From positions 248,001-312,000 of the forward strand of contig JAHLTZ010000020.1 in NCBI GenBank assembly GCA_025786725.1: 64,000 bases of DNA, in the 5' to 3' direction. Shown here one piece after another: positions 1 through 64,000 of this stretch (position 1 is its first letter; every line of letters starts with the position of its first letter). Made by a program: the position numbers and the translations under genes. This DNA comes from Syncephalis fuscata S228. Its lineage: Eukaryota; Fungi; Zoopagomycota. The notes under the pieces are model-generated. The model worked only from the letters and a program-made list of their open reading frames with translations. It did not search any database and was not told the origin of the DNA.

Positions 1-719
1 AAGACATACATGTTACAGCAAATCGCTTACCGTAATAGCCACACGTGCTTCCTCGTCTTCCAATGCTGCCTCTTCCACTTGTTCATATTCTTGTAACTGT
101 CCACGAATCATGGCCGCTATTGTATGTGCATATTGCACAGCTGGCAAATCTATATCATCGCAAAATATCTCTGCAAATCGTTCAGGTGTCTGTAATTCCT
201 CTATAAACAATTTACATCATTACATATCAATTTAATTATTACATATTGCCGTTGTTACATATCGATCTAATTATTGCATATTATTGCTACTTAATAAATA
301 CTACAATATAACTTACCATTAAGATTCCATAGAAAACAATCCCGTATTTTAAAGTTATCTTGATCAATATCAACACGTACTGGCACTAGTCGTTCTCCTT
401 TCTCCGCATTAATAGATACCTCTTCGTCTGTACTGTATGCTATTAGTTAGTTACGATTGTCTTTCCGTCAATGAACCGACAGCGAAACAAGCAATTACCT
501 CGAAACATGATGTGTGCGACGCATAACGCGACGTGTTGGTTGCTTTGGTGCCGGTGTCGCCGATTTGTCGCGTGCAGTGTCGTCATCTTCGTCAAACGAA
601 TCGTCGTCGCGAGTACGAGCACTGCGACGTGTCAAGGTAATGGGAATCAGTAGCGCGGTACCTCCTTCACGTAGCCGAGAAGCATACGTGCTAAAGGTGT
701 TTGGCCGCGGCTCCATCAT
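1..719 (-). CDS. SFH1: RSC complex subunit Sfh1 (SNF5 family), 5' part; runs off the window
   Basis: N-terminus MEPRPNTFSTYASRLREGGTALLIP; SNF5-domain exons LVPVRVDIDQDNFKIRDCFLWNL and TPERFAEIFCDDIDLP...IRGQL; GT-AG introns. Confidence 0.9.
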
Positions 720-960
720 TGTATTGGCGTAGACGTGCGCCATACCGACGATCAACCCGATGAATCAACTCGAATAGAAAGCCACAAAAAAGAAAGGAGA
801 CGTGAATTCTTTCTACAAAGCCGAGATCTTAATCAAACGTGCAACTACACACTGTGCTATGAGTGTGAAGGCGAGTGAATAATCAGCTGAATTTAAAGGA
901 GAAAAAATAATTTAATTTATTAATCTACAATAACAAATGATCATAATTAATGATCAGCTA

Positions 961-1412
961 TTATACAGTAGACGTCATTAGGCCACGACGACAAGTATCG
1001 ATGTGTCGTCTTGTTTGTGTGGCAAGAGCTGTCTTGCCGCGTAGTTCGTAAATAGTTACTAGTTGCTCAAGTGCTTCTAGTTTGACATTAGTATACCGCT
1101 GCATGACTTGGTCATTAGCAGTTAGTGGCAGCTGGCTCTGTATACACTGTTCATAAGCAGCTTCTGCTTCAATAACGCTGCTTTGTTTGATATATGCTGC
1201 GCCTAGTCTACAATAGGCATCGGCGCGTAGAAAGCGTATAATAGCTGTATGACTCTCTGATGATTATCCAAAAGTTGACAAGCTGTTGCTAATAAACCAA
1301 TTGTTTCTTTAAGCTTTTCTGGCGGCTGCTGCTGCACTGTTATATATATAATCTCCAACTGTCGACATAGTAGGCGTTCTTCGTCAGTTTCTGCTATAGC
1401 AAGAAGCGCCAT
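961..1412 (-). CDS. Small TPR-like hypothetical protein with one apparent frameshift near 1260
   Basis: ORF MALLAIAETDEE... joins a second open frame ADAYCRLGAAYIKQSSVIEAEAAYEQCI...ALEQLVTIYELRGKTALA...MTSTV* (stop 961-963); TPR-like helical pattern. Confidence 0.6.
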
Positions 1413-1608
1413 GAATACAAATAATGAACTAATCAATGATGACCGCTAGGAAGGCAAGCAAATAAGGCGTACTACAAATATTTTCCTTTCCTCTCCTTCT
1501 TCTTCTCCTTCTTCTTGCGACCAGATTATTATTGTTATTATTATTTGTCGCTGTCGTCGTATTAGTCGACATTGAATGCAGTAGGAAAACTGCAGCCTGC
1601 GTGTAGAT

Positions 1609-3774
1609 ATGTCGAGTCCCGAGGCAGACCGCGTAGCATTTCTGGCCGACTGCTACCAACAGGCAGCTTCTCGGGCCACTTGGAGTTTTGCTCAGGGATT
1701 AATACTTGGACAGCTTAGCGTGATCGCTTTGCTGATTGTTTGTGTTAGATATTTACTACTTGAAGACTCACGAAAGGCGCAGGCGGAAGAACAAGAGCGG
1801 CTGGCCATTCAACGAAAGTTACAGGCAGCCCGACGCAATACCGATGTAGGTAACGACGGTCACAGTTGTAAATCAGCTCTCATTCTTTATAATTCATACT
1901 AATAATAATAATAATAATAATAATATAGTCGTCCCGACCACGACGTACATCGATTGTCGATATACTAGATCGAATTGGCTATCAATTACACAACTATCAG
2001 CCAGAGAGCTGTGAATGGCTTAATGTATTGTTAGCACAAGCACTGGAGCAATTCCGAAGTGATGCTCATCAGGATGGTCGGTTATACACTGGGTAGATCG
2101 TATTCTTAATGAAGATGTTCGACCTTCATTTATTGTAAGTAATTTATAAAAAAGACAGTTGTAAGTTTAAATATTCAATGTGACATTAGAGTCGTATTAA
2201 TGTGACAGAAGTGTCATTGGGTCAAGATTACCCAATATTTCAAGATGCTTGTATTCAACCATCACCTGATCATGACGGTATTGTAAGTATTGGATGTATT
2301 AAATGTAATATTATTACACAATATTAATATGTGCATTTGTATATGACATTCATACACTATATTAGTGTGCAGAAATTGCTTTTGAGTTTCACGATCAAAT
2401 TACCTTGGCTTTTGATACAAGACTTGTACTTAATTGGCCTCGGGCTATGCTGGCCGCATTACCAGTATCTTTGGGCCTATCAGTAGTTAAATTTTCGGGT
2501 ACTGTAAGTTTAATAGCAGATATGATTATCATATAAATTGTTTATTTATTAGCAAATAGCTATTACTTGAATTAATACCAGGAGAACGACCTTCGTTATC
2601 TGTTTCAGTAGCACCTGATTTTACGCTTGGATTTGCCGTTAAATCACTTATTGGCCATCGTACAAAGGTGCGAGATCTTCCAAAAGTAACCGAGTTAATT
2701 GCCATGAAACTACGAGCCGTATTTGCCCAATTAATGGTAGCACCGAATCGTCGATTATTCTCAATACCTGACTTGTGGCCTCGCTCTTCTCAAACCGATA
2801 GAAGTGTCGTTAGTACAAGTCAAGATCCTAACATTGGTAGTAGCGGCAATGGTAGCAATAATAATAATATTGGAAACAATAACAGTAACGGCAATGAAGT
2901 CGATGTTAATAGTGATAATGCAATTACACCAAATTCAGTACCACATGTAACTGCACCTCGTCGACGACATAATGCAAATACCCGTAGCGATATTACTGGT
3001 GGTAGTTCAATAGGCAATAACGACGATTTAATGATGAACCAAGGCTCTAGTGTATTTCATAGCGATAATACATCATTTTCTGGAGATCAGTTAAGCGAAA
3101 GCCATTACAGACCAGCAATCGATCTCAACAGCAGCACCACCAACAACAACAATCGAATCAACATCATCAACAGCAACAACAGCAAATGATGACGCGTGAA
3201 AACCTACCGACCAATGCAGCTTATGGCTATCGTATGCGTGTAGCTAGTGATGTAGGTAACTTGACACGTTTTGCTACAATGCCTCCATTGCCACCAGCAA
3301 TGGCAAGTACAAATAGACCAGCAGAACACGGTCACTTCCATCGGGGCCGACACCACGTGATACGGATCGACGAAGAAAATACACACACATCATTATAGTA
3401 TGGCGGGCGGTCTAGTAAGAGGTGGTCAACGGTCGGTAGCTGCAGCCACCGAGCCTGATCTTACGACAACTAGTACGCCAAACTATTCGCAAATGGCATC
3501 GCCACTTCGGTCGCCCACGCTTTATGGACAGACTACATTTACTGCTACCTATCAAGGAAGCAATGTACAAGGCTACCGAGAAATAAGCACGGCGACCATT
3601 GCTACGGGCGTTGACGATTCAGATCGTACACGGCCACACCGACGACCTTATCGTGCATCTAGCACTACAACTCCTTCTGCTACATTAGTTGCCACGACTG
3701 CCTCATCTGCAAATAATCCACATCACCAACATCATCATCATCATCATCATGCTAATCAACATGGCCAACATTGA
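1609..3774 (+). CDS. MMM1: ERMES subunit Mmm1 (SMP domain) with long low-complexity C-terminal tail
   Basis: WSFAQGLILGQLSVI TM segment, PESCEWLNVLLAQ, TRLVLNWP..LAALPVSLGLSVVKFSG, VKSLIGHRTKVRDLPK; multi-exon; tail after 3189 needs a frameshift or intron, so the 3' end is uncertain. Confidence 0.9.
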
Positions 3775-4209
3775 GTGTTATTTAAATAAAATATTTTTAA
3801 ATTTAGAGTTTAAAGAATGGGTAGTTTAATAAAACAATTATTAGTAGAATCTATCACGGCTATTACGTTGCAACACAACTCAGTGTAATATGCTTTATTA
3901 ATTATAGCCATGTCTATACATATACTGTAATGGTAGATGCTGGGCCAGCATTCAATAGAACAATGCATTGAACTAAGTAAAAGACATTATATAATCTATT
4001 CACCTATATCATTATTATTCTATGGTATATTAAACACATTCTATTTGCTATAGGTTGCAAGTACATAAAGCTTAATAAGCTGAGATTGACCAATAATATA
4101 GCTAGCACCAAGAGGCCAACTATAATAAATAGTGTGTAGTTAGTAGACAATAAAACAATAAAGCAGTATATAAAATGACAAATGTATGGTAAGAAAGCAT
4201 AATAACTCT

Positions 4210-4460
4210 GTTAAGTTTATAATGTATATAGCGCAATAAGGGGAATGAATGAAGTGTATTGGTGCATATAAATAATAAAATGTGTCTAATATATCATGGA
4301 ATGGAAATGATATAAATGTGTACTGGTTATATGTATACTGGATAATAAATCTACAATGATGAGTATTTGATGATTGATGTCACTCACCACCCATCATCAT
4401 GTTCAATAGATTGAATGTTAATAAAGTTAGTCATTTAACCATCAAATCATACTAAATAAT
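4210..4460 (-). repeat. AAATGACTA-family repeat copy (core plus partial body)
   Basis: Reverse complement reads aaatgactaac...aatctattgaacatgatgatgggtggtgagtgacatcaatcatcaaatactcatcattgtag, matching 16869 and 44320. Confidence 0.9.
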
Positions 4461-4658
4461 TAATAAGCCTTTTAATGTTTGCAGAAAGAAAGCTTATTTT
4501 TATTTAATTAATAAATGAGGTGATATATAGTAATGATACTTACGTGTTAATAATTAATCTATAAATAATAAGTGTTTAACCCGGCCATGCCAGTGAAATT
4601 ATTAACATTTCAAAAAACACAAATTTATTTTGGTTGCACGCGCTTTGTTTCATTTATC

Positions 4659-7140
4659 ATGCATGACGATCTCGTCCAAGAAAGGTGGCGGCTACTCGAC
4701 CACCAGTTACTCGACTGGTCATGTCAGCAACAGTTGGAAGAAGTTGCTACAGTAGATGTTACAGCAACTACAACTACAAACAAAGACCAATTGAATGCCC
4801 GCTCGCCACTACTGACCACATTACAAACACTATCGTCAACTGAACTAACTGACGACAACGTACCTGTACCTGAATCGGTACAAGAATATGCGCGTACACT
4901 GTTGAATACGCTTACTCTTTTACAGCATGCCGCGCAAACAAGCGAATGGCCTATGATGTCACTGACGTCACTGCTTGATGCCACAATGGGAGATGATACG
5001 GATGCCACGGCAAAACAACGACATCAGTTAGAGCACGCACGCTGGTGGCTTCTCGGTATGATTGTCAGCCTTATGCATACGCGCGTACTTGAAGAAGTTA
5101 TAACGGCCACGCAGCCACTATCGTCTGCCATGACTTACTGGGACCGACGAATCAACCATCCACGATGGGCAGCCATCCATTTACTGCAAAGTAAGTACAG
5201 ACATTGCCACTATCCAGTTAGATACTCATAAATGTATATTTTAAATTAGCTGCACCACTACGTGTCACTAGTTGGATTACACAGCTGCGATTATCCCAAT
5301 CATACTCAGCTACCGATACAGGAAGTCTATTTGGCCATGTGGGCATTTATATGCGCCATCTTATTAACCATCTACCACGATGGCCGGCCCAAGGGTGGAT
5401 ATCATTAGCGCAAAGAGAAGCCAATTTAAAACGAAATCGACTTAACGATACTCGTCGACGGTACGCTGTTGGCTTAGGCTATTTGGCTGAGCAAGGCCAG
5501 GTGGCTACGCTGGACTTCAACCAGCAAGCAACTGCAATGGCAACACCGATGAATAATGAACTGGATCACAAACATGCAGCAAGCAAACCAATTATGAGTG
5601 GTGTTAAGCAGATACGCTATTTGCTATCACAGCTATTGCATTGTACAAATCATACAATGCAAATTGTTTTAAAAGACGCCGTTGAAAAGAAAATACCATC
5701 TGACTGGTTAATTACAGTATCTGGTAAGTTCTAATTAATAGCAATAGTAAACTAACATTTATCAATAGATATGGAGTTGCAGCCATTAAGTGCTGAAGAG
5801 GTTCGATTTAGTTTATTAACACTAGAGGAAGATCTAGAAAAGTTTAAGCATAGCAATAGAAACATTTTACAAGTTGATGGACGGCCCCATTTTCTAACTC
5901 GGTATTGGCCAGTTTTAGGTGCTGGTCTAGTTATCGGACCGTCACTTTTTAGTTTAGCAATTGCACAGCGCCATTCAATTACTCGTTGGATTCAAGAAGC
6001 TGGCAATACAACGCGAGACTTTTTAATCGAATGGGTGTGGCGGCCATTGCAGAACATTTATGAGACGGTACGACATCGAGAAGGTCGACTTAATATTATG
6101 GGGAAAGCATCGTTGGCTGCCGATTTAGATGTAGGTTTAATTGACTAGTTGAACTGAATCGTTAACACATAATTAAAGTCTTTAGAACGAATGGTTGTAG
6201 ATTTGGCACAAGAAAAAGGCCAAATGAACGAACAGGAACTGGACCTTGTTAGGCAAACTGTCCGTGATGGCGATCTTTCTATAGTGCTACGTGAATATGA
6301 AAAGGAAATGAAGGTAAGTAGAATATGAAATAACATAATGAATTTAAAATATTAATCAAAAATAAATTATAATAGACGCCGTTAAAAAGCGCTTTACTAG
6401 GTAGTTATACAATAATAATAATAATAATAATAATAACAATATAATTATATATAATAATTCATTGTCACCAATTTAATAGGTCATTTAATCCGCGTTTTAT
6501 TAATTCAAGTTCAAAAAGGCAAAGTTGATCTTGAATTGGCCATGGCTGCACTTGATAAATTGTTGCGTGCTAATGAATTGAACTTTGCTTTTCTTACGGC
6601 GGCACCTGTTATTCTTATTACCTTTGGTCTTAGCCATTGGATTAATCAAACATGGCGTCGCCGCCAAGGCTTTTCCGCAGGTATTGCACGCCAAGAAGCA
6701 CGCGATTGGCTAAGGTAAGCAAGATGCTACTGGGCTGCAGCGCCACATGCAGCATTAATTCCGAATGGTCATCTAACACTCCATGTGGTGTCTATCATGC
6801 TTATTATGGCCATCACTATTCTAGACGTACTGATCGAGTCCTTAACCGATGCTATGATCCAATCTCCTTGAACGGCAATGGCAATGAACCGGTTCGTCAA
6901 AGTCGAATTTTGACGGCCAAGTCTCTTTATCAGGCTCATGGACTTGTTCTTTGTAATACATACCGACTTCGAGCATTGTTGCCTCGTCTAGCACTGAACG
7001 AGCAGATGCAGCGTGAATTTCTTATGGATTTACGCGAGCTAGAGAATACAGGCATGTCGACGGGCCAACGCCTTGGCACACTCCACCGAATGTATCGCAC
7101 CTACACCTTTTTAATGCCGTTAGCCATGAACTACGAATAA
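4659..7140 (+). CDS. NCA2: Nuclear control of ATPase protein 2
   Basis: [80 protein letters not shown]; multi-exon. Confidence 0.92.
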
Positions 7141-7234
7141 AATAGTATATGGCTTACTAAATTGCCAGTTCATACAATAAGTAGCGTTTAAGCAGCTTAT
7201 TAACCAATATTAATCTTTATGCAAAACAAAATTT

Positions 7235-7500
7235 AAAACTAAAGTATAGCAGTATGAATATAAGCAATAAACATCAATATTCTATATATTATCACGTTAA
7301 GTAAAATAATTTTTCCTTTTGCAAATATTAAATATTTTATTAACACAATTCAGAATAATGTTGTGCTAAATGAATATTTTAATGATATTTGCGTAATTGA
7401 ACTACACATTCGTTCTATTGAACATGGAACTAAGTGGTGAGCGATATTAAATATTAAATACTCATCATTATAGATTTATTATCCAGTATGCAATATCCTC
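7235..7500 (+). repeat. AAATGACTA-family core with upstream flank shared (inverted) with 20201-20336
   Basis: taaaactaaagtatagcagtatgaatataagcaataaacatcaatat...gttgtgctaaatga matches reverse complement of 20195-20336. Confidence 0.85.
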
Positions 7501-9916
7501 CATCCATTTATAGCATTTCTATTGTATATTCATACAACTATATACTATTTTATGATATACAGACAATATTATATTTGCTATAAATATTAAATCGCTTTAT
7601 TGCTTAATAAATAATATAGTTTCAATATTGCTATTTATACTTTTTCATTGTATATTTATGATATTCTATATAACTGTATAATACATTAGATATGCACTAG
7701 CTAAAACTGCTGTTCATTTGACACTATTTTGTTATTTATAAATATCAACTCATTTATTTTATTAAATCACTAGCAATACAATTGCGATGTTGTTATTCAT
7801 TCACATGCTTATCATTCTGCTATAGAATAGACATAAACTATTAATAAAATATTTATTGCTACCTGTATTTATAATTGACATGTTAGCACACTTCAGTATA
7901 GCTGGATGGACAATCGAGTCAACCGACTGGTGCAGATATGATTGTTTTGTGGACAAGTGTAGAATAAAAAAGGGACTATCATCTGATCTAGTGGTGAAAT
8001 GGCATCCGTGCACCAAAATGGTCCAGTCAGGCACAATACACCAATAAACAGTCGTCATGTACTCTACCAATATGTCCATTCTAATTGGTGGATATATTTT
8101 GGAATAAGCTTATAAGGTTGTGCTGAGCGTACTTTTGCTCATTACTTCGCTTTCTCTTGTTTCTAGTTGTAATATGCTGTAAACTGCTTGTTAATGGAAG
8201 CATCTGTTCTAGTAGCTATATCCAGTGGTGAGTGGTCTCCTTGTGGTTGATCACATATACTGCGTTATGCATTTGAGCTGTGTTAATGTAGAGTACAATA
8301 GTGCAGACTATGTGCTATACTAGCTCAGCAACTATATGGTTGCCTGTACTAGGCACTGTATACTGGCATAGTGCGGAGATATGTGGGATAGCAGGGTGTG
8401 CAGTGCTGTGTTTAGCAAGTCAGTATTGCTGTGCACTCCCCTCATGTTGATGCGGCGACCGTATGGGTGGTCATATGTTGTGCTCACTTGTATTGAACGT
8501 GCACTGGAGGTGTGTTTGATAGTCTTCAACTTGCTGAATACTATCATTGCACACTGGACTGGTGTGATATGTGGATTATTCGTACTGAATACCATGCATT
8601 ACACTGTTTACTTGTGGGTGTTGTTAAACGGTTGTAATAGAGCACTAGTCGCCATACCATTTTAGTTTTCAACTGCCGTGCTAGATACTCTATACAACAC
8701 TGACATAAACAAGGACTAACGACCGAAAACTAAATGGCATCTCTACTACTGATAATGTCATAGCGTAGACTGGTTGCTATATTACAATTATTTAATAACA
8801 TATCAGTATTGGCGATGTGTGTTTAGTTGTAATATGTTGTGGTGTTCATGTGTTCAGCTCTAGACATCAACTACAAATGGGTGAATCCATAGTTTGGTGC
8901 AGCTTATTGCTACGCTTGAATTGCCATGGCATCTTATAACATTTATTGAACAGCATGCCATCAAGATAGCAGCTAATATAGAGCTGTACGCATCCGACAA
9001 ATATTACTTACGCCCAAGTCGTAGTATTGCGGTACTCCAGGTGGACGTATAGTTGCTATATTAGCTACTATCTTGTTTAACAACTTTTAACAACATTTCT
9101 AGTTTATTTGTATAACAAATAACAACAATACACAAACAACTACACTCGTGTACACTATAAACTATACGCAAGAACAATCAACTAGATGTAGGTGCTTATT
9201 ACTACTAAACAATACTAACGCACTTTTATTATAGCTATTCAGCATTGGTGCCGGATCAACAAGTATATCTGAACTGCATTTGTTATCGACACAAATATTT
9301 TGCATGCAACTTACAATACCAACTATAGAATTCGTTGGCACAAGCATCGACAACAATACTGTATACTGTCGTTGGTACTATGTTTGGACTGGATTCTAAA
9401 TGAACCATATACCCATTTGGTTTATTACCAACATTAACTGCATTGCAATTGCGCATCTGCTAAATGCTTTGGTTTGATTGAAGTGGTGGTAATAAAGAGG
9501 GAGGTGGTGGGCATTATACATATATTACATTAAAATGGTAGATTTAATAAAGAAGTGTATGAGGTGTTTGCTGAAACAACATAACACTGTGACTCCATTA
9601 CTAGTTTGTCTAATGTTATGCTTATTATATTTATTAAAACTAAAATACTAATATGTTTATTTAATTAAAGTCATTGATACTTGAATGGCTAGATTACAAG
9701 TAGCTACATTCAATACTAAATTTACGCCAACTATTTTAATAATAATAACAATGATTGATTAATTTATTTGTCTTATTTATTAACATATAGCATAATTTAA
9801 AGAACAAATGATATTTTATAACATTCGCGTAATTGAACTACACATTTAATTTATTGAACATGGGGACAAGTGGTGAGTTTTATTTAATCATTACAGCATC
9901 ACATTATAGTATGATT
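7457..9916 (+). mobile_element. ~2.46-kb duplicated cassette A, copy 1 (non-autonomous, bounded by repeat modules)
   Basis: Near-identical direct copy at 41840-44312; both ends lie inside AAATGACTA-family modules; no transposase seen. Confidence 0.85.
7801..9598 (-). pseudogene. Degenerate gene relic inside cassette A copy 1
   Basis: Same reading as copy 2 (MESQCYV...), with more indels; GTAAGT...TTCAG intron retained. Confidence 0.55.
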
Positions 9917-10100
9917 TAATATTCAAATGACTATATTTAATTTAGTATATTTGTCAGTATCATTTTCAAGCAACTAAAGATACAAATGTATATGGTTATT
10001 TGCATGATATTGTTTCGTTTGCAAAAATATATTAATTCAATAAATATAGTAATAGTGGTTGTTTTTATAGATGCATAACAAAAACGCAGTTTACTACTTA

Positions 10101-11632
10101 TTATAATATGCCATAATTGATTATTTTCATTTTGTTATTAGTTTCATTGACGATCGTCATGCTAGGCATTATAAAGTCCAACATATACTTTCCAGAATAA
10201 ACACCTAGCTGGCGTATAGCTTCTCCTGTACGAATGTCGATCAGTGTTATCCGTGTATTTCCGTCTTCGATCGATCATTAACACTGCAAATGCTGCCAAT
10301 AATATGCTGACATTTTACGGCATTTGGCCATGCAAACTGCCGATAACAGATAGGATCAACTTCTTGTTGCATCCATAGTATATCGTGTTTTTGATAATCA
10401 ATCCCATGTGACAGTAGGACGCTAGCCACTTGGTTGCTCGGTACTTGGAATGTATCTAATACTGGCGCAGTATCTTCATTCGACGCAACCGAGTGTATCA
10501 ATATTCTTCTTTTGTTATGAATTGTTGCAACTAGTATATGCGACAATCCTAGAGGTGTGGCCATGCAATATTGTGTGTTTCGAGTGAGTGGACAAAAAGT
10601 TCCTTTCTTTAACTCGCGTACGGGTTTGTGTGCCGAAAATTGGTGTAAAGTCCATTGAATATCATTACTCGTATAGAGACCCCGATTGGCAATATATACA
10701 ATAGCGACATCTTCATCCGTATATTGAAAGCATATGATGGGCCAATCGCCGTCAATAGACTTGTTATAGTGTCCATTTCGCTTTAAATCCCATACAATGA
10801 TATTGGTTTGTGCCCAGCATTCGCGTGAATAAAAACGATACAATAGAACCCATTGACCCATCGTTGATTTTATAGAAAAGCCTTTTGGTATTTCATTTGA
10901 ACGCTGTAACTCTAATAGGCTACGATTATATATGTTCATTTTGTTAGACGACAAGTTAGAGTAGCAAATAGTTGAAATTGCATATTCGTTACTTAATACA
11001 ATGTTTGTTTGGTGAAGCTTCATTGCTTCATTAGGTGATTCCAGCTGTACCAATGATAAACAAGATGGCGTTGGTGATGTGGCATTATTACTAGAGAAAT
11101 GGTTGTTTGAAATAAAAGGTGTTGTCTCTACAACAAGAGCAAAGCTAAAATATTGTCGGTCAAGCTTGGTATTATTATCGACTAGTAAAAATGCAGTGGC
11201 ACAGTCTTTGTCTATATTCCAGTTTTTTACAAGTACAGGGCCTGGTAATAAAGTGTCCGTTTGTTTTGAATGGCCGTGTCGCCAATTGTACTCTATGCCG
11301 GTACGCTGGCAATAAATTTTATACCAATTAATGCTATTTAGAAGAACAGATGGGTTTGCTGATGTGTCATTGTTATTACAATAATTCCGAGCGCACCAAT
11401 ATAGAAAATCGCGTTCTTTACGAACCAATGAATTATTTAGAAACTGCTTGCGATACAAACGCTGCCATAAAGTATGATCTTCACAAATTTTGTTTCTTAA
11501 TGCACGACAGCAAAGGCTTAGTTGGATTAAGGCTGCGGTGCTTAAGTTTGCAACCGTGCTTCGAAAGTCATAGCTTGTAAGTGTAGTGGCAACATGGACA
11601 AAATTCGGCCGTATCTCAGCGGTGGCTTCCAT
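10101..11632 (-). CDS. Intronless F-box-like protein (lineage-expanded type); frameshift near 10265
   Basis: LSTAALIQLSLCCRALRNKICEDHTLWQRLY F-box-like motif, WYKIYCQRTGIEYNWRHG; after the shift NTRITLIDIRTGEAIRQLG...KIINYGIL*. Confidence 0.75.
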
Positions 11633-11989
11633 GCTAGATGTCTATTATTGAGTAAAAGAAAAGGCAAGTAACAATGATGGTCATACCGTGAATAGCCGTT
11701 TTTCCAATGAATTTATAAAAACGGGCCTTTGCATCAGCGCTGCATACGTAGCCAAAAGAAAAACTGACTAGATTTGGCTGTAAATTTGATCAAAATAGCT
11801 AGTTAATGCTTATTTAAACTGTTATGGCCATTTACTAAAGTGCAGTACAATACATTCAAAAATTAATACGTTATAAACATGCTTTGTTTCTTGTCGTAGA
11901 TATCCTCTATATTTTTTAATATACCAAGTCTAGCATGTAAACTGACAAGCTACATACCTGTTTGTTGCATATTCAATAGCCTATTAATA

Positions 11990-12613
11990 AAATTAATATT
12001 AGCAACAGTTGTTCATAATTATAGCGGATAATAACAAGTTGCACAGCAACAAGTATAATAAAGGCAGTGTCTAGTGTTCCATACCATTACAAATCAGGTG
12101 CTGCCAGTTTATAACGCAACTCAACATAGGCAAACATAGATGAATATTCGAATAGTAAGTGTTGCTATTGCTTGTTGTAATGAAAGCACTATTGCCTGAT
12201 GCTTGATAGCAAATGGCAAGCTAGATGTTTACAGACATTACTAGAGAATTGTCAAGTAGTTGTGTTGGCCAAAAAAACTAATTTAGCTTGGTAACTGAAC
12301 TAAGCGCTCAATGACTATAGAACTTGGTTAAAGATCCATTCAATCAGCAAGCCTGTCTGGTCCATGTTTAATGGTTTGAATTGACTATGCCCCCATATGT
12401 CTGGTGCAACATTTGACCATGGTACTTGGCTGTAAACTAATCAAACCGCAATCTGTAGCCATGATCAGTGTATACTCAAAATATGTATATAAGCAATAAT
12501 GATCTGAAATGGCGTATTGATGTTGATATCAGTGAAATCAGTTAATCAAAAACATAAGCAGCCTCATCAGCAAACTAGCAGCTGGCTTATTGTAATAGCT
12601 CTTTCGAAAACAT
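11990..12613 (-). pseudogene. Possible degenerate gene relic
   Basis: Minus strand reads MFSKELLQ*ASC*FADEAAYVFD* ... YLTIL**CL*TSSLPFAIKHQAIVLSLQQAIATL; GC higher than flanks. Confidence 0.35.
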
Positions 12614-13758
12614 TTGAACAATAAATAAAATAAAGTCTTATCATTTTGTTACTTTGTTATTCAGCATATCAAATATATACAGCATTAATTGTACATTTAT
12701 TAGTTGATATGAACGTGTTCTCAGCATTAATAAGCAACAGGCTATATCACTAATTTCAGATTTAAAGCTATCTAGACGTCAATATGGTTTGCTATGACTG
12801 ATAGACTTGGATTATGAAACTTTTATTAATTTAAAACAATGTACCAGCGCAAACAATCTACATATACAACATAGTTTGTCCGTTGTATTTTTTATTAGTT
12901 AACAGAGCTGCCAATACACTAGCTCAGAAGCTATGAATATTGTTATTTACATTTGTCTAATGCACATCGGTGTAATCACATAGCATATTATTAGCAGAAT
13001 AACACTTCAAACCGAACCACTATCTAAAGGTTATTACTACCGCGTGGTGCCTATAAGCTAGTCCATGTAAAGATTGGCACTAAATTTGCCAAATATAGAA
13101 CTTTATACGTTTTATCGCCCTATTCTCCGTTTTTCTTTTTTTAGTTCAAGGTTCCTTGTTTTTTAATATAAAGTTGCATTGCTTATCGGAATTTTATAGA
13201 AGCCCAGCTTTTATACAAATCTACAAGAATATCGCCACCAACATCACGCGTCTTCATTGTTGTTCACCGACCTTGTATTAAAACGCACACTACAAGTTTT
13301 ACTTGCCTATTTGTTCACGCATCCACACCACATACGCACGATAGGCAGATAAAACTTGTATGCGTGCCACATGTGGTCCAGCTTCTTCCTTTGCACGCGC
13401 GTTCACTTTCACTCTCATTCCTTTTATTCAACGCTAACCTCCCAGTTCTACACTGCCCTTCTTCATCTCATCTACTTTATTACACTTTTAACTCTAGACA
13501 TTCGACGTTTACACACTGGAAATACAGTGTCTTTTTTGCATTGATATTTCTTTAGTTTTTGCGTCCACCTATTTGCCTTCTCCCCGCTGGTCGGCCATCA
13601 AAAAACCAGCCTTTATAGTTTATTATCTATTTGTTATTGTTGTTGTTATTGTTGTTCTTGTTATCGTCATCATCTTTATTATTATTATTAATAATTGTAG
13701 TAGTAGTACATTTGACGTAATTTATAAGTGCAAACATTCAGCTAGCAATACATGCACC

Positions 13759-15919
13759 ATGGGGAACAGGCAAGGCAAGGCGCTTACTTACCACGGCAAC
13801 GACCGGAGTCTGGCTAAAATGGCCGCTCGTAGCCGTCACCAACATTGTACTGATCTCGATGACGTCCCACACTTATCAAACTCTCCTACTCAAGGAGAAT
13901 TTCCAAAAGTCGATGTTATGAACGACGCCGCCTCTGCTAACTTCGGCACGCCTGAAGGGATGCACTTGTCTGACTTTGAACTTATCCGTTCAGTAGGGCG
14001 CGGCTCGTTTGGACGCGTAATGATTGTGAGTCGACGGTCCGACCAGCGCACATTTGCACTTAAATACATTTCAAAGTCGCAGTGCGTGCGCCAAAAGGCC
14101 GTGCGCAATATTATTAACGAACGCCGTATTCTTCAGCGTCTTTCTCATCCGCTGGTTTGTAATTTACAGGCCGCGTTTCAAGACGACGAGCACATGTATA
14201 TTATGCTAGATCCTATGATGGGTGGCGATTTAGCCTTTCATCTTGAACGATGCGAATATTTTCCAGAAAATGTAGTAAAGTTTTATATATGTGAAATTGC
14301 ATTAGCACTTCGCTATTTGCATAAACAACGTATTGTTCATCGGTAAGTACTTTTTATCAGCGATTAGCTATATTATTAAATACTGAAATCTATACTCTCC
14401 CACTATTTAGAGATGTAAAACCGGCAAATATTTTACTTGACGAGCGAGGCCATTGTCATTTGACCGACTTTAATGTAGCTGGCCGAATCCGTCGCGATAA
14501 GCCTATGAAGGTCAGTTACTACTTATAAAGGTATAGATGGATCTCTTGCTAATATTACATCATTACCACAGAGTCTTGCTGGTACCTATAGTTATATGGC
14601 CCCAGAAGTATTCCAACAGAAAGGATACTATGAAAGTGTTGATTGGTGGTCATTGGGTGTTCTTATGTTTGAACTACTCTATGGCAAAACTCCTTTCCGT
14701 GGCAAGTCAAAGCGTAGTATTGGCGAAGCTGTTATGAAACACCAAAGTAAGTAGCTTGTAGCAAAATGGCGCAATATTTGTAGCATATTTATTAATAATC
14801 CATATTTTAGTTACCTATCCTAAAAAGATTGATCAAAAGGTATCACCATCGTGCACAGATGCCATTCTTAGCTTTTTAGAGCCTAGAGCACGCGACCGGC
14901 TAGGTTGTAAATACAGACCATTTAAAGAACACCCATACTTTCACGATATGGAATGGGATAAGATTGAAAACAAACAAATAAGCTCACTGTTTCAGCCAGA
15001 TCCGGCCTTGGTCAAAACCGATGCACTGTATCATTTAGAAGAGGTTTTGTTGCACGAGGCCCCGCTTCAGCAAAAGAAACGCAAGAAGAACACCAAGCCT
15101 AAAACTTATCCGGCCGATTCTCCTTGGCAGCTTATGCTTGACGAATTTAAAGATTTTGATCGTGATGTTTGGGAGAAACATCAGCAGGAAGAGGAAGAAC
15201 GGAAACAACAATTGGATCAGAATCGTCTTAGACCAGATATTCCTGTTTATAAAGGACGCAACGAAAATGGCATTTGTAGCTTAGACAGTACGCATAAAGT
15301 ACCGACAGAACGTTTACAGCAGCACTCTGACAACGAAGATGATGGTATGCGCTACCAACGCGCTGTTGCCGAACGTATGCAACGCTTTATGAGCGATGAC
15401 TGGGCCGATACAAATAGCAATGAAACACGTCCCAGTACCGATCAAATAGCTCGGCCCACACCACCGGCCATCTCCGTCGAACAGTCAGAGATTGATAGTA
15501 TTGAAGATGCTATGAAAACACCAAGTCTGCCTACAATGTTGTCACCACCACAGTCACAGTGGAAGAAGCCGCAAAATCGTCAGCTTGCATTGGCCGCGGC
15601 TAATGGTAGCCGATTTGATAATCGAATGAAGATGACTCGTAGTCACAATGATTTACGAAATACAAATAATCATCGTGGCTCGCCCTCTGCGTCATCCACC
15701 GGCAGCACCCGTCTACAAAAAGGTACACCGATATCTGGACTGCCCACACCTGAAGGATCAACAATGACATCCGGTGCTATGGACTATAATGACTACGATG
15801 ACGACTTTTACGGTGATATCGGTAATTTTGGTGAAGATGGAGATGACGACGATGAAGAAGATGAAGAGGACGATGATGAAGACAATGAAAGTGCATCTTA
15901 TCATGGACATTCATGTTAA
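13759..15919 (+). CDS. AGC Ser/Thr kinase, STK32/YANK-like, N-terminal MG myristoylation motif
   Basis: [14 protein letters not shown]|[34 protein letters not shown], and [20 protein letters not shown] as in YANK kinases; acidic tail. Confidence 0.9.
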
Positions 15920-16789
15920 GATACGCAATTACTATTATTATTATATCATTATTATTACTACTACTATCATATTATTATATTATTATCGTTCTTTTCTTCT
16001 TGTCATCGCTGTTAGTGAATAGAATTAAACTAATCATTTCCATCTACGACTTAATGAAGAACTGGGATGGTTAGTTTAATTGCATTATTTGACTTTTTTG
16101 CTTTTTTATTGTAGAAGTTGATTTGTATGTATAACTTCTTCCAATTCATCCACGTTTATGTCTTTTTTCTAGTGCGCATATTTCTGCGTAGTATGATTGC
16201 TTACTTGCTTTTACTATGGCTTCATAGATATACGAATCAATTTATATTTTATCATTTGTCACGATATAACTTGACTAATAAATACCAACAAAATAATACT
16301 AGCTTTAAAAACCGGTACTTTTAAATATAGATAACTAAAATGTGTAGCTATAATGAGTGCATGGTATACATGTATCATCGATGGGGTATATATTATGTAA
16401 TATCAAATGCCATTCATACTTTGGAGTTTATTCCTAGTATCTATTTGTTAATGTTGTCACTATTTTACAAATAAATTATTCTCTACTATATACTCACTAT
16501 TAATATCAAATAGCGTTTGTTTTTTATTGACAGTCTGTTTTATAATACGACTGATGAAGATGTAGTATGCATTTATGTAGTTTAAATAATCAAGTTGAAG
16601 TCTGCAAAAGCACAAGTTAGCAATAAAAATACAGCTTTTTATTAATAAAACATGATTGATTAAATAAATATACAGTAGAATCAATGTACAATGGAAACAA
16701 GATGAAGGGGTAGAGATTATATGCGTATTGAATAGCGATAGTGATGGATCTATAATGATGAGCACTTAATAGCTGATGTTACTTATCAT

Positions 16790-16868
16790 TTAGTTCTATT
16801 GAACATGGGGACAAGTGGTGAGTTTTACTTAATGATTACAGCATCACATTGTTTGTTATTTGGTAATC
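16790..16868 (+). repeat. Partial 120-bp module upstream of the left inverted repeat
   Basis: ttctattgaacatggggacaagtggtgagtttta...acagcatcacatt as at 9850-9905 and 44245-44300. Confidence 0.85.
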
Positions 16869-17633
16869 AAATGACTATTTTTAATAACACCCAATCTATT
16901 GAACATGATGATGGGTGGTGAGTGACATCAATCATCAAATACTCATCATTGTAGATTCATTATCCAGTATACATATATTCTCTATCTATTTATATCGTTG
17001 TTCGCATTATATCCCACACTACTATATACCGTTCTACAATATACTAAACACATTCTAATGTTTATACGCGGCACTATACTTTGCTCATTCGCTCATTACA
17101 TTATATGCACTATAACTTCAGCAGTGTTTCTAATCTTTGTCATTGTATCTTTATTCTATTATCTATTATTTATACACATTCAGTTATGCTCTAAGCAAAA
17201 CTGTTCGTGTTTTTATTCTAGCTTTTTATATGCAAATTCCGGCTAATGTCGCTTATCTGTTCATGTATATATGCCTAATAGCTTCAACACTGCCAATCGC
17301 CACTTGTATTGCATAATCATTATAGCGTATGTATCTTTATTATATAGTATTTAAAAGCTATCTGGAATTGCTGTCCATTTGTTCTAACTTTATTAATAAT
17401 AAAGCTCGGCTTACTTTGCCCATTTCAGCTATCAAAATATATATAATTGAAATCTATAACAAATATAGAAAGAATGTCTAATTTAATTACACGAGTATTA
17501 TTAAACATAGCCATTTGACTATCAATCACAGTATAACTAAATAATTAATCATCATATTTATTTCCACTCAGTACCATGTTCGACCAAACAATTTTTTAGT
17601 TCAACTATGCGAGTGTTATCAAATGTAGTTATT
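16869..17633 (+). mobile_element. ~765-bp MITE/foldback-like unit, left arm of the inverted pair
   Basis: Near-identical reverse complement at 19438-20200; forward module at left end, inverted modules at right end. Confidence 0.88.
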
Positions 17634-17694
17634 TAAAAGCACAAGGCAACAAATAATTATTAAGCAACTGTATTTATAAGCAATAAAGCATTTA

Positions 17695-18851
17695 TTACTG
17701 GTGTAACTGTTTAGACAAATGGAGCCAATATAGCAATGACAAAGAAATAGCTAATATGCCACCAATGCTGCTACTTTTTTTGTCACTACCATTGTTACCA
17801 TTGGTGTCATCACCACTATTTGTGGAGTTTGTAACATTCTTGACTGGCCATAATATTTGACCGCTACAGCTACTTTTTACAATTGTGGTGGATTTCTTAA
17901 AGTGAATATATCTCCTGAAATAGCAAAATAAAGTGTTGTTCCAATGATCTTGTCATTATCACACTGTAGACTAATGCCACCCTTGAACCTGACGTCTTTT
18001 CTAAAAGCATTTATAAACTCATCGATATTCCTTCGATCTCCAGGCTTAATACCAGCAGCAATAAAAGCATTGGAAGGACTATATATGTTGTGAAAAACAA
18101 TAGCTTGCTCAAAATAGTATGTCATATCTATGTTATCCTTGTAAAATCTGCCGTAACACTTGGGACTCAGCGTAGAGATACAGGTACCGTACTTTTTCCA
18201 TTCATGAGTCCTAATAATAAATTAATTAAAACACAATATGCATGAATTGAAACTTTATTACCAAAGTCCACTATTATATCCTTTTTTTGAGGGCCAATAC
18301 GTTATCATGCTGTCATATCTATACGGGTTATTTGACTGGATTTTAGCACCAGCACTCTTGTACTGACGTTCTGAATCACATCCATCTTTAGGTGGAAGTT
18401 CACCATTACTATAATTTAGTGTTAATTGGCTATTTATCATTTATAAGTTGCACAGCTTACCAACCAGTGGGATGAAATCCATGAATGGTAAAATTATTGG
18501 CTGGCCCTAATGTTGTGTCCCACTAGTAATTGTATTAAAACACCGCCATTTATTACTGTTATTATTATAACTTACTTGTAACACTAGTTGAAGAAGACCA
18601 TATTTTGGAACACAACAGAGGTCAGTAGTAGTCGCGTTGGCACTACACGAATAAATCTCTGGACAATTATTTTCGTGTCGAAGGTAACTAACTGGTATGT
18701 CATTTATATTACCAATTAGTATAAAAGCGTCAACCAGCGACAGACTAAGCCCTGACAAAAGCAAAAGGAATAATAGTAGCGACGATAATCTATTATAGAT
18801 TTGTATTGGCAAGGCAAATAAGACAAATGAAGCCTGACTCAATTGCTTCAT
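17695..18851 (-). CDS. Secreted ribonuclease T2-family protein with atypical active site; frameshift near 17890
   Basis: Hydrophobic N-terminus, SCS...DLCCVPKYGL, QWDTTLGPANNFTIHGFHP (CAS I), WTHEWKKYGTC (CAS II), SCSGQILWPVK, hydrophobic C-terminal tail. Confidence 0.9.
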
Positions 18852-19437
18852 GTTTAATCAGCTTACAGTAATATAATTAAAAGGAAATTATGCTGAGAAA
18901 TACAAAGCTAATATAGCGTAGCAATAAATGGTAACTAAAATGAGCAAATAAAAGGGATAATGCGGTGATAAAAGATAATACACCGAGTGCTAATTTATTA
19001 ATAAAATTCCGGTTTTTAACTGACTGATGAGTGGATCATGCACGTTATTCTATGTCTTTGTGTTTGAAACGGGCAACGCTTTAATCTTGATAATGACATA
19101 ATTAGCTTGTCATATTATAATGGCTTCTATCAAGGATTGGATTAATAAACATATTCTTTTACATTTATGTTTTATTATTAATATATTGAACGGTGATGAA
19201 AATGTGTAAATAAGAAGATAAAGCTTTTTCTTAGTTTCATTAAACAAACTTGAAAGCTGATGCCAAATAAAATACGAATGAAACAGATATCAATACTACA
19301 ACTTTAACATATGCTAAAATGGCTGAAAAGGCAATAGTAGAGCAAAGAGCAGATTATTCGAATAACAGAAAAGAGTTGGATGTGTGGCAATTTCAACCAT
19401 GCAAATAACAGCATATCACTAAGAATAGTGGTATTCC

Positions 19438-20200
19438 AATAACTACATTTGATAACATTCGCATAGTTGAACTAAAAAATTGTTTGGTCGAACATGGTAC
19501 TGAGTGGAAATAAATATTGATGATTAATTATTTAGTTATACTGTGATTGATAGTCAAATGGCTATGTTTAATAATACTCGTGTAATTAAATTAGACATTC
19601 TTTCTATATTTGTTATAGATTTAATTATATATATTTTGATAGATGAAATGGGCAAAGTAAGCCGAGCTTTATTATTAATAAAGTTAGAACAAATGGACAG
19701 CAATTCCAGATAGCTTTAAATACTATATAATAAAGATACATACGCTATAATGATTATGCAATACAAAGTGGCGATTGGCAGTGTTGAAGCTATTAGGCAT
19801 ATATACATGACAGATAAGCGACATTAGCCGGAATTTGCATATAAAAAGCTAGAATAAAAACACAAACAGTTTTGCTTAGAGCATAACTGAATGGTATAAA
19901 TAATAGATAATAGAATAAAGATACAATGACAAAGATTAGAAACACTGCTGAAGTTATAGTGCATATAATGTAATGAGCGAATGAGCAAAGTATAGTGCCG
20001 CATATAAACATTAGAATATGTTTAGTGTATTGTAGAATGATACATAGTAGTGTGGGATAGAATGCGAACAACGATATAAATAGATAGAGAATATATGTAT
20101 ACTGAATAATGAATCTACAATGATGAGTATTTGATGATTGATGTCACTCACCACCCATCATCATGTTCAGTAGATTGGATGTTATTAAAAATAGTCATTT
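19438..20200 (-). mobile_element. ~765-bp MITE/foldback-like unit, right arm of the inverted pair
   Basis: Reverse complement of 16869-17633. Confidence 0.88.
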
Positions 20201-20587
20201 AGCACAACATCATTTTAAATTGTTAATAAAATATTTAATATTTGCAAACAAAAAAACTGTTTTACTTAATAAACGTGATAATATATATAATATTGATGTT
20301 TATTGCTTATATTCATACTGCTATACTTTAGTTTTAAACTAAAAGTAATAATAATCTGATATTTACAACGTCTCCTTCAAAACATCATTATATGCGAGAG
20401 AAGTTTGTAGGGATGATTACAGCAAAGTGATGCTAAAAGGCATCTAAGTTGCATAGATATTCAGTTTGTTAATTTTTTAATTTAATAAGCTTTATTATTC
20501 TTTATTGCTTTAATAAACAGTGTGTTTATTCGCTAACAAAATAAAGCGGTATGGCATTATAAATACACAAAAACAATTTATTTTTTA

Positions 20588-22546
20588 TTAAATATTTGTT
20601 GTTTTAAAAAGTGAATATGCAAAATGATACAAAGAAAGGGCATTAAACGAGCCATCTGTTTCTATGGGATTATTTGTACTAATATTATTGCCAGCAGCAT
20701 TGTCGATAGGATTAATGGTAGTAAAGTTGGTGCCATTTGATGGTTTTCTACAAAAACTAGACATTAATGCAGTGGGGCTTGCGTGCCATTCGCCAAAATA
20801 GTTAAATTTAAGCAGTAAATGACCATTAGTCATTGAGACATTAGTGTTCACCAACGATTGCACATCTCTAACTTTAAAACTATCCAACGAATGCTGAACG
20901 GTAGACGATGAAAGACGTGATGCGGACAATCGATTTTGTTGCTGGTACATAGTACTTGAACGTTTTGGCACTGCAGGTATCTTTTTCGGTGGAGGCAGGG
21001 TAGTTAGGACCGAATTGACATCAAATGCATAGCAGGTCGATAAACCGTAAGCATCAGTCATTCCAATCACAATTAGACTACTAAAGATCGGCTCTACTTG
21101 AAGCCAGCTTGCACCGGTAATTGCCATTAGGATATTACCATTATTTAGGTCGAGTATTACGGCCGCCGTATTCTCGTCAGATTGTGTGGCGGCATCGCTT
21201 GCAGGTGGACATGCAACCAGCTTATTAACAGATAAAAGTGGCACCACAATTGAATAGAGATAATTATTCAACCAAACAAATCCAGTCTTTTTATCTTTAT
21301 CGCATGCTAATGTGTTGGCTGTCACGTCAATGATAGCAAGACATCCCTTAGTACCAAAAAGATTACTGCCTTGTAGTAGTACACGCGTGTCATCAAGACG
21401 TGTGCTAGTGAACAGATAGCGAGAAATAGACGATGCCAATTCGATATAGCCTTTTGATTTACATCGCCACTGACAGGTAGACTGGACGACATCCAATTCT
21501 GACATGCCAATTAGGCCTAGTTGCCAACGCAATGCATTGCCAGGGCCGTCGAGTTGATGAGTAAATACAATAGCGCTTTGATTATACATGCCATGGAAAT
21601 GGTATGCCATATTATTAACATCAATAAATTGATAAATACGCTGATCTTTACGATTAAGGTCGATAAGTGTAAGTACTGCTCGTGATACATTAGATGTTGC
21701 AATTGTATTTTTAACTACCGATGCATCAGATGTTGCATTGGGCAATAGCCAAAGTTTAATATTAATATCTGGCTGCTCTGCTGATATACAGGCCAGCCAA
21801 CTATCCTGTATAATAGGCGTGTTACTAACATCGCGTAGTTGCCAAACATGTGGTGCCGATCCAAAATTGTCAATCAGCCAAGAGACAACACGACTCTGAC
21901 TAGCGTTAGACGGTGTCATAGCTACAACGTGTCGCCGTCCCGCCAAAAAGATAGGCCGAAACCGATAGTGAAGCTGTACATCCGGCGGTAACACTAGATT
22001 ATACATCAACGTCCTTTGCAAAGGATCGGTCGACAAAATGGCCATGCACGCCTTGCCCTGTCGACCCGACCACCAAATGCCGCCCCAAACGGCCACCGCA
22101 CATATCTTCCAGTATTCTTCGCGGTCGAGTATCGGCTCTGGCATCTCGCTAGCGGGAATGGAAAGAAATAGCGGCGAGCCCGTCCGCCATCGCCGTCCAA
22201 TCTTATTGCGTAGCATATACAATAAATAAGCATGTTTGTGAGCGTGTGTACACGGTGTCCCTGACTGTGGCTCATTATTGCCATACTCTCGTATTATCCA
22301 GTAGCGTAGCCACGCAATAAGCATATCTTCTACGTTATCAAGCGGGTAGCGTTGATAGTATTCGTGTGTCCAAAATGAACTGTTTCCCTGACAGACATCA
22401 CGAAAGTATTTAGACGTTCTCATCAGCGCATTAACAGTAGCCACATCTCTAGCGAATAGAAGAATATACCAAAGAATCTCCGAAGGAAGTAGTCTTAGCG
22501 ATAATAGGCTACTATAGCGCAGTCGCTGTTTCGATAGAATGGACAT
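20588..22546 (-). CDS. Intronless F-box protein, 652 aa
   Basis: LRLLPSEILWYILLFARDVATVNALMRTSKYFRDVC...FWTHEY F-box; beta-rich C-terminal region. Confidence 0.85.
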   Translation of the reverse strand: MSILSKQRLRYSSLLSLRLLPSEILWYILLFARDVATVNALMRTSKYFRDVCQGNSSFWTHEYYQRYPLDNVEDMLIAWLRYWIIREYGNNEPQSGTPCTHAHKHAYLLYMLRNKIGRRWRTGSPLFLSIPASEMPEPILDREEYWKICAVAVWGGIWWSGRQGKACMAILSTDPLQRTLMYNLVLPPDVQLHYRFRPIFLAGRRHVVAMTPSNASQSRVVSWLIDNFGSAPHVWQLRDVSNTPIIQDSWLACISAEQPDINIKLWLLPNATSDASVVKNTIATSNVSRAVLTLIDLNRKDQRIYQFIDVNNMAYHFHGMYNQSAIVFTHQLDGPGNALRWQLGLIGMSELDVVQSTCQWRCKSKGYIELASSISRYLFTSTRLDDTRVLLQGSNLFGTKGCLAIIDVTANTLACDKDKKTGFVWLNNYLYSIVVPLLSVNKLVACPPASDAATQSDENTAAVILDLNNGNILMAITGASWLQVEPIFSSLIVIGMTDAYGLSTCYAFDVNSVLTTLPPPKKIPAVPKRSSTMYQQQNRLSASRLSSSTVQHSLDSFKVRDVQSLVNTNVSMTNGHLLLKFNYFGEWHASPTALMSSFCRKPSNGTNFTTINPIDNAAGNNISTNNPIETDGSFNALSLYHFAYSLFKTTNI

Positions 22547-22656
22547 GTCTATAACACAATTATACAGATAAAAACATGAAAGTGTAAAAGTTATTTAATC
22601 GATGCAATATTTTTAATTTAAAGTATTTAATATTGTCATCCAATTATCACCTTTCC

Positions 22657-23781
22657 ATGTTGCCTACTGTACGATCGCTAGTTGGATTAGAATCCAAGCA
22701 GCCGCGACACTTTTCTACTTTTCTAGCATGTCGTAAAGCAATTGGTTCGCGTAATCCGTCGCCTAAGCATTTTGAACGTGGTATGCCTGTAATACGTAGT
22801 CGACCGCACGAGATACAGGAAGAACAAACAAAGCTAGCTAGAAATACTACGAATCCTATATCAGATGGGACAAATAGCGATACTAATATTGATAAAACAC
22901 ATCGTTATCCGATTACACTACCGCCTAGCAGAGAAGCACTACAATCAGCTGATCGACTCTTTATGAAGAATGTACCATCTCAGCGTGTATCTGGAATAAG
23001 TATAGAACATTTTACTAAATTATATCAACCAGAGGTAATGTTTATACCAAATAATACTCTATTATCTAATTATTGTTTTAGGTAGCTTTACTAGGACGTA
23101 GTAATGTTGGGGTAGATATTTAATATAAATATATTATAATTAAATATTAATACTATTGTGTAATTAGAAATCATCTTTACTTAATAAGCTATTTGAACGG
23201 AGAAAATTGGCTAAAACGTCAAGCAATCCAGTAAGTTATTTATACCGCCATTAGATAGATTATATAATATGTTTAATAATAATAATAATAATTGTAGGGA
23301 CGAACTAAAATTATTGATATTTATCCAGTTAACGTTAAAATGAGCGTAGTTGATATGCCAGGCTATGGTCGAGGTAGCCGCGTCGAATGGGGTGACTTTA
23401 TATTAAAGTACATAGAGAATCGTAAAGAGTGTGTATTAAATATAAATAATTATATATATATATATAATTCAATATGACTAATAAACAATAGATTGAAACG
23501 AATTATTTACTAATAGATGTACGACGTGGTCTAATCAATACCGATAAAGATATTATCAATATTCTTGATCGAATTCCCACATCATTTCAAGTCATTTTCA
23601 CCAAAATTGACTGTGTCTACGATGATACATATATAAAATGCTGGCGAGCAACAGAAGAATGGCTCACTCAGAATGCAACTAGCTGTTATCCAGAACTGTT
23701 GGGTGTCAGTTCAAAATCAAATCTTGGTATATCTGATTACGCCATGCTATGATGAAAGCATGCAACGTAAAAGTGAAATAA
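22657..23781 (+). CDS. MRX8: EngB/YihA-type GTPase, probably mitochondrial (Mrx8/GTPBP8-like)
   Basis: PE|VALLGRSNVG|KSSLLNKL, SSNP|GRT, VVDMPGYG, LLIDVRRG, FQVIFTKID; multi-exon. Confidence 0.82.
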
Positions 23782-23830
23782 ATAAACGATTAGCTATTTT
23801 AAAGATGTTTATTGACGTAGATTCATATTA

Positions 23831-25196
23831 TCACATTTCCATAGCATCACCATCTTCATCTCCTGAACTAACAACATCTTCCCAGTCTTCTTCGGGACCA
23901 ATAACATCATTATCGTCATCGTCATCATCGTCATCATCTCCACCAGCTCTAGGGGGAAGTGTGGCATTTAATGTCTCTAATAGTTCTTTGGTGTGCTCTA
24001 GAATACCCTCATCTTCATGTTCCAATTGCTGATAAAGCTAATCGTTTAATAGTTGTTAATATCCATAAAATATCCATATATATATTAAATAATGCTTACT
24101 TTTTTGGCTTGTACAAGACATTCACGGGCATCTTCCCATATTTCTGCCCGTCGTTCTGACTCAACATCTGGCTGCTCACCTTGGCAGTAATATGTCCAAC
24201 CAAATAGATACCACATATCGACTGCTTGATCGTCTTCTCTTTGTAGACCGTCTAGAACAGTAATAGCACGGTCGTATTGTTCAAGTTCCAATAAAAGCTT
24301 AACCAAAGCAATACGCGAGTCATAAGGTGGATAAGCAGCATTTTCTACATAAAACATCAATATCATTATGTAAATATTATAGTAAAGTACTTATTGATTA
24401 CTTACGTGGATCCAATTCAATCCATTGGGCAATACTCTGTTCCAATGCTTGTTTTGCTTCATCAGGTCGTTGCTGACTTAATCTTACTGAAGCTAGCGTT
24501 TGGAATACTTCGGGATTTGTTGAATCTGCCTGAATAGCTTGTTGCAGGTAGCTTTCGCATTTCTGTTCTGCATCTGCTTCAAAACTAGTAATGTTATTCA
24601 TTAATAAATCAAATATGCGTATATTATTATAAATACTTACCAGCAGTCGGTCAAATAAATCTCGGTCATAGAGACATAGGCTGAAGAAAGCTGTCGAGCA
24701 AGAATTTTTGCCTCATCTGAATCTGGACCATAAGCAATACGTTCTGCTGTCATTCTTTCTACTGCTTTTTCGTAATACTGTACTGCATCTGGTCCAACAC
24801 TTAACTGGCCCAAGCATAAATATTTCTCGTGTCCTTTATTGGGCTCCAGTTCAATGGACCGCAACCAAAGCTTTAAGTATCACATAGTCAGTTGCTATTC
24901 TACACTGCCTCTCGTCGCTCTTTACTCACATCGTGGGCCTCGTCAAGTAGTCCAAGTTCGGTAGCAACAACCGCTGATGCTTCAACCACGTCTAGATTGT
25001 CAGGTTCAAGATCGAGTGCGTGTTGACAGCACTGGAAGGCCAGTTCTGTTTCGCACTCTTCGATATAGCCGCGTACCTTGCCCAAAAGCTCTTCTACTGT
25101 CAAGGTATCTTCTCCAAGTGCCATTTCACCATTGTTTGTAGTAGTATTACTACTGTTGGCATTATGGGATGCCGCCACAGCCGTGGTATTCTCCAT
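23831..25196 (-). CDS. ACL4: Assembly chaperone of Rpl4 (TPR protein)
   Basis: GHEKYLCLGQL, AYVSMTEIYLTDC|CFEADAEQKCE, FQTLASVRLSQQR, PPYDSRIALVKLLLE, acidic C-terminus. Confidence 0.92.
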
Positions 25197-25530
25197 AACT
25201 GCACTAGTTATAATGGCACGGTGAAAGAAAAAGGACAAGATTGACGAGCAAAAAGAAAAAGACAAATAATCAATTACAAAAAATAAAATAAAAATACGTC
25301 GTCTACACATTAATGACAGTATTATTAATAATAATAAATTGCCATACAATAGTTATTAACCAACTTATAAAATGTCGTAATATTTACTTCTTTGTTTGTT
25401 ACTCTGGTTTTCTTTTGATAATTACAAACATTTCTATTACTCGTGCATTTAAACAAAGCGAATCTTATTGATATAAAAGCTAGCTAGCTGTTTATTCGCG
25501 TTATAGAGAATATTGAACATCGCAGTCTGT

Positions 25531-26752
25531 ATGATGTTCACCCGACAGCTACTTCATCGACACAAGTACCCAGCACTACTTACAACAAGACTGGTAGGGC
25601 GTACTGTCGGCAATACCGCTCAATTATCTTGCAATTACTCAACGCGTAATCTATGGCAATCTACACGGCATGTTGGTTGCATCACGTCACAAAGTGTGTA
25701 TGCTTTGGGTACGTCACGTATTCAACTGACGGCAGTGCAGCCTATTATCCGTCGTCCAATGTCATCCTACTATAATGATAGACCCAATACATCAATTCCT
25801 ATTGCAAGGCCTATACTGTTCACTGTACTTTTAGCTGGTGCTTCTTTCGGTATAGCGGGTATCATCTACGAACAGCGACGCATTTCATTGATACAGCGTG
25901 CACGATCATGGCTACACAAAGATAGACCTTCACTGTCGGAAGTTATTCAAGTACAAAAGGCATCGATAATAGAAAAAACCCGTGCTCACATGGAACGTAT
26001 CAAGGACATTGACGCTTTACCCGAACAAGTTAAACGTATCTATTTTACAGTAATGAATAAATGGTATAGTACAAGTCCAAGTGAACGGTTTCTTGCCGGT
26101 ATTGTTGGCATCAATGCCGCGGTATTTTTAGCCTGGCAAATTCCTCGCCTAACACCGTTTATGGCCCGCCACTTTATGCACTATCCAGGCGTGAGTCAGC
26201 CATACACTTTACTTACTGCATGTTTCAGCCATCGGGAGATATGGCATTTTGGATTCAATATGATGGCCTTGTGGTCGTTTGGTCACGCCGTACTAGGATG
26301 GATGAGTCGTGAAGAGTTTACCGCGTTTTATTTAACAGCCGGCACTTTGGCCTCATTGGGATCACACGTGCTTACGGCCCGTCTTAAGCCGTTATCCGTT
26401 GTTAGCCCAAGCTTAGGAGCCTCTGGTGCTATTTTTGGTCTATTTGCTAGCTGTGCATGGAAGTATCCAGATGCGCAAGTGCATATGATTTTCTTGCCAA
26501 TGCTGCCCATAAAGATTGGACATGGCCTGGCTGGACTAATGGCGTTGGACTTGGTGGGCGCTGTACGTGGATGGCAAATGTTTGATCACTATGTAAGTAG
26601 GCTATTTGTGTAGTTAATCAGCACTGATGTTTTATTGGTTATAGGCTCATTTATCGGGAGCTATTAGTGGGCTATTGTATATGCAATATGGTCATAGCGT
26701 TATTTGGGACGGTATTCAGCAACGACTTATTGCCATTAGAAAATCCGCATAG
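25531..26752 (+). CDS. PCP1: Mitochondrial rhomboid protease (PARL/Pcp1)
   Basis: Presequence-like N-terminus, FSHREIWHFGFNM, SLGASGA, FDHY|AHLSG. Confidence 0.93.
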
Positions 26753-27177
26753 ATCATGCTTGCTTTGTTGAATTGCAGTTGTAGATGTCAAGCATGGCGA
26801 TACAAAAATAAATCATGTATACTGTTTTTCATTCAGTAATTTATAAAACTTAATTTATTTTGTAATTAAATCGTAATTGTTTGTAGACTAGTAACATGTA
26901 GCATGTTATAATTTGTGGTTTGAGCATAATAAACAAATAAGATATAACTTAATAAACAGTTTACCGTTTATTATTACGATATTAATAATAAAATAATTAA
27001 TAGTCGATTATTAAAGAGTATGAGTATAATGTTAGGCCAGTAATATATACTAAGCGATAGAATAGCAAAGCAGCTTATTTAATCAAAAGGCCACTTGGTA
27101 ATTAAATGTATTAACTTATTGATATAATCGTTATATTAAATATTGTAACTAAAACGTTGCTAATGACAATAATAAAA

Positions 27178-28473
27178 TTATAGCTGTTTAATATAGTCTT
27201 CTAGGAGAGGTCGCTTTTCAGGCTCTGGTTCCATGAGTGTCCTAATCATGTTAACTAGCCTTTTTATGCTGAATACAGGAGGTAACATTGACGGTAAACC
27301 TATTGATTTCCATATCTCAGATTCAAAGCTCGTTTTAATGCGCGCTTGATCTTCTCAGCGTTGCCTTCTTTAAGTAGCTCGTTGAGTGGGTTTTTAGAAA
27401 ATGCGACTTGATAAAGTGTTACACCGGCAGCCCAAACGTCTACTTTGCGCAAATCTGCGTCTTGATATTTAGCTGCTTCGGTGGTAAATAACGCGAATGA
27501 GTGTGTCCTGGTCTCGCAAATAATACTGAATTTACTGCTGTAGATCCCAAGTTGCGGTTGGCAGTAACTAATTGCCTTGCGTTATAAAAGCTGGTTATTA
27601 CAACTTGAGGTGGCTTTCCTGGATTCAGTCTAAGCAGTAGATCTACACAAATATGTATATTATAATTATTAATACAGCGCAATTGGCATGCAAGCTATAG
27701 GTTTCACATACGTTCTGGTTCAATGTTAGCATGTGCGAATCCAATACGATGCAGATAAGCAAAGCCTAATAGAACTGACGGTTAAAATAAAAAGACAGAG
27801 AGCAAATATATTATCATACCGCGTAAACATCTTTATAAAAACTAACTGTCGCTGAGGCTTTAGCGTACGGTGTCATTAGCTGGCTTATATAATCTTGGAG
27901 ATATTGAAACTCAAATCTAGCGTCGTCTACCACGCACAATACTCGTTCATTAGGCTTGAAAAAATGTAGCGGTATATCTACGAAATCTCTTCCATCGCTA
28001 TTAAACTCTGTAGGCGGCTGTTTAAGCTCATCAAACCGCTTTAAATTCATTATTCGTCAGTTTGGTGAAGAAATGTATGCATTTAAGCTTACCTTTAACA
28101 CACCCTCTTGCATTCGATTGTTTTCGTTAAAGCTGGTGCATTTCATTTCAGCATCTTTGAGCTCATACGTTACTTCGGCAGTAATAACTGGCCCACTGGC
28201 TTCTGTAACTTTAGTCACTTCAAGATTTTTTTGACCAAGCGTGTCCCTTTCATACAAAGGAATATCAAAAAAAATGTAGTCAGAATTTCCAAGCGCAGAC
28301 TTTCCAAGGTTTTTGGGAAGCCAATAGCTGTTTTAGTAGTTAGTAAAATACAAAAATAAATGTCTTTACTTACGTATAATGGTTACACCCACGGATGTTC
28401 CCGATACTTGCTCAGTTAGAGTATTGGCTATTAAACAAACACCAACAAGAAATTGAAAGCTGAATCGAGCCAT
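27178..28473 (-). CDS. Secreted pseudokinase-like protein
   Basis: Signal-like MARFSFQFLVGVCLIANTL; kinase-like segments AEMKC, LLGFAYLHRIGFAHANIEPE, PQVVITSFYNA, DVWAAG, MEPEPEKRP; multi-exon. Confidence 0.75.
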
Positions 28474-29233
28474 TGTAGTACATAAACAATGGCACTAAAA
28501 ATTGAATGTGCTATTAACTAACACACGACAAGCAGTAAATATGATTATATTAGGAAAGAAAATAATGGCTATTACTGGGATGTTGTCAAACGCTGTACTT
28601 ATATTTGTATTTCAATGTGGCAAATTTGTATTTAGCAATCAAGTATCAATTGTACTAAATACGGCGATCGATAGCACGAGCAAAAAGATTAGAACAGCCA
28701 TTGATTTGTTTCAGCAAGCCAATACATCTGGTCATTTTATTGTTTGAATCTGGGTATTGCCACTTTAGTACCACTGCTTTTACCCTTAAGGACCATGGCA
28801 TATGGCATAAAAAGTTTGAAGAAATGGCCACAAAAGGATACGGAGTTGTATCATCCACGTGGCTGGATAACTTTTACTATTATGTCTTGATTTGTACACA
28901 TTGATTTGCTATTCCAGATATAATGATGCAAATTATCCGAGTCTTCCACTTTTTAGCATAGTAGATAGCATAAATTTGATTTCTAACATCAGTATTTAAA
29001 GATAAGGCAAGAATTATATGTGCATATTGTTTTTGCATATTTATTTATCAATGTTATAATAATCTCATTTTATTTCTTAACAGGTCAAAGCATTACAATA
29101 TCAAAAACAATAAATGAGCCATGGAATGATATAGCAAAAACCTACATTATACGCATAACAATAAAATAACTGAATTAAGATATTTGTATAAATGTGGCAT
29201 ATTCAACAATATGCTTTCAATAAGATAATTGTT

Positions 29234-30377
29234 TTATGTTGCCGATGGATAAGGCGGTGGAGGATTTTGATCCTCAGTATTTAATTGTGGTCTCAGCTGA
29301 TCATTATTAGTAGCTGTACTATAAATCATGAGATCTCTAGAATGTTGTTCGTATCGTCGTGGATCATAAGAGGGAGGGAGATTTGGCGGTATTGCTAAGT
29401 CTCTGTATTTCTCTACAACATAGTCTAGTGCCTGACTAGATGTCAGGCTAGGCTCAGTTTTTTTATAAAATTTTCCTAACATGGACCATATTCCACCATT
29501 TGTTTGGTTGATTTGCTCATAATTACTTTCTGCAGAAGAAGAAAAATAATCCTCGATAGGACGCAAATACTTGGTGGAAGTAAATACTACCCGGTCATCC
29601 GTGACGCGTCCAGCTAATGATTATAAATACATTTGAATATATATAAGTAATCAGACGTTTAACTCACCATATCTGATGGTATCATACATTGCCCATCCTT
29701 TTGCTTTCATGTCCCGTATGACTATTCAATTAAATGTTAGCAAGAATATTGCAGTTGATATGTACCTACTCTCTATAAGTTCTAGAAATTTAAGCTTTGC
29801 ATCTTGCCGCCCAAAATGGTACTGGAGCATATAATTATACAAAGGTATTCCAAGTTTTGGCCCAACAACCATATAGCAAGTGTCTCCATTTTTTGAAAAA
29901 ATCTTTTTAATAACAGCATAAAAAGGGCGTACCATAGATTTTGTTTCAAACATGTTGTAATCTCCAGTATATATATCCTATCATTGATGTTATTATGTTG
30001 ACAATTTAAGATAACAATATATACATACAGTGTAAAATTTAAAGATCCAATGCTTAGTTTCCTTATTTCCGCATGTAATTTTAACATCACGATCATCATC
30101 TTTCACTACAAAATATCTTCCTTTCATAAAATATGCTCCTCTGTTTTTTTCTGGACTTGCGCCAATGATGAGGCCCTCGATGCGGAATGCACCAGGTTGA
30201 TCTAGTTCATATCCAAAAGTAGGATCCACTACTATATTATGATTGTTATTACGTTGCAAGTAAGTTCGTCAAGTTTTTACCTTTCTTTTTAGTAGACAAG
30301 CCTGGAATTCCTGCCATACTTTGGCCAATCGATAGCAGCACCAGTAGCGGCAAAAGATAACTGGTTCCAAATAACAT
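29234..30377 (-). CDS. Secreted hypothetical protein, possibly a very divergent kinase-like fold
   Basis: Signal-like MLFGTSYLLPLLVLLSIGQSMAG; exons matching ORFs 29993-30259, 29726-29953 and 29234-29566; C-terminal PPPYP. Confidence 0.65.
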
Positions 30378-30759
30378 TGTTGAGTTCTTGTTTAGTGTCT
30401 ATATTTTTGTAATCCTATAAAAATTATAGCTGTAAAAGTAAGAATCAATAGTTATAAAAAACGAGCTTTGTGCAAAAAAAAAACAAAAAACAAGTCAGAT
30501 TATTTGAATATTTATAATAGATTGCAACAAACTACAATTGGTTTAGCTATTATTTATTTCAGATATAAAAGTTATATGCACTGGGGGTGACCAGCGTGGA
30601 AGTAAAACAAGCTAATTGAGCGATAACTCAAAAACGGAATATGATAATTACATATAAGGATTGAGGAGCTAACAGACATTTAAATGCCGTTATTTTTTTT
30701 ATCTACTATCCAAGTTGCCCAGTTGATGGTTTAATGCAAAATAGTAACAAAAATTTACA

Positions 30760-31200
30760 TATTTAGAAGCATGATTAGAATAGCAATTCCATTGAGCATA
30801 TATGCATGATCAATGAGTGAAATTAGTCGACATTTATTAATAATAAATCTAAAACAGAAATAAAGCAGTTTTTGGATAGAGCAATGCGGAATAAGTATAA
30901 AATGATAAATATACGATAATAATACATATAAAATAATGTTAAAGTTACAGTACATATAATGCAATAAGTGGACTGAATAAAGTATACTAAAGTATATAAA
31001 CAATAAAATGTGTCTAATATATCGTAAAATGATATAAGTAAATGGTGGATACATGCATATTGAATAATGAATCTATAATAACGAGTATTTGATGATTGCT
31101 ATTACTCACCACCCAGCATCATGTTTAATAGATTGGATGTTATTAAATGTTAGTCATTTAACCACCAAACAAACACTAAATGCGATGCTGTGATGATTAA
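30760..31200 (-). repeat. AAATGACTA-family copy (core plus body)
   Basis: Reverse complement: tgtttggtggttaaatgactaacatttaataacatccaatctattaaacatgatgctgggtggtgag... Confidence 0.85.
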
Positions 31201-31607
31201 ACAAATATAATGTAATAAATAACATGGTATACATTGACCCAATAAGCAAAATGAGCAAATGTTTATAATAAAGCTATAATCAAAAGCTAGTAAACTATTA
31301 AAAATAAATGATAAGATAAACATATAGTGCTATAGAAAACTGTCAAGTGGAAAATAATATAGCATGCTGATAGCATACAATCGGCTAGACTATCATATGA
31401 TTACATAGTTATATGACTAATTACACAGTTATATTGTCAACCAGCTATTTTGGTTATCGTGCAAGTTAATGTACAGCTATATGACCGGCTATAAATTTAT
31501 ATAGATATACAGATAAATAAACAAACAGCTATAAGACGGTATATATCACGCCATAGCTAATTTTATTTACCAACAATTGAGTATTGTTTAGTGTAATTTG
31601 GAGGACC

Positions 31608-33061
31608 AAATGACTAACATCTAATAACATCCAATCTAGTGAACATGATGATGGGTGGCGAGTGACGTCAATCATTAAACACTCGTCATCATAGATTCGT
31701 TATTTAGTATGCATATATCCACCATTTACTTATATGATTTCCATTATATCTCATATTGTTATGTATCATTCTACAATATACTAAACACATTTTATTTATT
31801 ATATGTTCCAATATACTTCATTCGACCCACTTATTGCATTATTTATGCTATAATTTCAACAGCGTTATTTATACCTGTCTATTGTACATTTATTCTATTT
31901 TATATCATTCTATTGTATAATATTAACATGTTATTTGAAACTTCTGTTTGTTTAATACTAGCTTGATTACTAATAAATTTGAATTATTACATTTATTTGC
32001 TCATGCATATATGTACCGTTTAATTATCTGATAAACAAATCAGTTAATGTGAATTGACTATGATTTTGATGCTAGTAGGACAAACCAATGGATATCCACA
32101 ATAATAGCAAGTTTAAGCAAAATAGGAACATAATATATTAATGAGTATGCAAATAGAAAAGAAAGCTAAAAATAAAACAGCGTAAAAAAATAACATAGTA
32201 CTGTAGTGATGATATATGCGTACTAGATAATGAATATACAATAATAAATATTTTAATGATTGATACTATTCAGCATTCAGTTTCATGTTTAATAAAACGG
32301 ATATGTAGTTAGTTGCATGAAAAATGCTTAGCACAAATGCTGACACATAATGCTTAGCACAAATGCTGGCACATAATGCTAGCACATGCTCATTTCCCTC
32401 ATTACGTTATATGCACTATAGCCTCAACATCACTTATCACACTCTTTTTATTATATGTTCATTCTATTCTATATCATTCTATACTCTCCTAGCCTTTCTT
32501 TATCCAATACTATTTTTATTTTTGTTCTAGCTCTATTATTAATAAATGTTGACTAATTCCGCTCATTGATCATGCATATATGTTCAACAACTTGAACATT
32601 GCTAATCTCGTTCAATATTGCATGTTCATTATAATGTTTATTATTTTATTATATACTGGCTATACGCTATCTATAACCGTTGTCGGTAGGGTTCCAACTC
32701 TTTTATTAATAAAATTGACATATTGCACTTAGTTTGTTTACTGAGTTATATTGATAGAACAAATAATATGAATATGAACCGAGTTATGTTTTATTAAGAT
32801 TATTTATAATAAACTAGATTGTGTCAATTAGTTATGATTTTAATGTTAATAAGCAAAGTGACGGGTATACATAGCAATAACACATAATGTGATAATATAT
32901 ACATGCTGGATAATGAATCTACAATGATGAGTATTTGATGATTGACGTCACTCACCGCCTATCATCATGTTCAATAGATTAGATGTTATTAAAATAGTCA
33001 TTTAACCACCAAACAAACAATTTGATGGTGTAATGATTAAATAAAACTCACCACTTGTCCA
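31608..33061. mobile_element. Compound foldback/MITE-like unit of the AAATGACTA family
   Basis: Forward core at 31608; inverted cores at ~32220-32320 and 32895-33003 (about 110-bp imperfect inverted termini); second body copy at ~32400-32860. Confidence 0.75.
32323..32390 (+). repeat. 26-bp tandem repeat, ~2.5 copies
   Basis: aatgcttagcacaaatgctgacacat / aatgcttagcacaaatgctggcacat / aatgctagcacatgct. Confidence 0.9.
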
Positions 33062-33348
33062 CCAAATTACATATATGCTTAATAAATTAATAATAATAAT
33101 ATTTAACTATGTAATAAACAATGCTATCGATAGTGCATTCCTTTGTTATTCTACTTGTGACCACAAACTATATCTATCAGCATTTTTATTGAATTATTAG
33201 AACATTTGAACATGGATGAAATACATATAATGATATAAACATTCAAATCATTGCTGTCTTAAGTATTTTAGTATTGAATTCAAATGGCAAACACATTACA
33301 TCACTACAATGGTTTATACTTCTTATAATCGTTTATTCAAACAATAGA

Positions 33349-36296
33349 CTAAGCAAGTTGCTGTTTCTTTCGCGAAACAGTCTTTAACGTATTCTTATAT
33401 TTGTGTGGATCCTATAAATATAACAGATTAGTATGTATTAATACCAAGCTATTACATCTTTATAAGCAACTTACACGTCGATTCATTTGGGTGCGATCCC
33501 GCATACCGGCACCACCTTCCCAGAACTCATGTTGTTTCTGACGGCCCATAGCGGCACCGCAAGAACAAGTCTTATCGCCAAATGGCTGTTCCAGAGAACA
33601 ATAACCACATATCATTCGACGTGCACGCTATTGAATTACCACAGTAAGTTTTATGTTGATAATATACATCCACTGTAGTCACTATCGCTTACCTCATGAT
33701 CGTGTGATTCAGTTGTATCGTGACAAGTATCACATGGATAAACTAACATCAATGGAATTAATTATAACAAATCAACAAAGCTATAATAATCTAAAACTTA
33801 CCTTTACCGCAACAAGGGAATCGCATCCACCGATGAGATCGGCGATAATGCTTACAAGTGCCATGATCAGGCAATGGCTAAATAATAATAAAAATCAATT
33901 AGATATACATATATATAATAAACAGTATTATACTACTAACCTTGCCGGGTGCATAATCGATAACCATATCTTTAAGAAGTTGTCGGCGCTGCAACGTACC
34001 AACTGTTTCAATCGCATCACTATTCTCTGTCGTAGATGAAATACCACCCATAGTAAGGCGTTGGAATTTAATCTGATCGATATTAAGCGTTAATGGCTGA
34101 TGACAACCACGACAAAACACGGTGGTAGGCTGTCCACGTGGCAAATCAGACAGTGCAGCAGGTGTTTGTTCAAGACTACAGCCTGAACAAGTAACTGCAA
34201 AGCTACAAGGTAGCATATCTGCCACTCGACAGCCTTCAAGATCAAGATAGCCCATGGTTACTGATCCATCATGAATAGCATCTAATCATTATTCATTCAT
34301 ATCATATTAGTATAGCTAAATCTATAGTAGTATAGAGTGTATTCTACTAACTTACCCGCTCGATAACGAATGCCCATCACATGATGGCATACACCACAGG
34401 CCACTCGTTTCTCTCCACCGGTCGTGGCATCCACCGCAGTACTCTTTAATTTTTCACATCCAATAAACGACGACAACGACCACATTGAACTGATAGATTC
34501 AATAGAGTGCATCGAAGAAAATCAATTCCTTTTCTTTCTCCTTTAATCCATTTAATCTCGGTACCGCGTCTAATTGATGTAGTAAAAGTATCTACCAATT
34601 CAGCTGGTGTATCTGAATCATCTGAATCAGTATCGTGTTCTTCTCCTTTCACATCTTCATCTTTGTTCTTATAATGTTGTTGAGTAGATGGTTTGGACAC
34701 TTTTACTTTCTCAGATTGTTTAATATTTCTTTGATCTTTTGAAACAGTCAACGTTGCCATCTTTGCTACAACATCTACCTCCTTTTCCTTCACTTCTTTT
34801 TCTTCTTCATGTTCCGTATCCTCCTCAGCTCTACCTGGAAGTGACAATAAATCGTTCAATTGACGATCTAGCCAGTTTAGAGCATGTAGTATTGATAGTG
34901 CACGTCCTTGCTGTTTTAGATGTTCATGGAATGCATGTTCTACCGTTCTGTGCCATATACGGTTAGTAATAACGCTATATCTAATAGATCGCATTTCCTA
35001 CCTTGCTTTATCTCGTGGTAGCTCCCTACTTGTAATTCTTAATTTCATTGGAGAATCAGGATAATCCAATGGTAGCATTATCTGCAACTGAATGGGCGAG
35101 TAAGGATGGCGATAATCCGGGTCAGTCGGTGTGATCATTAGTTGAAATCGGTCTGCCAATGGTTCATTATGACCATGATTGATATCAGATGACTTCAACC
35201 ATTCAAATGTTGTACGGAATCGTCGTTCAATTTGCTTCAATTCAAATTGTCTCTTTTCTCCTCCCTTTTCACTGCCTTTGGCATTAAAATTTGTTGTTGT
35301 TTTGGCCTAGATTGATAATTAGACATATGTTATATATAGCACTACAATTGACTTACCGGTCGACTGATAGTAACTGGCACAGATGGCTGCCCAACCACAG
35401 TCGTTGCAGGTAATGCTTCAACTGGTTGAGATGCCACAAATGTAAAATTGGATGCAGTTGGCAGTCGAAGTAACTGTTCCAACTGATCTCTTAACCAATC
35501 CAATTGAGTACAGATTGGATTCTTTGGATTCTTTCGTACATGATGTTGAAATGACACTTCAACATTACTATTGATAATGAGTTAGTTATAGCTATAATTA
35601 CTTATTGTGATCAATATCTTACCGTGCAATACCAAATGGTATGTCCTTATTAAGTATACGTAGGCGTAACTCGTATGGATGGCTATCCTGTTGATCAGCC
35701 TGCTTATTGTGCTTATTCTTGCGCACTGTTGTGATGGCCAGTGACAGTTCCAATTCCTCTAAATCAAAAGAGAAATCTGGATCCGTTGGAATAAGACATA
35801 AATGAGCAGTAACTGTATTATTCTCAGGTATATCGCTATGCTTATTATTTTGATCCTTTTTAGGATCACCTTGGCTATCATACGGTTAATTGGTTAATAG
35901 ACATTATTAAAAACCATTTATAACTTACATTAAACCTTTAAATTGTTTACCATAATGTGCTTTCAATTGCTGAGTAATAGTACGCTCCATCAACGAACGT
36001 TCACTTGAACCTGTTGATGCAGTGGGCGTATCTTTCGTGGCATGAAGGAAATGACAGCGGTCGCCTCGATAGCAAGACTGATTGCGGCGATAATAGCGAC
36101 AAACAGTCGGCTTTTCTGTAGATTTATTCTTTTTAGATAAAGTTGTTGTTGCTAGTTGCGCTGTAGTCGTATCAACGTCTATGGTTACATGTCGATACGG
36201 ACAGCTGTCTCCTTTCAAACAGCCACTTGGCAATTGATTAAAATAACGACATAAAGCCGCCTGTGAGGTATTGTCAGTAGCTGGTGTTGCCAACAT
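33349..36296 (-). CDS. CCCH zinc finger + RWD-like repeats + CHY zinc-finger protein
   Basis: Two CCCH fingers; two PTDPD(F/Y) segments; C-terminal GTCKHYRRSHRWMRFPCCGK, CDTCHD, MICGYC, FWEGGAGMRDRTQMNRR|DPHKYK. Confidence 0.85.
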
Positions 36297-37320
36297 GATG
36301 CTATACAAATGATTTAAGTTAAAACTACAAAAGTTATAGGCTGGTTAGATGAATGGATGAACGCTGAAGGTTTCGAGTGATCTGGTGGTGAGAGGTGGAA
36401 AGAAAAGCTAATATGTCCAATAAGAGCAGTAACAAGCGTAATAATAAAACTTTTAACTGATTTGTTACTAAGATTATTTATACAAAATGTCGTTGTACAA
36501 TGAGTCACACTTTATACATTAGTATGTAGCTTAGTCCCTATGGCAATAGCAAATAGTGATTGTGTTGACATGACTCACCCTTTAACGGATCGGATATATA
36601 TACATGCACAACTATGTAGACAAGGAGCGTGGCGTGTCTGTGAGTCAGATTGAAAGCAAGGTAGCGTGCGAACAAATCACTGTCGCTCCTACATACTGTT
36701 CAGGTCTCTTTTCCCTGCTACGTGAACCATGTCAGTACTTTTAATTGCTCATAAACAAATTCAGACAGTTGATATGGTAATTACAAGTAACAAGTACATA
36801 TGACGTATATAGATTGTGTATGATATCATTTATTAGTTACTATGGTATACTTATTTTTATCTAATAATCTAACATTCATGGGATGGTATTTTGTATGATA
36901 CAATAATTGTTATAAACATGGTACACTTGTACATAAAATATCATCCATTTCATTCAACTTTTGAACTATCTTTTTACACATACATAGCAGTATATTGGCA
37001 TTTCTCTATTTCAAATAAATTATTAACTGAATTGTCTATATAATACTAAATGGTGTTTGCTAGTATTTACTATACACTGTGTTATAGCGCATTTTATATA
37101 TAAATAATAAAAACCATTTAATATTTCTAATGTTTACAAACAATTTACACTGTTGTATCGGCTTCTTTTAATGTAGTACTAGTAAAACTCATAATAATAC
37201 ATTATACTTACAATACAAATATTAGCACAACGTTAATCACATAGCACGTAGTGTCATTTAATGTTATTATAAAATTTGTTTTATAAACAATTTATTAACT
37301 TTTATTGTAATTCGGGGGTC

Positions 37321-38570
37321 AAATAACCACATTTAATAATACTCGCGCAATTGAACTAGATATTTGTTCTATTGAACATGGGGACGGGTGGTGAATGATA
37401 TTAAAGTTTTAAATGTTCATTATTATAGATTTATTATCCAGTATGCATACATCATTTCTATCGTACATTCCCACTATTATATAGTATTCCATCTCTAAAA
37501 AGCTACCAGTGCATAGCTAGCACAATCATTATACTGGCGACTGTGTACATACAACATTAGCAATAGTAGTATATTGCACTGCTGTACTGACACTAAAGGA
37601 TTGTTGAGTGACTATACTAGCAGTGCAACCAGCTACTGTTGTATGCGTTCCAATGCTGTACATAATGACTGAAGTGGTTATACGCTACCAAACTCACTGC
37701 ATGTTTTGGTTTGCCATAGATCACCACTGCAGTCGTTTTAAAAGTAGTAGTAGATTGCACTTTTAGCACGGCCACTGAATAACATTTCAGTACCATACAG
37801 TGCGATCTACTACTGTTGCTACTGTATATGCTATTGCCAGCACGATCTATAGTGGCGATCAATAGCAAAGCAAAGCACATAGTCGCTACATTCGTCGTAC
37901 TAGCAGTTGTGCATATACAACAGCGTAATCTCCAATAATCCATAGCATAAACAAAGCACACAGCGAGATTTAACAGCATACCCTCAACATAACATAAAAT
38001 AAACCAGGAATGCACTTATCGTGTCAAAGAGGCTGTCAACAACAATGATCGGAGTGATGAAGGTGATTTGTAAAAAGGTCAGATTACAAAAGAGCAATGC
38101 AAGGACATAGTGTAAATAGTGTTTGTACTCAACTAGTAGTCAGTCAACTACTGACACTATCTAAATAGTATATATAGAGTGTACAAGTATATGCAATGTA
38201 TATATGCTATCAAGTGTGAAGAAAGAGAAAGGGAAATGTGATGACGTAGATTGTGAGCTGTGAGCCTGTCAGTCAATATTTATAAACAGCCGAGTTTAAT
38301 TCATTAATAAATGCAATGTGAAATAATAAAAGTCAATCTACCCAACATGTCAGTACATCATAGAACAGATTAATAGTAAATGAATAAATGCATTAAAAAT
38401 AAAAGCCATTTGACACCAAAACTACTCATTATCATAGAACATATACTCAGTATATTAAAAGATCAATTAAATATAATAAAAGTCATTTACACTCAAAAAC
38501 ACTCATTATATAGAATGTTTGTCAGTATAATAGCGAATGCATTAAATAATAAAAGTTATTTGATACTAAA
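37321..38570. mobile_element. Cassette B copy 1: forward module at left, inverted degenerate ~75-bp tandem modules at right, gene-relic cargo
   Basis: Core module at 37321-37445; 37684-38550 is nearly identical to 57121-57990. Confidence 0.75.
37480..38135 (-). pseudogene. C-to-T hypermutated gene relic in cassette B
   Basis: One frame: VDSLFDTISAFLVYFMLC*GYAVKSRC...RSCWQ*HIQ*QQ**IALYGTEMLFSGRAKSAIYYYF*NDC...ALERIQQ*LVALLV*SLNNPL. Confidence 0.7.
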
Positions 38571-38767
38571 AGTTAGTGTAGTACAATACATATCAACTGT
38601 TACTACATTATAAAAGATGGAACAATAATGTACATAGTAAATAGGATAAGAAATATAGTGTTTATTTTATAATATATAAATAATAACATACAAATAGTAT
38701 ACAGCCACCTAAGTATTTAATATGATTAGTGCTATGATTTGCGTAATTGTTAGTGAGTACTTGCCTT

Positions 38768-40794
38768 TTAATTTAAAGTGGGCCTTTTTAAGGCGGGCTT
38801 GTCGGAAGGAAAGTGCCCGTTTAGCAACACCTTGTTTTGTATTTGGAATAGCGACTGCGTTTTGGCTGACGCTGCTGTTTTCTTGCTGCTAATCCATTGT
38901 TGAACCAAGAACAGTTCAATACCTGGGCGGCAGTATACCGTGTGGTACTATCTAGATCTAGTAATTCTTCCATCAATTGAATGACTGCAGTGTATTAGTT
39001 GATGTTAATAAAAAATATATAACTTACCTTGATTACTTAACCCGTTGATTCTTCCCCGGCCAAATGTGGGCGGATTCTGTAGTATGCGCCTCATATACAT
39101 AGATTGGGTCTTTACTATGCTATATGGGCAGCGTTCTAATTAATAGTATTAAACAGTTAGTGTTTGCTTTTGTTTTTGTTTGCACTTACCCAGTAACATC
39201 GTATGGAGCGTTGCTCCCAAGCCCCACATATCGGCGGGCTTTCTATGCTCCTTAGCATTCAGCAATGCTGGAGGGAGAATGCATGCCATCCCAAAGTCTG
39301 TAAATACGACTCTGGGACCCCCCTGGCCACCAAACAACAGCATGTTGTCGGGCTATTTAAATGTTAGCAATAATTACAAATATTTAATAAATACTTACTT
39401 TGATATCTAAATAACAATAGTAATAATAGTAATAATAGTAATAATAGTGATTAGTGATTATATTAATTAATAGGTTAATGTATTTACCACGATGAATGAT
39501 ATTCATGCTATGAAGGTGCTAATAGAATGTTAGTATTTTAATTAATGTTTTATACTAGTACTTACTTGAATACCTTCAAGCAGCTGTTTAAAGATATATT
39601 TTGCTTCCATCTCTGGAAGTGGGGCTTTTGAGACGATGTGATTAATTAGATCACCGCCTGTTGCGTACTCAAGAGACAAGTACGTGTTCAGGCGGTGACC
39701 GCACCATCTAAAAAGCCTATTACGCCAGGGTGGTTACCCACCGCACGTAATGTGGCGACTTCATTATTGAAGCTTTTAAGGCCGCTTCCTTTTGATGATA
39801 CTTTGACCGCAACACGTTCGCCTGTGCTGCGGTCAAATCCCATGTAGACTTGGCCAAAAGCGCCCCTATTATAAATAATTAGTAGCTAATTAGTTAGTTT
39901 AATTTATTACTTACTCTCCAATGGGCTTATCAACAAGCATGAACTTCTGGTTGATTTTCTATAACATTAATAAAATAATATTAGCAATATTTAAATATAA
40001 TTGTAAACTTACCTTTTCGTACTCTTTGCTGTCTTCTATTTTTACAGGCTTATAATGTTTAATGATGTAGATATTAAACGTTACTGCCACGCATAATTAG
40101 AAATAATCATAAATAATCACTTGTCACTTACTATTGTGGCCAGGTATTGTGACAACACAATCACCGGCAACTCTTCTTGACTCATTGGCACTCAATTCAA
40201 TGTTATTGACTAAAATAATTGTTAGTAAAATAATTACTATTACTTGTTTAAACTAACCCATTAAAACATCTAGTTCAATGTTCTGAATACTAATTAGTAT
40301 TAATAATGTTAAATGCCCATTCACTTACTTTGAATGTAATAAAACCATTCGACTATAATCATTCATAGTTAGTACCAGTTTATCAATGCAAATATTATAC
40401 TTACTACTAAAAATTTAAAGCATTGATCTGGCAAAGATGCAGTGGCCAGGCAGACGTTGCTGTTTAAATGTGCATGATATTAGCTTATTACTTATATATT
40501 GTTTAAATAATTACCAGTCTTGATCGGACCCAACAGTATAACTCTTATTTTTTATTATTGAAATTTCTAAATAAACACTAGTTAGATAGATTTATATTTA
40601 GCAATTTTTAACTTACTTTTAGATCCTGCTTCATGGATTCTAGCCCATACGACAATAGCAATGCATATTGCTGGAGAAAAGGTGTACCAGTTTACTGAAA
40701 CGTTATAAAACATTAAATCCTCATCACTTGGAAGATTTAATGACTGTTGAACAGCAACAGCAACCGGAACAATTGGAATGGAAGTGGAAAACAT
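38768..40794 (-). CDS. CAMK-group kinase with probable degenerate FHA N-terminus (Chk2/Dun1/Mek1-like), many tiny exons
   Basis: IGE|GAFGQVY, RVAVK, LEYATGGDL, HLHSMNIIHR|DIK|PDNML, TDFGMA, KPADMWGLG; one frameshift near 39690; the FHA call is tentative. Confidence 0.8.
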
Positions 40795-41757
40795 TATTAT
40801 AAAATAATGAATTCAAATATTCAAATAATAAAATTCCAAATTGAAAGTTATGAGCTGGGAGTAAAGCAGTAAGAAAAGGAAAGATAATTGTGTATTACTT
40901 TTTTCGTTTATTTAAATACATTTACAATAGCACAATATCAGTTAATATAAAAAGTGATACTGCAATAATAGTGTAGACAAACAATATACTCAAAAAGACA
41001 CAAAGAACTTATACAGATGATTGATCTATTTTTAGTGTGATAAATGTGTAAATTACTAAGTTACAATCAAAGCGCCAACCGCAACAAATAGAGAAACAGC
41101 CACAAAGCAAGAGTTGATGCCATTGAATGTTACAACACAAAGAAAAAACTAACGGCATGCTGCAAATTTTACAATGGCAATGAAATAAGAGCATTGTTTT
41201 GCATGATGCATAGTAGCGACAAAGTATTGTTCTTAAATGGTGCAGAATGGCATCAGATCATTGGTTCCAGGTGATGCAAGTGGCATCAAACTATTGTTCT
41301 CAAATACCATTTTGCGTCATCCTATTGATACAATCTTGCAAAGAATGACACTGATAGCAGAACATTGTTCCTAGATAACACAAAATAACATCATTGATAC
41401 AGCCATACAAAAAGCAACAGTTTATTTGTTTAAAAATAGAACATTCAGAACAATGCTTTGTCTTATTCAAGATATGGCATTTTATGATCACATGCTAAAC
41501 TAGAAATTATACCGGGAACTGGATAATTAGCTTTTCTCGTCTTTGTATGCTGTAGGCTAAACAAAGTCTATATAGAAGAACGGCCATACATATAATAATT
41601 AACACTTGTAAACATATTTTAGCAAGCTGAAAAGAGTATGTTTTTATTTATCAAAATTTCAAGCCATCTTATACACTAGTTTAAGTAGTTATGTGGAAAT
41701 AATTGGTAAATAAATAGTAAAATAAATAAAGATAACATTTTTGCAAACATTAACCAT

Positions 41758-41870
41758 TTAGTATGATTTAGTAATTAAATGACTATATCTAATAACATTT
41801 GTTTTATTGAATATGATGGTGGATGATGTCAGGGTTCATAATACTTATTATTATAGATTGACTATCCAGT
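41758..41870 (+). repeat. AAATGACTA-family core, degenerate
   Basis: ttagtatgatttagtaattaaatgactatatctaataacatttgttttattgaatatgatgg. Confidence 0.75.
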
Positions 41871-44312
41871 ATGCAATATCCTCCATCCATTTATATAATT
41901 TCCATTGTATATTCATACAAATATATACTATTCTATGATATACAGACAATATTATATTTGCTATAAATATTAAATCGCTTTATTGCTTAATAAATAATAT
42001 AGTTTCAATATTGCTATTTATACTTTTCATTGTATATTTATGATATTCTATATAACTGTATAATACATTAGATATGCGCTATTTAAAACTGCTGTTCATT
42101 TGACACTATTTTGTTATTTATAAATATCAACCCATTTATTTTATTAAATCATTAGCAATACAGTTGCGATGTTGCTATTCATTCATATGTTTATCATTCT
42201 GTTATGGAATAGACATAAACTATTAATAAAATATTTATTGCTACCTGTATTTATAATTGACATGGAAGCGCACTTCAGTATAGCTGGATGGACAATCAAG
42301 TCAACCGACTGGTGTAGATATGATTGTTTTGTGGACAAGTGTAGAATAAAAAAGGGACTATCATCAGATCTAGTGGTGAAATGGCATCCGTGCACCAAAA
42401 TGGTCCAGTCAGGCGCAATACACCAATAAACAGTCGTCATGTACTCTACCAATACTGTCCATTCTAATTGGTGGATATATTTTGGAATAAGCTTATAAGG
42501 TTGTGCTGAGCGTACTTTTGCTCATTACTTCGTTTTCTCTTGTTTCTAGTTGTCAATATGCTGTAAACTGCTTGTTAATGGAAGCATCTGTTCTAGTAGC
42601 TATATCCAGTGGTGAGTGGTCTCCTTGCTGGTTGATCACAATATACTGCGTTATGCATTTGAGCTGTGTTGAATGTAGAATACAATAGTGCAGACTACTG
42701 TGCTATACTAGCTCAGCAACTATATGGTTGCCTGTACTAGGCAGCTGTATACTGGCATAGTGCGGAGATATGTGGGATAGCAGGGTGTGCAGTGCTGTGT
42801 TTAGCAAGTCAGTATTGCTGTGCACTCCCCTCATGTTGATGCGGCGACCCGTATGGGTGGTCATATGCTGGTGCTTACTTGTATTGAACGTGCACTGGAG
42901 GTGTGTTTGATAGTCTTCAACTTGCTGAATACTATCATTGCACACTGGACTGGTGTGATATGTGGATTATTCGTACTGAATACCATGCATTACACTGTTT
43001 ACTTGTGGGTGTTGTTAAACGGTTGTAATAGAGCACTAGTCGCCATACCATTTTAGTTTTCAACTGCCGTGCTAGATACTCTATACAACACTGACATAAA
43101 CAAGGACTAACGACCGAAAACTAAATGGCATCTCTACTACTGATAATGTCATAGCGTAGACTGGTTGCTATATTACAATTATTTAATAACATATCAGTAT
43201 TGGTGATGTGCTGTTTAGTTGTAATATGTTGTGGTGTTCATGTGTTCAGCTCTAGACATCAACTACAAATGGGTGAATCCATAGTTTGGTGCAGCTTATT
43301 GCTACGCTTGAATTGCCATGGCATCTTATAACATTTATTGAACAGCATTGCCATCAAGATAGCAGCTAATATAGAGCTGTACGCATCCGACAAATGTTAC
43401 TTATGCCCAAGTTGTAGTATCGTCGGTACTCCAGGTGGACGTATAGTTGCTGCATTAGCTGCTATCTTGTTTAACAACTTTTAACAACATTTCTAGTTTA
43501 TTTGTATAACAGATAACAACAATACACAAACAACTACACGCATGTACACTATAAACTATACGCACGGAACAATCAACTAGATGTAGGTGCTTATTACTAC
43601 TAAACAATACTAACGCACTTTTATTATAGCTATTCGAGCATTGGTGCCGGATCAACAAGTATATCTAACTGCATTTGTTATCGGACACAAATATTTTGCA
43701 TGCAACTTACAATACCAACTATAGAATTCGTTGGCACAAGCATCGACAACAATACTGTATACTGTCGTTGGTACTATTGTTTGGGCTGGATTCTAAATGG
43801 ACATATCTGGTTTATATTACCCAACACTAACTGGCATTGCTATTGCGCATCTGCTAAATGCTTTGGTTTGATTGAAGTGGTGGTAATAAAGAGGGAGGTG
43901 GTGGGCATTACACATCTATTACATTGAAATGGTAGATTTAATAAAGAAGCGCATGAGGTGTTTGCTGAATCGACATAACACTGTGACTCCATTACTAGTT
44001 TGTCTAATGTTGTGCTTATTATATTTATTAAAACTAAAATACTAATATGTTTATTTAATTAAAGTCATTGATACTTGAATGGCTAGATTACAAGTAGCTA
44101 CATTCAATACTAAATTTACGCCAACTATTTTAATAATAATAACAATAATTGCTTAATTTATTTGTTTTATTTATTAACATATAGCATAATTTAAAGAACA
44201 AATGACTATTTTGTTACATTCGCGTAATTGAACTACACATTTAATTTATTGAATATGGGGACAAGTGGTGAGTTTTATTTAATTATTACAGCATCACATT
44301 ATAGTATAATTT
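41840..44312 (+). mobile_element. ~2.47-kb duplicated cassette A, copy 2
   Basis: Direct near-identical copy of 7457-9916. Confidence 0.85.
42183..43992 (-). pseudogene. C-to-T hypermutated multi-exon gene relic inside cassette A copy 2
   Basis: MESQCYVDSANTSCASLLNLPFQ...HLADAQ*QCQ...QPKQ*YQRQ...VGI|phase-0 intron|IYLLIRHQ...DGNAVQ*ML*DAMAIQA*Q*AAPNYGF; ~300-codon last exon readable in one frame. Confidence 0.65.
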
Positions 44313-44319
44313 GGTGGTC

Positions 44320-44560
44320 AAATGACTAATATCTAATAACATCCAATCTATTGAACATAATGATAAGTGGTGAGTGACATCAATCATCAAATACTCATCA
44401 TTGTAGATTCATTATCCAACATGCATATATTCAGTACACATATACTTTATTCACCTATATCATTCTATTCTATTATAGACACATTTTATTTATTACAGGC
44501 TTCAATACACTTTATTTGTTTTATTAATCACATTATACACATTATGGTTTTACCATGCTA
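44320..44560 (+). repeat. AAATGACTA-family copy (core plus partial body)
   Basis: aaatgactaatatctaataacatccaatctattgaacataatgataagtggtgagtgacatcaatcatcaaatactcatcattgtagattcattatcc. Confidence 0.9.
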
Positions 44561-44865
44561 TTTATGCTATGACGCATCACTATATACCTACATGAAAACA
44601 TAGCATCATTGTGACAGTGTTATGTGTCAGAATGATTGCTATAAGCCAATAGATTTTTGTGTGTAATATCATCATTGTAGCCTGTTCTATTTGACTTTTG
44701 ATATTTCAGTTCACACACCGCGCAACACTTTATATTGCCCCTGAGTAATCATTGTATGTCGCCACGCTCTAGTGTGTATTATTAGCAATAACAATACCGC
44801 CAATTACTGTTGTAATAACCGAGATACAACCTTACAATATCAGTGTGCTGTATATAGCAACTAGT

Positions 44866-47800
44866 ATGGTTGACGAAAAGGCGATCTCACCTACTAAGGT
44901 GGATCTCGAGGCTCATTCGAGCATAGCACCAACTTCTTTAATATCACCAGTCATAGCAGCACCCACCGATACTGTGAATGCAACAGCAGTAGAGAAAGAA
45001 AAAACAAGCAAGAAAAAAGCGCCTAAGAAGAAAAAGACCAAAAAACAAGCAGTTACCAAGGAAAACAAAACAAAAGATATATCAACTGATAAAGAGGAGA
45101 AAGTAACTGAGGATGAAGATATTGGCGTAGCAGTGCCTGCAACTTTGAACAAGCATACTAAAAATGAAAGCAATCAATCTAATGAAGGTAAATCAACGAG
45201 TAATAATGTAGATGCAGATGCCAATGCCGATACTAATCCTACCGTAGATGATACAAAGCCATTAAAGAAAGCGAAAAATAAAAAACCAAAAAAATCAAAG
45301 ACGTCAGCATCGAAAAAAGCGCAGAATAATGTTGATACTGCCTCTACAGCAATTGAAAATAATACAGTACATAATACTGAATTGGATGTAAAGAATAGGC
45401 AGCATGCATATACATCGGAATCTACAATAAATGCATTAGTAACAGACCAAGATACTATGGCACGTCAAAAACGACGACCAGATGCACCAAACAGTCATCG
45501 ATTTGAACCACCACCGATGCAGTTCAAAACATCACGATCTGTTAAGAAAACACAGACCACTAAAGATAAGCCATTGGTTGCACCAAGCAGTACTTCTGAA
45601 CAACCATTGGCATCTGTTACTTTTACTACTACTACACCATTTGATTTAATACAATCAACAAGTAAACTTGATAAAAAATTAGAAGATATTTCTATTGATG
45701 TCAATGCACCCACTTCAAAAAGTACAGATAAAAAGAAAAAGAAGCGAGAAAAGAATATAAAACATAAGAAAGAATCTAAAGGATCAGAATTAGCAACTGC
45801 ATCAGAGGTTGTTATTTCATATGATGAATTGTCCTCAACAGCACCAACAAGAGAAGCAGCTGTAGCATCAAGTAGACCAACAAAAGGAGCAGTTAGAATG
45901 GCACAAATGGCACTGTTAAATTCTGGTATTGCTAGGCAACCTAAAACAACTACGACTACAACTGCAACGACCACAACAAGTGCGAAAACAAAACCAAAAG
46001 CAACTGTAGCCACGCAAGCATTAACACCGACTAAAGAGATGGCACGTGAATCAAATCGACGTAATATCTATGAAGCACACTGGAATCAACACGATGTTGC
46101 AGCTGGTTTAGAACAAAAGCGGCTTATTGAAGGCAAACTACGTGTTAGTCAACGACACAGAAATGAAGCCTATGTAACAGTTGAAGGGTTTGAAGATGAG
46201 GATGTTTTTATCTATGGCCATGTACTACGTAATCGAGCACTGGACACTGATACAGTTGCTATTGTCATGTTAACTGAAAATGAGTTGATTAAAACAAAGA
46301 AATTAAAACAAGATACTGATCGACAACGTCGTGCTCAACAGCAACTAACTCCATTGACCAATGATAAAGGTAGATTAGAACTAAACAAATAGATTAGTTA
46401 AGTTAATATTTCTATTATAATCATAGAACCAGCATTATGGGGAAAAGTAGTGGCTATTATTTATACGCATAAACAACGATTATTTGCAGGGTAAATATAA
46501 ATAGATATATAATAGGTAATGACTTGCTTAATTATATACTATTATAGTACATTATCAACTACACGTAATGCAATAGATACAACAAAACAAAACCACCACT
46601 AGTCGTAATGATAACATTGCTAATAATACAGGTCATTGGTGGTTTAAACCAGTAAGTCTATTATTATAATCAGTTTAACCATAATTCATAATATTGTATT
46701 AACAATTGTATAATAGATAGATAAAGCAATTCCTTTCATATTGATACCCATTGAAAATATACCTGATAGCATTCAGAAAACATTCAATACAGCTGAAGAT
46801 ACAAGCTCACTCATGGTTACTGTAAGTCTAATTAAAATAACCATTAAAATAGTACAGTATATTTACCATTATTATTAGGCTAAAATACATCGATGGTCGC
46901 TTACATCCATGGGACCGATGGGCAAGATTATTGAGATATTGGGGTCGGCCGGCAAACTTGATGTAGAAACCAAAGTATTGCTTACCAATGCACAAGTACG
47001 AGCAGATCCATTCTCTAAAAGAGTGATGGCCTGTCTTCCATCAACTGTAAGTTACTATATGTAAATAGATAATGGCAATGATATTTATATGTTATAATGT
47101 TTATAGCCATGGCTAGTTCCTGAAGCCGAGTTGAATAGCCGCTATGATATGCGATCATTTTGTATATTTACAGTAAGCTATTTATTTATTTATTTAACAT
47201 AGAAATATACCGATTACATTGATTACTTTACAGATTGATCCATCGACGGCTAAAGATCTTGATGATGCAGTATCTTGTGTTAGGTAAGAATAGCATTAAT
47301 TATTTACAAATGTATTACATATTAGTATATATACTAATATATATATAATATGTATGGTATATATATATATATATGGTATAGAAATGAGAATGGCAACTAT
47401 TCAATTGGTGTTCATATTGCCGATGTATCTCATTTTGTATTACCGCAAACGGCTCTTGATGAAGAAGCACAGCAGCGTGGCAGTACTACGTATCTTGTGG
47501 AAAAAGGTAGATTATTATAGTAACAATACGTGTGACAATTAACTTATTAATACAATTGATTAGCTATTCCAATGTTGCCTTCACTATTGTGTGAACAGTT
47601 GTGCAGTCTTCAACCAGGTGTGGATCGGTGAGTATTGTTTATTCATATTCTAAATATATTATTAACGATATACATATTATAGCTTGGCCTTTTCGGTTAT
47701 TTGGCACATGACACCAGATGGTGTAATTCTAGACACTTGGTTTGGTAAAACGGTTATTAGACCGTGCTGTCAACTATCCTATGAGCATGCACAAATGGTT

Positions 47801-49434
47801 ATTGATGGTGGTAAGCTGCCTAGTGACCTAAAGATTGACCAACAACCTGCTAGTCAAATTGAAGATGATATTCGTTTATTCCATGTAAGCTATTGATAAA
47901 AAGATATAATGATGATTAACACTCTGTATGCTATTATAGACACTGGCCCAGAATTTACGTAAAAAGCGATATGAAAATGGTGCTCTTAGCATTCATTCGG
48001 TCAAGTTATCATTTGCTCTTGATGAATTTGGTGATCCAATTGATTGCCATGCATACGAACGAAAAGAAAGCCATTTCCTAATTGAAGAAGTAAGTAGATT
48101 AGCAATAAGCAAGTTATATTACCGTCTACTAAACATATCTGCTAGTTTATGTTATTGGCCAATATGAGTGTGGCAAAGCGTATTGCCATCACTTTCCCCG
48201 AACAAGCATTGCTACGCCGGCATGCGCCACCTATTGCCCGTCGTATGGAATCGTTTGTAGAGCTATCAGAACAGCTAGGCTATAAGATGGATGGCACATC
48301 AAGCTCAACCTTACAAAACTCGCTAGCATCTATCGATAGTCCTGAAGTTGCACATGTAAGTAGCAGTATTACTATAGTATACATACAACTAATAAATATT
48401 TATATGTATCATGACATGTAGGTACTGCGTTGTCTATGTGTTAAATCGATGCGAAGAGCAAAGTATTTCTCTACTGGTTGCCTTGATATTAGTCAGTACC
48501 AGCACTATGCGTTGAACGCACCTATCTATACGCATTTTACATCGCCGATTAGAAGATATGCCGATATTGTGGTACATCGATTGTTAGCCGCCTCATTAAG
48601 TAGCGGCAATAACAGTAATAGCAATAGTAAGGCAGGTAGCGGCAGTCAACAAAGTAAGTTTAATAAAGTAATGGCTATTTTAATAGCAATGCTAACCATC
48701 CATTATGCTTCATAGGCAGATTACTACCTTCTTGGTTAAGAGAGTCAAATCCAACACGTAGTTACTCTATATCAACTGAAGAAATGCGCGAATTGGCACG
48801 TCAATGTAACGAAGGCAAAGATCGAGCAAAGAAAGCCCAAGATGCATCGGGTCTCTTGTATTTAAGTCTATATCTTCACCGAGAAGCATCAAAGCTCGAT
48901 CATGGATTGCTGCGTAAGGAAGCAGTTATTCTAGAGGTAATGGACCGGTCAGTACGTGTACTCGTTATGGAATACGACATTGAACAGCGTATCTATCTTG
49001 ACCGACTACCACTCGATCAATTCATTTGGGATGAATCGCATCAACGCCAGACACTATTATGGAAAATTGACACAGTCATGACAGCCGAGTTGGTTAAAAC
49101 AGCCAAGAATCGACAAGCTACTAAAGAGGACACGACAAAAGATGTTGAAATGGAACAAGAGGAAGAACAAGTAACAGCCAATGAAGAAGACGATACTGTT
49201 CGACTTATTACAGATCGTGAAGATGAATTGGTTGATGCTATTACACCTAGTTCACCTGTCAAAGCCACAATAGTAACAGCCGTAACAAAAGATTCTACCG
49301 ACGAGTCAACATTATCACCAAGTGAACGACGTCAAGTACTTAATGTATTTACTAAAGTGCCTGTTTGGATCACTGTTGATATGGATAAATCACCGCCTAC
49401 CATTTGTATGGTATTGGCTGATCCGTTTATATAA
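44866..49434 (+). CDS. DIS3L2: DIS3-like exonuclease 2 (RNase II/RNB family)
   Basis: LIEGKLRV...[19 protein letters not shown]|[32 protein letters not shown]|[19 protein letters not shown]; no PIN domain. Confidence 0.92.
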
Positions 49435-49548
49435 CTGTCATTTTATTAATAATAATAATGGTAGTAGTGGTAGTGGGTATAATTAGACAATGATTAAAGA
49501 GCATTTCATTATGGCTGTATTACTAGCACAGATCATGTGCATAGATAA

Positions 49549-50787
49549 TTAAAATAAAAATCTAAATAATTTGGCCAATACAGATGCTACTTGTGGTGTT
49601 ACTGTAGATGATGTTTTAGTCTTTGTATTTTTGTTATTGCTATTGTTGGTATTCACTTCACTGGCCACTACTTCTTTTTGACGGAATGATCGATGGACTC
49701 GTTTCATATTTGGATCTACAAAGGAAGAAGTATCTGTAGTAGTATGTATTTGTATTTATTGTGGTTTTCTTCTTCTTTTGTTGTTTGCGTGTACGTATTG
49801 TCTCCAGTAGTTGACCACGTTCAACATTCTCCATATACATCTTGTTCTCTCGTCTTGCTTGTTCCAATTCAGTTTGCATTCGTTGTTGACGAGCCGCTCT
49901 TTCATAGGCTAATTAAAAGTATTAGTCGTTAATATATAAAATATATACTAGTAATAGACTATATTTACCAATACGCTCAGTCAAATGATTCCATTTAAAC
50001 TTTGGTAAATATTTTAAATTCCATAAATCATGTTGATAAAATCCACGTTTTTGACTACCATTACCTAATAATAATAACACAATAATAATAATTAAATATT
50101 ATAATATATCAATATATTATAGTATATCTTACCTATTGGTTGAGCATTTAATGATTTGGCTACTAGTTTGGCCACTTTCTTATCACTAAACTCGACCCAT
50201 CCTTCTGTAAACATTAATTTTCTATTCCCACCCATACGTCTACGTCTTTTACGAGCATTTTCATCTAATTTGATTTAATACTACTAATACATCATTTAAT
50301 AACTACTTACCTTCAGGTGCCAAATAAATACGGCCCACTTTACCGTATTGTGATAAAAGATGACGTATTTTTTGTGGCTTCATAAAGGGTGGAATGCGTG
50401 ATAGATAAATAAGACCGGATTTTTCATGTGCCTCTTTATACCGATCCAGTTCTTCAGATGTTAATCCTTTAACAATATTCTTTTCTTTACGCTTTGTAGT
50501 TTTAGTAGATTCAACAAGTTGATCCAATTGAATATTATCAATATCTTGTTCTATGTCACTTGACACTGCATTATACTTGTTGTCTTCTTCTTCTTCTTCG
50601 TCTTCTTCGTTATCTTGCTCCATTTTATCTTCTTTAAGGTCAATGTCGCTTTCACTATCGGTATCTTCGTCAGAGTCGTTATTTAATGGCAGTTCTTGCG
50701 CTGACGGCCCTTCTCCAACAACTCTACCGTCTCTTCTTCATCAGATACAGCTGCATCACTATCGTTAAGCCGATGTAGGTCGTCCAT
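49549..50787 (-). CDS. ESF2: Pre-rRNA processing protein Esf2/ABT1
   Basis: SGLIYLSRIPPFMKPQKIRHLLSQYGKVGRIYLAPE, FTEGWVEF, DLWNLKYLPKFKWNHLTE; frameshifts in low-complexity parts. Confidence 0.93.
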
Positions 50788-50929
50788 GGTTTAGGAATAT
50801 GATTCAGTGGAACGAATCGTGTCAAAAGGAAACAAAAAGAAAAAGAAATAAAAATCCACACCATAATTTGATTCATATCCACGTTGCAACTCCACTTGTA
50901 TACACACAAACTATACTATTACTTATATC

Positions 50930-51818
50930 ATGGTAGGTTAAACGGTGTTTATTGCGATGACCTACAATTAACTGGTTATTGGCTATTGTAGTCGGTTACA
51001 TTACATACTGATTTGGGCGATTTAAAGATTGAAGTTTTTTGTGAAGCTGTACCAAAGGCTGCCGAAGTAAATAACGTAAATGACAAGTTATGATAATTAA
51101 CAAGTAGTATAGAACTTTTTAGCCTTGTGTGGCAGTGGCTATTACGACAACGTACTATTTCATCGGTTAGTAATAGAGTGATCTATTATATAGTAGCTTA
51201 ATAAGACTATGTAGAAATATTGCCGGATTCATGGTACAGGTAAATAGATAGCTCTTTATATTGGTTATAATATTAAATAGCTTCTAATAATACAATTAGA
51301 CGGGCGATCCTACAGGTAACTAGCTGTTAGTTGTAGCTGTTTGCCTACTTATGTATTATAGGAACGGGCAAGGGTGGCAATTCTATTTGGGGCCGTAAAT
51401 TTGAAGATGAAATCCGATCTACAATGAAGGTCAGTACTAATATTGATGATGATGATGATGATATAATAAACAAATAGATTTAACAATGTGGTTTATTTAT
51501 ATTAGCATAATGCACGTGGTATTGTAAGCATGGCGAATTCAGGTCCGGATACAAATGGATCCCAGTTCTTTATTACCTATAGTAAACAATCACATCTTGA
51601 TACAAAATATACGATCCTGGGCAAGTAAGTGGAAAGATAATACTTTTATATAACATAATTACTTAGCCAATCGTATTTGACGTAGAGTTATCGATGGAGC
51701 TGATACAACACTGGATGCTTTGGAGAAAGTATCAGTAGATGAAAAGAATCGACCCATTCAAGACATCCGTATTCAATCAGTGACCATTCATGCCAATCCA
51801 ATTGCTGACAAAGCATAA
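50930..51818 (+). CDS. CYP10: Cyclophilin PPIL3/Cyp10
   Basis: M|[68 protein letters not shown]. Confidence 0.93.
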
Positions 51819-53075
51819 ATAAATGAATTCATTAATAGCATATATATATAGGTTAAATCATTTAATAACAATTAATAATAGTAAAATGTTGTCACTACTT
51901 TGATTTTAGAAAACTATAGCTTAAATGGCTAAGTGGCACTTTATCCCGAGGTTATATTATAATGTTGTTATTGATGTTTACCAACACTTACCTCAACGTT
52001 TAGAGTACAATGTGCCTATTGATTAGTATTAATTTGATGATAAACTAATAACTTTTATGATATTACATAGAAATAAATGAAACAAAAGTTAATATACTCT
52101 ATTGCTGCTGCTTAAAGTTATTACTATATAGTAAATATAGCTAATAGTAAACCTTGCAAGCTTGATATTGTCTCACCATTAACGCAGCATTAGCTGTTTA
52201 TGTAACTATTCATATGTTTACAATAATAAATATTTACTAATCATATAGTTGTAGTTGTTGTTTATTATTAGCAGCTGATGCTGATATCCAATATATGTAT
52301 TAGGCTTTTTATCAGTCAGCTGCGATATTAATAGATTGCTTAATTATACGATGTATTTTCTAGTCACTTTATTACAATAATATGATCATAATATTAAAAT
52401 AATAGCATTTTAATTGATATTAAGCTATTGCGCAATTAATAGTGTTTTAATGTAATTGTATCGCCATCAGCTTGGGCCATTGTAATTAAGCACTCGGTCT
52501 GATATTATAGCACTATACTTAGCTATCGATGCTTAAAATGCTGTTATAAACTATAAATCCAGCAGCTCTTTTTATTATAACCATGTTTTTATTAAAATAA
52601 AAAGATATTTTGATTATACAATATTATTTAAATGTGTAATGTAATTTGTGGTCCAATCTTTAGCAATGATTAAATAAACCTGTTTTTTTTGATATTGGCG
52701 TTTGAACAATAGAAACTACGCAAATATGGCATTACTATAATGGGCTACGTTTTATCATGCCGTTCAATACATTTATAGACATAAAAATGCCACTTTAAAA
52801 CATCTGTAGTTTCAGAGTCCGTACTGAGATGCGGAGGTTATTTGTTTATGGTTTATTCCATGTGCTCGTTTCACGTTTTTCACAAAAATAAATACCATAT
52901 TTGTTCAATCTGAGAGTAAACGTATCGGCTATTGCATGATATATTTTGCTATAAATATATGCATTTTCAGCATATCTATTCGTCTAATCATCACATCATA
53001 CTTTTCCTCGCGTACTAACTTTATAGAAAGTACAACCTTTTATTGACGACTGGACCTTGACATAGCATATTCACG

Positions 53076-54270
53076 ATGAAGTCTATTTTGCTATCACCAC
53101 CACTGCACTCATGCTAGTGTCGGTTACTCAAGTCACACCTGCTAATGGCATGCCAGGTTTATTTGGTACCAAACCCGATCCCGTGCCCGATGCCACTGGC
53201 AAGTGCCACTGAATTCATCTATGTTATTTACTAACATATTATTCATGTAGAGTTTATGAATATTAAATTGGATGGTGAAACTGATCCATTTGCCATTTAT
53301 GATCTCAAGCTTATAGGCAAAGAATCCAATATTAGGGGCGTACATTATATTGATGGAATGCAAAGAAAAGATCCGATTCAGCTTGCATGTGGATCAACTT
53401 CAAATACAAAAACTACGCCCTTCAAGTATACGAGGCAAGTCTTATATAGCAGCAAACATACAAAACTGACAAATACAATCAACTACAGGATTTATTGAAA
53501 TCCAAATTGTCATATGAAACCAACGAAGTTTTGAAATTATGTTACCTAAAGGGCAATTTATATTGCCTGGACATGTTAAATGCTATATTTTACCATATAA
53601 AAAATGTGATCCGCAATACAACCCTGTTTCTAAAAATTTTGGAGAGTATGTCAAATTTAATAGCTATTGCTTTCACATACTAACAGTTATTCTAACTTTT
53701 CAATTAGTCTTATGGGTGCTCAGATAGATTATTTACATAAAAGATGGTCTAGAGTTGGAAGAGGTAAAGACTTGAATTGTCTATATATTGCAAACTAAAT
53801 CGTGATTAGTGCTAGATATTATAAAAAAAATGGATGGTACGCCAATGGGGATTATGAAAGTAAGTAAAGCATATTGTTGTTTATTGTTGTTTATATTAAT
53901 GCTACTGTTAGATATTTGCTTCACTGGGAAGAAAGATGACTACAAAGTATTTTTTACCAAATTCGACAATACTATTTCATTAGAAAAACTTATTGAATTA
54001 CAAAGAAGTAATAGAGTCCAAAAAATCAATAAGCATATCATAGAACAAACTTTATATAAACTCCCTTACGACTAAGAAATGGATATATATATGGGCTTAA
54101 AAGAAATAAAAAATAAATGGAGATACAATTGGAGTAATATCCGTACAGAAGAACCGAGTTGGAAAGTGGCTGCATTAGAAGGTAACACTTACCAGCTAGA
54201 GTCATTCAACGACTTGTTATTGCCTCTACGTGAGAATAGCAAGTTTTACAAAGAATCAATATTTGTTTAA
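53076..54270 (+). CDS. Secreted hypothetical protein, tandem paralog 1 (apparent frameshifts)
   Basis: Signal-like start (MKSI..., then TTTALMLVSVTQV after an apparent frameshift); exon/intron layout collinear with 55401-56587. Confidence 0.7.
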
Positions 54271-55400
54271 ATAAATAATGGCATGTTATGGTTCAATTGT
54301 TACAGCTGTGTAATATGCCAATATTAATTATTTGTTTATTAAATATGCTATTTCATAACTATTGTAAATATTATTTAGCATGCTTTAAACGGCACCATCA
54401 GTACTTTATAAAAACAAATTGCTATACAATCTGCTGCATAAACTAGCTTATTTCAGTATATTTAATTTTCTATATCCTTCAACGTTTTATATGCGTTAAT
54501 AATAATAATTATCATGACTGGCAAATACTAGACTCAATATGACGAGATTATCTAATGAATTCTGATAAACAAACGGTTGCATTTTTACACTGTTCCTTTG
54601 TGATTCATTTGTTTTTTGTGTCAAAGTGTCGAAACACAATGCTTCATCGATGCACAATGACGTTTAATGACTTGAACATTCTAGTATCGTTGGATTTAAA
54701 TACTCGAAACCAACTGCTATTTCCCTTACATAATACTAATATTATTTTAAAAGTTTCAATAATATAATTGGCACGACGCTATTGCGTGCTTAATAATGTT
54801 TAATATGATTACAGCACCATCAAAATAAACCATTTAAATTAAGCATTCGAACTGTTGCTATATAACTTATTTGTTTATTTATAATGATATTGTTATTTTG
54901 AGCTATGTATTTAAAAGTAGTTTTTTTATTATATCCATGTCTTTAACAGCATAAGATATTTGGCTATATGTTATAGTTTATATAAACAGTGTAATGTCCA
55001 TGGCACAATCTTTAGCAATGATCAAATCTATTTGCATTTTTGAATATTTATGCTTGCAAAAATAATAGGCACAAAAATGATAATGCTACAATAAACCATG
55101 TTTCATCTGCTTCGTGCTACTCAATATATATGTAGAAATGAAATGCTACTTTAAAACATTGTAGTTTCAGGATCTGTTGGAATGCGGAGATTAGTTGTTT
55201 GCGGTTTATTCCATGTGCTCTTTTCGCAATTTCTTACTCAAAACCTGTACTATTGCACAATGTATTTTGCTATAAATATCTGCATTTTCTAGCAGACTTA
55301 TTTGTCTAATCGTCACATCATAATTTTTCCTCACGTACTAGCCTCATAAAAAGTGCAACATTTTACTCGCAGACTGAACCTTGGCATAGATATATTTACA

Positions 55401-56587
55401 ATGAAGTCCGTTCTTACTATTGCTGCTATTACGCTCATGCTAGTATCTGTTGCCCAAGCCATGTTTGTTAATGGCATATTACGTGTTCTCACGCCTAAGC
55501 ATCAGCCTCTATCCATGTTCAAGCCCCTGGCAAGTACCTACTACAAGTTATCTGTCTTGTTTACTAACGTTATTACTCGTGCAGATCTATGGATATTAAT
55601 GAAAAAGATATAAGAAAACTATTTACCCCGCATAACATTATATTAAAAGCAAAGGATCTACTATCAATAACGTATATTATATTGATGGAAAGAAGGGTAG
55701 CGAGCTCATTCGGGTTGCATGTGGATCAAAATCAAATACAGAGAATTACGCCATTCAAGCATACGAGGTAGGTTTATACGACAACGGACATGCAAAAACT
55801 AAGAATATAATCAATCACAGGATCTATATAATTCAGAATCGCTACATGTTATTAATAGTGATTTTGGAATTGTAGTACCTAAAGAGCAATTTACAATATC
55901 TGGAGGTAATACATGCTATATTTTGCCATACATAAAATGTGAACCGACAACAACACTATTTCTAAAGGCTTTGGGAAGTATGTCAAATTTAATAGCTATA
56001 GCTTTTACATAATATAAAATATTCTAACGTTTAATTTAGTGCGTGGCTTCAGGATCTAGATCGCATAACTGAAATATGGAGGAAAATTGGAACAGGTAAA
56101 AATTTGGATTGTTTATATATTGTAAACTAAACTTTGATTAGGACTAGATTATTTAAAGAAAAAAGGATGGTACACCCACATGGATATTGAAGGTAAATGT
56201 AGTATATTGCTGTTTACTGGCATTTACATTAATTATAATGGCAGAAACTTGCCTTATTGGAGAAAAAGATAACTACAAGCCATACTTTGTCAATTTCAAT
56301 AATGCTATTCCAGTAGGAAAAGGCCTTATTGAGGCTGAAAACATAATAACATTGTTTTGAAAGATACCTTGCATAAATTCAATCTAAAATTACACAACGG
56401 ATTTGTAAATTGGTTTGTCGACACTCCAGAAATGAAATGGAAATACAACTGGGAGAAGACTACAGTAGAATCAGCCAAAGAACTGACGGATTTTAAAAAC
56501 ATCATAATTATTTAAAGATAATAGATCATTTATTATTGGCTAAAGATGAGAAATAGCAAGTTGCACAATAAAGCAATATTTACTTAA
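55401..56587 (+). CDS. Secreted hypothetical protein, tandem paralog 2 (several apparent frameshifts; may be a pseudogene)
   Basis: MKSVLTIAAITLMLVSVAQAMF; shared motifs (L/V)ACGS, TPFK(Y/H)T, CYI(L/F), KW(R/K)YNW. Confidence 0.65.
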
Positions 56588-57120
56588 ATAAAGCAATGTC
56601 ATGTTATGATCCAATTGCTGCAACCGTATAGTATTGCTTGCTATTTTTTATTTGCTTCTCAAGCAATGGCATTAAATAGATATTGTATAATGTCATTTAG
56701 CATGATTTAAACAATAAACACCTAGTATTGTATGAAAGCAAACTAGATAACAACTTATTGCATAAACTTTGTGTATTTCAATTCATCTGACCCTTTTTCA
56801 TTCTGTTGATACTCTACATCAGCATTAACAATATAGACTAACATTGTTATAGATATTGTTTATTGGCTATATTATAGTAATAATAAATTATAAAAATTAT
56901 CAATCTAATATTATCAATCTAATATTATGATTTTTTATACATATATATTAGCACACATACTAGCATAGGTCTGTACGTAGTTAAAGCTTTTTAAATTATT
57001 ACCACTTGTAGTGCAGCATATAGCATGTATGCTGTCAAAGCTGCTGTATACTTGATTTGCTTAAATAGCTAACATAGTCATTGTGCTGACTGCTGTATAT
57101 GACAAATGTGGTGACCAAAT

Positions 57121-58005
57121 GCTACTAAACTCGCTGCATGTTTTGATTTGCCATAGATCACCACTGCAGTCGTTTTAAAAGTAGTAGTAGATTGCACTTT
57201 TAGCACGGCCACTGAATAACATTTCAGTACCATACAGTGCGATCTACTACTGTTGCTACTGTATATGCTATTGCCAGCACGATCTATAGTGGCGATCAAT
57301 AGCAAAGCAAAGCATATAGTCGCTACATTCATCGTACTGGCAGTTGTGCATATACAACAGCGTAATCTCCAATAATCCATAGCATAAACAAAGCACACAG
57401 CGAGATTTAACAGCATACCCTCAACATAACATAAAATAAACCAGGAATGCACTTATCGTGTCAAAGAGGCTGTCAACAACAATGATCGGAGTGATGAAGG
57501 TGATTTGTAAAAAGGTCAGATTACAAAAGAGCAATGCAAGGACATAGTGTAAATAGTGTTTGTACATAACTAGTAGTCAGTCAACTACTGACACTATCTA
57601 ATTGGTATATATGGAGTGTACAAGTATATGCAATGGATATATGCTATCAAGTGTGAAGAAAGAGAAAGGGAAATGTGATGACGTAGATTGTGAGCTGTGA
57701 GCCTGTCAGTCAATATTTATAAACAGCCGAGTTTAATTCATTAATAAATGCAATGTGAAATAATAAAAGTCAATCTACCCAACATGTCAGTACATCATAG
57801 AACAGATTAATAGTAAATGAATAAATGCATTAAAAATAAAAGCCATTTTACCACCAAAACTACTCATTATCATAGAACATATACTCAGTATATTAAAAGA
57901 TCAATTAAATATAATAAAAGTCATATACACCCAAAAACACTCATTATCATAAAACATGTTGTCAGTATAATAGCGAATGTATTAAAATAATAATAATTTA
58001 TTGAT
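57121..58005. mobile_element. Cassette B copy 2 (~880 bp), with a different left junction
   Basis: Near-identical direct copy of 37684-38565, including the TAG-interrupted poly-Gln tract and ~75-bp tandem modules. Confidence 0.85.
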
Positions 58006-58048
58006 AGCTACAAAATTTAATAATAATCTACTAATACATAAAATACTA

Positions 58049-60538
58049 CTATATTGTGCGTTCTCGACCAATTAACGCTCTTTTGGGAATAGGAGCAGCC
58101 AGTGCCTCCTCGCTTTTTATAGGCGTTAAGTGATAGAATAACAGGTAGCCGTCTTGGTCAATTTCCCTAAAGGCTGCCTCTGTTGGCATAATACGTACAC
58201 GACTCGCTTCTGGCGCCGTATCATCCATACGAATCCATTGGCTATCACGCTCTAGTGCTAGCAATGGATTGGATGGTGGTAACGGCGCTAATGTTGGATG
58301 GGCAGCTCTTTCTTTACCGCCCACACCTACTACGCCTACGCCATCCACTAGACCGCTTAATGGTAATTTACTATTGCTATTACTGCTATTGATATTACTG
58401 TTGCTAATATTACTGCTGCTACTGCTACTGTAAATACTGTCTTCGCTACTCCGTTGACCAGTAGTAGATTTATCGCGTTTATACACCGACGGTAACGATG
58501 TACTTGTGCGATTTGATCTACTAGTAGCGGTGGCTGACCGTCTAGGCAATCGATAGCGCCGACTTTGCTTACTCTCGCTACTGCGTTGCATTAATAAATT
58601 ATCCGCTGCAGTTTCTAGAGGTGTCACTGGAATAAATTGTCGACAAAATGCTACATAATGTCCACGATCTAGTGATGAACCACGATGGCATACTGCAGCT
58701 TGTAACGTTAAGCGATACTGAATATCACCATCTGATTCAGTATGTGTAGGTGATACAAATGGCGTAAAATCCATTTCTTCTGGTATAATGACTCGTCGAT
58801 TTGATCTTATCCATCGACCGGTCATTGTTTGTCGATACCGTTTAAGCATTATAGGCAGTAGAATGCGTCGATCAGAGAAATGGACCGACTGTGCCGTTGT
58901 TCGTTGACCTGATTCATTCTCTGCTGACCAGAATGGCAACATGGATAGCGCTGACCATGCATCCAGTTGAATAACTGATGAAATAGATCCGGATCTTTGC
59001 ATTAATTCAACCAATTCTGGCATTGATGGTATCGTTGGTGCTGTAGCTGGATCATTATATATAGATTCTAATACTTCTTCTTCAATTATTTCTTCAAGTT
59101 CTTCAGTTATTTCTTGTGGCTGTTTTCCTTTACTATGATTTACCAATTCTTTATCTTGTTGTATATCATTCATAGTATTAATGATTTTTGGCTCTTCATT
59201 AATTTTCTTTAGTTTACGTCGTCGTAGTCCTTGTACTCGTGTACCAAAGAAGTGCATAGTTAGTAGACGTTCAAGAGAAATAGGATCGGCATTTGTCTTT
59301 TTGTTAAGTATGCGTTGGCCTAGCCATGATGTTCGATGAATTGTTGAATTAGAATCAAAATTATCTTTTTTTCTATTATTGTTACCATTCATATCAGCTC
59401 TATGTTTATGTCCTTTTTTTTTACTGTCTTTGTCTTTACGTAGTTTGCTTTCAACAAACTTTTCTGTTTCAGTATCATCTGGAATAGCCAATTGTAATAA
59501 ACGTTCAGTGACTAATCGATTATCGTCAATATCTGTACGGCCGGTGTGTAGCATCCGTACTTCAAATGGTAAATATGGCAGCTCTAGTAAATCAGTAAGA
59601 AACATAAACAGCTCTCCAGCATCCTCTTGCGTCGTTAATAGAAACGGTGAATGACGCGATGCAGTGGTGGTTTCTGTTCCAGCAACTGTTTTTGCCGTAG
59701 CAGTTGATGATGACAACGACATGGCTGTTGCTGTTGTAGCAGTGGCATTAACTGGTGCCGATGCAGCCAGTAAAGTCATACCGCCATTACTGCCACCAAA
59801 ACTACGGCCAGCCATGGCCAGTGGTGTAGTGGCTGTCATTGGATGAAGAACACGTACACCACGCCATCCACACGCCGCCAAATCCTCACACAATTGGCAT
59901 ACCATGGGGCGAGCTACTGACTGGCCTGCTCGTAATTGATTGACCATAACACGACAAGTTACTTGGACTCTTGTAGCCAGTGGATGCGATAATGGACGCG
60001 GCTGTAATAATGCATCGAATGCATCTTGACAGCCAAACATAGCAAATAATAAACTATCTATTTACAATGAATTAGTTCATTATATAATATTTATTATTGA
60101 TATTATATTATTTACATGTAGCAAATTAATTATATATAATATGATTTATATATTTGTTTGGTTAACTCACCTAAATAACAGCTAGTGCCATTAAAGTTTT
60201 CAATACCTCGTACAAATACATTATCCATAATTGGCAATAACACACCAGCTTTAGCAAGTGCCATGCTTTCAAGATAGGCCACACTGGCCGATACATCCCA
60301 GCCAAATCGTTCTAACGCCCGTTCACGCTCTTCAACAGTCGTATCAACACCTTGCAAGTCCAAATATGATGCAACTGATATTACAGTTAGTATTTAGTAT
60401 AACAAATAGCAGTAGCAATTTTAGTAGTAGCAATTTACCTTTGGCTACTTTTATCTCTCGCCGTTCTGACTCGGTCGTGCCCCATAACCAACGACGCACA
60501 GCCGGTCCTACTTGACTCAATGACTTGACTTGTAACAT
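58049..60538 (-). CDS. Ubiquitin C-terminal hydrolase (USP/C19, CYLD-like) with a UBA-like N-terminal segment
   Basis: RGIENFNGTSCYL|DSLLFAMF Cys box, QEDAGE, CHRGSSLDRGHYVAF His box, WIRMDD; ERALERFGWDVSASVAYL. Confidence 0.88.
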
Positions 60539-61689
60539 GAATTAAACAAATGCTAATGGAAATGCTTATTCAGGAACAATAAAAAACGCAATATGGATAT
60601 TCAACGTAAAAAGAAGCAGGCCTACACGAATAAAGGCTTTTAACAGTATTTGGTCGTTGTTTTAAGAAGAACAAAAAGTCTTATGCAATAGTAGATGGAT
60701 GGACTCGACACAGCTGAGAATTGCCAGATACTATCGGAACATCCCCACACACACATATATATATATGGCTATAGATAGATATAGATACAAGTAGGTAAAT
60801 TGATGGATTTCTATATTCATCGGCTAATCATCACTTTATAAGTGTGTATAGATGGGTAGGTAAGTAGTGGTTGACTGCCAAGACTCCGACGATGACCAAT
60901 GGTTGCTCATACTCACATACGAAAAAGGACTGTTTGTTTCTTTATTGGTTTCAACGACGCCAGGAAGCTTGTGTAAACGCCATTTACACCATCGTCTATG
61001 GCTGTCATCATTTATAATAAATAACACATAATACATTGTATTGAATAAAGTGTGCGTGGCATAACTGGACAAATCAATACACCTAGTCATATTGTCTCAA
61101 TTATCGTGTTCTAATATTTATTTTACCATAAAAGGTATTGCATATTGCTCAAACATTTGTCACGCTCCCATCATGTGATAATCAGCCTGGCAAGCCCGTG
61201 GCCATTCATCACAGACTAACAAGTTAAAGAGAGAGAGAGAGAGAGAATGAAAGAAATAAGGCGATTTCTACATGCATAGCATAAACGATGATGGTACAGT
61301 CAGCACAAAAATGTCATCATTTCTATGAAATGCTCGGCGTCGGAACAATACATATACGTATATATATATGTAATAATAAAGCACATAAGCGGTAAAACGC
61401 AATCCGTCTCTCTCACTAATCCACTACATACTAATTGATTGCCAAATAAGAACCACACACACACACACACAGTTATTGTAATTTAAATCATCGTCATCAG
61501 TGCATTGTCCCCATTTATTCTTCCTTCTTTCTTTCCACTCACCTTTAGTTTGTTCAACGCTTGTACAAAGAACGACAACAACAACACGCACACTTCCGAT
61601 CATCCCGTTGGTTTTAAGCATCTTTTATTTTGCAAGAATCTATATTATTTTTGGCATTATTTGTTGCTGATTGCACGTATCAAGGCACA

Positions 61690-62847
61690 ATGACGCCACA
61701 AACGCTGAGTTATGCTGGTGAGTTTGAACACCAGCTATAGATGTGTCGACGTATTAATCATCTTTTGTTGATTAGAAACGGTCGATGTTGTATGCGATTT
61801 CCGTAAGTACTGATCCTATTATATGGTTATGCAATACCTGTGCTAACCAACTATATGATAGTCGAAACGGCTATTCATATGATATTGTATATTCGTGAAT
61901 TATATCCACCACGTAAGTAGATGATTTGACTGTATACGTTGATCAATAAATAACTTTTATTACATAGATCTATTTGAACGCCAAAAGAAGTACAATGTGC
62001 CGGTTCATGTCGCTCGACATCCCGAACTCGTTGAGTATGTCAAAGACATGATCCGAGCTTGTCGACCCGATCTTGAAAAGGTAAATACTAGCATTTGTTG
62101 CATTTACGAGTGTATGCTAATTGACAAGGGGTACGTTGGTATTGCTGCAGGGTGCTGTCGAGCGTATATGTTTGGTTGTGGTCAACAAGGCCTATACGCC
62201 GGTGGAGCGTTTTGTATTTGAGATTGATGCACTTATTGATCCAAAATCTATCGACAAGGATGCAGTGTAAGTGACCAATTCGACTGCTATTTTATTTCCA
62301 TTTTTACTAATAGACAAAATAGTACAGAAGGAGGATTGACGGCCGCGGATGTCGAGGCCTATTTGCGTGCCTTTTTGCTCAAAATCAGTTTATGTGACGC
62401 GGTGTTGCATCCTAATCCACCTGGTAAGCAAGCAAATGCGGTATCAATGCAGCCACGCACGTCTACTTATCACCATTCCCTTTTCCCCTTTATTTCTGCA
62501 TCTAGATTGCACATTTGCACTTGTGCTCCAACTTAATGATGGATCACCTTCTGCGACTCAGGTAAATACAGTTTATGATTTATCTGCATTTGTAATAATA
62601 ATATTAATAATGGTGATTACAGAACGGCTTCCCTTGGGTACCTGATGACCAGCCAAAGGATGCACTATGTCCAGATCACTCTGCAAAGTTAATTCCAATG
62701 AAATCAATGGACACAGGACTTATGAAGGTAAGAAACTGATGAGCTGCTTATTATGCAGTCAATTAACTAGTTTAATGGATTTAGGTCCAATTGTTTGTAG
62801 AAGAGACAGAATTAAAAACAAAAACACCGGTATCTGCTCAAGGTTAA
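61690..62847 (+). CDS. REV7: DNA polymerase zeta subunit Rev7 / MAD2L2 (HORMA)
   Basis: CDF|LETAIHMILYIRELYPP|LFERQKKYNVPVHVARHPELVEYV, PVERFVFE, EAYLRAFLLKI, DCTFALVL, QLFVEE. Confidence 0.9.
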
Positions 62848-63623
62848 TGATTTGTATATATGGATCGGCCATCTATAGCTAGCGAGCACTATTAGTATTA
62901 GCTTTATAATCTATATTCCTATATGTTATTGTTTTATCTGTCATTTCATATTCTACGTCGTATTCCTATTTTTATTTCATAGTTATCTCTGTCGTGACTG
63001 CAATATTGTCAATTCTATTCTTGTATTCTTACTATTAAACGGTTTCCTCTTTCAGTCTCATCTACACTCACTCACCTACCCATTCAACCATTCACACTCG
63101 TTATCTACCTCATCCCTCATCCTTCTTCCCCGTCACTCATCCTACTCGTCACCATCATGATGCCCATTCTACCACTGCCAATTTAAGCGTATCAACTGCT
63201 CTGTTCCGGTCTCATTTCAAATGCCAGGCTTATGACGTAGCGTGCTTTTTCGTCAACCATTTCCGGTCCAGCCCGGCCCCTTTTGTGGCATGAACGGGCA
63301 TCTGTTTCGCTCTTTATTTCAAGCCCACTATTTTACCACTACTGTTACCACACTACCATGGGCGCTTGGCTCTAGGTAAATGTGAACGTAGTTGCGAGCA
63401 TGTGTGTGAAATTATCTTTGTCTGCATTGTGTGTGTCCCTTTTGTGGCATTCTTTCTTTTTATCTTTCTTTAGCCTGTTTTAAATAAATTATTCACAGGC
63501 CTATGTTATTAAATGTTCAAGTGTTGAACAACAACAACAACAACAATAATAATAATAATAATGGCAAATAAATATTGTAATATAATAATTTAATTGGTAA
63601 ATTTATTTAAATAGTGTTAAATT

Positions 63624-64000
63624 TTAATGTAAGTTAAAATAAGATGTTAAACGGGCACGCGATGTAAATCGGCTATAGCCAGATGTTACAGTTTGTTTAA
63701 TGTCGACTTCCGTTGTTTCAGACCCAATGGGACTACTAAGAGAGTCGGCGGCATTTCTTACATCGACGCAATAGTTTGTCAAAATGGTCAATGTCAATAT
63801 CCTGCAGCGAGTATTATTAATACTTTATAATAAATTGTTTTAAAGCTTACCAATCAACAAAGAATAATGCATCAGCAAATGTTTTGCCGATTTTGAAATA
63901 CAGTAATACATTGCATAGAATATTGGCAAAAAGAACAAGTAGCACAGCTTGTATACCGTCTCTGGCTAAACGCTTCCAAGCGAACAATCCAAATTTACTG
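63624..64000 (-). CDS. 3' end of a multi-pass membrane protein (putative 7TM/GPCR-like family)
   Basis: FGLFAWKRLARDGIQAVLLVL..ANILCNVLLYF...ADALFFVD|WILTLTILTNY...TSYFNLH*; GTAAGC...GCAG intron; one frameshift. Confidence 0.6.

What the first reader, a model, noticed from the sequence alone, without database searches (positions are those of the whole stretch)
4210..44560. Modular AAATGACTA repeat family that marks accessory islands and swaps flanks at a fixed junction
Seen: AAAT(G/A)(A/G)CTA-headed modules at about 4436(-), 7368, 9806, 9925, 16869, 17516(-), 19437, 19556, 20200(-), 31159(-), 31608, 33003(-), 37321, 41777, 44200 and 44320. Tandem copies are spaced 119-120 bp. Two downstream types (…cgcgtaattgaactacac… and …ccaatctattgaac…) combine with two upstream types (…gttgtgct| and …ttggtggtt|), and homology switches at AAATGA. 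For example, 20200 shares its downstream part with 16869 but its upstream part with 7368. Copies are intergenic and mostly sit beside F-box, RNase, pseudokinase and relic genes. Inference: either a non-autonomous foldback/Pack-type transposon family or a recombination-site scaffold that shuffles effector cassettes.
Basis: partly seen in the sequence, partly recalled or inferred. Interest (0 to 1): 0.8.

Follow-up and report, generated by a model that had tools for sequence, protein, structure and literature searches.

The report
Old foldback-type repeat with 120-bp subunits
The AAATGACTA modules are the unit starts of an abundant, old, non-coding inverted-repeat element of this fungal-type genome, and their "swapped flanks" come from a variable number of 120-bp subunits plus copy-to-copy gene conversion and block duplication, so this is ordinary repeat biology and not a dedicated cassette-shuffling system.

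Summary
All listed sites are unit starts of one repeat family, and tandem units lie 118-120 bp apart. The family has at least 473 core copies in the 29.4-Mb genome. It fills 7.9% of this window against 2.3% of a systematic sample of the same contig.

A typical copy is a 0.55-1.1 kb non-coding element. Its 130-260 bp inverted arms face head-out around a conserved, asymmetric centre. Each arm reads T-A or T-B-A: a terminal piece, an optional 120-bp B unit, then the A unit. B-tail to B occurs about once in 73 heads.

Real mosaics exist. Some near-identical tracts start exactly at AAATGACTA. All six such pairs compare a T-A arm with a B-A arm. In 20 of 26 near-identical pairs the tract runs through the head. 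Other breakpoints lie at +7 to +20, +89, +102 and -139.

The likeliest cause is ectopic gene conversion and block duplication that stop where good homology ends. I found no target-site duplication, no transposase and no recombinase.

The flanked "cassettes" are themselves multi-copy families. Arms also abut housekeeping genes (MMM1, NCA2, DIS3L2).

The scan probably met this family before on other DNA (s1-634623, s1-640370), with the same verdict.

The parts
3988..4519 (-). Solo arm (T-A, head at 4436) plus inner part. It lies between an MMM1-like ORF and the NCA2 gene.
7232..7367 (+). Terminal piece T plus outer flank. It is 85-100% identical to 20201-20338 in reverse.
   Evidence: (I21)
7368..7754 (+). 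Arm with a hybrid unit (20-bp insert, B-type middle, A-type tail). From 7457 it is the left end of cassette A.
7457..9941 (+). Cassette A copy 1. It is 96% identical to 41840-44337 and belongs to a multi-copy family with no long ORF.
9775..9941 (+). T + B unit (head 9806) + a second head (9925). Family sequence stops 9-17 bp after that head.
16690..16868 (.). Older debris: an A fragment on the - strand (16690-16801) and a partial B unit on the + strand (16788-16868).
16869..17634 (+). Whole head-to-head element copy 1, with the A head at 16869 and B-like heads at 17516(-) and 17634(-). It is a window-specific inverted copy of copy 2.
   Evidence: (I1)
17640..19430 (-). Loop carrying an expressed RNase T2 gene (about 17706-19045, 51-nt and 55-nt introns). 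Two paralogs lie on contig C317.
19437..20200 (-). Head-to-head element copy 2. It is in the ancestral position, because both C317 paralogs have a copy there (84%).
20201..20338 (-). Terminal piece T and outer flank of copy 2, shared with 7232-7367.
30791..31205 (-). Arm (head 31159) plus inner part.
31572..32013 (+). Arm (T-A, head 31608) plus inner part. It is head-in relative to the previous arm, so the two are ends of different elements.
   Evidence: (I2)
32202..33063 (.). An arm fragment (32202-32314, -), a 26-bp tandem repeat (32323-32386), then centre plus right arm (32389-33063, head 33003 -, 85% to L019).
37261..37486 (+). T + hybrid unit (head 37321), upstream of cassette B.
37684..38571 (+). 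Cassette B, 97% identical to 57121-58014. Its last 630 bp is another dispersed repeat with 77-bp tandem subunits.
41720..42128 (+). T + degenerate A unit (head 41777) plus inner part. It is the left end of cassette A copy 2.
44141..44543 (+). Full arm T-B-A (heads 44200 and 44320) plus inner part, about 300 bp upstream of the DIS3L2-like gene.

Best explanation
The modules belong to one old, abundant, non-coding repeat family. Its basic element is 0.55-1.1 kb long, with 130-260 bp inverted arms facing head-out around a conserved asymmetric centre. I infer that it is a relic non-autonomous TIR or foldback-type DNA element. Each arm is built from one or two tandem units of about 120 bp. A terminal piece T comes first, then an optional B unit, then the A unit. 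AAATGACTA is the first word of each unit. The last roughly 12-20 bp before it are shared by T and by the B tail.

The 'modular flanks' are therefore T-A versus T-B-A arms. On top of that, copies exchange sequence by ectopic gene conversion, and they lie at the ends of duplicated blocks. This is shown by near-identical tracts in unrelated contexts. These tracts usually run to the edge of the well-conserved head-to-head region. They stop where one partner has T and the other has a B tail, which makes the junction look fixed at AAATGA.

Shown here: the anatomy, the unit grammar, the mosaics, the copy numbers and the multi-copy cassettes. Inferred: past transposition, conversion as the cause of the mosaics, and possible extra fragility at the base of the hairpin the arms can form.
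For: The family is real and large. A 33-nt core pattern with up to 3 mismatches gives 473 hits against 0 for the reversed control. First-look candidates number 983-1226. At least 40 near-full-length copies are 79-86% alike.

In an unbiased sample of contig C113, 5 of 7 loci are head-out pairs.

Grammar over 73 heads: B-tail to A 25, T to B 29, T to A 19, B-tail to B about 1.

Five of about 65 classified units are hybrids with other breakpoints.

All six pairs with a core at least 95% identical but an unrelated upstream compare T-A with B-A. The other 20 of 26 near-identical pairs keep identity through the head.

L013 and L015 are 100% identical for 355 bp starting at AAATGACTA, with different outer pieces.

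Recent tract ends fall at offsets 0, 0, -15, -16, +7, +13, +14, +20, +89, +102 and -139.

The inverted pair around RNase T2 consists of two whole head-to-head copies that are 97.5% alike. The C317 paralogs have only one copy, at 84%.

Cassettes A and B are multi-copy families whose homology ends inside or beside arms.

Core identity to the consensus has a median of 90.4% and the changes are mostly transitions, as expected for old neutral copies.
Against: I found no target-site duplication and could not fix the outer termini. At least two terminal variants exist, with extensions of up to 500 bp. Transposition is therefore inferred, not shown.

No autonomous partner was found. Only MULE was searched.

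Most measured breakpoints fall within 20 bp of a head. The edge-of-homology explanation was not tested against a simulation, so a real hotspot is not excluded.

Twenty of the loci were chosen as best hits and many are block duplicates, so the pairs are not independent.
Confidence: 0.7

Rival explanations
1. The T/head boundary is a true mechanistic hotspot. The arms form a hairpin or cruciform, breaks arise at the stem base, and repair by template switching duplicates the neighbouring gene cassettes.
For: Many independent tract or block ends lie within 20 bp of a head. The stem edges of the inverted arms lie 18-46 bp from heads. Three different multi-copy cassettes end there.
Against: The same pattern is expected if conversion tracts are longer than the 0.3-0.9 kb of homology. 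Other ends lie at +89, +102 and -139, and from -32 to +63 on the left side of cassette A. There is no direct evidence of breaks.
Confidence: 0.12
2. The family is a still-active MITE mobilised by a transposase encoded elsewhere. The heads are subterminal binding sites.
For: The element has TIR structure, hundreds of dispersed copies with unrelated flanks, and 68 perfect 33-nt cores.
Against: Full copies are only 79-86% alike. Every near-identical pair is either a block duplicate or differs in its terminal piece. No target-site duplication was seen. The 15 MULE hits are not linked to arms.
Confidence: 0.08
3. The modules are sites of a dedicated site-specific recombination system, integron-like or Crypton-like, with AAATGACTA as the crossover core.
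For: Some exchanges start exactly at the 9-mer.
Against: Breakpoints are spread over many offsets. Twenty of 26 near-identical pairs run through the head. Hybrid units have breakpoints inside the unit. No recombinase was linked to the arms. The cassettes are repeats or intact genes with their own context, and the RNase T2 paralogs have one copy only.
Confidence: 0.04
4. The core is kept because it works for the host, as part of an abundant non-coding RNA or as a promoter or terminator module.
For: A 1728-nt contig of the probable RNA run X1, at depth 1934, ends in B tail plus A core. The core contains ATG runs followed by GGTGAGT.
Against: The core is no better conserved than the rest of full-length copies: about 82% pairwise against 79-86%. 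At the RNase T2 locus the transcript stops short of both arms. There is no Rfam or tRNA match. No match was found outside this genome.
Confidence: 0.06

Closest known systems
Foldback-type elements (Drosophila FB and Galileo, Arabidopsis FARE, sea-urchin TU); from my own knowledge
   Same: The inverted arms are built of tandem subrepeats. Unit number and length vary between copies. Copies are non-coding, and the elements are associated with rearrangements and duplications.
   Different: The arms are short (130-260 bp, 1-2 units) and surround a conserved, non-palindromic centre of 200-650 bp. No target-site duplication or P-type or other transposase was found. Copies are old.
MITEs near effector genes, e.g. 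Fusarium 'mimp' elements; from my own knowledge
   Same: They are short, non-autonomous TIR repeats sitting in intergenic DNA of gene-family-rich regions.
   Different: mimps are about 220 bp with short TIRs, a TA duplication and a known impala/Tc1-mariner partner. Here the arms also flank housekeeping genes, and no partner or duplication is known.
Repeat-mediated segmental duplication and concerted evolution of inverted repeats (Alu-flanked duplications, Y-chromosome palindromes); from my own knowledge
   Same: Duplicated blocks end inside dispersed repeats. Inverted copies 1.8 kb apart are far more alike (97.5%) than their paralogs (84%).
   Different: The repeat here is a fungal-type foldback element. 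The conversion mechanism is inferred from sequence alone.
Integron attC / site-specific cassette systems
   Same: A conserved short word lies at many junctions between variable segments.
   Different: There is no fixed crossover nucleotide, no linked recombinase and no promoterless ORF cassettes. The junction word is simply the start of a tandem subunit.

Membership tests
Non-autonomous TIR / foldback-type DNA element (MITE-like) | Terminal inverted repeats on a short element | tested here: met
   Head-out inverted arms of 78-149 nt at 79-94% complementarity, plus B units, in L003, L009, L024, L031 and L019. Five of 7 unbiased loci are such pairs.
Non-autonomous TIR / foldback-type DNA element (MITE-like) | No coding capacity, high copy number, dispersed | tested here: met
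   There are 473 core matches against 0 for the control, on many contigs. At least 40 near-full-length copies exist. The elements hold no long ORFs.
Non-autonomous TIR / foldback-type DNA element (MITE-like) | Target-site duplication of fixed length at the ends | tested here: inconclusive
   A scan of 16 elements for 8-9 bp direct repeats at mirrored offsets gave only scattered AT-rich matches. The outer ends are not sharp. The 99% palindrome in L038 has no flanking repeat.
Non-autonomous TIR / foldback-type DNA element (MITE-like) | Related autonomous element with a transposase | tested here: inconclusive
   Only MULE (PF10551) was searched. It gave 15 hits, none inside the long head-out pairs on C90, C343 or C345. 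Other superfamilies were not searched, and no more genome DNA could be fetched.
Non-autonomous TIR / foldback-type DNA element (MITE-like) | Empty sites or insertion polymorphism | not testable with these tools
   No relatives of this genome are on hand. The runs found are small contig sets of the same organism. No back-to-back T-T sites exist in the genome.
Pack-type cargo transposon | The same cargo between the same two ends at several loci | tested here: not met
   The RNase T2 loop has two paralogs on C317, each with one flanking copy only. The second copy in the window is a local 97.5% inverted duplicate.
Site-specific recombination cassette system | Exchange at one fixed position of a core site | tested here: not met
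   Tract ends fall at 0, -15, -16, +7 to +20, +89, +102 and -139. The left ends of cassette A range from -32 to +63. Twenty of 26 near-identical pairs pass through the head.
Site-specific recombination cassette system | Linked recombinase gene | not tested
   None was seen in the window.
SINE or known structured RNA | tRNA, 5S or 7SL-derived head, or an Rfam family | tested here: not met
   There are no Rfam matches in the window at gathering score, nor in four elements at E up to 0.1, and no tRNA.

The most novel reading that the evidence does not exclude
The boundary between the terminal piece and AAATGACTA is a real break or crossover hotspot. The cause could be cleavage at the base of the hairpin formed by the inverted arms, or an unknown nuclease. 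On this reading, the hotspot drives duplication of neighbouring genes and non-coding RNA genes (RNase T2, cassette A) in this fungus-parasitic fungus.
Probability: 0.12. Interest if true: 0.6.

Novelty: new member of a known kind. Interest (0 to 1): 0.3.

Why it matters
The finding explains a conspicuous pattern of this genome without invoking a new system. A single old foldback-type repeat makes up about 2% of the sampled contig and 8% of this window. It supplies the homology at which blocks are duplicated and arms are homogenised. That matters for annotating the many 'cassettes', 'palindromes' and 'caged genes' the scan keeps reporting in this genome, since most are likely products of the same process. 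The family itself appears undescribed. A literature search found no paper naming repeats of Syncephalis, and two core words have no match in the metagenome collection.

Tried and rejected
1. Promoter or first-exon idea (ATG runs followed by GGTGAGT in the core). At the RNase T2 locus the RNA contigs cover 17706-19045 and do not reach either arm.

2. The head as the true transposon end, with T as a pre-existing target. T pieces are homologous across copies, and no back-to-back T-T site exists.

3. Simple deletion of the B unit as the source of T-A arms that are near-identical to B-A arms. The T pieces of L013 and L015 are of different types.

4. Target-site duplication search by mirrored k-mers, by TIR alignment and by the profile of the outer extension. 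No consistent end was found.

5. A larger composite (520-bp left extension + element + 475-bp right extension, in L001, L011, L019 and L031) as the 'real' element. The left extension abuts a shared gene-like flank, so these are block duplicates.

6. Search for relatives in metagenomes with two core words: 0 hits.

7. MULE as a partner: not linked.

8. Rfam and tRNA: nothing.

10. A formal test of enrichment beside secreted or lineage-specific genes was not possible without an annotation.
Full report
SCOPE. The window is G000:C113:248001-312000 of a 29.4-Mb, 371-contig eukaryotic assembly with about 35% G+C. Earlier notes of this scan name the organism Syncephalis fuscata. I did not verify that.

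OBSERVATION. AAATRRCTA occurs 19 times against 6.8 +/- 2.6 expected, and none of 100 shuffles reached 19. Four have degenerate heads (7368, 9806, 19437, 37321). One more unit start lies at 17634(-), and there are fragments at 16690-16801(-) and 32206-32314(-). Tandem starts are 118-120 bp apart here and 116-122 bp apart in other loci. Family-derived DNA fills 12 stretches totalling 5.1 kb, which is 7.9% of the window. The figure is 2.3% for a systematic sample of the same contig (every other 10 kb, 198 kb, present in 7 of 20 pieces).

ANATOMY OF THE FAMILY. A 161-bp copy used as query gave 1226 first-look candidates in the genome. A 33-nt core word with up to 3 mismatches gave 216 + 257 = 473 places, against 0 for the reversed control, and 68 of them were perfect. 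In 20 loci fetched around best hits, and in the unbiased sample, the usual form is an inverted pair with the heads facing out. It spans 0.55-1.1 kb, occasionally 1.5 kb. The arms that pair are 78-149 nt at 79-94% complementarity, plus the B units where both sides have them. The 200-650 bp between them is not palindromic but is conserved between copies. At least 40 near-full-length copies are 79-86% identical to either of two reference copies. The A core is 90.4% identical to its consensus at the median (range 73.6-96.7). Changes are 464 transitions against 211 transversions, and C is the most often changed base. The core is therefore not better kept than the rest of the element. There are no long ORFs, no Rfam family and no tRNA. 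Two core words have no exact match in the metagenome collection.

THE UNIT GRAMMAR. Each arm reads, from outside in: a terminal piece T (roughly 40-110 bp, in several variants), an optional B unit, then the A unit that runs on into the inner part. A and B both start with AAATGACTA and share TATTGAACATG and GTGGTGAG. B has a 20-bp insert that repeats ATTGAAC 21 bp later, and it ends in a tail whose last 12-20 bp resemble the end of T. So B plus A is a 120-bp tandem duplication reaching from about -20 to +100 around the head. Over 73 heads the combinations are B-tail to A 25, T to B 29, T to A 19 and B-tail to B about 1. About five of 65 classified units are hybrids, either insert plus A-type rest, or B-type front plus A-type tail as at 7368 and 37321.

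REAL MOSAICS. Some junctions are true exchanges.

(a) 16869-17633 is 97.5% identical to the reverse of 19438-20200. Both ends of each arm fall on heads: the A head outside, and a B-like head at 17634(-) and 19437(+) inside. Each 'arm' is therefore a whole head-to-head element. The four flanking pieces all differ. The 140 bp outside 20200 are 85-100% identical to the flank of 7368.

(b) L013 and L015 are 100% identical for 355 bp starting at AAATGACTA, with unrelated outer pieces.

(c) L005 against L004 and L006: a 99.4% block ends 15 bp outside the far A head.

(d) Elements of two unrelated block families (L004 type and L007/L012 type) are 96-97.6% alike. The tracts begin 7-20 bp inside the outermost heads.

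(e) Other ends lie at +89 and +9 to +17 (cassette A in the window), +102 (L032) and -139.

Among 26 arm pairs whose cores are at least 95% identical, 20 keep that identity through the head into the 60 bp upstream. The six that do not are all a T-A arm compared with a B-A arm. Where the sequence upstream of a head is homologous in both partners, the tract does not stop at the head. It stops where homology stops. Tracts of several hundred bp or more, laid on 0.3-0.9 kb of homology, are expected to end at its edges. I did not simulate this, so an additional hotspot near the head remains possible. The base of the hairpin that the arms can form is one candidate cause.

THE 'CASSETTES'. The 1.8-kb loop between the two inverted copies carries an RNase T2 gene on the minus strand. 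Its last exon matches PF00445 at E 2.6e-12, searched as a single exon by reference. I did not search a joined model. Contigs of run X1, probably RNA, cover 17706-19045 and skip 51 nt with GT..AG ends on the minus strand, and also skip 55 nt. They do not reach either arm. The loop has two paralogs on C317, at 85% and 76-78%. In both, homology starts at window 17640, six bases from the inner head of copy 1. It runs through one element copy on the right at 84% and ends about 28 bp short of the A head at 20200. The left flank 15950-16700 is unique. Copy 2 therefore came with the cassette. Copy 1 is a local inverted copy of it, or an older resident copy overwritten by it. Debris at 16690-16868 favours the second.

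Cassette A (7457-9941 and 41840-44337, 96%) belongs to a family with at least 11 copies at 91-96% and about 25 older ones at 69-85%. Against copy 2, twelve young copies end at window 44190, 10 bp before the B head. That ending may be one inherited boundary. Their left ends scatter from -32 to +63 around the head at 41777, and three copies run further left. Cassette B (37684-38571 and 57121-58014, 97%) ends in a 630-bp dispersed repeat with 333 candidates. It often lies next to cassette A on other contigs. These are multi-copy non-coding families, not effector genes.

NEIGHBOURS. Arms lie between genes. Their neighbours include two F-box genes, the RNase T2 gene and orphans. They also include an MMM1-like ORF, NCA2, a protein kinase and a DIS3L2-like exoribonuclease. 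Perfect cores are clustered: 10 of 68 lie on C113, which is 1.6% of the genome, and 7 lie on C328, mostly in block duplicates. I could not test enrichment beside secreted or lineage-specific genes without an annotation.

READS. Three small contig-only runs of the same organism were found. In the two probable DNA runs, summed depth on the A core is about 1240-1330, against 4-5 on unique contigs. This fits hundreds of copies at least 90% alike, although the tool warns that this is no copy number. X1 holds a 1728-nt contig at depth 1934 that ends in B tail plus A core, so at least one copy lies inside an abundant RNA. I could not locate it.

WHAT WAS NOT FOUND. There is no consistent target-site duplication and no sharp outer end. 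Some copies share a further 475-520 bp on either side, but those are block duplicates next to a shared gene-like flank. No transposase was linked. MULE gives 15 hits, none inside the long head-out pairs seen on C90, C343 and C345. No back-to-back T-T site exists, which speaks against T being a pre-existing target.

VERDICT. The family is best read as a relic foldback-type or MITE-like repeat. Its arms are made of 120-bp units, and it now evolves by block duplication and copy-to-copy conversion. The 'fixed junction' is mostly the start of a subunit and the edge of good homology. A dedicated cassette-shuffling system is not supported.

Earlier follow-ups of this scan on other DNA of the same genome reached matching conclusions. 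Note s1-634623 described a dispersed foldback repeat of about 1000 copies and rejected a recombination site. Its '21-bp spacing' fits the ATTGAAC pair of the B unit. Note s1-640370 described gene pairs reshuffled inside copies of a miniature-transposon end. I reached my reading from my own alignments, and I treat these notes as agreement, not as independent evidence.

Noticed in passing
window 17706-19045 (-): The RNase T2 gene is expressed in run X1, with 51-nt (18210-18260) and 55-nt (18523-18577) introns. Two paralogs lie at C317:411305-413083 (85%) and C317:420341-422080 (76%).
   Followed up: partly
window 7457-9774 and 41840-44140: Cassette A has no long ORF, at least 11 young copies (several in tandem-like arrays on C224 and C357) and about 25 older ones. 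It may be the abundant non-coding RNA gene family that earlier notes describe. A 1728-nt X1 contig at depth 1934 ending in B tail plus A core would fit its 3' end.
   Followed up: partly
window 37938-38571 and 57375-58014: A separate dispersed repeat of about 630 bp with 77-bp tandem subunits, in at least 30 copies at 83-90% (333 candidates). It is related to the 475-bp right-hand extension seen beside some elements.
   Followed up: partly
L038:2127-3162 (C113:394127-395162): A 99% palindrome with 437-nt arms and a 162-nt loop. Its arms hold a B-type unit and a 219-bp outer piece. No flanking direct repeat was seen.
   Followed up: partly
window 32323-32386: A 26-bp tandem repeat (2.5 copies, 94%) sits exactly between an arm fragment and the centre of the next element.
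   Followed up: no
L001, L010, L011, L029, L031 (C221, C204, C113:~168-170 kb, ~205 kb): Blocks of at least 3 kb at 96-100% identity carry the element plus both extensions and a gene-like left flank. This indicates recent segmental duplication within and between contigs.
   Followed up: partly
window 4572-7140 (+): The NCA2 (ATP synthase regulation) gene is split over several ORFs. An MMM1-like ORF lies at 2668-3189. These are housekeeping genes directly beside arms.
   Followed up: no
genome-wide: There are head-out core pairs 3.6-4.4 kb apart at C90:432036/435635, C343:5657/9880 and C345:32631/37009. Their contents are unknown and could be cargo, a second RNase-like arrangement or an autonomous copy.
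   Followed up: no
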